From: Ruditapes philippinarum
Lineage: Eukaryota
Assembly (NCBI RefSeq): GCF_026571515.1
Contig: NW_026866080.1
Location: forward strand, 744,001 to 806,917
DNA length: 62,917 nt
Direction of reading: 5' to 3'
The notes under the pieces were generated by a model. The model saw nothing but the letters and a program-made list of their open reading frames with translations. It searched no databases and had not been told where the DNA came from. Shown piece by piece: positions 1 to 62,917 of this stretch. Position numbers and translations under genes: made by a program. Numbering within the stretch: the first letter of the stretch is position 1; every line of letters begins with the position of its first letter.

Positions 1-1897
1 AATTTACTCCCATTTTTTTCCATTCGTTGTAAGTTCCTGTTTCACTTTATCTGGTAAAGCAACTGGAATCCCTACGGGGGAGGATGAACAACTGCCGTTT
101 AGGCATTTGTCAACATTGAATGTTACATTCCCCAGGGAGTAACCCCATATGCCATCAAAAAACTGGGATAATCCGTCAAAAGCGGACTCTTTAGTAAGAA
201 AGCCTCTTTGTTTCTATGATTATAATCATTTTGATACAGAATGAGCGAAATTCTATGAGCTTAAAGCCCAAAAAGCACGACTTCACAACCTAATAGATGG
301 TGGGATTTTCGTTGTCTACGACATGAAACGTGACATTTTTTGCTTGACCTGAACAGCATAGAACAAGGAGAGTGATTTGCCCTTTTGCTATGCAAAAGAA
401 TTCCATTGTAGGCGGTCAATTTAGATGTGGGCTTTCAAGTGGTGCCTTGAATCCTAAACCTTGAAAGTTAGATAATGCAAAATTTTACCTGAGAGCCAGG
501 GTCTAACTCATTTGCACAGCCTTTTTACTATTTCCAATTAATATTTCTGTAACATCTGCCCATTTTTACTGTTACACAGTCAAGACTGTCCACATTTCAT
601 ACCACAGTCAAGTATAATTCAGAACTTATATTTGAAATGTTCATTCACTGTTCTTGATTTACAAACATTGCTCCAGTGGTCCATTTCTTTACAATTGTAC
701 ATTGTGTGCCTTTTGCTGGAACAACGCTGCTTGTCAGTATGTGATTTCCACACCTTGTTACATTTTTACTGTGTGAACGTTCCCCAAATGCGACCTGATT
801 GCTGATGTTTCTGTATATCGACCTGCATCATCGCATGAAGAGTTCCGAGAACGACGACCTTGGATGCCCGAATGAAACGGCTAGGCATCCGTCCCTTCGG
901 TCTGATACTGCATGATACCGGAGGCACTTTCTTTGACGTTATTGAACATTTTATTCTGAGATGCAGCATATTCAAATTCTTGGAAATTTTTGGCCTTGTC
1001 TAATTCAGATCTTCCCTACTTGCAAAAGCCTTTCTCTTAATTTCGAACATGGAACGCAAATATTAATCTATCTCTGATCATGTCATCTTTCTTGTTCCAA
1101 AATTCACACTCTGTAGGCCTTGTTTTATTATTGTGATGAATTGTTCCATAGTTTTTCGCTTGTTGTGATATTATTTGAATTGATAGCGGCTAAATACTGT
1201 TAATTATCGGCAGCGAGTGTCTCGGACTTTTTGGAAGATCTTTTATTGTGTCTTTTCTATCTGCATTACGACATGAAATTGCGGCTCTATATATTTCTCT
1301 TCCCTTTGCACCCATATTAAGCAATAGCAGTCTGTAACGTGGACATCTTCTTCTTGCTCTGTTCAAGGGTCCTTTAAAAATTACTAATTCACCAGTGCTC
1401 TTGAAATTTGCAAATTCTTCTACAAGATTGGTTTATGTCCAGTCCATTTGAGGCTTGCGGATACCACCTTAAATTCATTTTTTTATAATATTCCAGCACT
1501 TAAGGAAATATTATGTAATATTGCCAACAGAAGGAATTATAGTTTATTTCTGTCCTTTCTTAAAGAATGTTTTATTGCAAACAATTTTATTAAAATATTC
1601 CGTTCATTAGGAATGATTTACCTTTTTATATAATATTCTTTCCTTAGGAACTTATTAATTAAACTATTTAAAATATTCCGTCTTTAAGAATTATTATTTT
1701 TCCAGTTCTGACACCATGTTATGTCATGGGTTTATGAACGACATAAATATATATGTGCTCTAACTACGGTTTATTATCTAAACTATATTCTATGATACAT
1801 TGTGTTTAACATATCAGTGTCCGCGATGGTAGTATATTAAGATCTAGGGAACTCTCTATTATAAAGGAGCTGTACGCACCTAGAGTATCATGTTACA
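1..1897 (-). mobile_element. Decayed Ty3/Gypsy LTR retrotransposon (5' LTR, PBS, gag-protease-RT start; truncated by window start)
   Basis: LTR 1717-1897 has TG...CA ends and is followed on the minus strand by PBS TGGTGTCAGAA (1706-1716). Frameshifted minus-strand remnants: gag-like 'KDDMIRDRLIF' (~1060-1095), zinc knuckle 'PAKGTQC..C..MDHWSNVC' (~660-720), protease-like 'LDPGSQV' (~487-507), and an RT N-terminal-like '(V)VHPP.RIPVAL.DKVKQEL..MEK.GV' (~1-95). Confidence 0.8.
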
Positions 1898-2254
1898 GTT
1901 TACTCATCATGCTACACTACCATCTACACATTAAGGTTGTTTATCCCTGTAAGTTTAAGCAAAATCTGCCATGCGGTTTAAGCAGAGTTGCATTCACAAA
2001 ATTTCTAAATAGTATCTAGTGAAAAAATCAACAAAGGGCCATAATTCTGTTAAATTTGGTCGCAGCGAAAATTCCTTCCTTTACTACCATCTACACATTA
2101 AGGTTGTTCATCCCTGTAAGTTTAAGCAAAATCTGCCATCCAGTTTAAGAGAAGTTGCGTTCACAAGATTTCGGGACGTACGGACGGACTGACGGACGGA
2201 CGGACGGACGGACAAGTGCAACGCTATATGCTCCCACATTGTGGGGGCATAAAA
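1898..2254 (-). mobile_element. Partial HINE/DINE-1-like non-autonomous element
   Basis: Two copies of an internal repeat (ctaccatctacacattaaggttg), a (GGAC)n microsatellite at 2175-2213, and a terminal hairpin plus A-run. It is interrupted on the left by the LTR. Confidence 0.55.
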
Positions 2255-2410
2255 ATCTCATTACTGCATGTTCTTTTAAGATTATGCATAAGTTAGCAAT
2301 AAATGTTTAACCTACAGGCATAAACTTATGTGTTAATTTTTATTCAGTTCCTGGCAATTCTTCATGAATACAGGGCCGCATAAATGTTAACTCCAAACCA
2401 CACAACTTAC

Positions 2411-5400
2411 CAAGGGTTCATTCCATTTGAGTGTATCATTTTCAAATCCACCAAATATTAATATTTCACCATCAGTGGAACAAAACGCTGTATGCCATTC
2501 TCTAGGTTTACAAAAAGGCATTGTTATCTGTGACCACTGTCTGTCGGTCACATTCAATTGCCAAGCATCACCTGTTCATAGCAAAGGAAAGAAAAATATG
2601 AATGAAATAAGATTTTCAAATATTAATAAACCCCCCACCACAAAGCAACAACAAAAAACAAGAAGGCCAAGATGGCCCTCAATTGCTCACCTGACCAATT
2701 GAACTAATCTGAGCAATTACCTAGACAAGTCAAAAATTGACCACTAGAGTGTTAACAAGATTTTTCCATATTTGGGCGGTGTGACCTAGTTTTTGACCCC
2801 AAGTGACCCACATTCAAATTTGACTTAGAAATCATCAAAACAAACTTTTAAACTAATTTCCAGGATATTTGGATCAAAACAGTAGCCCCTAGCGTGTGAA
2901 CAAGATTTTTCTATTTTTAGCTCCTGTGACCTAGTTTTTCATCCAAGATGACCCATGTTTGAACTCATCTGAACAATTATCTACAAACACATCCAAGCAA
3001 TAACCTACACAAGCATCCTGAAAAAGTTTGATGATGATTTGTCAAAAATGTGACCACTAGAGTGTTAAAAAGGTTTTCCATATTTGGGTGGTATGACCTA
3101 GTTTTTGATCCAAGGTGACCCATATTCAAATTTGACTTAGAAATCATCAAAACAAACTTTCAGACTAATTTCCTGGATACACAGTATTTGGATTAAAGCA
3201 GAATCCACTATATTGTGAACAAGATTGTTCTACTTTTAGCTCCTGTGACCTAGTATATCATCCGAGAATGACCCATGGTTGAACTCATCCAAGCAATTAC
3301 CTAGAAAAGCATCCTGACAAAGTTGATGACAACTCAGTCAAAAATGTGACCACTAAAGTGTTAACAAGGTTTCTCCATATTTGGGCAGTGTGACCTAGTT
3401 TTTGACCCACGATGACCCATATTTAAGCTTGACCTAGAAATCATCCAAACAAATTTTCAGACCAATTTCCAGAATATTTGGATCAAAACAGTAGCCACTA
3501 CAGTGTTAACAGGATTTTTCTATTTTTAGCTCTCGTGACCTTGTTTTTCATCCGAGATGAGACCAAGGACAACAGGTGATGGCCATTCTACAATCCTTAA
3601 AGCTCACCCTGAACAATCTCAGATGAGCAAAAAAAAAAAAGAAAGAAAAAACTGGTTACTTCGATTAAAATATGGATTGAGAAATCAACTAACTAACTTA
3701 AAGACACAAAGTTGTCAGAATATCCACCATAAAGGAAGATAACTTCATCTGAGACAGCTGTAAAGGTATGCCATGATCGTCCACACGGACACGCACCTTC
3801 AACATATAACCTGAAATGTAAAATACATACGAGTTAAAAGCTTAAAGTACCTTAATGTACTCTTAGGAAATATATAATTTGGACTTTATTGTTGTAGTTA
3901 AATGAACAGTACATTTTTTAGCTTATATATTACATATATACAAGTAATATAATGAAAAAAAAACACAATTTTTAGGTCTGAGAGATTAATTTCAAAGAAT
4001 AAGAATGATAAACCTTGCATTATAATTGTACAACAATGCAAGAAAAAATTGATATTAATCTACATACTAATATGACATAAAAACAAGAATCATTAAAATT
4101 TGTTGAAGTACATCAAGTAAATTCAAGGGACTCCAGTAAGTTTTTTTTTTTTTTTTTTTTACATTACCTAACTGGAAATAATTTTTCAACATTAAAATTC
4201 AATTGAATGAAGCGTTAGATCAATATCTTTGTGCAAAATTTCAGATCATTCAAGCTCACTTCATTTATTCAAAATAACTATTCTTATTGTGAACAAGAGC
4301 TGTCACCCAAGTGACGAATGCCCCCCGAAAAGGTTTCTTAAGCATACAGGTATTATGAAAAGAAAAGAGAATGAAAGTAATTAATTGCTTAATATTGATC
4401 TTTGTATTATAGTACCTGTAATCTCTAATTGTGATAGCGTTAACCTTCAAAATATAAGTGTGACCTTGACCTTTAAAGAAGGGATGTGGTTTCTTGATGC
4501 GACAGATTGTTGTTATGAGATAGACATTTGTGCCAAGTTATTTAAAAATCCCTCAATGCATGACAAAGTTACAGTCTGGGCATAATTGTTGTGTAAGTGG
4601 GGACACACGGACAAATGGACATGAGCCTTAGCCAAGACACATTCTCTTGATGTGGTAAACATTTGTGCCAATTTATTTTAAAATCCTTCAATGCATGACA
4701 AAGTTACAGCCTGGACACGAATGTGTATCTTCAAACACTTCTAGAGAGAACGAGTACTTTCAAACTATAAGTGTGACCTTGACCTTGAAGGTAGGGTCAT
4801 GGGTTTTAGTCGTGACACATCGTCTTGATATGGTAGACATTTATGCCTAGTTATATTCAAATCCTTCCATGCATGACAAAGTTACAGTCTGGACATGAAA
4901 TCCACATCCATACAAAAATAACCAGTAACCAGGTGCACAACTACACATGCTGATCAACATTCCTGTAAAGTTTCATGACCCTAGGTCAAATACTTTTTGA
5001 GCTATATGTGACACAAGTTAACAAGAGCCTGATTTGAACCTGGTGATGCTCCCCAAATAGGTTTTGGACACAAGAAAGTACACCTCTTGTAGTTTCAGGG
5101 TTATGTCTCTTGAAAAAATTGCAATAAGTCCAAAATTAGGCAAGGCAGAGAAACTGTTCTTTGCACTGCACTTTTAATTTATGCCATCTATCAACCTACA
5201 AAGTTTCTTGTTGATAACTCTTATGGTTTCTGAGACAAAGTTCAATATGTAAAAATGAACAAAGGGCAATAACTACAAAATTTGGCAAGGCGGAGTTTAA
5301 GTTCTTGTGCACTTCACATCTACCTATTGAGATCTACCTACCTACAAAGTTTGATATAGATATCTCTTATAGTTTTAGAGTGATGTCCCAGACAAGATTT

Positions 5401-8400
5401 TTTTAAAAGGGGAAATAATTCAAAAATGGGGCAAAACAGAGTTATAGTTCTTTCATACTGCACTTTTACTCAATGCAATCTATCTACCTACAAAGTTTCA
5501 TGTTGATATCTTAAATTTTAGAGTTATGTCCCAGACAAAGTTCAAAAAGTAAAAATAAACAAAGGGGAATAACTCCAAAATTTGGCAAGGCAGAGTTACG
5601 ATTCTTGTGCAATGCACTTTTTCTCAATGCTATCTATCTATCTACAAAGTTTCATGCTGATATCTCTTATAATTTTAGATTTATGTCCCGGACGAAAAAG
5701 AGTTATGGTTCTTTTGCACTGCACTTCTACTCAATGAGATCTAACTACCTACAAAGTGTTATGTTGATATCTCTTATAATCTAAGAGTAATGTTCCTGAC
5801 GAAGTTCAAAGTGTTTAAATGAACAAAGAGCAATAACTCCAAAATTAGGCAAAAAAGAGTTATGCACTGCCCATCTTCCCATTGAGATCTATTTACCTAC
5901 ACAGTTTCATGATGATATCTCTAATAATTTTAGAGTTATGTCCCAGACAAGATTTTTCTAAAAGGAAAGATAATTCAACAAGAGCACTGCTAGGCTGAGC
6001 ATTATATGTTCCAAAGTGTTTTTTTTATTACTTTAAAGATGCAGCATTTGTAAGACATTACCTCCTTCAAATAGCAATTCTCCTATGAAGTTTGAATATT
6101 GTGGGCCAAATGGAACTTAAGTTATGCTCCTGAAACTGTTTTCAGTTTTAAGGTAATAGTGACCTTGAACTTTGACCTTGTGACCCCAAAATCAATAGTG
6201 GTCTTCTACCTTATATGGACAATCATCCTTTGAACACTGTGGGCCAAATGAAACTCAAGTTATGTTCCGGAAACTGTTTTCAGTTTTAAGGTAATAGTGA
6301 CCTTGACCTTTGACCTTCTGACCCCAAAATCAATAGGGATCTTCTACCCAATATGGACAATCATACTATGAAGTTTGAACACTGTGGGCCAAATGGAACT
6401 TAAGTTATGTTCCGGAAACTTTTTTCAGTTTTAAGGTAATAGTTACCTTTGCCTTTGACCTTGTGACCCCAAATCAATAGGGGTCTTTACCCAATATGGA
6501 CAATCATCCTATGAAGTTTGAATATTGTGGGCAAAATGGAACTAAAGTTATGCTTCGGAAACCAAATTGCTAACAGACGGATGGACAGATGGACGGACGC
6601 CAGGGGGTATAGCATAATAAAATAAATAAAATTGGGGCAAAAAACAGTTATGTTCTTTGACACTGCACTCCGCATCAATGCCCTCTACCACTATGATAAG
6701 TTTAAACAAATTATCTCCAAAGGTTTTCAAGTTATGCTCCGGACAAGACAACGGAAGTTCTAACGGGACAGTAATTATGTGGCTACTCTTATGTTCTCTC
6801 TATTATTCTTTTAAGCCACACAAAAGAAAATAGCCACATAAAAGCATTATGAAATGAATCAGGCCTCGACATTAGCGGTGGTCCATGACCACCTGATTTT
6901 GTCAAGGACCACCTAATTTTAAAAGCCGCTGGTCCGTTGGACCACTTGAATTTTCTGGTTGGTGCAGACTCATTTGGGAGAATGGTGATTTGGTCAAAAA
7001 CATGTTATAAACATTTCCTTTAAAATCATTTGTCCCGATGTACATGTATATGGTTCATTAATTATCTGATTTAGTTAAAGAAGTTCTTAAATCATCTATA
7101 ACTTTCATTTTTAAATCGGGGCTAAAAATTTGGTTTATGCAAGTTAAAAGAGTTTAGACTTTGTGATATCAATTAAGGTACAAAATTCATTCAAATGATG
7201 CTAATAATTATGCATCGTCGGATTACCTACGGTGGAACCAGTAACATTTATGTTATATTACGTGTTAATTAACCGTGGGCATCCGACGATGGTAATTATG
7301 ATATTGTATGGGATATAAGATAAAACTTAAAATTTCATATACTTAAATAATGGCAGCAAACAAAAAGGAACTGGAAAATACATCTAGTAATTCTTTGCTA
7401 CTTATCTTTTTATTTTAACAAGTTTAACGATAGAGATCCATTTCCCTCTAGAGTTAAAATTACTTTAAAAGGTTAAAAATACTCAATGACATGTTTAAAA
7501 ATAAATATCAACCAAAAACAAGCAACAGGGAGGTAAAAATAGTATTATTATACATCTGTGAGAAAAATAAGCCTTAAACTATAGTTATATATAACATTAG
7601 TTTTTTATTTTTTTATCCTCAGCTATTTCCTTGTTTTAAGATAATTTATTAGTATATTAAAAAATGTTAATCTATAAAAGATACATGTAATTATCATAAT
7701 TAAAAGAACATAAATAAGAGCCCTGTTGTGTTTTTTTGAATGACATATAAAAAACCAAATAACTTTATGATAAAATACCTACTAACTTGCTCTCCTTTAT
7801 TTCTGTTAGATAAAAATATATATATCTAAAATTATCTGTTTTTTTACGGTTAATGATACATCTTTGCATCAATTTTAAAACATATTTTTTTCTAATTTTG
7901 CAGTAAAATGACATAATAATAATTGACCACCTGACTCCTGGAAGGACCACCTTAATTTCAAATCTAGTGGTCCGGCTAACCACCTGCTAAAAAAGTTAGT
8001 GTCGAGGCCTGTGAATGAAATCAAAGAGAAAAAACAGTTACCTATTGTCCCTCTAGCCACATTATTAATGTGAGAGTCAACGGACGGACAGACAAGGCAG
8101 CGACTTTATGCTCTCCCTTCGGGGAGCATAAAAATTGCAAATTTCTTCTAAGTTAAGGGCAAAAACTCTTACAAAACCGAGAAAAAAAAACAAGCAAAAG
8201 CCCAGGTGCAAAACTTCACATGCTGAGCAACATTCTTGAAAGTTTAATGATTCTAGGTCAAATTCTTTTTAAGCTACATGCCACACAAGTTAAAAATTGC
8301 AAATATTTACTAAGTCAAGGGCAATTTCTTTACCAATACTGTGAATAAATCCACACAAAAATACCCAGGTGCACAACTACATATGCTGAGCAACTTTCCT

Positions 8401-11400
8401 GCAAAGGTTCATGACACTAGGTCAAATACTTTCTGAGCTACGTGCAACACAAAATGAGAATGGAGGGACAGACAAGGGTAAATCTAAATGCACCCACCCC
8501 CCTTCCTAAAGTGGGGGCACAATAATTAGTTTTTGAGATATAAAAATAATAGCATTTCTGTGACATAATTGGCCTTTAAAGTGCTACTGTAATTATTAGG
8601 TTTATTGTAAATTCTTAAACAATATTTCCTTTAAATAATAAGTAAAATATATGCATGTACTTACTCTCCTGACCAAGTGAGAGTTTCTAATTCTAAGGAA
8701 TGTAGATCATTCATTCTTATGTCGCCATGACGACCACCAAATAAATATACCACATTTTTTAATCTGACTGCTGTGTGAGCGGCTCGAGGAACTGGTACTG
8801 GTCCCTGAAGCAGATACAAGGTACATGAATTTTATAAAGGTGTTGGTACTGGTCCATGAAACAGATAGAAGGTACATGAATTTTATAAAGACATAGGTAC
8901 AATGTACTGGTGTGTGAAATAAACAGAAGGTCCATGAATCTATAAAATATTGATATTTGTCCATGAAACAGACAGAAAATACATGAATTTTATAAAGACA
9001 TAGGGAACTGGTGCATGAAAAAAACAAAGGTACATGAATTTATAAAGGTGTTGATGCTGGTTCATGAAACAGACAGATGGTACATGAATTTATAAAGGTA
9101 TTGATACTCAGGTTCATGAAACAGACAGAAGGTTCATGAATTTATTAAGGTATCGGTACTGGTTCATGAAACAGACAGATGGTACATGACTTAATAAAGG
9201 TATTGAGACTGGTCCATGAAACAGACAGATGGTACATGACTTAATAAAGGTATTGAGACTGGTCCATGAAACAGACAGATGGTACATGACTTAATAAAGG
9301 TATTGAGACTGGTCCATGAAACAGACAGATGGTACATGAATTTATAAAGGTATTGAGACTGGTCCATGAATTAGATATAAAGTATATGTTTATTGTCATT
9401 TTTTCAATTGAAACAGACAGTTAAAAACTTTTAATAGCCACTGACAGATACAGTAGGTCCTTATTAATTGGACCCCTATTTTTGCAAAAATATGCCAAAG
9501 TTTCTATAAGCTTGCTTGACAACATATGAGCCGCGTCACGACAAAACCAACATAGTGGGTTTGCGACCAGCATGGATCCAGACCAGCCTGCACATCCGCG
9601 CAGTCTGATCAGGATCCATGCTGTTCGCTATCAGTTTCACTACTTGTAATAGGGTTGGTAAGCGAACAGCATGGATCCTGATCAGACTGCGCGGATGCGC
9701 AGGCTGGTCTGGATCCATGCTGGTCGCAAACGCATTATGTTGGTTTTGTCGTGACACTTGGGTTACTCCATCTATTGCTTTCTAAATCATACACAAGAAG
9801 TTGATTATTCCACTGATTGTCTTTCAGCTGTGGTGAAACAAACATAACACCAATATATCGCTCACCTGATTACATTTGAGTATATGAAAATATGCACAGA
9901 GTCTAAATTTCATGGCAGTAATTAAAAAAAAAAAAAGAAAAAAAAAGTAGAACATATTCTAGATCAACAGTTTTACACTTAAATTGCATGTCAGGTTATT
10001 TAGAGGGTTGTAACACAAAACACAAAAAGGACGTCCACAAAATCAAAATCAAGGTCAACTAAATTCTTCATCTGAAAGTGTCCATTATAGTTCAAATTTC
10101 ATAGCTGTAGTTCTAACTGCAAAAAAAAAAAGGTGACTTCGTCATAGTCTAGGTCAACTAATAATTAAACCTTGTACATAGTTGACAAAAATTGTCATCA
10201 TCAGTACATATATCTCATTTCTGAAAATTAAAAGAGCTACAGCTGTAGTCATGGAAAAACAGTCACTCAGGTTGCAATGGAAAAACAAATGTTTATATGA
10301 AATTCTCTGGTTTGTTATAGAAAGTGAATGGTTGCTATGGAATTCATTGGTTGCTATGGAATGTAAATAGTTGCCATGAAAGGCACAGCAGGGTTAATTT
10401 TGACCTCAGGGTCATGATTTGAACAAACTAAGTATAAGCCAACAAGGCACTAGACAATGCTTCGCATCAAATATCTAGGCTCTTGGCCTAACAGTTACAG
10501 ACCGATTAACGGCTTTTCCTATTTGAGACTAAGTAAAATAGAATAACCTCCAGGGCCTGGCTAATTTTTACTCCAAAGCTACATGTATAATTAGAACAAG
10601 CTTGGTAGAGTATTATAAGGAGATGCTACATACTTAATATTTAAACTTAAGCTATTCAATTTGAGTTGAATGTGTTATACCCTTGGGGAGATAATGAATG
10701 GAAACTGAAAATTTCATATCATTTTCAAAGTGGAAGGGGCAATACTCTGCCAAAAATCATTGAACCAAGACCAAATTCAAACTTGACCTGCGCATTCCTT
10801 TGACATATCCATATGTGAGATTTGAGTTAAATGTGTAATACCTTTGGGGAGATATTATGAACGGAAACTGAAAATTTCATCAAGGGGCATAACTCTTGTC
10901 AAAATTCATCGAACCATGACCAAATTCATACTTTACCTGTATTTTCTCATGATATATCCATATGTCAAATTTGAGTTGAATATGTGCAACTGTTACTAAA
11001 ATAATAAACGGAAACTGATGATGACGGAATGGCCAGTCATTTTATTGCGGGGGCATAAAAATTGGATTCAATTCTGGAACATGATGTGATTCAAATTCTA
11101 GAAGTTTATTGGTTGACTAATATAAGATGTGAATTAAATGAAAATATTACAGCATAACACATACATATCTGGAACCAGTGTTCTTGACAAACTGTCCATT
11201 TTCATAAAGATACGTTCCTGAATTTATATTCTCACCAAAACCTCCGAAATAATATAATCTGAAGAGAAAAACATGTTTCTAATGTTGAATTACAAAAAAA
11301 AACCTCAGTTATTTCAACAAAGAATTTCAAATTAATACAATCCTGACATACAAAATTAAGTTACATTACTGTATTATACAGGATGTGTCCCCGACAGGGA

Positions 11401-14400
11401 CTTTGGATTCTTTCATGTGAGGAAGCAATCCAGCCAGCTAATGGAAAGTCAGTGTCTCTACTTAGGTGTCGGTTCATGCCTAAAATAATGCATGGCAGGG
11501 CACCTGAGGTCTTTCTCCACCAGAAAAGCTGGAACATAGCAATATGACCAAGACTGTGTTGGTGTGACGTAAAACCCAATCAAACAAACAAACATGATGT
11601 GTCCAAAGAAATCAAAACACTTTGTATGATCATTATTTATAAAATATAAGTTTGAAACAGCAGTGGCATAAGACATGTTTACCTCTGCCGAATCATCAAA
11701 CTGGAGAGCCATGGTGGCCCTGGATATCTCACCTGAGATATAACTATTGCTAAACAAGAGCTGTGGGTAGGACAGCAAAGCTCGACTATTCTTAGTGCTT
11801 GATAGTAAAAGAGACTTGATAATGTAAAATTTTCTAAATTTACAAAAGGGCAAAATTTTTCTTTAAATCCATGTTACAGTTATAGGCCTTGGAAAGAGTC
11901 CTATAATGCTCTCAAAGAAGAGTATAAAATTTCAACTTGTTTCAGTGCCAGATATCAATAGAATATGAAAATATCTGAGGTGGTATGCAAATTTAAAAGT
12001 AAATTCTAAGTTGAAAAAGGGGCATTTTTCTGTCAAAAATGCTAATAAAGTTACCTCCTCCTGTCTACAGGTAGAGGTCATGATGGTGAACAAGTGTGCA
12101 AAGTTTCAAAGCCATATGTCCATGGACTTTGAAAATATTCTAGGTTTTACAAAAACTTTTACAAAAGTGGTTATGCAGACACCCACACTCGGGTGACTAC
12201 AATAGCTCTTCTTATTCTTATCGAATAGTCGAGCTAAAAAGGACATCTGTTTTATTTTTCATATGTTAAAGGCAATAATGACTTTACATTAGCTTTGTCA
12301 ATTTTTACCCAAGTTGCATATTTTTTTAAATATTTCTAGATGTCTGTTAATGTGCTATGAACTGCTTCATAACAAATCACGGTGTAAGCTCTTGGCACTG
12401 TAATTTCACATAAAAAGAATTAATTAATCTGAATGTGTTTTACTTTGCAAGTCTATATATAAGTGACCTCTGGGGCAAAAATAAATTTTGACCTCAGCGG
12501 CATGATTTACATAAATTTTGAAGTGGATTACAAATCAATGACCCCCATTGCGTTGCCATATTTTACCTCAGGGGCTTGACTTACATAGCTTTCGTAGCCA
12601 TCCACTAGGCAATGCTACATGCTAAATATTGAGACTCTTGTATTTTCACAAAAGATGACTTAAATGTATTTTCCTATACAGTTTATATAAACTAAGTGAC
12701 CCCTTTGGAAGGGCCAGTTTTGACCATAGGGGCATGATTTATATAACTTATATGCAAAATTAATATGAGCAGCGTCACCACAAAACCAACATAGTGCGTT
12801 TGCGACCAGCATGGATCCAGACCAGCCTGCGCATCTGCGCAGTCTGATCAGGATCCATGCTGTTCGCTATCAGTTTCTATACTTGTAATAGGGTTGGTTA
12901 GCGAACAGCATGGATCCTGATCATACTGCGCAGATGCGCAAGCTGGTCTGGATCCATGCTGGTCGCAAACCCATTATGTTGGTTTTGTCATGACGCAGCT
13001 CATATCTCAATCTGATCATTGCACTTGCAGAGAAGACACGAGCCAATAGAAGGCGGGCCATTTTTTTCCTGATTCGTGAAGGTCACTTTTGTTGTGACTG
13101 ATAAAGAAATCCAAGTGCACAGAACCTCTGCTCTAGCATGTACAGAAGTTACAAATTCCTTGCAAAAGGGATGGCAAGTAGTACTGGAAAAGTGCTTGAT
13201 GTGGTAGCTGAACTGTGCTCTGGTGATTTCAATGTGGCTTACTTATTAAAGTTACTGCCATGAACCAGAGGGTTTTAACTACCATCGCAACTACTACCAC
13301 CTAAATGTCATTCCTGAACACACTACACAACCACCACAAAAGCTACCCTCTAAAATGCCCAGGTAAGGTAAAAATAAAGCAAGTTAATAAATATTAGCCT
13401 ATCAATTGTTAAATACTTTTCATCAATTATTTCTTACTTGTTATTATAGGACCAAGCTGTAAATTTATCTCTAGGACTTGGTAACAGTTCTGATTCTGGT
13501 ATTATATGTTTCCATGTCAGCTGTTGTAAGTCTAAACAGTATAATTCATTTGTGTCGCCATTCTTCGTGTGACCTCCAAATATATACATCTTACTGGCAA
13601 TTAGTAAGCCTGAAGCACCAGAGGTTCCTGGTGGAATGTCACCCTCGGTTACATGTTCAGTCCTACAAAACCACAAAAAAACAACACCTGGTTACAATTT
13701 GTTGAAACAATAACATGTAAAAGGGTTCATTATAACTGAGTTACTCCTTACATTTATTATATGATACTGATATTGTAGTATTTACCACCATTTTTCTACT
13801 GTCTGATCAATGCATAACAGTTACATGTAGTGCTTTTTTCCCAAAATTTTGACATCTTTTTGTTAATTTACATTTGCAAACTACTTTCTTTGTTCACTTC
13901 ACAATATTTTACTTTTAAAATTTAATATACATGTGTATATAAATTTAAAAAACTTTAATAAAAATTAGCATGAATCATGCTTCTTTAACAAAATCTGCAA
14001 ACAATAAAGAATAAACTTCCATATGGGTGTGTTTTTTTTCTGCACTTACCAATAGCCAACATCAAGGTCTGTGTGATACACTGTAATGGTATTTGCAGGT
14101 AAATATTTTTCTCTAAATGAAAAATAATCACCCTGAAACAAACACGTTATGATAAATAAGATACATTTTTATTAAATATTTGAAATATTTTACAAAAGTG
14201 CAAAGTGATTGACAATTTATTAATATCATCTGCAAAACAATCAAGCTTCAGTCAAACCATGGTTCATGACATATATAGAAGATAAAGGTCTTGTTACCAA
14301 TGACTCATTGACAGACACTTTTTCTGTCGATTGGCCACTCAGTGTTTTTTACCAACAAAACATTGTTTGAGTAGGCAAATCATTTCAGGCCATAACAACA

Positions 14401-16398
14401 CTATTCCACAAGAAACTCTTAACAAGAGCTGTCGGTAGGACAGCAACGCTCGACTATTCTTAGTGCTTGATAGTAAAAAAAAATGCTTGATACAGTTACC
14501 ATCTCCTGTTTACAGGTTGGGGTCATGATGGTGAACAAGTGTGCAAAGTTTCAAAGCCATATGTCAATGGACTTTGAAAATATTTGAATTATTACAAAAA
14601 CTTTAACGTAAATTCTAAGTTGAAAAAGGGGCATAATTCTGTCAAAATGCTTGATAGAGTTACCTCCTCCTGTCTACAGGTTAGGGTTATGATGGTAAAC
14701 AAGTGTGCAAAGTTTCAAAGCCATATGTCAATGGACTTTGAAAATATTTGAACTATTACTAAAACTTTAACGTAAATTCTAAGTCGAAAAAGGAGCATAA
14801 TTCTGTCAAAATGCTTGATAGAGTTACCTCCTCCTGTCTACAGGTTGGGGTCATGATGGTGAACAAGTGTGCAAAGTTTCAAAGCCATATGTCAATGGAC
14901 TTTGAAAATATTTGAACTATTACAAAAACTTTAACATAAATTCTAAGTCGAAAAAGGGGGATAATTCTGTCAAAATGCTTGATACAGTTACCTCCTCCTG
15001 TCTACAGGTTGGGGTCATGATGGTGAACAAGTGTGCAAAGTTTCAAAGCCATATGTCAATGGACTTTGAAAATATTTGAACTATTACAAAAACTTTAACA
15101 TAAGTGGTTACGGCGACGCCGACGCTCGGGTGACTACAATAGCTCTACTTATTCTTATCGAATAGTCGAGCTAAAAATGTCAGTGTTAGCATTCACTTCA
15201 TTTGATATAATATATTGATCTCAAATTTTTATTTGCTGTATCAAATAGACTGAATCTGAAACCTAATTTCGAACATATAGACTGCCTAATAATTTCTGAT
15301 AGGTGAAAATATTCACCATTTCGTCGCCATCTTGCCAAAATGTTTGATCATGTGACTACGAGATGAACCTTTACGGGTTATTTATGCGTAGACAGTTAAG
15401 AAAACAGTACTATATGCTTTTAACCTTCTTTACAAATTACTTTTTTTCTCTCAAAAATTATAAAAGATGATCTGCCGATTTATAATTTACTTTTTTATTT
15501 AAGTATGAAAAATAAAAATAGAAGTAAACAAAAGCTTTAGGTGATCCCATGTGTTGCCTTATGATAGTCTATTGCATGTTGCACTTTTACTTCTGTGTAG
15601 CAGGAGGCACCAAAGTCATGCAAAATGCGTTTTTAATTCAATGGCTATAACTTGGCCAAAATTATTCAACCGGAAAACCTGCATAACATGCCCAAGTACT
15701 TGAGCTACCAATCAATCCTGTAAAGTTTCATTAAAATTGCATTAGTGGTATAAGAATAGCAGTCCAAATAAACTTTAAAAATAAAAATTATTAAAGGGCC
15801 ATAACTCTGACAAAAATCATTCAACTGATAATTGCCGACAATATGCACAACCACACTTGGTACTGATCATCCTTTTAAAGTTTGGATTAAATTGCATCAG
15901 TAGTTTTTCATAAAATTCTGTCATGTCAAGAAAGATGCTCTATATATAGTATGTGCCTGTACTCTAAGCGATTCCTCTTAACTATATGATACATTGGTCT
16001 TCTGTAACTCCTAATTATAATTAACTTGGACCATGGTCAACATCTGCCTGTTGATTTTTCCTTTCTATCTCTCTATCTTCCATTAATGTCAAACCTCTCG
16101 TGGAGAGATAGACATGACTCTAGATTAGTCACTTCAGAGGAAGCTATGAGATACAAGACTAGTGCACCCCTAGTTAGGTAGGAAAAACTGAGTGTCTCTG
16201 AAAAATCCAAAGGGTGTTACCCTGTCCCAGGATCGAACCCGGGATAATTAGGAAAAGGATATAAAATTTGCAAATAATTTATCAATGCAGCCTACAAACC
16301 TGGCACCCTCCCCACACAATCATTAAGTCATTCGCTGCCACAGCAACATGTCCAGCCCTTGGTGGAACAGTTTCAAAAGTAAAGGTAGTTGCATTCAT
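2411..16398 (-). CDS. KLHDC2: Kelch domain-containing protein 2/1-like, paralog A (exons 1-8 seen; exon 5 damaged; possibly a pseudogene)
   Basis: Exons 16398-16300 (MNATTFTFETVPPRAGHVAVAANDLMIVWGGCQ), 14132-14050, 13662-13438 (GDIPPGTSGASG...FGG...SPRDKF), 11258-11165 (LYYFGGFG), 9827-~9757 (WNNQLLVYD; donor lost), 8804-8665 (PRAAH...LFGGRHGDIRMND), 3810-3698 (GRSWHTFT), 2571-2411 (KPREWHTA...IFGG). Exon sizes match paralog B except exon 5. Exons 9-10 were not found in the window. Confidence 0.8.
2657..3630 (-). mobile_element. HINE-like element with internal tandem repeats
   Basis: Starts aacaagaaggccaagatggcc (hairpin), has repeated gtgacctagtttttgaccc units, and ends aagctcacc...gatgagc plus A-run. 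Confidence 0.6.
4291..8522 (-). mobile_element. Nested stack of HINE-like elements
   Basis: Three aacaagagc starts (~4292, ~5020, ~5977), each with a different internal tandem unit. Matching microsatellite/hairpin ends occur at ~6575-6620, ~8080-8133 and ~8460-8522. Confidence 0.6.
6860..8011. mobile_element. Non-autonomous TIR element (hAT-like CAGG termini, 5-bp TSD)
   Basis: TIRs caggcctcgacattagc / gttagtgtcgaggcctg, TSD tgaat on both sides, and subterminal gaccacc repeats. Confidence 0.8.
8790..9372. repeat. ~39-40 bp minisatellite derived from the KLHDC exon-6 acceptor junction
   Basis: Unit ggtactggtccatgaaacagacagaaggtacatgaatttataaa, repeated roughly 14 times. A related array lies at 35780-36060. 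Confidence 0.8.
9524..9755. mobile_element. Palindromic MITE (right end truncated)
   Basis: Near-perfect ~100-bp inverted arms (gcgaccagcatggatccagaccagcctgc). Same family as 12763-13005 but lacking the last ~10 nt. Confidence 0.85.
11388..11592 (+). mobile_element. tRNA-derived SINE-like repeat (3' part)
   Basis: Core ctttcatgtgaggaagc...gcacctgaggtct.tctccacca followed by a (CAAA)n tail. Related copies occur at ~43110-43210 (minus), ~53445-53720 and ~54020-54240. Confidence 0.6.
11753..12240 (-). mobile_element. HINE/Helentron-associated element
   Basis: Hairpin gctgt..gtaggacagc, subterminal inverted repeat ctcgactattc/gaatagtcgag, and a terminal A-run. Confidence 0.7.
12763..13005. mobile_element. 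Palindromic MITE (complete)
   Basis: Termini atatgagc...gctcatat with long inverted arms. Confidence 0.85.
14421..15177 (-). mobile_element. HINE/Helentron-associated element with ~164-bp internal tandem array
   Basis: Start aacaagagctgtcggtaggacagc, about 4 units of caggttggggtcatgatggtgaacaagtgtgc, (GACGCC)n, and end gaatagtcgagctaaaaa. Confidence 0.8.
15919..16118. mobile_element. Possible solo LTR
   Basis: Inverted ends tgtcatgtc...gacatgac and short motifs (atatgtgc-like, tatgatacattg) shared with LTR 1717-1897. No TSD found. Confidence 0.3.
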
Positions 16399-18655
16399 GG
16401 ATGGGCTCCAAATCTTATTTACACAAACTGAAAGTGAAATGTGTTGACAACTTCTGACACATCACATGGAAGCTTGAAATATCGCCTACACTACAACGAT
16501 TAAAAAAATCTTACGAATAAATATAATATTGTTATCGTCTCAAGCATTTTTTCGTGACAGTCGTTCTAGAAATGACTGGTTAATGATTCGATGATTCTTA
16601 AGGTGATCCTGGATGTGATGAAGTGTAGTACTTTTGAATTAATTTCGTAACAGTCGCGTAAAATTCTGGGCAGAAAACTGTTTTTGAATACTTCAGTTCT
16701 TGCCTACATGTATGTATACATTGTATTATCCATTTTATTATGGTGGCAAACGTTTTATGTAACAAATAGGATTTCATGCCGAAATGTCTAAGCCTTTGCA
16801 GAATATAATAGTTTACTGCATATTCTTTTGTTTTGTTTTTTTGTTTGTTTTTTTTTTGGGGTGGGGGTTCGAGTTTTGAATAGCCACCGTGTATATCTAG
16901 TAACGCAGGAATGTGAAAATAACGCAGAAATTGTGCAAAAGTAACGCAGAATTGTGCAATTTAGTGGCTAAAACGAGCACCGCCATAAGTAAATGGTCCA
17001 ATATTTTTTATTGTACACCAAATTGGAATAAATGAGTTAGCGCATACGGTTGCTGAGACATTATATATCCGTTAAACCTCATCAAAAATATTTCCATGAA
17101 AAAGTTTATTTTTCAAGATCATTCGCGAAAATAAGAACCTGACTAGCGTATTTATGGCGATTTTTGTTTCGTTGATATCTTTAAATACAATAACGTACGT
17201 ATTACTTTATGATTTTTTATATTCGGTGTTCCTGAGTCATTTTCCAATCTACTCATGCATGTCATATATTACACTTGATGTAACAGATAAAATGTAATTG
17301 AGACCATTTTTACGAGTTAACGCCGGATTCGTGAATGAAGCACTGACTCAACGGCGGTTATCTCATTAAAAGTAGCTAAATCCTATTTTACCAGCTTCCT
17401 TCATATTGTAAAAGTTTTAAAAATATTTAACAAATTTTTCTATCAATCCCAATCTCAAATTGGAGATACTTCTGGAAAAAAAGATAGGTGTTAGACTTAT
17501 AAATTTAAAATTATAAGATGTAGATGTTGAAAAGTAGATCAGTGACTTTAATTGTCAATTTTTTAGACTTAAGATAAATGTTGTTTGTTATCACTCACAT
17601 ATGTCTGTAAACGTGTTCATAAATGAGTTTAAAATTTCGTCATTTTGATGTTAAAATGTTGAATTCTGGTTAAACCGTTGCTGGGGGGGGGGGGGGGGGT
17701 GGCGTTTTCATAAAACATCAATTACCAAGATATGTTTTTTTGTCATTTTTGTCTCTTTTCATAGACATGATTTTCTATGATATATTGTGCAGCAATCGAT
17801 TGGAGATAAGCTCAGAATTGTTTTACCCGCAACCAACTGATATACTTGCAAACAGTTAACATATGTGTTTATAATTTAACTAAATATCATCATCAAGCCA
17901 TCATCATCATCATCATCATCATAATCATAATCAATGATCATCATCATCATCATGATCATAATTGATCATCATCATAAAAAGTAACAATCGCAACACGAAT
18001 TTTAACTACTTTTGGATATTAAAATTGATATTTCTAATAATATCAGGACATTTTACTTTCTTCATTTTACTTATGAATTAATTTATGCTGATATTTTTTT
18101 AATAAATTCATAGATTTTTGCCATATAAGGTGTAGAGCACTATAACAGAGGCAAAACGTGCATGTATTCGAAAGTCATTAAACGAAAGGAATTGTTTCAG
18201 CTCGCAAGACAGCTAGGGCACAATGATATGTCCATCTATTGTGGAATACTAGTATTTGTAAATAAAAAACCAATGACTTCCCTTCAAATGTCACTATTTA
18301 TTCACTTTAAAAGAGAAAAAAGAGTAATTGTTTTCTAACATTTTATTATTTGTAAAATCAGTTTAACAACATATATATAAAACATAACGATAAAAGCACA
18401 ACAGGAAAATGCATAACAATATTCGTTTAACATGATGAATACCTCGACAACTCCGTGATACACACAAGACAGACAGAAAAAGCAAGATGTAGTGTAAAAA
18501 AGAAAGAAATGTCTATCACAGTGGTTATTCAAATCACAGTCTGATGTTTGTTCGAAATAACACAACAATTTCTTCATTTCAAACGAAAGTATCAGATTTT
18601 GACATTCAAGCACAGTTTGTTGATATTAAATGGAACACAGTCATCCTATATCAAA

Positions 18656-20339
18656 TCAAAATCTTAGCCGAAGTCCCTTGCCAATATCTGACGTTTTGCG
18701 TGGTCTGTCGCCTGCTGACCATGACTTTGATTTTACCCGGAAGTGACGCAAGTCGTCTCTGTGTTCCTTGTGCAACATTGGTTTGTACGTCTGTGGGAAA
18801 CATTGTTCCTGGAAGAAAAACAGATGAAAGTGAAATTTTGATAACCTTATATTAATTACAGTTTCATTTTAATTTATAGATCGTGAAGCTTATTATTTTG
18901 ATATATTAAATTAGAAGCAATGTTTGCATTAAAAACTGCATAAATTTACTTTTAGACATGATCAAGATGAAATATTTTCTATGAATAAATTTATAAGCAA
19001 ATGATTTGAAAGGTTTCAAAATTTTTACAAAGATATCAATGTTTAAATTTAATCAAAGGCTTACCTTGTTTGTGTTGAAGAAAGCTTTATAACCTCCTTC
19101 TAAGAGATAAATCTCGGGAAAGTTGAGTCGAGGGTAGTTGTCTTTGTTCAAATCTCGATCTAGAGCCCTTAAGTGGCGATACCTGAAACAAATATTTCAT
19201 TTTTATTAAACTCCAATAAATAATTGAAAGAAATAAGAAATGAAAGAAAGATTAAAACTCTTTATCGGAGATGACATTGTTGTGATGAATTGAAACATGG
19301 AATATATCTTTTCCGTGTTGAATACATTACTTAAATATGGTTAATATAATTGGTAAACTTAATGAATGTATAATGCTGAAGTTCTCTTACATTTTTGGTC
19401 CTCTTTCAGAAGAAAATTCGCAGTGGAAAATGAGAACATGGTTGTTTGTTGGTGACGTCACTGTTTCTTGGATGAATTGTTTTATCGATTCTTTAGTAAA
19501 TAAATTGACAGCTCCCTGAAAAATAGATAGAATAAATTTATAACAACGTAAAATATCAGTAAAGTTAAAAAAAAATATGCTATAATAATTGACGTCGATA
19601 ACTAAATAATTACATATAAAATGTAAAATATCACTTAAAAGAGCACAACATTGGATCCGCAAATTCTATATTAGTACTAACATAATGATTCTTTTGAATT
19701 TACCTTTATATGACCGCCTCCGAATTCATACGGATATCTACAGTCTATAATCGTTACTTTGTCAACACTGCTGTCGTAGACGCCGTCCAGGACGTCAGAC
19801 ATCGTTTCCGGTGAGATGGCGCTAAGATCGCTATGCTTTCCTGGAATTGTGGGTAGAATATTGACACGTGATCCGTCTGCAATAAGGTCAGATTCTGTAG
19901 ACAGCTTATCAACAGCTTGTATGATGCTCGATATTGGGCTAAGAGTTGTCACTTCTGGTTTGGGTGTTGATGTGAAGCAATGAAATCGTCTTCTCTTCAG
20001 TGTAGGGGTTAAATCGAGACTTTCCGCTTGGCGTTTAACAGGTCCTTTCACATCATTTGCAGTTATTCCAAAATCTAACCTCGTTCTGAAAATATTTAAA
20101 TAAATTTTAGTTACAATAAATGGAAGATGAAAGAGAAAAAATGGCACACGTTTATCATATTGTAAATAATAATTACTGAGAATTCATTTTATATAAAATA
20201 AAATCTACTGCAACGTTTATGTTATATCATGATTTTATATTGTCTGAACTTGAAAATTAATTCAATATTATATAATAGTTGTTTACCTTGTGTTTCTTGC
20301 CAAAGTTACGTCAGTGAAATCTGAAGGTAGCGGAGGCAT
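18656..20339 (-). CDS. CDC25: M-phase inducer phosphatase (Cdc25-like), copy 1, 276 aa
   Basis: Exons 20339-20287, 20085-19704 (IIDCRYPYEFGGGHIK), 19515-19391 (IFHCEFSSERGP, intact HCX5R), 19182-19065 (YPRLNFPEIYLLEGGYKAFF), 18808-18656 (YKPMLH...FRVKSKSW...stop). All junctions are GT-AG and in phase. The start exon is less certain. Confidence 0.93.
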
Positions 20340-21244
20340 TGTTGATATTATTTCTTTCTGTTTGTGAATGTAAATATATAAGATCAGAAGGTTGAATGAT
20401 GAAAAATTCCATATTTTTTCTTTATATACCATTTGAAAAATTTTGCCTACAGAAATTTTGAAAACAGCTCATTGAATTAGCAAACTGTGACGAGATTGTT
20501 TGATTGTTTTGATAACATTGAGCTAGTACAGTCGCCGCCGTCATCGCCCCGACCGGTGTTAAAAACATCACAGCGGCATAATTAACTCGCCATCAAATTA
20601 TTATTAGTATCTATTGTTATGATAATTAGCGATGATTACAGATCAATATTGTTTCTGATAGTTCACGAACTTCTCATTAGATCAAATATCGATTAAAGGT
20701 ATTTGGTAAAAAAAAATCTTGTCTGATTTATATCTTAAAGAAAATATTTTTATTACATATTTAGACTTTATCTGCAAAGTCGAAATTTTTGTTTTACATT
20801 TCATAACGAAATCAATAGTTGGGAAAAATATGTTATGTCTTTAATAGTTTTGTTGGCTTACGGACGAATCGTCCACTTCCATTCATGAGTAAATGTTAAT
20901 AATTTGTTAAATACCGAGTAAATATAAGACTGTTTTACAGCGTAAATTAAAATGACAATACAGAAGCTGTAAAGAAAACGAAAAAATATTATCGAAGTAA
21001 GAGACGTGTGAACATAACAGTATAAACACGAGTACATTTGTATTACACAATGCAACAAATTTTGTACATTTCTCAATTATCAATTATTTCAATAATACTA
21101 GTATTATGTGACGTCACGATACGAATTCAATATTTATTTTATTCATTTATTTACGTATTATCATGGCATTACTGTGCATCAGATATACAGCATAAAAAAT
21201 AAGTGTCATTCAATATTGTCTAAAGTTCTTTAATCATTGCAAAT

Positions 21245-21492
21245 TGATCATCATCTTCTTTGATCATCATCATCATCGACATCACCAACATCACCATCAT
21301 CAACAAGCTATCATCATCATCATTATCATCATCAACAACACCACCAACATTATCATCATTGATCATTTTTATTGATCATCCTCATCACCATTGTCAAACC
21401 CGTCATCATCAAGCCATCATCGTCACTGATCATCATCATAATCATAATCAATGATCATCATCATCATCATGATCATAATTGATCATCATCAT
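21245..21492. repeat. Imperfect (ATC)n microsatellite at the unit junction
   Basis: catcat runs, with homologous tracts at 17886-17975, 24755-24965 and 28465-28540. Confidence 0.9.
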
Positions 21493-22171
21493 AAAAAGTA
21501 ACAATCGCAACACGAATTTTAACTACTTTTGGATATTAAAATTGATATTTCTAATAATATCAGGACATTTTACTTTCTTCATTTTACTTATGAATTAATT
21601 TATGCTGATATTTTTTTACTAAATTCATAGATTTTTGCCATATAAGGTGTAGAGCACTATAACAGAGGCAAAACGTGCATGTATTCGAAAGTCATTAAAC
21701 GAAAGGAATTGTTTCAGCTCGCAAGACAGCTAGGGCACAATGATATGTCCATCTATTGTGGAATACTAGTATTTGTAAATAAAAAACAATGACTTCCCTT
21801 CAAATGTCACTATTTATTCACTTTTAAAAGAGAAAAAAGAGTAATTGTTTTCTAACATTTTATTATTTGTAAAATCAGTTTAACAACATATATATAAAAC
21901 ATAACGTTAAAAGCACAACAGGAAAATGCATAACAATATTCGTTTAACATGATGAATACCTCGACAACTCCGTGATAAAAGACAGACAGAAAAAGCAAGA
22001 TGTAGTGTAAAAAAGAAAGAAATATGTCTATCACAGTGGTTATTCAAATCACAGTCTGATGTTTGTTCGAAATAACATAAAAAAATTCTTCATTTCAAAC
22101 GAAAGTGTCAGATTTTGACATTCAAGCACAGTTTGTTGATATTTAATGGAACACAGTCATCCTATTTCAAA

Positions 22172-23854
22172 TCAAAATCTTAGCCGAAGTCCCTTGCCAA
22201 TATCTGACGTTTTGCGTGGTCTGTCGCCTGCTGACCATGACTTTGATTTTACCCGGAAGTGACGCAAGTCGTCTCTGTGTTCCTTGTGCAACATTGGTTT
22301 GTACGTCTGTGGGAAACATTGTTCCTGGAAGAAAAACAGATGAAAGTGAAATTTTGATAACCTTATATTAATTACAGTTTCATTTTAATTTATAGATCGT
22401 GAAGCTTATTATTTTGATATATTAATTTAGAGGCAATGTTTGCATTAAAAACTGCATAAATTTACTTTTAGACATGATCAAGATGAAATATTTTCTATGA
22501 ATAAATTTATAAGCAAATGATTTGAAAGGTCTCAAAAATTTTACAAAGATATCAATGTTTAAATTTAATCAAAGGCTTACCTTGTTTGTGTTGAAGAAAG
22601 CTTTATAACCTCCTTCTAAGAGATAAATCTCGGGAAAGTTGAGTCGAGGGTAGTTGTCTTTGTTCAAATCTCGATCTAGAGCCCTTAAGTGGCGATACCT
22701 GAAACAAATATTTCATTTTTATTAAACTCCAATAAATAATTGAAAGAAATAAGAAATGAAAGAAAGATTAAAACTCTTTATCGGAGATTACGTTGTTGTG
22801 ATGAATTGAAACATGGAATGTATCTTTTCCGTGTTGAATACATTACTTAAATATGGTAAATATAATTGGTAAACTTAATGAATGTATAATGCTGAAGTTC
22901 TCTTACATTTTTGGTCCTCTTTCAGAAGAAAATTCGCAGTGGAAAATGAGAACATGGTTGTTTGTTGGTGACGTCACTGTTTCTTGGATGAATTGTTTTA
23001 TCGATTCTTTAGTAAATAAATTGACAGCTCCCTGAAAAATAGATAGAATAAATTTATAACAACGTAAAATATCAGTAAAGTTAAAAAAAATATGCTATAA
23101 TAATTGACGTCGATAACTAAATAATTACATATAAAATGTAAAATATCACTTAAAAGAGCACAACATTGGATCCGCAAATTCTATATTAGTACTAACATAA
23201 TGATTCTTTTGAATTTACCTTAATATGACCGCCTCCGAATTCATACGGATATCTACAGTCTATAATCGTTACTTTGTCAACACTGCTGTCGTAGACGCCG
23301 TCCAGGACGTCAGACATCGTTTCCGGTGAGATGGCGCTAAGATCGCTATGCTTTCCTGGAATTGTGGGTAGAATATTGACACGTGATCCGTCTGCAATAA
23401 GGTCAGATTCTGTAGACAGCTTATCAACAGCTTGTATGATGCTCGATATTGGGCTAAGAGTTGTCACTTCTGGTTTGGGTGTTGATGTGAAGCAATGAAA
23501 TCGTCTTCTCTTCAGTGTAGGGGTTAAATCGAGACTTTCCGCTTGGCGTTTAACAGGTCCTTTCACATCATTTGCAGTTATTCCAAAATCTAACCTCGTT
23601 CTGAAAATATTTAAATAAATTTTAGTTACAATAAATGGAAGATGAAAGAGAAAAAATGGCACACGTTTATCATATTGTAAATAATAATTACTGAGAATTC
23701 ATTTTATATAAAATAAAATCTACTGCAACGTTTATGTTATATCATGATTTTATATTATCTGAACTTGAAAATTAATTCAATATTATATAATATTTGTTTA
23801 CCTTGTGTTTCTTGCCAAAGTTACGTCAGTGAAATCTGAAGGTAGCGGAGGCAT
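22172..23854 (-). CDS. CDC25: M-phase inducer phosphatase (Cdc25-like), copy 2, 276 aa
   Basis: Exons 23854-23802, 23600-23219, 23031-22907, 22698-22581, 22324-22172. The protein appears identical to copy 1. Confidence 0.93.
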
Positions 23855-25636
23855 TGTTGATATTATTTCTTTCTGTTTGTGAATGTAAATATATAAGATC
23901 AGAAGGTGAATGATGAAAAATTCCATATTTTTTCTTTATATACCATTTGAAAAATTTTGCCTACAGAAATTTTGAAAACAGCTCAATGAATTAGCAAACT
24001 GTGACGAGATTGTTTGATTGATTTTGATAACATTGAGCTAGTACAGTCGCCGCCGTCAACGCCCCGACCGGCGTTAAAAACATCACAGCGGCATAATTAA
24101 CTCGCCATCAAATTATTATTAGTATCTATTGTTATGATAATTAGCGATGATTACAGATCAATATTGTTTCTGATAGTTCACGAACTTCTCATTAGATCAA
24201 ATATCGATTAAAGGTATTTGGTAAAAAAAAATCTTGTCTGATTTATATCTTAAAGAAAATATTTTTATTACATATTTAGACTTTATCTGCAAAGTCGAAA
24301 TTTTGGTTTTACATTTCATTACGAAATCAATAGTTAGAAAAAATATCTTATGTCTTTAGTAATTTTGTTGGCTTACGGACGAATCGTCCACTTCCATTCA
24401 TGAGTAAATGTTAATAATTTGTTCAATACCGAGTAAATATAAGACTGTTTTACAGCGTAAATTAAAATGACAATACAGAAGCTATAAAGAAAACGAAAAA
24501 ATATTATCGGAAGTAAGAGACGCGTGAACATAACAGTATAAACACGAGTATTACACAATGCAACAAATTTTGTACATTTCTCAATTATCAATTTTTTCAA
24601 TAATACTAGTATTATGTGACGTCACGATACGAATTCAATATTTATTTTATTCATTTATTTACGTATTATCATGACATTACTGTGCATCAGATATACAGCA
24701 TAAAAAATAAGTGTCATTCAATATTGTCTAAAGTTCTTTAAGCATTGCAAATTGATCATCATCTTCTTTGATCATCATCGACATCACCATCATCAACAAC
24801 CTATCATCATCATCATCATTATTATCATCATCAACAACAACACCACCAACATTATCATCATTAATCATTTTTATTGATCATCCTCATCACCATTGTCAAA
24901 CCCGTCAGCATCAAGCCATCATCGTCACTGATCATCATCATAATCATAATCATTGATCATCATCATAAAAAGTAACAAACGCAACACGAATTTTAACTAC
25001 TTTTGGATATTAAAATTGATATTTCTAATAATATTAGGACATTTTACATTCTTCATTTTACTTATGAAGTAATTTATGCTGATATTTACTAAATTCATAG
25101 ATTTTTGCCATATAAGGTGTAGAGCACTATAACAGAGGCAAAACGTGCATGTATTCGAAAGTCATTAAACGAAAGAAATTGTTTCAGCTCGCAAGACAGC
25201 TAGGGCACAATGATATGTCCATCTATTGTGGAATACTAGTATTTGTAAATAAAAAACAATGACTTCCCTTCAAATGTCACTATTTATTCACTTTAAAAGA
25301 GAAAAAAGAGTAATTGTTTTCTAACATTTTATTATTTGTAAAATCAGTTTAACAACATGTATATAAAACATAACGTTAAAAGCACAACAGGAAAATGCAT
25401 AACAATATTCGTTTAACATGATGAATACCTCGACAACTCCAAAAAAGACAGACAGAAAAAGCAAGATGTAGTGTAAAAAAGAAAGAAATATGTCTATCAC
25501 AGTTGTTATTCAAATCACAGTCTGATGTTTGTTCGAAATAACATAAAAATTTCTTCATTTCAAACGAAAGTATCAGATTTTGACATTCAAGCACAGTTTG
25601 TTGATATTAAATGGAACACAGTCATCCTATATCAAA

Positions 25637-27319
25637 TCAAAATCTTAGCCGAAGTCCCTTGCCAATATCTGACGTTTTGCGTGGTCTGTCGCCTGCTGAC
25701 CATGACTTTGATTTTACCCGGAAGTGACGCAAGTCGTCTCTGTGTTCCTTGTGCAACATTGGTTTGTAAGTCTGTGGGAAACATTGTTCCTGGAAGAAAA
25801 ACAGATGAAAGTGAAATTTTGATAACCTTATATTAATTACAGTTTCATTTTAATTTATAGATCGTGAAGCTTATTATTTTGATATATTAATTTAGAGGCA
25901 ATGTTTGCATTAAAAACTGCATAAATTTACTTTTAGACATGATCAAGATGAAATATTTTCTATGAATAAATTTATAAGCAAATGATTTGAAAGGTCTCAA
26001 AATTTTTACAAAGATATCAATGTTTAAATTTAATCAAAGGCTTACCTTGTTTGTGTTGAAGAAAGCTTTATAACCTCCTTCTAAGAGATAAATCTCGGGA
26101 AAGTTGAGTCGAGGGTAGTTGTCTTTGTTCAAATCTCGATCTAGAGCCCTTAAGTGGCGATACCTGAAACAAATATTTCATTTTTATTAAACTCCAATAA
26201 ATAATTGAAAGAAATAAGAAATGAAAGAAAGATTAAAACTCTTTATCGGAGATGACATTGTTGTGATGAATTGAAACATGGAATATATCTTTTCCGTGTT
26301 GAATACATTACTTAAATATGGTTAATATAATTGGTAAACTTAATGAATGTATAATGCTGAAGTTCTCTTACATTTTTGGTCCTCTTTCAGAAGAAAATTC
26401 GCAGTGGAAAATGAGAACATGATTGTTTGTTGGTGACGTCACTGTTTCTTGGATGAATTGTTTTATCGATTCTTTAGTAAATAAATTGACAGCTCCCTGA
26501 AATATAGATAGAATAAATTTATAACAACGTAAAATACCAGTAAAGTTAAAAAAATTATGCTACAATAATTGACGTCGATAACTAAATAATTACATATAAA
26601 ATGTAAAATATCACTTAAAAGAGCACAACATTGGATCCGAAAATTCTATATTAGTACTAACATAATGATTCTTTTGAATTTACCTTAATATGACCGCCTC
26701 CGAATTCATACGGATATCTACAATCTATAACCGTTACTTTGTCAACACTGCTGTCGTAGACGCCGTCCAGGACGTCAGACATCGTTTCCGGTGAGATGGC
26801 GCTAAGATCGCTATGCTTTCCTGGAATTGTGGGTAGAATATTGACACGTGATCCGTCTGCAATAAGGTCAGATTCTGTAGACAGCTTATCAACAGCTTGT
26901 ATGATGCTGGATATTGGGCTAAAAGTTGTCACTTCTGGTTTGGGTGTTGATGTGAAGCATTGAAATCGTTTTCTCTTCATTGTAGGAGTTAAATCGAGAC
27001 TTTCCGCTTGGCGTTTAACAGGTCCTTTCACATCATTTCCAGTTATTCCAAAATCTAACCTCGTTCTGAAAATATTTAAATAAATTTTAGTTACAATAAA
27101 TGGAAGATGAAAGAGAAAAAATGGCACACGTTGATCATATTGTAAATAATAATTACTGAGAATTCATTTTATATAAAAAAAAATCTACTGCAACGTTTAT
27201 GTTATATCATGATTTTATATTGTCTGAACTTGAAAATTAATTCAATATTATATAATAGTTGTTTACCTTGTGTTTCTTGCCAAAGTTACGTCAGTAAAAT
27301 CTGAAGGTAGCGGAGGCAT
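25637..27319 (-). CDS. CDC25: M-phase inducer phosphatase (Cdc25-like), copy 3, 276 aa
   Basis: Exons 27319-27267, 27065-26684, 26496-26372, 26163-26046, 25789-25637. Six amino-acid changes versus copy 1 in exon 2. The catalytic motif is intact. Confidence 0.93.
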
Positions 27320-30300
27320 TGTTGATATTATTTCTTTCTGTTTGTGAATGTAAATATATAAGATCAGAAGTTGAATGATGAAAAATTCCATATTTTTTCT
27401 TTATATACCATTTGAAAAATTTTGCCTAAAGAAATTTTGAAAACAGCTCATTGAATTAGCAAACTGTGACGAGATTGTTTGATTGGTTTTGATAACATTG
27501 AGCTAGTAAAGTCGCCGCCGTCATCGCCCCGACCGGTGTTAAAAACATCACAGCGGCATAATTAACTCGCCATCAAATTATTATTAGTATCTATTGTTAT
27601 GATAATTAGCGATGATTACAGATCAATATTGTTTCTGATAGTTCACGAACTTCTCATTAGATCAAATATCGATTAAAGGTATTTGGTAAAAAAAATCTTG
27701 TCTGATTTATATCTTAAAGTAAATATTTTTATTACATATTTAGACTTTATCTGCAAAGTCGAAATTTGGGTTTTACATTTTATTACGAAATCAATAGTTG
27801 CGTGAAGACGCGTGAACATAACAGTATAAACACGAGTATTACACAATGCAACAAATTTTGTACATTTCTCAATTATCAATTTTTTCAATAATACTAGTTA
27901 GTAGTATTATGTGACGTCACGATACGAATTCAATATTTCTTTTATTCATTTATTTACGTATTATCATGACATGACTGTACATCATACATACAGCATTAAA
28001 ATAGAATACATTTTATGTAGTAATAGGTCATTCAATATTGTTTTATATGAAACATAAATATAACAAAATTACTTTTATAAGCTTTACATGGATACAAACT
28101 AAACATGTACATCTTAAAAACTTCCAGGGAGCGTTGATGCGTGTTTTTTTCTTCTTTTTTTCCTCTCTTTACTGATAAAGTAATTAATAATTATGTCATT
28201 TCTTGCTATCTTCATATCAGGTGTCGAGCATTGCTAAAGATTATAGTAAGGACAACTAATTATACATATATGATATATCAGTAGCTGTGGATTACATTCA
28301 CATTTAGATGTAGGTTTCATTTGAATATCGGACATATTTAACCTTACATTATAAGATCCAATATGATATCACCATTTTCATCACTGACCTTTGATAAAAA
28401 TTGAAAAAAAATGAGTAAGACTAATAAAGGTATAAATGTCTGAAGTTCTCTGGTTAATCAACATTGATCATCATTATTATCATCATTGATCATCATCATC
28501 ACCAGTATCGTCATCATCATCATCATTGATCATCATCAAAAAACAACAACAAACACAACAAGTATTCTAACTACTTTTGAATATTAAAATTGGTAATTTT
28601 CTAATAATATCAGGACAGTTTTCATTCTTCATTTTACTAATAAAGTAAATAATCTTATTAATTGTTTCTTATATCTTCGTAGACTTTTATCATATTATAA
28701 GTAGAGCACTATTACAGTTACTGTGAAGGCTAGTACAAAGTTTAGCAAGTGTTATTGTGAACAAATATAGGTTTGTTTGAGAAACGAGCTGCTAATGCCA
28801 TTTCATACCAATAGATTACAATTTGTAATATCCTGTATCCTATAGAGCCTACAAAAAAGTAACATTTTATGGCCCATGAATCAAATAATGAAATGTCTTC
28901 TTTCTTTAAATAAAAGCCATGTATTCTTTTTTTATTTATTTAGAAATAATCAAAATAGCACATACAATAGAGGTAGAGACAAGTAAAAAATAACAAAAAT
29001 ATAACACAATGCAAAATAAAACGGTCAACAAAGTTGAGTGGTAAAATCAACTGCATCTAATATGAATCAATGAAATAATCAAAATAAAATTCAGAAACAT
29101 GAATATTTGTAAAATTGATGTATGCTCCACAGTGTTGCTTTTATAAACATGGCCATGCTAGGAGTACACTTGAATTATAGCTGTGCTACACAGATAAGTA
29201 GAAAAATACATTTCGAGACACAGTGAACTTCAGCAAATCTGACTGAACTCCCGCTGAATGGTATAAGACTATTGATGGTATCAACAAACTAACTACTACT
29301 ATCTAAGAAATCAGTCAATAAATGAAAGAGCTATGCCACAGCAGAAGATGAATCTGCAACTATTTGGTCACCCAGAAATTTTCCAGGAGCATAAAAACAA
29401 ATTTAAGATTGAGCCGAGCACTCCACTATTCTCAGTGCTCAATAGTAAACTTAAGATTGTTACAGTGCCCTTGATATTACCTAAAGTGGGCATGGCGGCT
29501 ATGACTCACAAAGGTGCTTCTGCATTCAAAGTCTGAAGTTTTCTGGGCAATGCACTCTGACTAAATGACCAATTTTATGTTTTGCTATTACAGGTGACTT
29601 TGACCTTTGACCTCAAATGGGTATGACGGATAGAACTTATAAGGTCTGATAAAGTAGCATTGTTAGTACACAAGTTAATGGCAATAACCTTAAAACTTAA
29701 CCAAACAGGTAAATCAAAACCAACACTGCCGAGTGGCTCATCACAAAAGCCCCAATTTTTCTTCTAAAAATGGAGCAAATTAAAATGTTAAAATACAATG
29801 TATACAATAACATTGCACAGTACATGTGATAATACATAATAAAACAGATATCTATAAAGCCACTTGCTGTGCAGCATGAAAAGCTATTACATTTATAGCC
29901 CAGCATGATATTTTATTAACTTTTGGCACTACACTTTTGTATGTTCACTTAGATAATTTATTTTACATTGTGACAAAAAAACTAACTGCATGAAAGTGTT
30001 AAAAACTATACTTGAAAATAAGTCGTTAGGGAGGTTAGAGAAAATAAACTTTGCAAGAAAAAAAAATGAATAACTAATAAACAAGGTAGACACAAATGCA
30101 AATAGGATATAAAAATGAAGACAATAAGTAAATAGGCATGTCTTTTCTGAATTATCATCATACAAATTATTTCTTACAAAAACAAATGTGTCAGTTTTTC
30201 ATATTTTCTATATATTTTTTTTTTCAAAATATTTTTTTTTAAAGAATTATACAAATACTTCATGTCTCACAGAAGGCTACAAGAACATTTCTCAATTATT

Positions 30301-31434
30301 GTTTTTCTGTAAAATCAGAAATTTTCATGAGGATTTAATTTTGCTAATTATGCAAAAATAAATATTTGTTAAGTTTCTACATGTACAAATATAAATTCAA
30401 AAGAACTGAATGTAGGAATTTACTAACATTTGTCATTGATCAATTTAAAATGTTGATTTTGCAAAATTCTGGTCTTGAAAAAATATCTGATTTTACACTA
30501 GTGATTTATCCCAAATGACATAATTTGGCATGTAGTATCATTTTGTGGTTGTTTACAACGGTTGAATATTAATTGCCATAGGAATAAAATAAAGTCTTGA
30601 GGTCCTTAACAGAAGTTATATAACCTAATGCCATAGTGTTTGACTTAAATATTAGGAAAACATATTCAAATTTGGAAGTAACATATACTGAAACCAATTG
30701 TTTGAATGAATGCCCTTTTTTATCAAATACAAATGAATGTAAATTTTGAAAATAAATTCTTGAGGATGAAATCAAAACTCATCTTGATGTGGATGGGTTG
30801 TTTTTATACAGTTTAAATGAAAGACAATGTAGTTTGTGATTAAAGTATACTGATATTCACTTCTAAATAACCACTATATTTTTAACCTAGAATTTATACA
30901 TGTTAAATAGGATGTTAATTTATTGTGTCCAAATTTCATGACAGAACATCAAATTTATACATTGAGTAACATACAAAATAAATCTTAAATTCATATACCA
31001 AGTCAGATGAAATACGGCACAATAAATCTTTAATTTATACATTGAATCCCATAACATGCAGAACAATACATGTATATCTATACATCGAGTAAAATGTTTA
31101 TTGTAAGAAAATACACTATTATTTATAAAACATTGGCTTAACATTTGTCTGGTTTTATGGTGATTTAAACACATTTTTGGTCATACAGTGTATCTTGGCA
31201 GTCGGTCCATTTCACTGGCTTTCCACAAAAACTAACCAGTAATTACCAATTTCTCTACTATTCCCACATGCCGTGAGAGACAAATGACCAAAAGACTCAC
31301 TGTCCGAGATCAAATGTCACGGAGAATTTTCACTCGGCCCGAGGAGCAAACATTCTAATGCTCTCCCTATTGACCTAAGTGGATGGATGAACTGGCTATA
31401 TAGAAGTATATATCAGTATATGTGAATGTATTTT

Positions 31435-34400
31435 TTAGCACATAACACAGGTACTGCCCTGTCTTATAGCATCTGGCTCATATGCGTCTATAAATTTAGT
31501 ATTTTCAAGTCCTTTCCTCTTCAATAGCCAGTCATTTAGTGGTTTAGGTAGAATGGTCCATTTATCTGGCGAACAATGTATGTAAACAGTTTGTAGACAT
31601 ATTCTGAAAATATACAAGATACTTTACATTAACACTTTCCCTGCCAATGGAAAGACACATCTCATACAAACAATAATTTATCTGCCTAATTTTGTCATAT
31701 ATTATATTTGATTCAAGTTATGAAATAATTAATTTCATGTAAAGCTTTCTTAAACTTCTTCTAAAAGAAATATGTATATATAAATGGGAAAATACATCCA
31801 TAATTCAAAAAATAACAAAATTCTTACATATGCTAATAAATATACAGTAAACTCTTGGCGAAGATATGATACAGTGAGTTGTTAAGGCATCTGCCTCTCA
31901 CACCAGCTATTGTGTGTTCAAGCCTTACTCCAGTCACAACCAAGCTTTAAACTTCACCACAATCAAGCTACAAGTAATATATCTAAATACTTTTTTATGT
32001 TCAGTGCTTAAATTTAAACAGTATAACAGGTCATTTGTCAGCACCCAGTCACCTAATGTGAGTTTCTAGATTCTATACAGGTACTGATCTGTTTTGTTTT
32101 TCCACAAGCACCTGTCAACTTCTTATAAAATATATGGTATGGGAGGTTGATAAATGGAATTACCTATCAAACTAATTGTCATACTGTGTAAGTGATTAAG
32201 TGAAGATATGAAAATATTGGCGAATTTCACAAATTGATGAAAATCGCAAAAATTTCCTACAGCAGTAATATCAACCAACCTGTCTTTAATTCTACCCTTG
32301 CATGATTCACTTATATTTCCCTATGTTAAATGTCTGGAATTTTAAATTTGTTAATTTACAACATGCGGGGAAATATCCACTTACACATTATGTTACATCA
32401 AAATATTGTGCCTTGTTCAGCACTCAACCTTAACCACTTTTATGTCTCCAATGAGACGAAAGTCAGTCATCCTTCTTCCTGACCACGTTGTGTGCATTCA
32501 TGTTGATAACAAGAAGTAGGAATCTCTTCACTGACATTGATATTACACAAATTTAGTATGGCACAGGTCATTTGCATCAAAGGAATTGTATGCTATTTAT
32601 TCAAATAAAACTTTTAAGTCATTTTAAATCAAACATGTTAATAAACTACTGTTAAATATTTTTTGTACACATAACTTACCTTTGTAAACTATAAGGTTTA
32701 AGTTGGAAAGTCAGTACTTCATTTGATTGTTTCTGAAAAAAAAATTGCTTTGCCATTTTAGTCTTAAACATAAACAATTTATAAAAATCAAATCTGACCC
32801 TGTACTACAGTGGAATTTATTGTGGCCATTAGTTAATATTCTATAACAAAAGTTTGTCACAAAGTTTCATAATTTTTGTTCTAAAATATTGTGGATTTAT
32901 TCTCTAATAAAGCCCCCAAAAAGTATAAAAAATAGTAGAATTAAGAGAGCACAATCAAATGCATGTACACAATAAAGTAACAAAGCCACATTATATAACA
33001 TATGTACATATTATTTGATAAAGCTACTTCCTACTATATCAAACCACTTTTACCTCGGTCCATAACTTTACAAAAATATAAAATTTTGGGATCGATCACA
33101 AAACAATTATTGTGATTTCTGTTTTCATTTCGGTTTGAAACTTTCATTAATCATTATTTTGGCTAATATACTATGCCCAATAATGGTAAACATGTATCAT
33201 CAATCACAACAGGTATAGACCCAGGCCAGTCTGTATATCTGTACAGTTTGATCAAGTCTTTTCGTTTGGCTACTAACATTTTTTCGTCTTCATTTCAAAA
33301 AAAAGTTGAGAATGGACCATTCCCAAAAGGGAAGTTGGATGAATACATTTAAGAAATTCAGCAACTCACTGCAACTTCATCCCATCTGAGTATATCATTT
33401 TCACATCCACCAAATATTAATACTTCACCATCAGTGGAACAACACGCTGTATGCCATAGTCTAGGTTTAAAAAAAGGCACCGTTATCTGTGACCACTGTC
33501 TGTCGGTCACATTCAATTGCCAAGCATCACCTGGTCATCAACAAAAGAAAGAAAAAGAAAATATAAATGCAATAAGAATTTTCAGATACTTCATAATTTT
33601 TTAATTCAACATGTATTGTGTAAAATCTTGGATCCATTGAGGTCTTTGTATCACACACAGGTTATCTATTGTGTTATAAATATAGGATATTGAATGAATG
33701 AAGGTTCCCTAATGAATTTATTGAACAAGTTGAATAAAATATACATTATTCGAGCCTCTGGAAAGCAAAATATTATTTTATTCAACAAGTTCAATAAATT
33801 CAGTAATAAATCTACACAAGTTTTATATTCAATTAATCACATACCCAAAATAAAGACTATTTAAATTGCAAAAGAATCATTTATTCAATGATGCGCCTAT
33901 AGCATAATGCTAGCATTTAGCACAACTTTACAATATGTTTGTGTAACGAAAATGACATCATGTCAAAACATATGCACAGCCCTGCAATACCATTTTTACA
34001 GAGTTGTAAAATCGGAACGGGTATGTGATAAATTATTGTTTTTGCTTTTTCAAATGTATTTTGCTTTGGAACTGAAAATTTCTTTTTTTTTTCATAGTTA
34101 AAGGGGCATAACTCTGCCAAAAATCATCGAACCATGACCAAATTGAACTTGACTTGCGCATTCCTTTGACATATTATATATCCATATGCAAAATTTGAGC
34201 TGAATGTGTACTACCATTGGGGAGATAATGAATGGAAACTGAAAATTTCATCAAGGGGAATAACTCTGTCAAAAATCATTCAACAATGACCAAATTAGAA
34301 CTATCTATGATATATCCATATGTCAAATTTGAGTTGAATATGTGCAACCGCTACCAAGATAGAGAACGGAAACTGATGGTGGAATGACGGAAGTACAGAA

Positions 34401-37400
34401 TGACAAACAGGAGTAACCTGTTGTACAGGTAGGAGGCATGATTATGACCAAGTCTGCAAAGTTCTAAAGCCATATGTCAATGGACTTTGAAAATATTTGA
34501 CGTGGTATGCAAACTTTAACATGGACAATCAGGGAACTAGGATATGTCTCCTTATACCTCCAAAAGTCAAGCTAAATATGCTAATAATAAAAGAGTGCAC
34601 TGACTACAAGTTTCTCTAAGAAAATGACTTGTTTTCCTAAAAATTGAAATATTGTTATCATGAGTAAATCTCAAAGATAGTAATGTCCCAATAAAATTAC
34701 TCACTTAAAGGAACATTGTCAGTAGAATATCCGCCATAAAGGAAGATAACTTCATCCGAGACAGCTGTAAAGGTATGCCATGATCTTCCACATGGACAGG
34801 CACCTTCAACATATAACCTGAAATGTAAAATGCATGAGAGAAAAAAAAGCTCACAGCTCCCATAAAAAAGCCATACGAAACAGAAATTAATTTGAAATGT
34901 GATGTTGTGAAATAGTTTAGATAAGCAGTAATATAATCACAAAGGTTTTGAGGGATTAATTACAAATTCTAACATGACTTATGAGTTTGTCACCATAAAC
35001 AAAGATGGCAATAAAAAACTGGTGTAAAACTTGGCTGTTTTTGTTTGCATTAAAATGGATAAAGAATGGCACCATTTATATAACCAACAGCACCCTTTAT
35101 ATAATTAACAGTGTCATTCATATAACCAAAAGCACAATTTATATAACCAACAGATACCATTTATATATCCAACAACACCATTTATATAACCAACAGAACC
35201 ATTTATATAACCAACAGAACCATTTATATAACCATTCATTAGCAGTGTAATGATGTCATCCAGTGAGCATCTCATTCATAGAATGATTATCTAGCATGGA
35301 TGTTAACACTATACAATTCATAGTCATATGTAAATTTAAAGTGTTAAATTAATAATTGAACAAAATATATATACGATACATAAAGTTTTTTTCTTGTGAT
35401 CTTGTTTCTTTTTTATAAAACAGAACAGCCAGATATGAAAATTGGCAACGTAAAAATATTATTTATTTTGCCTTATTACAATTGAAATAATAAGGGTCTG
35501 AGCACATTTTTCGGTTATTTAACACCGGTTTGTGGTTTTTAAAATCATTTGTGGTCAATTCCTACACATCAACGCCAGCAGTTTGGGTAAAATAAGCGCT
35601 CAACAATTTAACCTTAAAAAAATTATAACTGCCAAATGATATATACTTACTCTCCTGACCAAGTAAGAGTTTCTAATTCTAATGAATGTAGATCATTCAT
35701 TCTTTTGCTGCCATGACGACCACCAAATAAATATACCACATTTTTTAATCTGACTGCTGTGTGAGCTGCTCGAGGAATTGGTACTGGTCCCTGAAACAGA
35801 TACAAGGTACATGAATTTATAAAGATATTGCTACTAGCAGTTACATGAAGTTATAAAGGTATTGATACTGGTGCATGAAACAGACAGAAGGTACATGAAT
35901 TTCTAATGATATTAAGACAGGTACATGAAATGGACAAAAAGTACATGAATTAATAAAGGTATTGGTACTGATTCATGAAACAGACAGAAGGTACATGAAT
36001 TTATAATGATATTGAGACAGGGATGTACATGCAATGGTACTGTTCCCTGAAGGTACCTACAGAAGGTATGTGTACTAAGGTACTGCTTCCAGAATAGGAA
36101 ATTTGTTGTTTATCCCTTATCTACTAATATAGCAATTGAATACTATTAATTTGATATGGAACAATTTTCTTATGTTTTTCTTAATAAATCTGTATTAATA
36201 AATAGGACATTCAAACTTTTGACTATTAATGATAGGAAAACAAAATGATTGAACAAATTTTGAATTTTTGTGTGTGAAATATTTGCTTATTCATTGCTTA
36301 AAAACTTAAAATAACCAGTAACATCTACATTAGCAACAAACAAAGAAAGGAGAACTACTTGACCGACAAAGAAAGGAAAACTACTTTAACAAACAAGAGC
36401 TGTCGGTAGGACAGCAACGCTCGACTATTCTTAGTGCTTGATAGTAAAAAAATTGCTTGATACAGTTACCTCCTCCTATTTACAGGTTGGGGTAATGATG
36501 GTGAACAAGTGTGCGAAGTTTCAAAGCCATATGTCAATGAACTTTGAAAATATTTGAGGTATTACAAAAACTTTAACATAAATTCTAAGTCGAAAAAGGA
36601 GCATAATTCTGTCAAAATGCTTGATAGATTTACCTCCTCCTGTCTACAAGTTGGGGTCATGATGGTGAACAAGTGTGCAAAGTTTCAAAGCCATATGTCA
36701 ATGGACTTGGAAAATATTTAAGGTATTACAAAAACTTTAACATAAATTCTAAGTCGAAAAAGGGGCATAATTCTGTCAAAATGCTTGATAGAGTTACCTC
36801 CTCCTGTCTACAGGTTGGGGTAATGATGGTGAACAAGTGTGCAAAGTTTCAAAGCCATATGTCAATGGACTTTGAAAATATTTGAACTATTACAAAAACT
36901 TTAACATAAGTGGTTACGCCGACGCCGACGCTCTGGTGACTGCAATAGCTCTACTTATTCTTATCGAATGGTCGAGCTAAAAATGTAGGTACAAAATAAT
37001 TTGATCATGAATTTTGATATGAACACACAGCAGAATAAGTAATAAGTATAGTACATGAAACGAGTTAGTTACGAGGATATAACACTGGCTGGGGTGACAT
37101 CAAGCCATGATCAAGGGATGTTTCTGCTAAAATAAATCGCGAGACCGTTAGGCCGAGACTAATTAGTATAATCATAAATTATAAGCTATTAGAATATGAT
37201 ATCTTTAAAGAAGTCTAAATATAAACATATATGCCCATGAACTATGATGTACATATAAGTGATTTGAACTTAATCCATATGACTGTTAAGAGAACTAACA
37301 AGAGCTGTCAGTAGGACAGCAACGCTCGACTATTCTTAGTGCTTGATAGTTAAAAAAATGCTTGATACAGTTACCCCCTCCTATTAACAGGTTGGGGTAA

Positions 37401-40400
37401 TGATGGTGAACAAGTGTGCAAAGTTTCAAAGCCATATGTCAATGGACTTTGAAAATATTTGAACTATTACAAAAACTTTAACATAAATTCTAAGTCGAAA
37501 AAGGGGCATAATTCTGTCAAAATGCTTGATAGAGTTACCTCCTCCTGTCTACAGGTTGGGGTCATGATGGTGAACAAGAGTGCAAAGTTTCAAAGCCATA
37601 TGTCAATGGACTTTGAAAATATTTGAACTATTACAAGAACTTTAACATAAGTGGTTACGCCGACGCAGACGCCGACACTGACACCGACGCCGACGCTCGG
37701 GTGACTGCAATAGCTCTACTTATTCTTATCGAATAGTCGAGCTAAAAATGTCAAGGTCAGTCAGTACAAGCTTACTTGACTGAATATCTCATACCTTGCA
37801 CCTTGGGTTACTCCATCTATTGCTTTCTATATCATACACAAGAAGTTGATTATTCCATTCCCTGTCTTGTGGCTGTAAAAGAAACGAAAAGTGAAGTGCA
37901 TTTCCCTATCACAATTTCCATTAAAATAAGATGATACATGTACTTTTCTCAATATGGTAATGTTGAAAAAGACCTAGCTTATAAAAGATTTCTTCTATAC
38001 ACATATATTCCTTAATTGATAGATGCCTAGTCTGACCTTTAATTTAAACTGTATTCTTTTTTTAAGAAATATTTCAGACTGAAGTTTCTTTTTCTACTCC
38101 ACTAATCTTATACCGGTTATTCAAATTGAACTGATTAGGATCATGAAGGGACCTATGCATTGCTGTTAAAATGAGAAATTTAATCATTTAACATCTTATG
38201 ATACACATTATCTTGTATAATAAACTGTATAAAATAGAAACTTTTTCTATAAAATAGATTTAACCAGAGACCAGTATACAAAATTTATGATTTAACACAT
38301 ACCTACCATGGTTTCAATGTTTGCACAGTAATATGGGCAAATACATACAGTAATGCTTTCTGTCGCAAATTAATATAAAATAGAGAATTATCTATACAGT
38401 GTTTCTGGATACTGTACCAGTAATTAGTTTTTCACTTTTGCAAACAGCTTTGAAAGATTAATATCTTCAGCAAAACTAGCTTAAAAAACACTTTTAAATG
38501 CATCTACACGTCATTGTTGCCTCACTAGTTTTGGAGGGAGTGGGTTGGGTTATAAAACACACTGACAGTGTAACGGTCATATGGTACCATCCGGTTAGCG
38601 TTAGACTGTTAATCGGCCAATCTTGGTCCGATTCGCAGATGTGCAGGTCAATTTCATTGTGGTTGATCATGAAATCCTTTCTACAGTCATTTGCACTGTA
38701 CCTCTGCTCTGGCATGTACAGAAGATATTAGATATTGGTTCCTTGCAAAAGCGAAGGCAACTAGTACTGGTAAACTGCTTGACAGTCCACCAATGTACAA
38801 TGCGGTGGCTGAACTGTGCGTTGGTAAATTCATTGTGGCTAACTGCCGTGATCCAGAGTGAAAATTACCAACACCACCACCACTATGGTCATATGGCGTC
38901 CCTTCATTATTTCAAGCACAGAGGGCACTGAGTAGAACCATTAACATTCTGTGAGCTAAATGGACTAAATTAAAAGATTCAAAGTCCCTGATGAGATTCA
39001 AACCAACAGCAGTGAAGGAAGTAGAAAGAATATCACTGTTCCTCCATTCATTATTTTAGGTTCTAGTGATTACTGTAGACTATGATTTAGTAGATCCATT
39101 GGCATCCCCTTAACTGGTGGATAACTTGCATGATAGGCTACAGACTCACACCAGCATGGACGTAATGCTTGGAAACCTTATACCTGAACATCTCTACAAC
39201 AGTTGTCTTTAATTATTTCAAATTCAATCAACCAAGAAAATATATGCTTAATACAGATCAGATATAATGAAAATATATAGCAAACTGTAACAACAAAACA
39301 CATACTACTGTGGAATTAGTGTCCATGACAAACTCTCCATTTTCATAAAGATACTTTCCTGTTCTTATATTCACACCAAAACCACCAAAATAATATAATC
39401 TGAAGATAGGAAAAAAATTAAAGTATAATGATGTTATTTGAGCACCATGATTGAGCACCATGATTTTAAGCATTTCAAAATAAATTATGGTAATTAGTAT
39501 AATCATAAATTATAAGCTATTAGAATATGATATCTTTATAAAAGTCTAAATATTAACATATATGGCCATGAATTATGATGTATATATAAGTGATTTGAAC
39601 TTAATCCATATGACTGTTAAGAGAACTTAAAATGTAGGTACAAAATAATTTGATCATGAATTATGATATACAAGTTATATGAACACACAGCAGAATAAGA
39701 ATATATAAATGTTAATTATTATGAATACTTTAAACACCTGTTTAGTATTAAGCTTAGAAAATAAACCCAAAAATATATCTTTTGTAAAAATACTTTTCTA
39801 AAAAGATTTACTTGTTATTATAAGACCAAGCTGTAAATTTATCTCTAGGACTTGGTAGCAGTTCTGATTCTGGTATTATATGTTTCCATGTCAGCTGTTG
39901 TAAGTCTAAACAGTATAATTCATTTGTGTTGCCTTCCTCCGTATGACCTCCAAATATATACATTTTACTTGCAATTAGTAAGGCTGAAGCACCAGAGGTT
40001 CCTGGTGGAATGTCACCCTCGGTTACATGTTGGGTCCTACAAAAACCACCAAAAAAAACAACACCTGGTTATATTTGTACATATCAGACACAAATCTCTA
40101 CTATTACATTGGCACCAAATAAAAAGTCAATCTTTCGACATTTCAAAGCAGGTATCGGGTGAATAAAGAAATAAGTATAATATATGTATACATACATGTA
40201 TAACTAGACTGTAGACATAAACTTGACTTTTGGAAACACTTTGATAATTTGTCAAAAATTCTGTGCAAAGGGATGATAACTCTTAACAAGAGCTGTCGGT
40301 AGGACAGCACGCTCGACTATTCTAAGTGCTTGACAGTAAAAGAGCCTTGATAATGTTAAATTTTTTAAGTTCACAAAAGGGCTAATTTTTTTTTATAAAT

Positions 40401-43400
40401 TCATGTTATAGGCCTTAGAGAGAGTCTAATTATACAGTATTGGCTTGACTATTCGGAAGGTAATGTCACAAGGGTGTTTTATTGAGTATAATAATACTAA
40501 TTACCTATGAATACATAAATTTGACAGACAAGGTACAAAGGCTTGTTATTAAGATGTTTTATCAAGTAAATCACTGCTTTATTATTATGAATGCATAAAA
40601 TTGTCCCAAAAAAGGCACAAACCCTTCAGTAGTTATTGAGATAACAGCTTACAAACAAAACTTTACCATGAAAAAGGGGAGAAAAATCAGCCTAAATGCA
40701 AGATAGAATTATGGATCTTTGTCAGTGACCTACAATTATGACCCTAAATGCATATGTGAAGTTTTAAATAAATATCTTTAACCCATTACTTCATGAGCAT
40801 TTTGTGAAAAATGGCTGTTTTCATTGAAAAGTCTCCCGTTACAAGTTCAAATTGCTATAATACTATACAAACTGCTTCAACACTAATCAAACTTGGCACA
40901 AATGTTGACTGGACCATTGACCTTGCAACAACATGCTCAGGCTTAAATTTTCTGTTACCATGGCAACGAGGGGACATCTCAAAATTGCCAAAAATCACTA
41001 TTTTGCGATGATTTTTTCCATTATAATTGATTTCAAAGTGCTGCAACTTCTCAATGGATTGAGATAGAGTCAAATGCTTTTCAGCGTTGGTTACACGTTA
41101 CGTTATGATCAATCTGGGGTCATTTAGAGCCTCTCACAAGTCCAAAATTTTCTTGGCGATGAGGGGGACTCCGCTCCCCTTCAAACCGCCCAAACAGAAG
41201 GGGGCACATCCCCCTTCTGGCAACCCCCTGATGTATCTTTTAGTTGGGGGGCCGCGCCGAAAAAGTGGTCACTTTTTTTAACAACATTTCTCAAACAAAA
41301 ACAAGTGTTAAGGGCCTAAATAATGCATTTTTTCACCATTTGAGACAACAAAAAGGGGGGGGGGGTGAAAAAGGCGTTAAAAGGCGTGTATATGAAGTAA
41401 TGGGTTAATAGTTATTGAGATATGTAAAACTTGCATGTAAACATTAACCAAGAGACTAAGTAGAAAAGGGGATATGAATCAGCCTTAATGCAAGATAGAG
41501 TTATGGAACTTGGTCAGTGACATACAATTATGACCCTCAAATTATCACCCTAAGTGCATGTGTAAAGTTTCAAGTAAATATCTTTGAAGACCTTTAACCT
41601 TTAACCAAAATTTCTAAGTTTCAAAGGGGCAAATAATTCTGCAAATATTGCAGGCAGAGATATGCAATTTTGCAAACTAATGTACATTGTTACTACAAAA
41701 AAGTGTTTTAAATTTCAATTGAATATCTCAAGCAATAATTGAGATATTTGACTTTACAAAAAAACTTTAACCAAAATTTCTAAGTTCCAAAGGGGCATAA
41801 TTCTGTCAATATTGTAGGCAGAGTTATCCAACTTGTCAATCTGATGTACCTTGTTACTATAAATAAGTATTGTAAGTTTAAATTGAATATCTCAAGCAAT
41901 AATTGAGATATTTGACTTTACAAAAAACTTTAACCAAAATTTCTAAGTTAAAAAGTGGCATAATTCTGTCAATATTGTAGGCAGAGTTATCCAACTTGTC
42001 AATCTGATGTACCTTGTTACTATAAATAAGTATTGTAAGTTTAAATTGAATATCTCAAGCAATAATTGAGATATTTGACTTTACAAAAAACTTTAACCAA
42101 AATTTCTAAGTTAAAAAGGGGCATAATTCTGTCAATATTGTAGGCAGAGTTATCAAACTTGTCAATCTGATGTACCTTGTTACTATAAATAAGTATTGTA
42201 AGTTTCATTGAATATCTCAAGTAATAATTGAGATATTTGACTTTACAAAAAAACTTTAACCAACGCAGACGCCAACGCGGACGCTGACCCCGACGCCGGG
42301 GCGACTACAATAGCTCTCATATTCTTCGAATAGTCGAGCTAAAAACGCTTTTAGAATTTGGCATAAAAAAATGTTCATGCAATTTCTCAATACATTTAAT
42401 TGTCAATGCCTTTATAACATATTTTTTTATGACCGGGTCCCCCATTAATAATCATTGTTCTATTACCAAAGTAAAAAGAACTGACCATCAACATTATAAC
42501 AAATTATCACTTCATTTTTTTTTGTTACCTTGTAACTAGATCCTAAATTCTTCTGTTTAAAAATAAAACAAAACAAAAAAGTACACAAAAACATTTCTTA
42601 TAATTTTAAGTTATAAGTTAATCTTGTGTGAAAAGTGTAAAATAGAAGTAAAGTCCATTTTTGAACTACATGTACCAAAATTGGTGGCACTTAATTTCTA
42701 TTTGAATATTGTTTTTATTTTACTTACCAATAACCAACATCAAGGTCTGTATGGTACACCATAATGGTTTTTGCGGATAAATATTTTTCTCTATATGAAT
42801 TATAATCATCCTGAAATAAACACAAGCTATTAAATAACCGTAAACATGAAATACTTCCATATAAAAGTAGTTTTTAAATTCTAATCTACAAGTTCATTTA
42901 ATCATTTATCCTGTCAAAGTTCATTTTGCATTTTAAATCAGATGTGAAGAATCCTAAAACTGTGAATGATTGCAAGGTGCTCCAATTGAAAACAGAAGTG
43001 TTGCACCTGTGTAGGGCTTCCATTGAGTTTCAAAATTTGGAAGTCAGAGACTGCAAAATCTCTGATACTGGAAGTCACATTATATAGGTTTTTTTTTCTT
43101 TTTTTGGAGGGGGGGGGGTTTACGCCACATCGACACAGTAATAGGTCATATCGCGATGTTCCAGCTTTACTGGTGGAGGAAGACCTCAGGTGTGTGCATT
43201 ATTTCAGGCAAACATTATATAAATAAAGAAGGAAAAGTAATAGATATTAGAAGTCACAAGCGAATATCAAGGATAAAATGACTCCAAAACTTCCATTAAC
43301 GGAAACCCTGTGAATCAGACAGACAGACAAACTAGCATGAAACACCAAATCATGCAAATGACACATTTAAAACGAAAAATGTAAAATAACAAGAGCTGTC

Positions 43401-46346
43401 GGTAGGACAGCACGCTCGACTATTCTAAGTGCTTGATAGTAAAAGAGCCTTGATAATGTTAAATTTTTTAAGTTCACAAAAGGGCTAATTTTTTTTATAA
43501 ATTCATGTTATAGGCCTTAGAGAGAGTCTAATTATACAGTATTGGCTTGACTATTCGGAAGGTAATGTCACAAGGGTGTTTTACTGAGTATAATAATACT
43601 AATTACCTATGAATACATAAATTTGACAGAAAAGGTACAAAAGCTTGTTATTAAGATGTTTTATCAAGTAAATCACTGCTTTATTATTATGAATGCATAA
43701 AACTGTCCCAAAAAAGGCACAAACCCTTCAGTAGTTATTGAGATAACAGCTTACAAGCAAAACTTTACCATGAATTTCTAAGTTGAAAAAAGGGGAGAAA
43801 AATCAACCTTAATGCAAGATAGAATTATGGCTCTTTGTCAGTGACCTACAATTATGACCCTAAATGCATATGTGAAGTTTTAAATAAATTTCTTTAACAG
43901 TTATTGAGATATGTAAAAATTGCATGTTAACATTAAATAACCAAGAGACTAAGTAGAAAAGGGGATATGAATCAGCCTTAATGCAAGATAGAGTTATGGA
44001 ACTTGGTCAGTGACATACAATTATGACCCTCAAATTATCACCCTAAGTGCATGTGTAAAGTTTCAAGTAAATATCTTTGAAGACCTTTAACCTTTAACCA
44101 AAATTTCTAAGTTTCAAAGGGGCAAATAATTCTGCAAATATTGCAGGCAGAGTTATGCAATTTTGCAAACTGATGTACATTGTTACTATAAAAAAGTATT
44201 TTAAATTTCAATTGAATATCTCAAGCAATAATTGAGATATTTGACTTTACAAAAAACTTTAACCAAAATTTCTAAGTTAAAAAGGGGCATAATTCTGTCA
44301 ATATTGTAGGCAGAGTTATCCAACTTGTCAATCTGATGTACCTTGTTACTATAAATAAGTATTGTAAGTTTCAATTGAATATCTCAAGCAATAATTGAGA
44401 TATTTGACTTTACAAAAAACTTTAACCAAAATTTCTAAGTTAAAAAGGGGCATAATTCTGTCAATATTGTAGGCAGAGTTATCCAACTTGTCAATCTGAT
44501 GTACCTTGTTACTATAAATAAGTATTGTAAGTTTCAATTGAATATCTCAAGCAATAATTGAGATATTTGACTTTACAAAAAACTTTAACCAAAATTTCTA
44601 AGTTAAAAAGGGGCATAATTCTGTCAATATTGTAGGCAGAGTTATCCAACTTGTCAATCTGATGTACCTTGTTACTATAAATAAGTATTGTAAGTTTCAA
44701 TTGAATATCTCAAGTAATAATTGAGATATTTGACTTTACAAAAAACTTTAACCAGCGCAGACGCCGACGCGGACGCTGACGCCGACGCCGGGGCGACTAC
44801 AATAGCTCTCATATTCTTCGAATAGTCGAGCTAAAAAATGAATAGATTTTTTTCTTATCTGAATTCCCCATTAATAGGCTTTGGCTACTTTCATATTATT
44901 TTCTTTTTATAATGGATGTGGCTAGCCGTACAGGCCCGTACAGCTAGCCAAAAGTTCTAGCCGTACGTGAGTCACGTACGACTAGCCAGGACACACTGTA
45001 TTGGCTAGCCGTACGGCACTTTTCAAAATTATATGGAAGTCGAAAATGCATATGTTATTTTATGACTTTAAGTGAGGATTTGTACAAGACACAGCAATTG
45101 TCTTCGTATGTTTACTTTTTAGAGATTAATCACCTTGTTTGCTGGCTTAATAAAGAAAGTATACGAATACAGTATATATTTTTGTCATCTCAAGACGTCG
45201 AGAAAAAATAGCGTTTGGTTGCAGTAAAATAACATCAATTGAAATAGTTTACAAAACTTTGATATTTTTTTTTGTTTCATTTAGTTTAATTTTCAAATAA
45301 AAAAAAAATAATAAAAAAAAACGCCGAAAATAATTGTTGTTGGGCTCTGATAATTGCGTCAATTACCGACGGTATAGAAGTTTGTCCATCATTAAGGAAA
45401 GTTTGCCTTAATTAAGGCTTATTAATTGATTGTGCTTTTATGTTCGATATTTAAAATTATCTACTGTATTTGAAAATTATTAAATTATTTTTGCTTTTCA
45501 CCGTTTTTTTTTCAGTATTCTTTTTATTTACTTATTTATTTATTTAATTATTTATTCCCCTCCGATCATTATTTATTCGATCCATGTGCTTAATTAACAA
45601 AAATGATTTAACAATTCATCTTTCATACAAATAAAACAACAAATCATAAGCATGAAAATCAAGGACGTTATAACTTATAACATACAACTTTGACACTTTT
45701 ATCAAAATAGATTATACAACGCTTGTTCGTATTCATTTTTTTTACAAAATGGCGGAGCATCTTTATTAAAGTGAACACACTAGGACAAATGCGGAGACTT
45801 GATTAAAATCCTCGTTAAAGACACATAATAACATATGCATTTTCGACTTCCATATAATTTTGAAAAGTGCCGTACGGCTAGCCAATACAGTATGTCCTGG
45901 CTAGTGGTACGTGACTCATGTACGGCTAGAACTTTTGGCTAGCCGTACGGGCCAGTACGGCTAGCCACTTCCTTTTATAATGGAGCCTTATACAGCCAAA
46001 GTCTCAAGTAAGGCACCAAAGACATAGGTCAAATGATTGGGCGAGAAAAATGTGCAGTTCAGGGGGATACTGTTCCACCTTGTGAGCTGTCAGGGTGCTT
46101 ACACATCTCCCTTCATTAGTCAACTGTTCTGTACAGTGACCTAATTAATAACTGTTAATTGATTACCAAATTTTATACCAGAATACATTTTTTACAAGTT
46201 AAAACAGATATTAAACTGTTAAACTATTAAAGGGAACTTGTCCTTACCTTGTACCCTCCCCAAACAATCATCAAGTTATTCTCTGCCACGGCGACGTGTC
46301 CAACCCTTGGTGGGACAGTTTTAACCATAGTGGCTGTAGCATTCAT
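31435..46346 (-). CDS. KLHDC2: Kelch domain-containing protein 2/1-like, paralog B (intact, 10 exons, 404 aa), CRL2 substrate receptor
   Basis: Exons 46346-46248, 42810-42728, 40036-39812, 39399-39306, 37872-37795, 35790-35651, 34817-34705, 33530-33370, 32732-32680, 31603-31435, summing to 1215 nt in frame. Motifs: six kelch GG motifs, PRAAH, GGRH..RMND, GRSWH, KPRLWHTAC, BC-box PYSLQRICL, and cullin-box-like LPKPL. Confidence 0.9.
35068..35235. repeat. 21-bp minisatellite
   Basis: Unit accatttatataaccaacag(a/c), about 8 copies. Confidence 0.8.
36392..36983 (-). mobile_element. HINE element (164-bp family, 3 units)
   Basis: Same termini and unit as 14421-15177. Confidence 0.8.
37297..37748 (-). 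mobile_element. HINE element (164-bp family, 2 units)
   Basis: Same termini and unit as 14421-15177. Confidence 0.8.
40285..42345 (-). mobile_element. HINE element (163-bp family) with nested piggyBac-like MITE
   Basis: Termini aacaagagctgtcggtaggacagc ... gaatagtcgagctaaaaa. Near-identical to 43388-44838. Confidence 0.8.
40782..41404. mobile_element. Non-autonomous piggyBac-like element
   Basis: TTAA TSD (40778-40781, 41405-41408), 13-bp perfect TIR CCCATTACTTCAT, and an empty site in the sister HINE at ~43894. Confidence 0.9.
43388..44838 (-). mobile_element. HINE element (163-bp family)
   Basis: Exact 163-bp period (identical spurious ORFs at 44349 and 44512), (GACGCC)n, and subterminal IR. 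Confidence 0.8.
44914..45972. mobile_element. Non-autonomous Mutator/MULE-like element
   Basis: ~140-bp TIRs (ggatgtggctagccgtac / gtacggctagccacttcc) and a perfect 9-bp TSD ttttataat. Confidence 0.85.
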
Positions 46347-46594
46347 TGTTAGATTTTAAAAATAATGGTCTTTTTTATTTTGCATAAAGATTAAAGTTGA
46401 CAGATTGACATATCACATGGAAGCTTGATACATCGCCTACATCACACCGATTAAATATGATCTTCCGAATATATATAATATTGTTATCGTCTTAAATTGA
46501 AAACTAAAGTAAATCAAGTCACGGTAAATTAAGTCAATGTTTTTCAGTGAAAAAAGAAAGAAAGCATACAAAATTACCAAAGACTGACAGGGAC

Positions 46595-46755
46595 ATTTCA
46601 ACTTTATGAATTCCCGATTTCATATTCATGAATTCACGATTTCAACTTTACGAATTCACGATTTCAACTTCATGAATTTAAGATTTCAACTTCACGATTT
46701 TAACTTCATATGAATTCACGATTTCAACTTCACGATTTCAACTTCACGAATTCAT
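46595..46755. repeat. Short-period minisatellite
   Basis: Repeated atttcaacttcacga / gaattcacg units. Confidence 0.7.
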
Positions 46756-46835
46756 ATATATAAATAAAACTTAATTAAATATGCTGTTAAATTTCGAATG
46801 AAAAATATTTCAACGTCTTTAAATATATTATAAAG

Positions 46836-47392
46836 TAGTTAAGATGGCGGGGGCGCGGAGCGAAAAGTCGCTAATTAGCGGGGGGCGCGGGACAAAGTTT
46901 AATAGATAAAACTTCGCCGCTGTCCCGCTTATTAGCGTGTTTTCGCCCCGCGACCCCGCCAAGCTAAAAGTCGAGAAAGCACAAGTTAAAATGGCGTGGG
47001 CGTGGAGCGAAAACTCGCTTATCAGCGAGGGCACGAGCCGAGGTTAAAGGAATAAAACGTTGCCCCGCGGGGTGCAGAGCGAGATTTAAAAAATAAAACG
47101 GTGGGGGGAGCGCAGAGCGAACCAACGCGCTAATTAGCGGGGAGCGGGACGAAATTTAATAATTAAAATTCGCTGCGCGCCCCCGCTAATTAGCGTGTTT
47201 TCGTCCCACGACCCCGCCAAGCGAAAAATCGATAATTAACAAGTTATAATGACGGGACCCCGCGGTTTTATTTCTTTTATTTATTAAACTTTGCCCCGCA
47301 CCCTTGCTAATTAGCGTGTTTTCGCTCCGCGTCCCGCCGTTTTAACTTGTTAATTTCCGACTTTTCGCTTGGCGGGGTCGTCGGATGAAAAC
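46836..47392. repeat. GC-rich direct and inverted repeat (foldback-like) element
   Basis: Repeated gctaattagc palindromes, and cgcggagcgaaaa / ttttcgctccgcg units in both orientations. Confidence 0.6.
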
Positions 47393-48092
47393 AAGAATGG
47401 CACAAATCAGACACCATATGTAAATGCAATTTTAAGACTAAACTGAAACATGCTCTTGGAATACTTCAGCAAAAAATTCAATTTCACTCGGGCGATCTAA
47501 CCCTGATCTTACTGAATTTGTGTAAAGAATACCCTATTTTAAATTTGGAATAATCCATTCGAAACTCAAAGGAATTTCAATATCAAAATACAAAAATTAA
47601 GCAGCTAATAGTAAAGAGCCTGGTATGACCGCATCCAGATGATATTGTAAATAAATTACTCACATCTGGAACATACGTGTGCATCCCAGCTCACATAAAT
47701 TATCTCAATTTTATGTCTTTATTTTAAGGAATTCGTACAAATACACTAGCTTGTCCATCATTCAGTAATCTTGGTAAATGACTTATATTGGAAACTTTGT
47801 ATGAAATAAAGTGCATTTATTATTAAGGACATAAGTACATAATTAAGTTAAATTACATACAATTTTACATAATAGATACTGCAGTACATCGTAAATGTAC
47901 TTGATGTAGATATACAAACAGAGACACATTTTCCCAGCTTTTGGCATCAATATAGCACGCCGTATTTTTTAACATCAATAAAATGGTACTCTTGACGGAT
48001 TCCAGCAATCACTGGAATATTCTTCCATAACTTTTCCGGAGCACTTTTAAATCCTCATTTTTGCGTCTTCCAGAACGTATTCTGTTATATTT

Positions 48093-50403
48093 TCAGCTTT
48101 TTCCTAATGCTTTCAGTATCAACAGCGTGCCTCGATCGATCCCGAGAATAACATGTAATGTATCAAGCAGACAAATGTCTCTGTGTCTTAGCAACGCTGA
48201 AATGGGCTGCGACACCATTATAACAGCTTTTGTGTTTAAAGCATCACTACTTAAATGTCTTTCTCCAAATAAATCTTTAACTGACGATGATTTCTGAAAG
48301 ACTGTCCTGTGTAGAAACTTCTTCAAATCTTTTTGAACATTAATAGTCACAATGTTTTTCCCAGGGTAGAAATATGTACTAAGACATTCATTCGTGAATT
48401 CAAGCTTCATGTTAACCAGATCATCATTGTTCTCATTTAAGTTGTCTTGAATGAATACACATACACTTAAGGTGGAAATGTCATTGTTTAATCTATGTGT
48501 AACAAGTTGGGAGATAGCTTTACAATGTTTCTCATTAACTTCACCAAATCTGCGATCATTTCTAATCTCCAACACTTTACCAAAATCTTTACATGAAAAT
48601 TTATTATCATTTTTCACATACGACCTGTTCTGCAGCTTCTTTACAGTAGAATTTTGATTACTCTTATCAGTTGACATTGCAGCCCTTTGGTGGTGGTTTT
48701 CAGTTTCGATTGCAGACCCTTCATGGTGATTTTCAGTTGTTTGATCAAAAACAGTTTTCTTAGAATTCTGACACAATTTTACTTCTTTCCGAACTTCTTC
48801 CTTGTCATACACATTTGCCTTTTTAAATTGATCATAAAGTTTTATCCTTGCTAATTCGTGCACTTTTTCGTGATTTCGACCAGGAAAGTTATTAAACTTT
48901 ACCGTAGCTCCTTTTAACTCATCCGTCTCATATTGCTCTGATATATAAACACAATTCCCTCTCTTGATTTGGTCATTTACTCGCATATGTCTTTCTTTCA
49001 GCCTTGTTGTCTGATCGTTAAATAATACACGCTGATGTTCAAATGCATTCTTAGTATATGTTGCATGGTCCTGGACCTTTCCAGATCCGAGATCACCCGC
49101 TTCTGTGTGACTGGCCAGGTCCATAAAGTCACCATGGCAAAACTTCATGGAATCAGATTCTTTTCTTTGGTGTGTTTCACATTCTCTATTAGATGAACAT
49201 TTGTTCTGTGTATGTGTCTTAACTTCTTTTTCTAGAATTCTAAGGCTGTTTTGATTATCATCGTACTCTGTAAAAAATAATTGTTTCTGTCAATTATGAT
49301 TTAATGAATTGAAAATTGTGTTTGAAAATTTCATGACCCAAATATAGAACATTTTATTACGCATCAAAAACAGACAGATGTATCTTAAGCCGGTGCTAGG
49401 GGGCGTGGACGGTAGTTTGCACTTGACAGTACCGTCCATGAACAGGCTCAATCAAACCGAGCCTGCAACATTTTCAATTTTGCCATGTTTTCTTTAGGGA
49501 TTCTTATTTTCTCTATTTTAGACTGTAAAACAATTTACTGAGAATTACAGGTACATGTATGTCTGGGAATTCATCAACATGTAATTTAGCGGACTCCAGG
49601 CCCCGTGTTCGCTGACATTTCTGATCCTAAAAATTTTGTGATTATGGGACCTGAAGATAAATAATACATTCGCTGCTGCTGCACCCACACATCTGCTTTT
49701 GTACATGCTTGTTTTTCAAAACTACAAAAAAAAAAACATTCAGAATACTAGATTCTGTCATATGTATAGAGCTATGTCATATTCTTAACGGACATAAGTT
49801 GAGACTTTCTGACATACACAGGGTGTTGGTTGACTCTAGGACAGGGGCGAATATAGGGCACTTGGCGTCGTTGGCGATAATCTTTCACAGAAATATGAAC
49901 ATTTTTTTGGCGGATATATACAAATTCATACCTTTTGAGACAGGCTCTCTGTTTTTCTTCTGTAACGCTGGATCTTTTAAAGTCTTTTTAATCACTATTT
50001 GAAATTCTCTACAAATACAACGCATCTGCATCGCCTCTGTGTCAGAAGTATCAGTCTTACATTTTTCCGTTTCTCGTTTAACTCTTTTGTTCACGTTAAC
50101 GAGGTCTGATATCGGAGTGCTGCCATATGCACTTTTAACTATAAATATTGCTATTATCTGCAAACGTTTTAATCTATCACGCTTTCTGTCAGTTGTAGGG
50201 TTATACAGCGCAACCAAATCGAATCTGTCGTCGAGTTTTATGTCAATATCTTTTGGCAAATATTTTGCATATTTGCAATCTTTAAATGGACACTTTTTCT
50301 GTAGATTCTTTAAGTTATGATCTTTCTTGAGATTCACAAATACTTTTCTGTCATCTGTTAATTGTTTACATGTTTTCTTCTTAAATTTTGCTGTAAAACG
50401 CAT
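48093..50403 (-). CDS. Uncharacterized two-exon protein (~548 aa); C-terminus possibly truncated within a death-domain-like fold
   Basis: Exon 50403-49932 (phase-1 donor AAAG|gtatga) joins the acceptor ttttttacag|49267 in frame with the 351-aa ORF ending at 48093. Open frames this long are unlikely by chance in this AT-rich DNA. Confidence 0.6.
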
Positions 50404-50610
50404 TTTGCATCATTTGACAGTTGGAGCGAAATTCTGCACGTGTTTTGTTGTTTACAGAGGGCGCGATTTTGCTGGTTCTCAAATTTGTCACCGTCTATTA
50501 AACGTAAAATATACAAATTGGAACCAGACTGTATTGTGCTTAATATCAAACGTGCTTCCGCTGAAGAAAACTAACCGCTCTCTTGACATAGCAGTTAAAA
50601 ACTATTAAAG
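50404..50610. promoter_or_regulatory. Putative bidirectional promoter
   Basis: 207 bp between divergent ATGs, relatively CpG-rich, with CACGTG at 50437-50442. Confidence 0.4.
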
Positions 50611-53600
50611 ATGAGTAGTCCAGCTGTTGTGAAAGAAGATGATCATATTATTTTAAGGAAAGGCGATAACTTGAGGTTATTCCAAGTTCATAGAAATAGG
50701 TAAATTGAAAGGATGAGTTTATTCGTGCTCATTTCTTTTCGTATTCAGTATTAATATTAAAGTTAAATAAAAAAAATAACCCAGTGTGCCATGCTATATT
50801 AAGCAATTGATTGTAATTCTGGGTAGCTTTGTTAAACTTACCCTTTTTGCGTTTTCATTTTCGCTAAAAGTAAAATAGTTCAACTAATTTTAGATTATTT
50901 TTTCGAGATAATTTTTGACAGTTGTACTCGGTTCCTATGATATCACGGGTTCTATGATATCACGGTATTTACATTTTCTGTGGCTGCTAGTAAAACCAAC
51001 ACACGATGATAATAAATATTTGTAAAACTGGCACAATAAATTCATTTTCATCTGCCAATGAGTTTAATTTTGTGAATAATAAATGTATTCGTCAAAAGAA
51101 AACTATTTTATTAAATCTTCTTATTTGACAACTATTTTCCAGCGATTTTTTACCCTTTATAAGTGGTATCGAATAATCGCCCCATTCACAATCACAAATG
51201 GACCTTCACAATTTTCAGACTGGGTCCGACGGACCCGTTCACAATTCTGATGAAATTTCATAATTCCCATTAATTAAGTCTTAAGTCTCTTCGTATAATG
51301 AATATTTGCTTGTTGTGCTTTGTTTATCTTAAAATGTGTTTAGCCGACCATGATGTGCGGTGCGTTCGCCCTTTAAATGTTTGAACTGTTTAAATACGAA
51401 ACTTCTAGGGATGAATCAATACCGAAACAAGCGTCTGGTAATTTCTGTAAACATCATTCAAAATGTCTAGTAACAGTAATTACTACATTAAAAATATTAT
51501 ATGTTCTTACTGCTGAATAAGATATTCACAATCTTAATTAAAAAATTCACAGTTTGTTAAGAAACAACGCTTTTTTCCCAATTTTTATGGTACGGTACCC
51601 ATTCACAATTCAGGGAAAAAAATCGCTGATTTCCATTCATTGTTTTTACACAGTCAATTAAAATATGTTATAATCAGGCCATCCTTAAAAAAATGTTTGT
51701 TTGCAGTAACCTGACCGAGAATTTTCAAGGTGGGTAGGTAGGTCGATTTTTTTTGATTTTTTTTTTATTGGAACTGTACTGCCAAATAAACATGGAATTT
51801 CAAAATGCTGGACAATATATGCTTTGATAATCTGGTAACAATTAATAAATTGATAACTGAATTCTAATTTAATAAGACCTACATTTTATTTCTTCTATTA
51901 ACCTTTAAAAGAACGAAAACAAAGCACAAGGCATAATTTTCTGATTAAAAAAAAAAATTTTTTTTATCCAGACCATGAAAAAAAATTTTGAGTAGGGGCA
52001 AATTTTGTGAGTCGGTCGCGTTACTGCAAACGAACATTTTTTTAAGGATGGCCTCATATATACATATCACATATTGTCAGTTCATATGGTTTGAATTTTA
52101 TATCAAGTTAACTGTTGGAAGTTTTCCACAACTTATCTTGAAGATTTTGACCCATCAATCCTTCCATACTTGCATTTTGGGGGATTACCGTGATACCATT
52201 GTAACGTCCTCTGAAATTACCCAAAATGGCAGACATTGAGAATAGTTTAAAAATGATGTTTAAATTGGATCTTCAGAAATGAATTTTTGACAAACAGTCT
52301 TGGAAAAGGATCACTTATTAAATAGAAGAAAAACTCATTCATGTACGATATTTATATTTGAATATGTTACGATAAAGTTAAGTACCATGATATCATAGAA
52401 CGCTGAACCCCCGGCTGATGTCTTTCTTATGATGTATGAATTTGAAAGTATAAAAGAATCTTTAAAATGGGTCAAACCAGGCACGTCTAATAAAGTTAGA
52501 GATTTTATCATCAGACAGTTCTAGTCAGTAATTTCCATTGCTTCTCAAATGTCTCAAAAGCAGTCTTGCCTACAAAAACTAAACTTATACCTTGAAAACC
52601 CACCCCGACCTCACCAAGATATTGTAAATACCCCCAAACGGATGATGTATCTGTCAGCAAGAACAGGGTGCTGAAACTCCTTGCCAACCTGAAGATAGAC
52701 AAAGCTGCAGGTAATTCAGCCAATAGTCCTCAAAGAACTGTCAGAGGGTTATTCCTAGGGACCTGAATTCCTCAGGCTGCATATTTTTCTGGCCAAAATA
52801 TCGCAAATTATCCAAAAGCCCCTGCTGTTCTATTGGAATCAATGTGATTGGTGCATACGCTATATTAATTACTTAAATATACAGTTAAATGGTATTTTTT
52901 AATTTTTGATAAGTTCTTTTTAAAAAAATATGTGTAATTCTTTTTAGAGATGTATGGTTGGAAAAGAGTAAGTTTAAACTGGATGGAATAATTGGTTTTC
53001 CATATGGTTCATTGTTTGAAGTGAAGGATGGTGAGATGGTGAAAATGGAGCGAACTGTTCAGCAAGATACTGATGCTTCAGAGGAAGGTATGATAAGATG
53101 GAATATATATCTTCACATTTTGTGGGGAAAATGTATAATATATTGATACTAGTATGAATGAATTATCAAAATAACTTGATTGATAAATCTTTGAAACTTG
53201 AAATGATTGATAAAAATTTGAAACTTGAAAGTGTAAAAATATAAGTTATGATGAAAAAAAAAAGTTCACATTAATTATTTTGAGATTCCACATTTATTGA
53301 GATTTAAAGGTTTGAATATAATTTGCAAAATCTGTAAGTACTCTCTAAATTTTAGCTTAAAAAAATACAAAAACTTAAAAGTTAATTGACTGTATTACTG
53401 TAGAACAGTTCACTAATTTGGAATGGAATATGTATGCAATTGTGCATCTGAGGTCGAGTGGTTAAAGTTGTTAACTTCAATGCATTTGCCTCTCACTGCT
53501 TTTGGTTCACACCACACACGCTTCTTAGGATCCTTGATGTTGGAACAGCTTTCCGACTAGCTTATGGAATGTTGGTGGTTCTACTCTGTCTCAGGAGCCT

Positions 53601-56600
53601 GTTTGAGCCTGAAATAATGTACAGAGGGGCAACTGAGGTCTTCCACCACCATTAAAGCTGGACAGTCACCTTATGACCGACACTGACAGTCTGTGTCAGT
53701 GAGACGTTAAACCAACCAAAAGAAAATGTGAATGAAGCCGGGAAGCTTAGTCAGTAGAGTGGCTGAATCGTATGAATGTTTTTGTTGGACTTAAATCATT
53801 AGAAATGAATCTGGGTGGTTTTATGAATTTATTTTTTTGACAAGAGTGTTTGTTTTGGGTTATACTGTCTGCCTCTCACATTCAACATAGGGATGGCAGG
53901 TTCGAACCCTACTCAAGTCTGCTTCTTCATATGGGCACCAGTAACTGGTTAACTAGTTCCAAGGAACAGAATAGAAAGTGATTTATATCAGATGAAAGAA
54001 CTTGTTTTATTGTAAAGCTTGGGATGTCCATGGCCAAGTTGTAAGGGAAGTTGACTTCAAACCACTTGCCCTTTGAATTTGGCCAGGGACTTTGAATACT
54101 TTCATGTGAGAAAGCTATCCAGTTAATTACTCAAACTCAAATGTTGGTGGTTCTACTTAGGAGCCAGTTTGTGCCTGAAATAATACATGGAGGGGCACCT
54201 GAGGGTTTCCTCCAAGAGTAAAGCTTGAAAGTCACAATGGGACAATTACTGTGTTCACTGTTCCCCAACAAGCCTGTTTGATATTTTTTACAGGAAAAGA
54301 CAACAGACATTTGCAAGATAAGGACAGTAACCAGAAATTGACACAAGAGGAAATAGAACAGATGAAGAAAGAAGGAGTATCTGGGGATGTAAGGGCATAT
54401 TGTTTTAATCCTGTCTTCTTAATATTTATTTTAACATTGACACAGCATCATTATTTGTACTTATTGTTCATTGAGTTACATTAATGCTGCAATGACCCCT
54501 AACATTTTCAATTTACTGGCATCCACCACTAAAAATATGTGTCGGTTTCACTTTCTTTCAACAGTTAAAGTAAGGGGAGCTTTATAGGAGTTATTGATGA
54601 GCTTTATGGGAGTTATTGTGGAGCTTTATTTGAATTGTTAAATTACCTCGAGCAATTAAATGTATATGTTTAACTTTAGTTGAGATTTTTAGTTGTAGGA
54701 AATTAATTATAATAGCCAGTAACTGAACAAACTGAAGCTAGCTACCAAAAAGGAACATTTTATATGTATCATATTGTCTGCAAAATATTGTACAATGAAA
54801 TTAAGATGTTGTCATTGATTTTAAGTTTAAAATAATCTTTTTCAAATCTTTTCTTTTTAATAGCATCTAATAGAACAACTGATAGAAAACAGTGCCACCT
54901 TCCAGAGTAAAACAGGATATGCACAGGAAAAATGGGTCAAAAAGAAGAAAAAAAAGTAAGCAATAGTATTTAAAATTTTGATAAGACATGTACTTATGTC
55001 AATTACAATATCATCCTTCTAGATCTATAGCATTGTTCTGTTAATTTCTTGTTATAATTCAGACATGAATAAATATTTTGAGTCTTTCTTGACATGTTGT
55101 AAACATGATTGAATGAAAAGACTCTTACAGTCATGATTCAAATATAAGTGAATAGTTTTGTGCCTGATAGTCTTATTCTTTTCTTGCCATGTTTTAGACA
55201 TAAGTTTATAGTTTGTTTTTTGACATGTTTCAGACATGATTGAACAGTTTTATTCTTTTCTTGTCATGTTTCAGACATGAAGGTATAGTTAGTTTCTTTT
55301 TTGTCATGTTTCAGACATGAATGTATAGTTTGTTTCTTTTTTGTCATGTTTCAGACATGAAGGTATAATTTGTTTCTTTTTTGTCATGTTTCAGACATTT
55401 ACTACAATTTACTGTGTTAAAGCCCACTACAAGACTTATGTGTGAGATGCACTGGTCAAAGGGACCTTCCAGAATATGGTAGTATTTATTTCTATATCAA
55501 CAGATGTTAAATATAGTTACATTTAGACTTATATTGTGTGAGAAACGGTCTGCAGGCTATGTTTATATTAAATTATTTTTCTACTGATTTTCATCATGAT
55601 TTAAAAGCGACCTATTAGTTACATAGGAAGTTTCGATAACATTCTAAGTTAATATGTACATGTTTTGTATCTTATTACAGTAACTTAAGGATCGATACCC
55701 TTGGACAGATATTAACAATGGGTAATGTACGTGCCAACAGTACAGTGATGGTTGTTGAGTCATGTTTAGGTCTCATTACAGGGGCTGTACTGGAGAGACT
55801 TGGAGGTATATGCATAGTCATCTCAATGTGTATAACCCTTTATCTGCTATGTTTCTTTGGTGGACTTGTCCAGCTTCCATATTTGGAACTGCCCATTATC
55901 AATTTTTAGAGATAATTGCATGAAAGTTTGAATTTGATCAGTCAACAGTATAGAGTGTGGTCAGACTGTATGAATGTACAGACTGGTCGTACTCTGTACT
56001 GTTGGCAACGGCTATTTGTTTTCAGTTCCAGCAGGTTTAGAATTGATATATAATCTTCACAGAATTTATGTGCTTCTTATGTCTGCACGCCTCCAGATGA
56101 GCAAAATTATTTCTATAAAATTAAACCTGGGAAAAAGTGTACTAAGATTTAGGAAAGGTATATAGATTCAAAATTTTGGTAAAAATCTACATGTTATGTG
56201 CGATTAACGACTGAATTTTTCAGTATGTATAACTATATTTCTACAGCGTTACTAACGCATCAAAGGCTATTTTTGCATATTTTGACCTCTTTATAGTAAT
56301 TTACCTAGGTTGTAAGTGCCATTGATAATGTGTAAATTGCATTCTTTTGGTAACTTTACAATAATATACTGTTAAATACATTTTCAAATTTTCAAGAAAA
56401 TTAACATGAATCTGGAGGTGTGCTGCTTTAATACATTCTGCGCCACTTTGTTTTTTTTTCACTGGACTAGTTTTAACAGTGGGACTGTTCTTTTCACCCT
56501 TGCTTTAGTGTTGGTGTAATAGTTGCTCAAAGTTTTGCATTTTATCCAGAAATTTGTATATTATATTGTATAAGGTTTAGTTGTACACAAAAGATTTAAG

Positions 56601-58491
56601 TATGAAATGGTTGCATGTTTTAACCAGAAAGTATCAAATCCTAAATAAAACATGCCTTTTAGAAACATGTACATAAATGTTTCCATTATTAATATTTGGA
56701 TTCATTCTTGGAGAAAGAAAAGTTTATTTGAAATTGTCTTTCAGGATATGGAAAAGTGATCAGTTTTTATCATGGTGACTCACCAATGAAGTAAGTATAT
56801 GCTGAAGTAATAACCAACTGTTTGTTTTACTCACCCTTATACTGCGTCATATACACATAAAGACGTTATGGCATGGCCGTGCATATATTTTGAAGTGACA
56901 TCTTTAAGCATTTGAACAATAAATTGTGCATTATTAAATTCAAGACAAGAAAAATGGATATCTATTTTCAGTCTAACATGCTTATAAAAAGAGAATTGAT
57001 AAAAATATGCTGAACTACATAAAAAAGCATAGAAGTAATTTTCCTGACATCATTTGGGTTATTGACGTCGTATGTGATATTATACGACGTACAAGCATTC
57101 ATTTTTTATATCGTGCATATATTATGTTACAATACCCTCGTCAGTATCTATTTCAATGGGGAACAATGTGAAGCTTGTTAAATGTTCTTTAAATACAGCA
57201 TAAAGGCACAGTAGATGGTAGTGTTATAATTGTATATGTGTCAATGAAAAAGTTATTCTTTTTTACTGTAAAAAGTTCTTATTTTGGGTACGTGAAAAAT
57301 AGAATATTATATTTGTGTAGCTTCATGACTAAATTTATTGAACTTGCTGAATATCGTATTACATTTTATGCTCTCCACTGACTCGCATAATGTAATTTGA
57401 TTCAATTTGTTCAATAAATTCAGTATTGAGCATACACTTGTTCAATATCCTCTACATGTATTTATGTACTATGTCAACAAAATCTAGTTTGAATAAAAAA
57501 TAATTTTGCATTACATTGTATTTACGTTTTCAGATGCTCCAGAGTATAACTTTATTGAACTTTTTCAATAAATTCAGTATTGAATTTACACTCATTCAAT
57601 ATCCTTCTTCTTATTACGCAGGAAATGATATTTATTCTTTATCAACATTTCAGGTGCAGTTTAGATAATTATGACTTCCCAAAAGAAATTATGGACACTT
57701 TATATAACTACCCATTAGAGCTTGTAAATTCTCTAAAGCACACAAAACCAGACCAGCAAAATATTGACTGTGTCCCATCTGTGACATGTGATCAGCCTGA
57801 AAGTATGCAGACTGATGATAAAACTGTAACACAGTCTAATTGCAATAATGACTCGGCAAATTCTAAAGAACAAATGCATACATCAGAGACTGGTTCTCAA
57901 GAAAATTTATCAGCAGAAGGCTCTGTAAACGAACAATCAGATAAAACAGTGGACCAGTCCAAAACTAATACAGAGACTGCTTCCAAGGAAGAAAATGAAG
58001 TTAAAAATTCTGGGAACAAGTCTACAAGGGCAGATAGGTGGAGTAAGAAGAAAGTTAGAACACATAAAGATAGAGCTGAGGCCAAATTGATCCGAGCCAA
58101 AGAAATTGAGGAAGCTAGAAAAATAATACAGCAAAAGAATGTTGACTGGTATGCTAAAATTCGTTTTGATTTCTTTATTTTGATTATGGGTCACTCAGTG
58201 TTTTAAATGAACTGTCAAGTCTGTGGTGTTCAGTGCATGGTTTTGATAATGTAGGCAATTAATAACTAAAATTGGACATAAGTTTTTTTACAATCTTAGT
58301 CTATAACAAAATACTGTCCACTGTCATTCTAATATTATATAACATAACCTTTATTCTCTAATAGGTCTATCATGAATGTACTTTTCAGTTTGATAGTCGC
58401 AACCAAATTTTACCCGACCCCGATCTTGCTGGCACTGATAGATTATGTGGCGCCCTCACGACAGGTTGTAGTCTACTCCCAGTTTAAGGAG
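50611..58491 (+). CDS. TRMT6: tRNA (adenine(58)-N1)-methyltransferase non-catalytic subunit TRM6 (exons 1-9, 3' end outside window)
   Basis: Exons 50611-50699, 52948-53087 (IIGFPYGSLFEV), 54294-54388 (DNRHLQD..SNQKLTQEEIEQMKKEG), 54864-54955 (LIENSATFQSKTGYAQEKWVKKKKKK), 55395-55478, 55681-55805 (LRIDTLGQILTMGNV), 56745-56790, 57654-58148, 58389-58491 (APSRQVVVYSQFKE). All are in phase. Confidence 0.93.
51140..51628. mobile_element. MITE (CAG termini)
   Basis: TIR cagcgatttttt / aaaaaatcgctg and subterminal ttcacaat repeats. The TSD is imperfect. Confidence 0.55.
51677..52053. mobile_element. PIF/Harbinger-like MITE
   Basis: ~33-bp TIR ggccatccttaaaaaaatgtt.gtttgcagtaac and a 3-bp TSD tca. 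Confidence 0.75.
52600..52745 (+). mobile_element. LINE reverse-transcriptase fragment
   Basis: Translates (with a frameshift) as VLKLLANLKIDKAAG...IQPIVLKEL, the typical pre-RT motif of non-LTR elements. Confidence 0.65.
55170..55398 (+). repeat. ~40-bp minisatellite of the TRMT6 exon-5 splice acceptor
   Basis: Unit tttctttttttgtcatgtttcagacatgaaggtatagtt. The last copy supplies the real acceptor. Confidence 0.85.
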
Positions 58492-58660
58492 GTAATTTTC
58501 CATTAGTTTTTCATTTCACTTACACCTATTATTTGTGTATTGTACTTGCCCTCCTTTGAATTTGGAAATATCTCATTACAAGTTTAACCCTTTTGCTGCC
58601 AGAGGGTTATTTATTTTTTGATCACCTATTTGCCAGAAGGTTTTCTAAGAAATTACTATA

Positions 58661-60049
58661 TTATTATCCCCCGCCGATGGAATCGGGAGGGGGATATAGT
58701 TTTGGCGTTGTCCGTCCTTCCGTCCGTCCGTCCATCCGTCCGTCCGAATTTCGTTTCCGGAGTAGTTCTCTGCAACTACTTGCTGGAATTCAACGAAACT
58801 TTATGGGAATCATCAATATCAAGAGGAGATGCGCATCTGGCCGTCCGTTCGTCCGTCCGAATTTCGTTTCCGGAGTAGTTCTCTGCAACTACTGGCTGGA
58901 ATTCAACGAAACTTTATGGGAATTATCAATATCAAGAGGAGATGCACATATCGTCGGCTTGTTCCGGTCAGACGCTTTAACTCAGAGTTATTGCCCTTGA
59001 TTAGTTATGTAGTATGCATATAGAGTAAAAATCGTTTCCGCGCTACTTCTCTGCAACTACTGGCTGGAATTCAACGAAACTTTATGGGAATCATCAATAC
59101 CAAGAGGAGATGCGCATATCATCGGCTTGTTCGGGTCAGACACTTTAACTCAGAGTTATGGCCCTTGATTAGTTATGCAGTATGCATATGGAGTAAAAAT
59201 CGTTTCCGCACTACTTCTCTGCAACTACTGGCTGGAATTCAACAAAACTTTATGGGAACCTTCAATACCAAGAGGAGATGCGCATGTCGTCGGCTTTTTC
59301 GGGTCAGACACTTTAACTCAGAGTTATGGCCCTTGATTAGTTATGCAATATGCATATGGAGTAAAAATCATTTCCGGAGTAGTTCTCTGCAACTACTGGC
59401 TGGAATTCAACGAAACTTTATGGGAATCATCAATATCAAGAGGAGATGCGCATATCATCGGCTTGTTCCGGTCAGACCCTTTAACTCAGAGTTATGGCCC
59501 TTGATTAGTTATGTAGTATGCATATAGAGTAAAAATCGTTTCCGCACTACTTCTCTGCAACTACTGGCTGGAATTCAACAAAACTTTATGGGAACCTTCA
59601 ATACCAAGAGGAGATGCGCATATCATCGGCTTGTTCGGGTCAGACACTTTAACTCAGAGTTATGGCCCTTGATTAGTTATGCAGTATCCATATAGAAAAA
59701 TATTTGTTTCCTCGCTACTTCTCTGCTACCACCGGCTGGAATTCAATGAAAATTTATGGGATACAAAGAGGAGATGTGCATATAGTCGCCTTGTTCCAGT
59801 CAGATACTTATAACTCAGATTTATGGCCCTTGATTAGTTATGTAGTATGCATACATCTCATTGGCATTTCCAGATTTTACTATTTAACACAAAGTTATGG
59901 GTCTGTTATTTCCCTGAATATTTATCAAGTTCAAAGAATATTACTGTTTATGCCATGATTAATATATAAATAAAGCCTTATGTCTTCAGTTGTTGTGTTA
60001 ATAATAACCAGTACTCGGCGGGGGATATAAATTCAACGAATTTGCTTGT
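58661..60049 (+). mobile_element. HINE element with ~168-bp tandem array
   Basis: Subterminal IR atcccccgccga / tcggcgggggat, (CCGT)n microsatellite, 6-7 units, and a terminal hairpin. Confidence 0.75.
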
Positions 60050-60950
60050 CAGGCCTAGACATTAACTTTTGAATCAGGTTGTCCTGTCGGGCAAGTAGTT
60101 TTTAAAACTACTTGCCCTGACCTAAGACTTACTTGTCCTGACCTAAAAATGGTAAAAATGTATTTATCAGAAAAACAAACAAGCTCATACATTAATACTT
60201 CTTGTATTAGGTAATGTTAACATAAGGCAATAAACTGGACATATTGTTTATGAAATTGATTGTTAGTTAGACACAAATATTTTTTGTATTTAGTAGTTTT
60301 TCTAAAACATCCGTTCATCTGTTTATTCAATGTGAATATACTACGGTCATGTACATTTGTTGATATAGGAAACGGAAGGAAAAATATGAGCATGCGCCGC
60401 GGTAAGGTAATTCCCCGTTCAATCATCAAGTCAACAGCCGTAAACGAGTCTTCGTTGACTAAGTTCATAATGTTGTTATATTAGATTAAACAATAAATCA
60501 TTTTAAATGCAAAAACTTTATTTAACAAATATATCTAAAGATCAATATGATTATTTACATATTTTCAATGATATCTTTACATGCAAACATCAAAATTTAA
60601 ACAACAGCTAACCCGGGAATTACCTTGTACAAAATTAGATATAGTCTATTATTAGAACGGGGAATTACCTTACCGCGGTGCATGCTCATATTTTTGCTTC
60701 CGTTTCCTATATCAACAAATGTACATGACCGTAGTATATTCACATTATTGATAATGATTCATGGTGTATTTTGTTTTAAAGATGTTTATAAATGAAAAGA
60801 TGTTATTTCTATTCATTTTGTACATGCATTTTGTCAATGATGCTTTTTATTTTCACTTGCCCTGTCAGACAAGTGCTTTTCAAAATAACTTGCCCGGACC
60901 AAACTTTTAGTTGTCCCGGGCAGTCGGACAACCGTTAATGTCGAGCCCTG
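60050..60950. mobile_element. hAT-like MITE with 5-bp TSD
   Basis: caggcctagacattaac ... gttaatgtcgagccctg with TSD cttgt. Termini are related to 6860-8011. Confidence 0.8.
60329..60746. mobile_element. MITE with ~90-bp inverted arms
   Basis: aatgtgaatatactacggtcatgtac...ccccgttc, with its reverse complement at 60654-60746. Confidence 0.75.
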
Positions 60951-62917
60951 CTTGTTAATTAATATTATTATTATTATTTGTATATAATAGTATTATAATA
61001 ATTATATATGTTTCCAAATCTGCTAGTATAAAAATAATTATTGTCGATGGTATAATTATCTATATATTTATTATGATTATTATTATTATAATTATTATTA
61101 TTAATTATTATTATTATAGAAACGGCAAAAGCCGTCCATATGGCAAATACGCCGAAAATAATAGGGACGGTATATGCCGTCTCTATGGCAGTGAAAGGGT
61201 TAAAGGGGCAACATTCGCTGCCGCGGCAGCGAGTATTTGTGGGTGTGACTAATCAGTGATGTAAAACTGTCTGTTATAAACCATGAGCTAAAAATAGAAT
61301 GCAGTGTTAACCTACAGAGAGAATATAAACAAAACAGCTGATTTTACACAGGAGAGGTTAATTGGATGTTTTATATAACTCACAGATTAATCAGATTAAT
61401 TAAAAGACAGTATCAAGCCATCTTGTCCAGATATTATTTTTGAAGTCAGTTTTTTTTTCATCAAGTCAGACAACTATATCCAAATCCAAAGGATGTGCCT
61501 TACATGGGACATTTCTTTTAAGAAAAACTGCTAAAAATGATCTTGACAGGAATTTAAAATATTTTTAACCTATTAATTTATAAAAATTTTATACAAATGA
61601 TAAACATTTGTGAAATGTAATTTTGACTACAAGATACTTACAACAAAATATAGTGTAAATGAAATATACCTGGAAGTTACTTTTACTGTTTTCATGAAGT
61701 TTAAACCATTTAAATACAAGTTTAATCAGTACTTTGAAATTTAAAAAAAATCATAGATTAATGGATTATTGTAAATGTGTTGGATATAAATACTTTTTGA
61801 TAAAGTAAGATCAGTAAAAGTTATTGTTTTTTTCTTATCATGTATTCAGCATTCGAATGTGTCGTCTGCTGAAATTCTCCCTCCCTGAAATATATATCGT
61901 CTGCTACAAATCTCTCTCACTGAAATAAACACTGCCACGTGCATCTGTTTACTACTGAAGGTTCATGACCTGTAATGATCAGTTGGCTCCTCCCATGGAA
62001 ATTCAAATTTCAAATTTGACAGCCAGTATTTTTTTCCAGAAACACACTTAACAAAGTTTTATTTTGAATAATTTTGGTCAATCTATATCATGAATATCTA
62101 TCCCTACATACATGCCAAGTGTTGTTTAAATGCATTTGGTAATTAATCTTAAATCTTTGAAAAAGGGTCCCTGAAGTGAAGCATGCATAAAATTAATAAG
62201 AAACCTGCCCTAGCGCCATCTGCTGGCTTTTATAGTCCAGTTGGGCCTTTAAGGGTGGGGGGGATGAAATATAGAAATGAAGCCATCAGCAGTGTAGAGT
62301 GCTGTCAGACTGTACAGATGTGGAGGCTAGCTGGTAAACTATACTGGTAACATGGGCACCTCAATATTGCTGCAAGAATACCAGAAAAATGATATCTTAC
62401 ATAGAGGTGCGCGGTTTAACCGGTATACCGGTAAACCACGGTCCGAGACATCTGCGGTACGTACCGCGGTACAGACCTGGAAAACCGATACTTTTAGCTC
62501 TAATTTAAAGCAATTACAGATCCGTAAAATGTACTAAATTAAAAAACTTTTTCTGTTGTATATGTCAATGTTTCTTTGAGTTAACCTTTTTGCAAACAAC
62601 TTTCGCCGACTGTTATCATTCTTCGATAGTTCTTAGCGAAAATTGAATGCTTTATCGATTACCGCATGTAAGCCAGAATTGTCGACTTGCATGATTTCAG
62701 TTGAAGAAGCAAGAATTGTCGACTTACATTTACTTGTCCAAATATCGCATATTTGATACGAAAACTAATCGTAAAGATTGATAATTCATGAGGGCATTCC
62801 TTGCATAAAATTAGGGTGTTACTATTTTAAGTATTTATATAAATAGCGACCAATCAGGCTAGGGGTTTTCCTTACGTCACGCACTTACTGCATGCGCATG
62901 GCAATTAACTAATTATA

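What the first reader, a model, noticed from the sequence alone, without database searches (positions are those of the whole stretch)
2411..46346. KLHDC2-like paralogs diverge specifically in substrate-facing loops
Seen: strand segments are nearly identical, but loops after the GG motifs and in the PRxxH positions differ (A/B): PRAGH/PRVGH, GGCQGDYFSF/GGYKDDYNSY, GHTKNGD/GHTEEGN, GENINSGT/GVNIRTGK, KNTGSRYLKDNQW/MDTNSTVPQDREW, RHGDIR/RHGSKR, YSDNFVSL/YSTDNVPL, PREWH/PRLWH, GGFENDTLKWNEPL/GGCENDILRWDEVA. The residues matching the KLHDC2 carboxylate-binding Arg, Arg and Ser (GGR...RMND, GRSW) are kept in both. Inference: the duplicated C-degron receptor was selected for new degron specificity, suggesting a diversifying E3 family (immune or quality control).
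Basis: partly seen in the sequence, partly recalled or inferred. Interest (0 to 1): 0.7.

Follow-up and report, generated by a model that had tools for sequence, protein, structure and literature searches.

The report
Clam C-degron receptor duplicate, pocket remodelled
A clam has two neighbouring copies of a gene for a protein-disposal receptor (KLHDC1/2 family); one copy stayed conservative, while the other kept its fold but changed the face that binds targets and lost a likely membrane-anchor signal, so it likely recognises different targets or none, and the version in this assembly is broken by a small transposon.

Summary
In detail: two tandem 10-exon KLHDC1/2 genes (Manila clam) differ at 40 of 132 top-face loop residues but 11 of 195 core residues (P=2e-9), a split not seen between orthologs. 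(1) The change is one-sided: 38 polarised changes fall on copy A, 12 on B. A lost near-invariant pocket-rim residues (human numbering Y50C, R189N, L320E, C338F, L342-site I>T) while keeping the Arg-Arg-Ser anchor, BC box and a constrained core (dN/dS 0.17), which refutes simple decay. (2) Positive selection is not shown: A's top-face dN/dS is about 1.5 but not significantly above 1, and A's termini run as fast. (3) In this assembly A's exon 5 has lost its last 7 bases and splice donor to a 232-base inverted-repeat element; three other samples lack that junction, so it is most likely an allele. Bivalve orthologs and B end in a CaaX-type motif that A has displaced. The genome holds two loci plus one haplotig, not a diversifying family. 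Verdict: asymmetric duplicate with a remodelled pocket; new specificity about even odds against relaxed decay of binding.

The parts
16300..16398 (-). Copy A exon 1 (start ATG, blade 1 PRAGH..GGCQ)
   Evidence: 100% to P0001 1-33
14050..14132 (-). Copy A exon 2
13438..13662 (-). Copy A exon 3 (blade 2, K147 site)
11165..11258 (-). Copy A exon 4 (long blade-3 loop)
9757..9827 (-). Copy A exon 5, lacking its last 7 bases and GT donor in this assembly; in-frame TAA follows 7 codons into the element
   Evidence: B exon 5 is 78 bases with GT
9524..9755 (.). 232-base inverted-repeat (MITE-like) element, one arm clipped, abutting A exon 5; high-copy family; not seen at this junction in 3 of 3 other samples laid
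   Evidence: (40 of 490 candidates scored, 96-100% identical)
8665..8804 (-). Copy A exon 6 (R236 and R241 sites)
3698..3810 (-). Copy A exon 7 (S269, W270 sites; compensating 3-base indels in the loop)
2411..2571 (-). Copy A exon 8 (blade 6: L320E, C338F, I>T at L342 site). Exons 9-10 lie outside the window at G000:C14567:734862-734914 and 730267-730441
46248..46346 (-). Copy B exon 1
42728..42810 (-). Copy B exon 2
39812..40036 (-). Copy B exon 3
39306..39399 (-). Copy B exon 4
37795..37872 (-). Copy B exon 5 (intact donor)
35651..35790 (-). Copy B exon 6
34705..34817 (-). Copy B exon 7
33370..33530 (-). Copy B exon 8
32680..32732 (-). Copy B exon 9 (end of propeller, start of BC box)
31435..31603 (-). 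Copy B exon 10 (BC box, cullin box, CaaX-type end CVMC, stop)

Best explanation
A young tandem duplication of the clam's single KLHDC1/2 gene diverged asymmetrically: copy B kept the ancestral sequence and likely the ancestral job (an Elongin B/C-cullin receptor for di-Gly C-termini, predicted to be prenylated), while copy A kept the propeller core, the carboxylate anchor and the BC box but replaced pocket-rim residues and lost the CaaX-type end, so its intact allele likely acts as a soluble receptor for a changed set of C-termini. Shown: gene structures, one-sided change, constrained core, kept anchor, lost rim residues, displaced tail Cys, broken allele in this assembly. Inferred: which residues line the pocket (from alignment to KLHDC2 and kelch geometry), prenylation, expression of A, and any new specificity. 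The rim changes cluster on blades 1, 3 and 6 and largely spare the anchor blades 4-5, which would keep C-terminal anchoring while altering what fits upstream of the last two residues; Y50C with C338F is a big/small swap between adjacent blades and L320E puts an acid at the position that S269 holds in the neighbouring blade.
For: A+B are sisters (100/99) with branch lengths 0.19 vs 0.056. 38 A-derived vs 12 B-derived changes, 25 ambiguous (P=3e-4); on the top face 24 vs 4, 12 ambiguous. Of columns at least 70% conserved in 43 outgroup homologs, A lost 7 of 46 on the top face and 1 of 52 in the core (P=0.024); B lost 0 of 39 and 0 of 51. A core dN/dS 0.17, below 1 at P=2e-7; A top 1.48 vs B top 0.49, P=6e-4. 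R236, R241, S269, K147, W191, W270 sites identical in both, Y163 site Phe in both as in 26 of 43 homologs; these are the C-terminal-binding residues named in PMC11470957 and PMC11377542 (passages). A-derived changes in anchor blades 4-5: 2 of 31, other blades 22 of 101 (P=0.063). Model of P0001: pLDDT 91.6, best match KLHDC2-EloB/C, TM 0.83. No stop or frameshift in A's other nine exons. In 3 of 3 other samples all 6 contigs reaching 9757 leave the reference there instead of entering the element, and the loose-end consensus ends in the missing exon bases and donor. Cys at -4 in 7 of 9 named bivalve species and B; A has 2 extra residues.
Against: Positive selection is not established: P=0.086 under a synonymous clock, 0.36 and 0.64 if A's synonymous rate is 1.5x or 2x; top dN over gene-wide dS 0.97-1.25 with intervals spanning 1; branch-site test P=0.17, 0.90, 0.036, 0.36 and it vanishes when double-base mutations are allowed. 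A's termini are equally fast (1.35), as expected if everything outside the fold was released. Keeping 7 anchor residues is unsurprising at a 15% loss rate (0.85^7 = 0.32, arithmetic). A probable null allele exists in a living animal. Expression of A is unresolved: 4 of 9 RNA reads at 8719 carry the A letter in run X21, none in X23; no X21 read lay on exon 5; only 4-6% of each RNA run was read and no spliced joint of A was among the rows shown. The paper that lists the upstream-chamber residues (PMC6294321) was not held.
Confidence: 0.5

Rival explanations
1. Relaxation, not new function: after duplication A lost the need to bind substrates and to be prenylated, so its binding face and tails drift at the neutral rate, while the core stays constrained only because a misfolded or Elongin-trapping product is costly; A is on its way to loss.
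For: A top-face and terminal dN/dS are both indistinguishable from 1; 7 of 46 conserved top-face columns lost is near the roughly 20% expected from neutral drift over half of dS 0.18-0.20 (arithmetic); tail motif displaced; donor-less allele in this assembly; thin RNA support.
Against: Core held at 0.17, not different from B's 0.08 (P=0.30), is strong constraint for a useless protein; anchor blades are spared (2/31 vs 22/101, P=0.063); point estimates stay above 1 in every setting; the broken junction was absent in 3 of 3 other samples.
Confidence: 0.37
2. Simple decay: A is a pseudogene and its differences are random.
For: Exon 5 donor loss with an in-frame stop in this assembly; the RefSeq model XP_060573402.1 bridges it only by reading 8 intron bases that follow TC, not AG.
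Against: 11 of 195 core vs 40 of 132 top-face differences; core dN/dS far below 1; no other stop or frameshift in 406 codons; the lesion is not in three other samples.
Confidence: 0.07
3. Assembly artefact or gene conversion: A and B are two haplotypes of one gene, or conversion homogenised the core and left the loops.
For: The assembly holds uncollapsed haplotigs (C15853 repeats B's 5' part at 90-96%).
Against: A and B introns do not align end to end; dS 0.17-0.20 against 3 differences in 225 bases between B exon 3 and its haplotig; single samples hold contigs of both types; synonymous divergence is the same in core and loops.
Confidence: 0.03

Closest known systems
Human KLHDC2 (CRL2 di-Gly C-degron receptor; PDB 6DO3, 8EBN, 8SH2)
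   Same: Six-blade kelch propeller plus BC box; best sequence (E 6e-78) and fold match (TM 0.83); R236/R241/S269, K147, W191, W270 sites kept in both clam copies.
   Different: Clam genes are co-orthologs of vertebrate KLHDC1 and KLHDC2 (tree). They lack the Gly-Ser self-inhibiting tail (PMC12035522, section 13); B ends in a CaaX-type motif instead. A has Cys, Asn, Ser, Glu, Phe, Thr at the Y50, R189, P293, L320, C338, L342 sites.
Human KLHDC1 (CUL5 receptor for di-Gly ends; PMC7458402 passage)
   Same: Same clade; same anchor motif per PMC11568203 discussion. Clam cullin box reads LPKP, which fits the LPxP Cul5-box pattern (pattern recalled).
   Different: Cullin choice of the clam proteins untested; no Cys at -4 in 0 of 18 named vertebrate proteins retrieved.
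KLHDC3 and KLHDC10
   Same: Show how KLHDC paralogs change degron preference through the pocket around a carboxylate anchor (PMC11568203, abstract, sections 7 and 13).
   Different: They are ancient paralogs with the anchor moved to other blades; here the anchor stays in place in a young duplicate and only the rim changed. Much weaker matches (E 2e-26 to 2e-24, 22-23% identity).
Asymmetric evolution of young tandem duplicates (general, own knowledge)
   Same: One conserved copy, one accelerated copy, segregating null allele.
   Different: Acceleration is confined to the ligand face and tails of a structurally well-understood E3 receptor.

Membership tests
KLHDC1/2 subfamily | Six-bladed kelch beta-propeller without BTB/BACK | tested here: met
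   Pfam PF24681 212.6 bits and only kelch families; model and fold search
KLHDC1/2 subfamily | Closest relatives are KLHDC1/2, not KLHDC3/10 or LZTR1 | tested here: met
   PDB sequence search: 7 KLHDC2 sequences at E 1e-73 to 1e-78, next LZTR1 at 2.5e-31; fold ranks. The tree held no KLHDC3/10 rows.
KLHDC1/2 subfamily | Arg-Ser-Arg carboxylate anchor at the KLHDC2 positions (R236, R241, S269) | tested here: met
   identical in A and B
KLHDC1/2 subfamily | C-terminal BC box and cullin box | tested here: met
   exons 9-10 in both copies; Leu, Cys, Val and Leu-Pro columns kept; helices in model 347-387. Binding to Elongin B/C itself not tested.
KLHDC2-type di-Gly receptor | Conserved lining of the pocket upstream of the last two residues | tested here: inconclusive
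   B keeps family consensus; A departs at columns with Tyr 36/40, Arg 32/43, Leu 42/43, Cys 33/43, Ile 37/43. Which of these touch the degron could not be read from the primary structure paper or from coordinates.
KLHDC2-type di-Gly receptor | Binds and degrades -GG C-termini | not testable with these tools
   needs peptide binding or reporter assay
KLHDC2-type di-Gly receptor | C-terminal Gly-Ser degron mimic for self-inhibition | tested here: not met
   B ends CVMC, A ends CVVHVC; this is a trait of vertebrate KLHDC2, not of the subfamily
CaaX-prenylated proteins | Cys at -4 followed by two mostly aliphatic residues | tested here: met
   met for B and 7 of 9 named bivalve species; not met for A (Cys at -6 and -1). 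Prenylation itself untested; PMC11152559 passages describe CaX and CaaaX lengths, none longer.
Expanded, diversifying E3 family | Many paralogs in the genome | tested here: not met
   exon searches of G000 gave 2, 3, 2 and 2 matches; the third is a haplotig of B
Expanded, diversifying E3 family | dN/dS significantly above 1 at the binding face | tested here: inconclusive
Pseudogene | Fixed disabling lesion and neutral evolution throughout | tested here: not met
   lesion present here but not in 3 of 3 other samples; core dN/dS 0.17

The most novel reading that the evidence does not exclude
Bivalve KLHDC1/2 is a prenylated, membrane-tethered C-degron receptor (plausibly patrolling the ER face where truncated SelK/SelS lie), and in the Manila clam a duplicate was adaptively released from the membrane and re-cut on blades 6, 1 and 3 into a receptor for a new class of C-terminus with the KLHDC2 anchor left in place: a natural specificity-switch mutant of a PROTAC-grade E3, for which clams segregate a transposon-made null allele.
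Probability: 0.25. Interest if true: 0.7.

Novelty: new variant of a known kind. Interest (0 to 1): 0.42.

Why it matters
KLHDC2 is a model C-degron receptor and a drug-recruited E3; known specificity differences come from ancient paralogs about 25% identical. A pair differing at only 75 of 401 residues, with the anchor fixed and a handful of near-invariant rim residues swapped, gives a short list of substitutions with which to test how the pocket reads residues upstream of the C-terminus. The conserved CaaX-type tail of bivalve orthologs, not found in my paper searches, would mean a different way of placing and regulating this receptor than the vertebrate self-inhibiting tail. If A binds nothing, it is an ordinary duplicate losing its function.

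Tried and rejected
Further paralogs: four exon searches of the own genome found only A, B and a haplotig of B's 5' end; the contig ends at the window's right edge. Haplotig exon 1 has three small insertions (+1, +1, +2) against B; allele or sequencing error not resolved. Clam transcripts in metagenome contigs: 12 loci, all 23-32% identical kelch proteins, none used. No Ruditapes protein other than P0001 among 67 hits, so no database protein for B or for an intact A was found. First read lay over 12 kb was swamped by repeat-derived reads; most rows were not shown, so it neither shows nor excludes spliced A transcripts. Positive selection tests: not robust (home-written codon models with two amino-acid-only outgroups, no outgroup DNA; one search dropped 11 N-terminal codons, codons from 380 on and 272-274, leaving 362). 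Gene conversion of the core rejected. Primary structure papers PMC6294321 and PMC10080726 not held; searches for rim residue names found no listing beyond a docking contact to Arg189. No paper on this duplication among the rows listed (12 of 1,979 listed, none holding KLHDC2). Complex prediction was not run: no suitable partner sequence was at hand. Earlier scan notes: none near this place.

Full report
What is there. The window is the last 62.9 kb of a contig in a 1.41-Gb genome. The best homolog hit is a RefSeq model named kelch domain-containing protein 2-like, Ruditapes philippinarum, from a contig of the same length as ours (XP_060573402.1, P0001), and it matches copy A at 100% in most exons. 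Two 10-exon genes lie head to tail on the minus strand: B at 31435-46346, fully in the window, and A from 16398 to 13.7 kb left of the window. Both match human KLHDC2 best by sequence (E 6e-78 for P0001) and the model of P0001 matches it by fold (pLDDT 91.6; TM 0.83 to KLHDC2-EloB/C). In a 24-row tree A and B are sisters (100/99) next to Mercenaria, and vertebrate KLHDC1 and KLHDC2 group together (90/84), so the pair are co-orthologs of both.

The observation. All motif pairs are present. A and B differ at 75 of 401 aligned residues (3 positions at A's break and 2 tail residues left out): 40 of 132 on the top face, 11 of 195 in core and bottom, the rest in the termini (P=2.2e-9). The top face is the substrate side in this family (PMC11568203, discussion read). 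Loops are often variable, so I used orthologs as control: B vs Mercenaria 32/132 vs 35/195 and Mercenaria vs P0003 31/132 vs 60/195; the A/B split differs from both (P=0.0011, 6e-7). Synonymous divergence is similar in both regions (P=0.71), dS about 0.17-0.20 overall, pairwise dN/dS 1.3-1.7 on top and 0.14-0.18 in the core.

One copy moved. With two outgroups, 38 changes are A-derived, 12 B-derived and 25 ambiguous (P=3e-4); tree branches are 0.19 vs 0.056. At columns at least 70% conserved among 43 homologs, A lost 7 of 46 on the top face and 1 of 52 in the core, B none of 39 and 51. By the alignment the lost ones include the sites of human Y50 (Cys in A; Tyr in 36 of 40), R189 (Asn; Arg 32 of 43), P293 (Ser), L320 (Glu; Leu 42 of 43), C338 (Phe; Cys 33 of 43) and L342 (Thr; Ile 37 of 43). 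The residues that bind the C-terminal end, R236, R241, S269, K147, Y163 (Phe in both copies), W191 and W270 (PMC11470957 and PMC11377542, passages), are kept. R189 is described as lying in the more distal part of the SelK pocket in a docking study (PMC12169847, passage). That Y50, L320, C338 and L342 line the upstream chamber is my inference from kelch geometry (Y50 and C338 hold the place that R236 holds in its blade, L320 the place of S269) and from recall; the primary paper was not held. A-derived changes are scarcer on anchor blades 4-5 (2 of 31) than elsewhere (22 of 101; P=0.063).

Selection or release. A home-written codon model with amino-acid-only outgroups gave dN/dS for A of 1.48 (top), 0.17 (core), 1.35 (termini), and for B 0.49, 0.08, 0.49. 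A's core is below 1 (P=2e-7) and no different from B's (P=0.30); A's top exceeds B's (P=6e-4) but not 1 (P=0.086; 0.36 and 0.64 if A's synonymous rate is 1.5 or 2 times B's). A branch-site test on 362 codons gave P=0.17, 0.90, 0.036 and 0.36; the one positive setting assumes a clock and no double-base mutations. So simple decay is refuted, but the data do not separate adaptive remodelling from neutral release of the binding face.

The broken allele. B's exon 5 is 78 bases and ends at GT. A's stops after 71 bases against a 232-base inverted-repeat element with one arm clipped; the frame runs into TAA 7 codons later. The element is a high-copy family (40 of 490 candidates scored, 96-100% identical). 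RefSeq's Met-Leu-Gln at 191-193 is reproduced by reading 8 intron bases preceded by TC rather than AG, so those residues are most likely a modelling bridge. In runs X2, X6 and X7 (three studies), all 6 contigs that reach 9757 leave the reference there; at least two are A-specific (X2 record 1, 9757-9988 with no other letters; X7 record 12), none enters the element, and the loose-end consensus in each run ends in the missing exon bases and donor, with three letters shared across runs that differ from B. Each consensus mixes two contigs (agreement 0.70-0.83) and contigs drop rare variants, so this shows an allele without the element and strongly suggests an intact donor; it gives no frequency. 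Expression of A is unresolved: 4 of 9 X21 reads at 8719 carry A's letter, X23 had none, and no X21 read lay on exon 5.

The tail. 22 of the 81 proteins retrieved have Cys at -4 (redundant isoforms included): 7 of 9 named bivalve species (misses: a Mizuhopecten model that stops early and an Ostrea isoform), 3 of 7 gastropods, 0 of 2 cephalopods, 0 of 18 vertebrate proteins. B ends CVMC; A has two extra residues and ends CVVHVC. This fits a conserved CaaX prenylation signal lost in A (inference; CaaX, CaX and CaaaX substrates are described in PMC11152559, passages). Human KLHDC2 instead ends in a Gly-Ser degron mimic that self-inhibits (PMC12035522, section 13). Searches listed no paper linking KLHDC1/2 to a CaaX box; the two CaaX mentions in PMC7458402 are general; 15 of 7,538 and 15 of 52 papers were listed, and subscription papers and supplements were not seen. 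Whether A's tail extension is fixed is untested.

Family size. Exon searches of the own genome gave 2, 3, 2 and 2 matches. The third lies on C15853, which follows B's 5' part and upstream DNA at 90-96% over about 15 kb and differs from B exon 3 at 3 of 225 bases: a haplotig. There is no expansion, and nothing here points to immunity.

Verdict. Real, ordinary in kind (asymmetric tandem duplicate), unusual in how cleanly the change maps to the ligand face and tail of a well-known E3 receptor. I put 0.5 on A's intact allele being a working receptor with altered preference, 0.37 on released binding with a still-constrained fold, 0.07 on plain decay, 0.03 on artefact.

Papers. Seen: PMC11568203 (abstract, sections 7 and 13, reference passage); PMC11470957, PMC11377542, PMC12169847, PMC7458402, PMC11152559 (passages); PMC12035522 (passages, section 13). 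Not held, nothing read: PMC6294321, PMC10080726. Other titles: search listings only. The LPxP Cul5-box pattern and the BC-box consensus are recalled.

Noticed in passing
window 17887-27800 (minus strand exons near 19.1-20.2, 22.6-23.7 and 26.1-27.2 kb): A 3.5-kb unit repeated about 2.8 times at 97.4-97.6% identity lies between the two KLHDC genes; each unit carries three exons of a Cdc25 phosphatase catalytic domain, including the HCEFSSERGP active site (PDB matches to CDC25A/B/C, E 2e-18 and 3e-8). Real exon-block triplication or assembly artefact not resolved.
   Followed up: partly
bivalve homologs P0002, P0004, P0006, P0025, P0026, P0028, P0033; window 31435-31449: Conserved CaaX-type C-terminus in bivalve and some gastropod and annelid KLHDC1/2, absent in the vertebrate proteins retrieved.
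   Followed up: partly
window 8787-9393 and 35773-36021: The intron end and acceptor of exon 6 are tandemly repeated (about 50-base unit) upstream in both copies; in the copies of A that were printed the acceptor AG reads TG or AC.
   Followed up: no
G000:C15853:1-29926 (L015-L017): Haplotig of B's exons 1-3 and upstream DNA; exon 1 has three small insertions against B that break the frame: null allele or read error.
   Followed up: partly
window 12763-13005: Second, full-length copy of the same inverted-repeat element in intron 3 of copy A, 94% identical to the one at exon 5.
   Followed up: no
window 48093-49289 and 49885-50409 (minus); 57559-58206 (plus): Long open frames (398, 174 and 215 codons) upstream of B with no convincing Pfam match.
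   Followed up: no
window 14420-15180, 36392-37750, 41405-44837, 58728-59853: Several 163-168-base tandem arrays and a 95-97% duplicated block in intron 2 / intron 1 of B.
   Followed up: no

Follow-up and report, generated by a model that had tools for sequence, protein, structure and literature searches.

A probable recent tandem triplication of a compact Cdc25 gene in Ruditapes philippinarum

In a stretch of 62,917 nucleotides from Ruditapes philippinarum (NCBI RefSeq assembly GCF_026571515.1, contig NW_026866080.1, positions 744,001 to 806,917; "the window", numbered here from its first letter), we find an array that we read, with a probability of roughly three in four, as a self-contained, expressed, compact Cdc25 gene that was recently triplicated in tandem by ordinary birth-and-death turnover in a large family. 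Such turnover of duplicates would explain the array better than a special dosage adaptation.

Organization of the array and its genes

Window positions 17887 to ~28040 comprise three head-to-tail units, each ~3.5 kb and 97–99% alike, with start-to-start distances of 3515–3517 and 3465–3474 bases. Self-BLAST aligned 17887–24335 with 21403–27799 (97.46% over 6456 columns) and 17924–20821 with 24918–27800 (97.69% over 2901 columns), and the identity per 100-column bin was 97–99% across most of the 3.5-kb unit. Spacing and self-BLAST together confirm the three direct repeats described in an initial annotation of this DNA. An (ATC)n tract is present at all four unit borders, with the units in one orientation. 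The u1/u2 and u2/u3 junctions share homology (94% over 1402 columns), and to the right of the array a lone copy of the unit start (28467–28717) is 79% identical to 17903–18148.

17887..28040, minus strand: three-unit tandem array, from self-BLAST and binned identity
17887–21402, minus strand: unit u1
21403–24917, minus strand: unit u2
24918–about 28040, minus strand: unit u3; homology to u1/u2 stops near 28000–28040
17886..17975, no strand: imperfect (ATC)n at the array's left border, period 3, 28.7 copies
21247..21492, no strand: imperfect (ATC)n across the u1/u2 junction, period 3, 78.7 copies
24755..24966, no strand: imperfect (ATC)n across the u2/u3 junction, period 3, 68.7 copies
28457..28717, no strand: (ATC)n tract at 28457–28538, then the lone 250-base unit-start copy

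Every unit carries a minus-strand gene of 276 codons in five exons with GT..AG borders, the exons summing to 831 bases per copy (276 codons plus stop). These had been described as five in-phase exons, which is right in that all five fit a single frame in each copy, and wrong if taken to mean phase 0 throughout, as the intron phases are 2, 0, 2, 0. The 276-residue product consists of a ~75-residue tail and, after it, a full Cdc25 catalytic domain whose Cys-X5-Arg loop reads HCEFSSERGP. Each unit contributes one of the three occurrences of this motif in the window, and the motif is identical in all three copies; the active site is intact, as originally reported. A 351-codon open reading frame at 48093–49148 had no match in Pfam or the ESM Atlas.

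18656..20339, minus strand: copy 1 gene, borders read directly, introns 2–4 seen removed in RNA contigs; E1 20287–20339 (ATG at 20339), E2 19704–20085, E3 19391–19515, E4 19065–19182, E5 18656–18808 (TGA)
22172..23854, minus strand: copy 2 gene, from exon mapping; E1 23802–23854, E2 23219–23600, E3 22907–23031, E4 22581–22698, E5 22172–22324
25637..27319, minus strand: copy 3 gene, from exon mapping; E1 27267–27319, E2 26684–27065, E3 26372–26496, E4 26046–26163, E5 25637–25789

Copy 2 corresponds to RefSeq XP_060573389.1 (P0174, "M-phase inducer phosphatase 1-like"; 23801–23926 matched at 100%) and copy 3 to XP_060573388.1 (P0177, "1-B-like"; 27266–27391 matched at 100%). The first 42 residues of each protein agree with their copy at 100%, both contain the five exon peptides in order, and the splice structure is identical. 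No RefSeq record for copy 1 was present among the protein clusters examined. The RefSeq models start 24 codons farther upstream, giving 300 residues instead of our 276. We prefer the conserved ATG because the upstream one lies in a different frame in copy 1, which has a 1-base insertion between the two, is missing from two of the six group-A copies, and lies only 9 bases past a TATA-like box. All six aligned group-A copies share, without variation, the conserved ATG, the peptide of the first exon, the donor site and the GGTATA box. The box, which copies 2 and 3 carry at −86, is probably a TATA-like promoter element of each unit; every unit also has a stop codon and an AATAAA to itself.

The initial annotation also reported a ~180-bp upstream deletion at ~27800 in copy 3. 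A gap of 176 bases is indeed present at about 27803–27807, outside the ~430-base stretch before the ATG that the paralogues have in common; paralogue homology stops short of the indel, which may be either a deletion in copy 3 or an insertion gained by the ancestor of the other two.

20421..20426, minus strand: TATAAA in the GGTATA box of copy 1, 87 bases upstream of the conserved ATG
18342..18347, minus strand: AATAAA, ~309 bases past the copy 1 stop codon
20824..21003 (in u2, about 24340–24520), no strand: ~176-base segment upstream of copies 1 and 2, missing in copy 3

Identity as a compact Cdc25 phosphatase

Exons were searched singly, never as a joined spliced protein. With phmmer against PDB chains, exons 2–5 matched the catalytic domains of human CDC25A/B/C in order along the chain (E-values of 1.3e-17 for E2, 4.1e-07 for E3, 2.1e-06 for E4 and 1.4e-06 for E5), and CDC25 chains were the only significant matches of these exons in the PDB sequence search. 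Among the human CDC25 structures (PDB 1c25, 1cwr/1qb0, 3op3), the exons align to residues 19–83, 85–127, 132–162 and 168–202 of 1cwr_A. Against Pfam, the single exons, short pieces as they are, gave just a weak Rhodanese match (E 0.066), and Rhodanese (PF00581) is the sole Pfam domain on record for XP_060573389.1 and XP_060573388.1. The active-site loop HCEFSSERGP is identical in the clam gene and human CDC25A/B/C. CDC25B has Arg and Tyr substrate-docking "hot spots" after its active site. The clam segment DRDLNKDNYP aligns with ERDLAVNDYP of CDC25B, with R, D and Y-P kept, and these may include the docking residues. By homology, the clam protein should strip the inhibitory phosphates at Thr14/Tyr15 from Cdk1 and thereby promote entry into M phase.

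The clam protein departs from the human ones at the N-terminus. Human CDC25 proteins have several hundred N-terminal regulatory residues, far more than the ~75 that precede the catalytic domain in the clam protein, which is without the N-terminal regulatory domain PF06617: exon 2 did not match this domain in Pfam, and it is not on record for P0174 or P0177. A 486-residue relative, P0034, does have it. The absence of PF06617 bears on regulation, not on catalysis. From its sequence, the clam gene is a compact subtype of the Cdc25, or M-phase inducer, phosphatases.

Some Cdc25 paralogues of Drosophila and C. elegans are specialised for meiosis or early divisions. Extra Cdc25 copies in these animals (string/twine in Drosophila, cdc-25.1–4 in C. 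elegans) are few, old and diverged, unlike the clam copies, which are 97–99% identical, stand in tandem and are part of a family with more than 20 members. One paper cites twine and cdc-25.2 (PMC4254928).

Divergence, transcription and copy count

Copies 1 and 2 differ at a single coding base, synonymously, with identical exon peptides, and overall by ~1–2.5% including indels; "almost identical", the original wording, is accurate. Copy 3 has 12 private coding differences, one in exon 1, nine in exon 2, one in exon 3 and one in exon 5. The "six substitutions in exon 2" first attributed to it are correct at the protein level, where all six amino-acid differences lie in exon 2 and five precede the catalytic core, while the nucleotide count there is nine. 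Nor are all six changes of copy 3. With the paralogue on contig C8107 as outgroup, three (M>L, K>R and Q>H) arose on the common lineage of copies 1 and 2 and two (L>F and I>V) in copy 3; the sixth has no assignable direction. Gene conversion inside the array is not needed as a source of the exon-2 cluster: at 28 copy-3-private sites compared with C8107, 12 retain the outgroup letter, 11 are derived and five are undecided, a split that a simple ((1,2),3) history predicts.

Copies 1 and 2 have a synonymous divergence (dS) of 0.005; from either of them to copy 3 it is 0.033–0.039. Counted exon by exon with the two intron-split codons excluded, dN/dS was 0.24–0.29 between copy 3 and copies 1/2 (six non-synonymous against 6–7 synonymous changes) and 0.26–0.32 against paralogues. 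Judged by these ratios, all three copies are under constraint. The open frames in all three copies and the dS range of 0.005–0.039 bear out that an intact Cdc25-type gene was recently triplicated in tandem.

The Cdc25 array is transcribed and spliced. Record 4 of the X15 contigs (1057 bases, minus strand) joins 19703|19514, 19388|19179 and 19064|18807, so that introns 2, 3 and 4 are removed at the predicted borders, and X16, a run on record as RNA-Seq, joins 19064|18807 across intron 4. The skipped segments are bounded by CT..AC in plus-strand letters, GT..AG in the direction of the gene, and the spliced X15 contig terminates at 18343, at the AATAAA. Transcription had been proposed as a check on the array, and these two RNA-type runs supply it. 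The exon 1–exon 2 splice has no support in the RNA contigs, record 5 of X15 being unspliced across 20049–20296. A third run, X22, carries an RNA-Seq cDNA label but was rejected as expression evidence. Its depth over introns and intergenic bins equals that over exons, its loose ends start or stop at GATC, and none of its reads supports the three splice joints of the X15 and X16 contigs, which is the behaviour of a proximity-ligation DNA library.

Could only one copy be in use, with the others silent and on the way to becoming pseudogenes? No copy 3 transcripts were recognised among the RNA contigs, those that can be distinguished showing copy 1/2-type letters only (the X16 exon-2 contig, 19761–19964, is one such). 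Copy 3 lacks the 176 upstream bases, copy 1 has its 1-base insertion between the two ATGs, and decayed relatives exist elsewhere, on C8107 at 71.7 kb and, with stops, on C15386. Yet the coding regions of all three copies are free of stops, frameshifts and splice-site losses, the 176-base gap falls outside the upstream region shared with paralogues, and the RNA contigs from both runs mix letters of all three copy types in the 3′ UTR and are thus not assignable to one copy. We regard the silencing of some copies as the least probable of the alternatives, and quite unlikely.

The copy number of three is that of the assembly alone, and the true locus might instead hold one or two copies, with heterozygous alleles set in tandem or the length of the array mis-assembled. 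Clams are highly heterozygous, and the divergence between copies 1 and 2, one base of coding sequence and ~1–2.5% overall, could fit an allelic range. No reads cross the unit junctions: the u1/u2 microsatellite spans 246 bases, too many for the 150-base X22 reads, and the contigs of X9, a DNA run, break there. X9 contig depths (about 1500–1950) were rejected as a measure of copy number, the flank being repetitive or uncovered. Neither flank has an alternative haplotype contig in the assembly, where both match just themselves at full length, so alleles must have been merged somewhere. From X22, whose depth is uneven, we used letter fractions alone and drew neither expression nor copy number. 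Letters private to copy 1 are absent at 10 of the 12 listed places, and the X22 individual may lack copy 1 or have another allele. Against over-expansion, each unit has private substitutions and indels, including the gap of copy 3, the internal junctions are mutually homologous, and the window has no N, with the contig end ~35 kb from the array. Intermediate X22 fractions (0.40–0.67) at eight of 34 listed places, where the alternative letter is that of copy 2, copy 3 or both in all eight, indicate that another individual carries two or more versions. Tandem Cdc25 clusters also recur on C8107 and C12443. Over-expansion by the assembly is improbable on this evidence, if the foremost of the alternatives.

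Origin of the array and the wider Cdc25 family

The position of the unit borders inside (ATC)n microsatellites fits unequal crossing-over. Most likely, one ancestral gene was flanked by (ATC)n tracts, and unequal crossing-over or slippage between them gave rise to the array; copy 3 would have separated first, and copies 1 and 2 very recently. The paralogue on C8107 is 95–99% identical from the promoter through exon 4 and just 50–70% beyond, a pattern that suggests exchange between loci.

The initial annotation took Cdc25 to be usually single or low copy, which fails in this genome. Its proposed search for other Cdc25 loci found many, with 26 exon-2 and 23 exon-3 matches and, in the genome stretches examined, at least 22 intact HCEFSSERGP exons on 15 contigs. 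Further tandem clusters hold three copies on C8107 and three on C12443. In an exon-2 tree, the three array copies form one clade (96/84) within the compact group.

Special dosage amplification, as originally proposed, loses its premise of low copy number in a family already of some twenty-odd members. In that account, the copies were selected to raise the supply of Cdc25 for oocyte maturation or rapid cleavage; in the wider form weighed here, copy 3 may also be diverging in function. In its favour, no copy is broken, each is under constraint, and on the lineage of copies 1 and 2 three amino-acid changes crowd into seven codons of a basic patch, TPT-M/L-KR-K/R-RF-Q/H. A 2014 paper reports that six CDC25/CDC25-like probes were at higher abundance in released oocytes of the related clam Venerupis decussata than in stripped ones (PMC4254928); these probes, however, come from another species and are not tied to the compact subfamily in the passages on Cdc25. 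Three more copies are a small step beside at least 22 family members, and dN/dS well below 1 with only six non-synonymous changes gives no signal of positive selection. Adaptive dosage is, in our judgement, somewhat less probable than over-expansion. Under birth-and-death turnover, the array would be one small cluster in a large Cdc25 family with active turnover, both in this clam and in other bivalves.

Mya arenaria, Dreissena and Mercenaria all have many annotated short Cdc25-like proteins. In Mya arenaria, 18 near-identical "M-phase inducer phosphatase 1-like" sequences fall into one 90% cluster. Its 15 listed members all lie on one 76.8-Mb record; 11 of these 15 have 276–278 residues, and 13 are numbered between XP_052820183 and XP_052820221. 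Given the nearby accession numbers and the one shared record, these genes may be in tandem. They have the C-terminal half in common with the clam gene (P0003 is 58% identical to exon 2) but form a separate clade (100/98) in the exon-2 tree, which points to independent amplification in each species. Seven CDC25 genes are cited for Crassostrea gigas in the 2014 paper (PMC4254928). Beyond this remark, the main text of open articles yielded no paper on bivalve Cdc25 expansion or tandem arrays.

On its own the array is of little import, a young duplicate of a gene already named publicly in a family already large. It does offer a dated example of array birth, with its borders in microsatellites. Short Cdc25 genes without the checkpoint-responsive N-terminus are abundant in molluscs, bivalves above all, and could be of interest for research into how oocytes mature, into early cleavage or into neoplasia of clams. 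We tentatively propose, at somewhat less than even odds, that the compact Cdc25 lacking a regulatory N-terminus is a large bivalve-wide family, perhaps undescribed, which renews itself through microsatellite-seeded tandem arrays with exchange between loci. If so, the triplication would be a snapshot of the renewal of a compact family with twenty-odd members in Ruditapes and many more annotated sequences in Mya and Dreissena. Were the copies maternal or early-embryonic, they would point to a control of meiotic release and cleavage by gene number instead of by one checkpoint-regulated Cdc25.

Structure and divergence of the array

Three units lie head-to-tail between 17887 and ~28040, with repeat-family spacings of 3515–3517 and 3465–3474 bases, matching the three ~3.5-kb units read in the initial annotation. 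Self-BLAST aligned 17887–24335 with 21403–27799 at 97.46% identity over 6456 columns and 17924–20821 with 24918–27800 at 97.69% identity over 2901 columns, a similarity far beyond chance, and there are no N letters within the window. In a three-way alignment most of the unit is 93–100% identical per 100-column bin while the unit ends diverge, and the upstream gap in copy 3, previously put at ~180 bp, spans 176 columns. The unit junctions are contained in imperfect (ATC)n tracts of 90–246 bases; such tracts mark the left border and the two internal junctions, and another (ATC)n tract lies 420 bases beyond the right end of the array. It is followed, at 28467–28717, by a lone stretch of 250 bases that resembles the start of a unit (79% identity to 17903–18148). 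Together, the bordering tracts and this lone copy on the right suggest that the ancestral locus was likely arranged as repeat, gene, repeat; the array would most simply have arisen when the tracts on either side of the gene underwent unequal crossing-over or slippage.

Each of the three units encodes the motif HCEFSSERGP once, on the minus strand, and five exons with GT..AG borders were read in unit 1, as expected from the intact five-exon genes annotated at first.

Exons of copy 1
20339–20287, minus strand, exon 1, ATG at start, GT..AG borders
20085–19704, minus strand, exon 2, GT..AG borders
19515–19391, minus strand, exon 3, GT..AG borders
19182–19065, minus strand, exon 4, GT..AG borders
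18808–18656, minus strand, exon 5, TGA at end

These exons total 831 bases, or 276 codons plus the stop, with intron phases 2, 0, 2, 0. Searched singly rather than as a spliced protein, exons 2 to 5 matched the catalytic domains of human CDC25A/B/C among PDB sequences (E-values 1.3e-17, 4.1e-07, 2.1e-06 and 1.4e-06), in succession along the chain (1cwr_A residues 19–83, 85–127, 132–162 and 168–202). The only Pfam match of the single exons was a weak one to Rhodanese. The catalytic domain has ~75 residues ahead of it, and the regulatory domain PF06617 is absent both in the single-exon Pfam search and in the records of the public products. The GGTATA box (its TATAAA at -87 or -86), the ATG, the peptide MPPxPSDFTDVT and the exon-1 donor are invariant in all six aligned copies of the subgroup of close paralogues that includes the array, and an AATAAA lies ~309 bases 3' of the stop codon. 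From its sequence, every unit looks self-sufficient.

Copies 2 and 3 are already named in RefSeq, as XP_060573389.1 and XP_060573388.1, respectively, each 100% identical over the first 42 residues; both are Ruditapes philippinarum proteins of 300 residues, retrieved by querying a word index with P0003 of Mya arenaria, and contain all five exon peptides in order. The RefSeq models differ from ours in starting 24 codons upstream of the conserved ATG.

Upstream ATG and conserved start, 72–73 bases apart
20411 to 20339, minus strand, copy 1
23926 to 23854, minus strand, copy 2
27391 to 27319, minus strand, copy 3

In copies 2 and 3 the upstream ATG is the start used by RefSeq; it shares the frame of the main ATG there and lengthens the protein by a hydrophobic stretch of 24 residues. 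A 1-base insertion between the two ATGs breaks the frame in copy 1; translation from the upstream ATG would there yield a 36-codon upstream ORF that overlaps the main start. Because of this frameshift, and because the upstream ATG is missing in two of the six subgroup copies and lies 9 bases downstream of the TATA-like box, a predicted length of 276 residues is preferred.

Copies 1 and 2, described from the outset as almost identical, have the same exon peptides and are one synonymous base apart. Between copies 2 and 3 there are six synonymous and six non-synonymous changes, and copy 3 has dS of 0.033–0.039 and dN/dS of 0.24–0.29 against copies 1 and 2 (two intron-split codons, in which the alignments show no difference, are excluded). 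The six exon-2 substitutions originally counted thus hold at the amino-acid level: all are in exon 2, five of them before the catalytic core. Rooted on the paralogue at 79–81 kb of contig C8107, three changes (M>L, K>R, Q>H) fall on the branch leading to copies 1 and 2 and two (L>F, I>V) on that of copy 3, and the A/G change is assigned no polarity. By these polarized changes the copy history is ((1,2),3), both splits being recent.

A ~520-base dispersed element (16885–17410) adjoins the array on the left; it has at least 40 copies elsewhere in the genome at 86–92% identity, 31 of them with a weaker inverted partial copy adjacent. A 164-base satellite family occurs on either side of the array. 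Elsewhere, the block 41405–42345 is duplicated at 43894–44837 (97.6% identity), and the window's longest ATG ORF (351 codons, 48093–49148, minus strand) has no Pfam match at E ≤ 0.01 and no usable ESM Atlas match.

Satellite arrays in the window, periods 163–168 bases
14480–15103
36450–36909
37355–37650
41599–42263
44092–44754
58864–59853

Transcription and copy number in public runs

The stretch or part of it is contained in 20 of 24 listed public runs from ten studies, five of the runs being recorded as RNA, and four runs were compared with 17000–21600. Run X15, whose kind was guessed as RNA, yielded a 1057-base minus-strand contig (20049–19703, 19514–19388, 19179–19064, 18807–18343) without introns 2, 3 and 4, exactly at the predicted borders. 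In X16, an RNA-Seq library labeled mollusc metagenome, one contig joins 19064 to 18807, and a 204-base exon-2 contig (19761–19964) shows no difference from copy 1 and so has the letters of copies 1 and 2 at 19929 and 19943. Since the genome search listed no near-identical intron-less copy, we read these contigs as mRNA. No contig of the four runs shows the exon 1–exon 2 splice over 17000–21600, and X15 record 5 is unspliced across 20049–20296; no copy 3 transcripts were seen in these contigs.

Another of these runs, X22 (2026), was rejected as expression evidence. It is labeled TRANSCRIPTOMIC RNA-Seq cDNA, but introns and intergenic DNA in 17000–21600 are as deep as exons, there are no splice joints, and many reads continue into unrelated sequence at GATC sites, so it behaves as a GATC-ligation DNA library and looks like a Hi-C-type library filed as RNA.

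The count of three units rests on the assembly, which has no second contig for either flank; contigs and reads of the compared runs end at the (ATC)n tracts of the unit junctions. Among 34 listed variant places, X22 carries an alternative letter in 40–67% of reads at eight (all eight the letter of copy 2 and/or copy 3), in 96–100% at 19 (18 of them a copy 2 or copy 3 letter) and in none at seven; copy-1-private letters are absent at 10 of 12 of the listed places. Another individual therefore has at least two versions, mosaics of the assembled copies. In X9, contigs of low depth (~28 vs. ~1900 for the main ones) lead from 21151 back to 17682 and from 17706, via 19 intervening letters, to 20339; these joins may be alternative locus structures or chance joins through repeats.

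Cdc25 copies in this genome and in other bivalves

The search for other Cdc25 loci that the initial annotation proposed was run over the genome with exons 2 and 3, which match 26 and 23 places, respectively, on 16 contigs. In the stretches examined, HCEFSSERGP is intact at 22 places on 15 contigs, C8884 lying outside this count.

Cdc25 genes by structure (numbers beginning with C are contigs of the same genome)
Compact, five exons: the array, two more on C8107, one on C10173; decayed copies, one on C8107 and one on C15386
Intron-poor, exons 2 and 3 fused: ten copies, on C11665, C4585 (twice), C11557, C5995, C5918, C2083 and C12443 (three, clustered)
Exon 2 split in two: C825, C5099 (twice), C13630, C12978

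In the intron-poor subgroup exon 2 is 53–61% identical, exons 2 and 3 form one open frame and HCEFSSERGP is intact in all ten copies; exons 4 and 5 are only 12–18 bases apart in seven of them, the exceptions being the three within 16 kb on C12443. Allelic duplication may account for some of the short contigs, C5918 and C2083 for example. The paralogue at C8107:79001–81850 is 95–99% identical to window 18300–20770 from promoter through exon 4, and ~50–70% identical from intron 4 on (exon 5 peptide, 76%), a mosaic that suggests gene conversion or chimeric duplication between loci. In a 76-column tree whose deeper forks are weak, the array copies form one clade (96/84) inside the compact group, and the compact proteins of Mya arenaria form their own (100/98).

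Searching protein representatives with exon 2 returned 1087 relatives at E ≤ 0.001. By our own tally of the best 120 matches of the word-index search with P0003, isoforms included, Mya arenaria has 20 clusters (76 sequences), Mercenaria mercenaria 12 (24), Dreissena polymorpha 9 (63) and Ruditapes 7 (15). Of the 18 sequences in one 90% Mya cluster, the 15 listed are all on one record, 11 of them of 276–278 residues and 13 numbered XP_052820183 to XP_052820221. A Solemya velum model (P0002, KAL5006213.1, 581 residues) contains three Cdc25 catalytic stretches in a row, probably because the gene caller merged three tandem genes; this is a hint that a protobranch bivalve, too, has tandem Cdc25 copies. 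According to a 2014 study of Venerupis decussata oocytes (PMC4254928), seven CDC25 genes are reported for Crassostrea gigas, and six CDC25-type probes were more abundant in released than in stripped V. decussata oocytes. Apart from the remark on seven oyster genes, searches of openly readable papers found neither the array nor the wider expansion described.

The initial observation is thus confirmed, with minor corrections, and so is its reading: a Cdc25 gene that is intact and transcribed was recently triplicated in tandem in a bivalve. The premise that Cdc25 is usually low-copy fails in this lineage, and the case built on it for a special dosage amplification is therefore weak. The under-described, bivalve-wide family of compact Cdc25 proteins is a more interesting lead than the array itself.

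What the first reader, a model, noticed from the sequence alone, without database searches (positions are those of the whole stretch)
18656..20339. Compact Cdc25 lacking most of the N-terminal regulatory domain
Seen: the predicted protein is only 276 aa, with ~85 aa before the catalytic domain. That stretch keeps TP/SP sites (LTPTLKRRR, which overlaps a basic NLS-like cluster; FTSTPK; LSP), and the C-terminal RVKSKSW tail is kept. The repeat unit contains no other evident coding exon. Known: vertebrate Cdc25s are much longer, and their N-termini carry checkpoint-kinase, 14-3-3 and degron sites. Inference: a streamlined, possibly checkpoint-insensitive, germline or embryo paralog distinct from the canonical gene.
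Basis: partly seen in the sequence, partly recalled or inferred. Interest (0 to 1): 0.7.

Follow-up and report, generated by a model that had tools for sequence, protein, structure and literature searches.

The report
Short, multiplied clam Cdc25 phosphatases
This clam gene is a real, spliced, half-length version of the cell-division trigger Cdc25, one of about 20 short copies beside a single full-length gene, from an old bivalve and snail lineage that lost most of its N-terminal control sites and likely serves egg or sperm maturation.

Summary
A five-exon minus-strand gene (20339-18656) encodes a 276-aa Cdc25 with about 83 residues before an intact catalytic domain. It lies in three tandem intact copies, RNA contigs splice all four introns, and no upstream coding exon was found. 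The genome (named Ruditapes philippinarum by protein sources) holds at least 24 cdc25 loci. One is a canonical 659/567-aa gene; the rest are of the short type or resemble it. Short Cdc25s from all sampled bivalve lineages and abalone form one clade (99/98), and a recent truncation of the clam's long gene is rejected (p-AU 1.8e-9). So this is an old, expanded paralog class, not a local oddity. It keeps the bipartite NLS and the C-terminal site equivalent to human CDC25A Thr507 (a CHK1/14-3-3 site), and lacks the long gene's N-terminal RxxS and degron-like motifs. 'Checkpoint-insensitive' therefore goes too far; 'reduced N-terminal control' fits. A germline role is likely but not shown for this gene. 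Also found: a 200-bp upstream block, 95-97.5% identical among paralogs, and two RNA runs that cover the unit unspliced. My paper searches found no description of this clade.

The parts
18656..20339 (-). short cdc25, copy 1; five coding exons 20339-20287, 20085-19704, 19515-19391, 19182-19065, 18808-18656; 276 aa
22172..23854 (-). short cdc25, copy 2; same protein as copy 1 (one synonymous change)
   Evidence: matches public model P0001
25637..27319 (-). short cdc25, copy 3; 13 nt and 6 aa differences from copy 1, 5 of the 6 in the N-terminus
   Evidence: matches public model P0002
19986..20036 (-). bipartite NLS pattern KR-x11-KRRR with internal TP (residues 35-51), same pattern as in long Cdc25s
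   Evidence: function inferred
19402..19425 (-). active-site loop HCEFSSER (residues 176-183)
18719..18739 (-). RVKSKSW (250-256); S255 aligns with human CDC25A Thr507
18328..18655 (-). 3' UTR; AATAAA at 18347-18342; RNA contigs of 4 runs end at 18328-18343
20340..20460 (-). transcribed 5' leader, contiguous with exon 1 in a contig of run X3 (minimum extent)
20455..20654 (-). conserved non-coding block, 95-97.5% identical among diverged paralogs; holds several upstream ATGs; likely promoter or 5' leader element
17887..27800 (.). tandem array of three units of about 3.5 kb, about 97.7% identical

Best explanation
The gene encodes a catalytically intact, predicted nuclear Cdc25 phosphatase of an old short-form clade of bivalves and some gastropods, which likely activates Cdk1-cyclin B at a developmental G2/M step, most likely germ-cell meiosis or early cleavage, while the single long cdc25 would serve checkpoint-controlled somatic cycles. 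Shown: gene structure, splicing, intact active site, a separate long gene, the clade, and loss of the N-terminal RxxS and degron-like motifs with the NLS pattern and the C-terminal Thr507-like site kept. Inferred: with little N-terminal phospho-control left, output would be set mainly by how much RNA and protein is made (restricted expression, the conserved upstream block, many gene copies), with one remaining kinase brake at S255. The many copies would be kept as dosage and turn over by birth and death.
For: Active site HCEFSSER and CDC25B match E 1e-54. Model core matches CDC25B at 2.0 A over 169 columns; N-terminus has pLDDT under 50. Catalytic-domain dN/dS 0.07-0.22 in 6 of 6 paralog pairs. 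All 57 short bivalve and abalone rows form one clade, 99/98; union with the venerid long genes is rejected. Motif counts, short (n=55) against long mollusc (n=20): R[CS][HQ]S[EA] 0 vs 18, [DG]DGF 1 vs 20, RxxSxP 2 vs 17, bipartite NLS 38 vs 19; C-terminal motif 49 of 57 vs 18 of 20. Expression looks restricted: about 0 in runs X21 and X22, strong cover in X19 and X24. In the related clam V. decussata six CDC25 probes were higher in spawned oocytes (PMC4254928, passages), and its supplement lists CDC25 contigs with values up to 104 that match five different oyster proteins.
Against: No run used here has a tissue label, so germline expression of this gene is not shown. The V. decussata probes could not be assigned to short or long genes. 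X19 and X24 cover introns as deeply as exons and list no cdc25 splice joint among the 15 best-supported joints, so that signal may be genomic DNA or non-coding retained-intron RNA. No enzyme or checkpoint assay exists. The motif patterns were chosen after I had seen the long proteins. 29 of 55 short proteins keep a DSG motif (0 of 9 in this subfamily), so loss of control sites is not uniform. One of four residues named for CDK2 docking (CDC25A Glu447) is Ala here (numbering matched by spacing).
Confidence: 0.58

Rival explanations
1. The protein is a checkpoint-blind, constitutively active Cdc25.
For: No RxxS/T motif lies in its N-terminus against 15 in the long gene's first 468 residues. 14-3-3 binding to CDC25A is described as needing two sites, and only the C-terminal one is kept here; T507E alone had little effect on CDK2-cyclin A binding (PMC11316097).
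Against: The Thr507-equivalent serine and its basic context are kept in 49 of 57 short proteins. That CHK1 inhibits Cdc25s through this site alone is recalled from Uto et al. 2004, which I could not open.
Confidence: 0.2
2. The short genes are active but ordinary mitotic paralogs without a germline specialisation; their number reflects neutral tandem duplication and uncollapsed alleles.
For: Copies 1 and 2 differ at 10 of 852 intron sites. Broken copies exist (C15386 has stops, C8107:71910 is degenerate). Several loci come in near-identical pairs that may be alleles. Bivalve genomes expand many families (recalled).
Against: The short clade has persisted beside the long gene in every bivalve lineage sampled, with several sub-lineages shared by Ruditapes, Mercenaria, Mya and Dreissena. 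Two RNA runs show about no reads.
Confidence: 0.17
3. The 276-aa model is a truncated annotation of a longer gene, or a decaying fragment.
For: A contig of run X1 carries 877 nt of unrelated 5' sequence and lacks exon 1. No cap-based 5' end was seen.
Against: In-frame stops lie 84-132 nt upstream. X3's contig runs 121 nt into the leader and has the copy-2/3-type deletion, which puts the -84 stop inside it (one of its two leader differences was not listed). The start is conserved in three other genera. Similarity between paralogs ends about 410 nt upstream. The catalytic domain is under purifying selection.
Confidence: 0.05

Closest known systems
Human CDC25A/B/C (M-phase inducer phosphatases; PDB 1cwr, 8roz, 3op3)
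   Same: Rhodanese-fold catalytic domain, HCEFSSER loop, CDK-docking Arg/Arg/Tyr, C-terminal basic motif with the Thr507-like residue; bipartite NLS pattern as in shark and bichir Cdc25B.
   Different: N-terminus of about 83 residues instead of several hundred; no N-terminal RxxS site or degron-like motif; Glu447 position is Ala; about 20 copies instead of three genes.
Canonical long mollusc Cdc25 (own genome C12978, P0245/P0157)
   Same: Same family and genome; NLS pattern and C-terminal motif shared; introns after GGHI(K/E) and before the last exon shared.
   Different: 659/567 aa with RCHSE, RINSMP, DSG and GDGF motifs; separate clade; it lacks the PKM|Y intron of the short gene and has a DCSK|T intron that the short gene lacks.
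Drosophila twine and other germline Cdc25 paralogs
   Same: A second cdc25 beside a general one, used in meiosis and controlled at translation by Boule (PMC13072017, passages); a model for how the short genes may work.
   Different: Twine was not in my trees, so orthology was not tested; from recall it is single-copy and keeps a longer N-terminus.
Frog and zebrafish cdc25d
   Same: A divergent extra cdc25 paralog with restricted expression (PMC9178385, passages).
   Different: Described there as possibly lacking a phosphatase domain and with a divergent C-terminus; the clam protein keeps both. Not in my trees.
Chiton short Cdc25s (Liolophura, 342-399 aa)
   Same: Shortened N-terminus, several copies.
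   Different: They group with the chiton long gene (94/86), not with the bivalve-abalone clade: likely an independent shortening.

Membership tests
Cdc25 (M-phase inducer) phosphatases | HCX5R active-site loop in a rhodanese fold | tested here: met
   HCEFSSER; Pfam Rhodanese 52.3 bits; best structural matches are CDC25B/A/C
Cdc25 (M-phase inducer) phosphatases | DCRYPYE motif and closest similarity to metazoan Cdc25 rather than arsenate-reductase-type small Cdc25 | tested here: met
   E 1e-54 to CDC25B against 2e-5 to a Leishmania Sb/As reductase
Cdc25 (M-phase inducer) phosphatases | CDK-docking residues (CDC25A R446, E447, R450, Y455) and basic C-terminal tail | tested here: met
   three of four kept, E to A; R/K/K of the tail kept
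Cdc25 (M-phase inducer) phosphatases | dephosphorylates Cdk pT14/pY15 | not testable with these tools
   needs an assay
Canonical long Cdc25 orthologs | long N-terminal regulatory region with RxxS and degron-like motifs | tested here: not met
   83 aa, none of the motifs. Pfam PF06617 is no test here: the clam's long gene also misses it and the genome search with it rang nowhere
Canonical long Cdc25 orthologs | groups with long mollusc Cdc25s in a tree | tested here: not met
Germline Cdc25 paralogs (twine-like) | germline-restricted expression and meiotic requirement | tested here: inconclusive
   uneven cover among unlabelled runs; oocyte data only for unassigned probes of a related clam
Checkpoint-insensitive Cdc25 | no CHK1/14-3-3 site | tested here: not met
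   Thr507-equivalent S255 kept; its use is untested

The most novel reading that the evidence does not exclude
Bivalves and basal gastropods run germ-cell M-phase entry with a second, ancient class of Cdc25 that replaced phospho-degron control by dosage and RNA control: tens of tandem copies, possibly far more than the assembly shows, a near-invariant upstream element with upstream ATGs, and stored intron-retaining transcripts that are spliced or translated in a burst.
Probability: 0.22. Interest if true: 0.72.

Novelty: new variant of a known kind. Interest (0 to 1): 0.45.

Why it matters
Cdc25 is usually a gene family of one to four members whose long N-terminus carries checkpoint and feedback control (general knowledge). 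A short clade kept across bivalves and abalone, and grown to about 20 loci in this clam, is a natural deletion series. It allows a direct test of what the N-terminus adds beyond the NLS and the C-terminal CHK1-type site. It also bears on oocyte competence in farmed clams, where CDC25 probes already mark spawned eggs. The protein chemistry is ordinary and the genes are already annotated by name; what appears undescribed is the clade, its architecture and its size.

Tried and rejected
First splice-site guess was off by 1-3 nt and was corrected. Contigs C5099 and C825 were first suspected to hold the canonical gene; they hold short paralogs. A PF06617 genome search was uninformative because it rang nowhere. 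The run search listed no holder on record as RNA; the contig runs X1-X4 are RNA by guess, though their spliced joints argue for it. The 5' loose end of X1 was not found in the 37 loci then held. No Rfam family reached its gathering score in 17500-21500, and the conserved block has no unusual fold (z 0.46). The block has no stop-free frame longer than 46 codons and none joins the main frame, so it is rejected as a hidden coding exon. Supplements of PMC9803972, PMC6007409 and PMC6708199 held no cdc25 term; larger expression tables not held there may bear on tissue bias. Uto et al. 2004 was not held. A search for T507 papers gave 0. Earlier scan findings: none. Ten unnamed short Cdc25s outside the clade were looked up; only one carried an organism name, a mite, so the outer limit of the clade is open. 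No complex prediction was run: a Cdc25-Cdk pair would pass by likeness to solved structures.

Full report
1. The observation. The minus strand carries five exons (20339-20287, 20085-19704, 19515-19391, 19182-19065, 18808-18656) that join to 831 nt and 276 aa, with GT-AG at all four introns. The gene lies in a unit of about 3.5 kb repeated three times at about 97.7% identity. All three copies are open: copy 2 encodes the same protein, copy 3 differs at 6 residues. Introns differ at 10-14 of 852 sites between copies, so the duplications are recent; an assembly origin for a copy cannot be excluded. Contigs of four public runs (RNA by guess) join intron 4 and intron 3 in 4 of 4 runs, intron 2 in 2 of 4 and intron 1 in 2 of 4, and end at 18328-18343, just past an AATAAA.

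2. The 5' end. Public models of copies 2 and 3 are 300 aa because exon 1 stays open to an ATG 72 nt upstream. Copy 1 has a one-base insertion there and a different in-frame ATG at -93. In-frame stops at -84 (copies 2, 3) and -132 (copy 1) cap the protein near 300-307 aa. A contig of X3 runs from exon 1 to 20460 without a break and carries the copy-2/3-type deletion, so the -84 stop should lie in the transcript; one of its two leader differences was not listed. Against this, one X1 contig lacks exon 1 and has 877 nt of unrelated 5' sequence; its 14 differences in the piece spanning exon 2 point to another allele or paralog, and its loose end was not in the 37 loci held.

3. The protein. It matches human CDC25B at E 1e-54 from residue 81-84 on, with HCEFSSER and DCRYPYE intact. 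The model is confident in the catalytic core and under pLDDT 50 over the N-terminus; its best matches are CDC25B, A and C structures. dN/dS is 0.07-0.22 in the catalytic domain in 6 of 6 pairs among four close copies, against 0.15-0.94 in the N-terminus (few changes). RVKSKSW aligns with CDC25A RTKSRTW. PMC11316097 (passages read) states that Thr507 is one of two CHK1 sites that mediate 14-3-3 binding, that the basic residues of this tail are needed to bind CDK2-cyclin A, and that T507E alone changed affinity little. So one checkpoint-type site is kept and its N-terminal partner is gone.

4. The genome. Three exon searches gave 25, 21 and 23 matches, which I group into 24 loci. This is a lower bound by the tool's note, and some near-identical pairs may be alleles. 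One locus, C12978, is the canonical gene, with public models of 659 and 567 aa. The others are short or resemble the short type; the N-termini of C13630 and C8884 were not modelled, and at least two loci are broken. The short genes carry an intron (PKM|Y; in C5099 and C825 also SPET|M) that the long gene lacks, so they are not retrocopies of it.

5. Relatives. The best 120 of 1838 hits of near length are mostly 210-410-aa Cdc25s of bivalves, with abalone, limpet and chiton. A second search gave long Cdc25s of the same groups (best 120 of 2741). I chose 60 short and 35 long named proteins from these lists by hand, to spread taxa and drop near-duplicates, and built trees of the catalytic region (194 columns). 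The 57 short bivalve and abalone rows form one clade in all three builds (SH-aLRT 97; 96; bootstrap 99 and SH-aLRT 98). It includes the protobranch Solemya, pteriomorphs, unionids and imparidentians. Holding the Ruditapes and Mercenaria short proteins together with their long genes costs 158 log units (p-AU 1.8e-9). The three chiton short proteins group with the chiton long gene, likely a separate shortening. Of 63 further unnamed proteins of 250-430 aa, 26 fell in the clade; of ten looked up, seven had names: Solemya, Mytilus, Magallana and the gastropod Gigantopelta. If the root lies outside, the duplication predates the bivalve-gastropod split. Deep branches are weak (vertebrate rows are misplaced), and faster evolution of the short genes could inflate their grouping. 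No short member from cephalopods or caenogastropods appeared in the listed hits, which is no proof of absence.

6. What was lost and kept. After dropping 2 of 57 short models truncated at the N-terminus, N-terminal length has a median of 120 aa (70-193, n=55) against 406 aa (260-471, n=20) in long mollusc proteins. R[CS][HQ]S[EA] occurs in 0 of 55 against 18 of 20, [DG]DGF in 1 against 20, RxxSxP in 2 against 17, DSG in 29 against 20 (0 of 9 in this gene's subfamily), and the bipartite NLS pattern in 38 against 19. The C-terminal motif is in 49 of 57 against 18 of 20. I chose these patterns after seeing the long proteins. Reading DSG and DDG as beta-TrCP degrons and the basic pattern as an NLS is recalled knowledge, not a call result.

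7. An upstream element. Bases 20455-20654 are 191, 190 and 195 of 200 identical to three paralogs. In the two more distant paralogs the proximal leader is only 62% and 57% identical and exon 1 is 81% and 83%. A genome search found the block at 6 of 6 candidates, all in front of this cdc25 subfamily. It has no unusual fold and no Rfam family. It holds upstream ATGs, including a 30-codon frame in 5 of 6 copies. It is likely a promoter or leader element; gene conversion is the alternative.

8. Expression. Raw reads of X21 and X22 (one study) give about no cover, while X19 and X24 (another study) cover the copy-3 unit at about 10-120-fold per bin, mostly with copy-1/2 alleles, against about 0-13 in the 6 kb upstream. 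Intron depth equals exon depth there, and no cdc25 joint is among the 15 joints shown (37 hidden, weaker). The libraries are unstranded, so retained-intron RNA and multi-copy genomic DNA cannot be told apart. An X2 contig also spans intron 1. Retaining intron 1 puts a stop right after codon 18 (sequence). No run has a tissue label. In V. decussata six CDC25 probes were higher in spawned oocytes, and the authors note seven CDC25 genes in the oyster genome (PMC4254928, passages and supplement rows). A Cdc25b-named oyster gene falls in sterile triploid ovaries (PMC13685108, passages). Neither can be assigned to the short clade.

9. Mechanism and rivals. The best reading is an active, nuclear, N-terminally reduced Cdc25 used for a developmental, likely germ-cell, G2/M step and controlled mostly by supply, with one C-terminal kinase site left (0.58). 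A fully checkpoint-blind enzyme (0.20), ordinary redundant mitotic copies (0.17) and a truncated model (0.05) are the rivals. Family membership and paralog status are near certain; the biological role is the uncertain part.

10. Novelty. The genes carry automatic names in public databases, and a count of seven oyster genes is in print. Searches for cdc25 with expansion/bivalve, paralogs/mollusc, gonad/clam, oyster/gametogenesis, gene duplication/germline/lophotrochozoan and Ruditapes/sex-biased (open-licence library only, most hits seen as listings) found no description of a short mollusc clade. PMC7290932 and PMC7645701 (passages) added nothing on it; PMC9178385 (passages) covers vertebrate cdc25d. 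Verdict: a new variant of a known kind, interest 0.45.

Noticed in passing
window 2417-2629, 16288-16428, 33367-33596, 46246-46495: Exons of two tandem kelch-repeat (KLHDC-like) genes on the minus strand flank the cdc25 array; matching pieces are 74-92% identical.
   Followed up: partly
window 20455-20654 and five other places: Non-coding block more conserved among paralogs than the adjacent coding exon, with a 30-codon upstream frame in 5 of 6 copies.
   Followed up: partly
window 25200-27800, runs X19 and X24: Deep, unspliced read cover of the whole repeat unit; either retained-intron RNA or a high-copy array.
   Followed up: partly
window 48093-49289 (-), 49885-50409 (-), 57559-58206 (+): Open frames of 398, 174 and 215 codons; the first two have no Pfam match over cut-off, the third was not scanned.
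   Followed up: partly
G000 C15386, C8107:71910, C5099:14839-14910: Broken or frameshifted cdc25 copies beside intact ones, as expected from birth-and-death turnover.
   Followed up: no
L007-L016 (C11557, C2083, C5918, C11665, C5995, C4585, C12443): Other short paralogs have lost further introns in the catalytic region.
   Followed up: no
window 14480-15107, 36450-37654, 41759-44876, 58864-59835: Tandem repeats with units of 163-168 bp.
   Followed up: no
P0080, P0110, P0259, P0382: Mollusc or unnamed Cdc25 models with repeated catalytic parts or unusual length, probably fused tandem copies in gene prediction.
   Followed up: no
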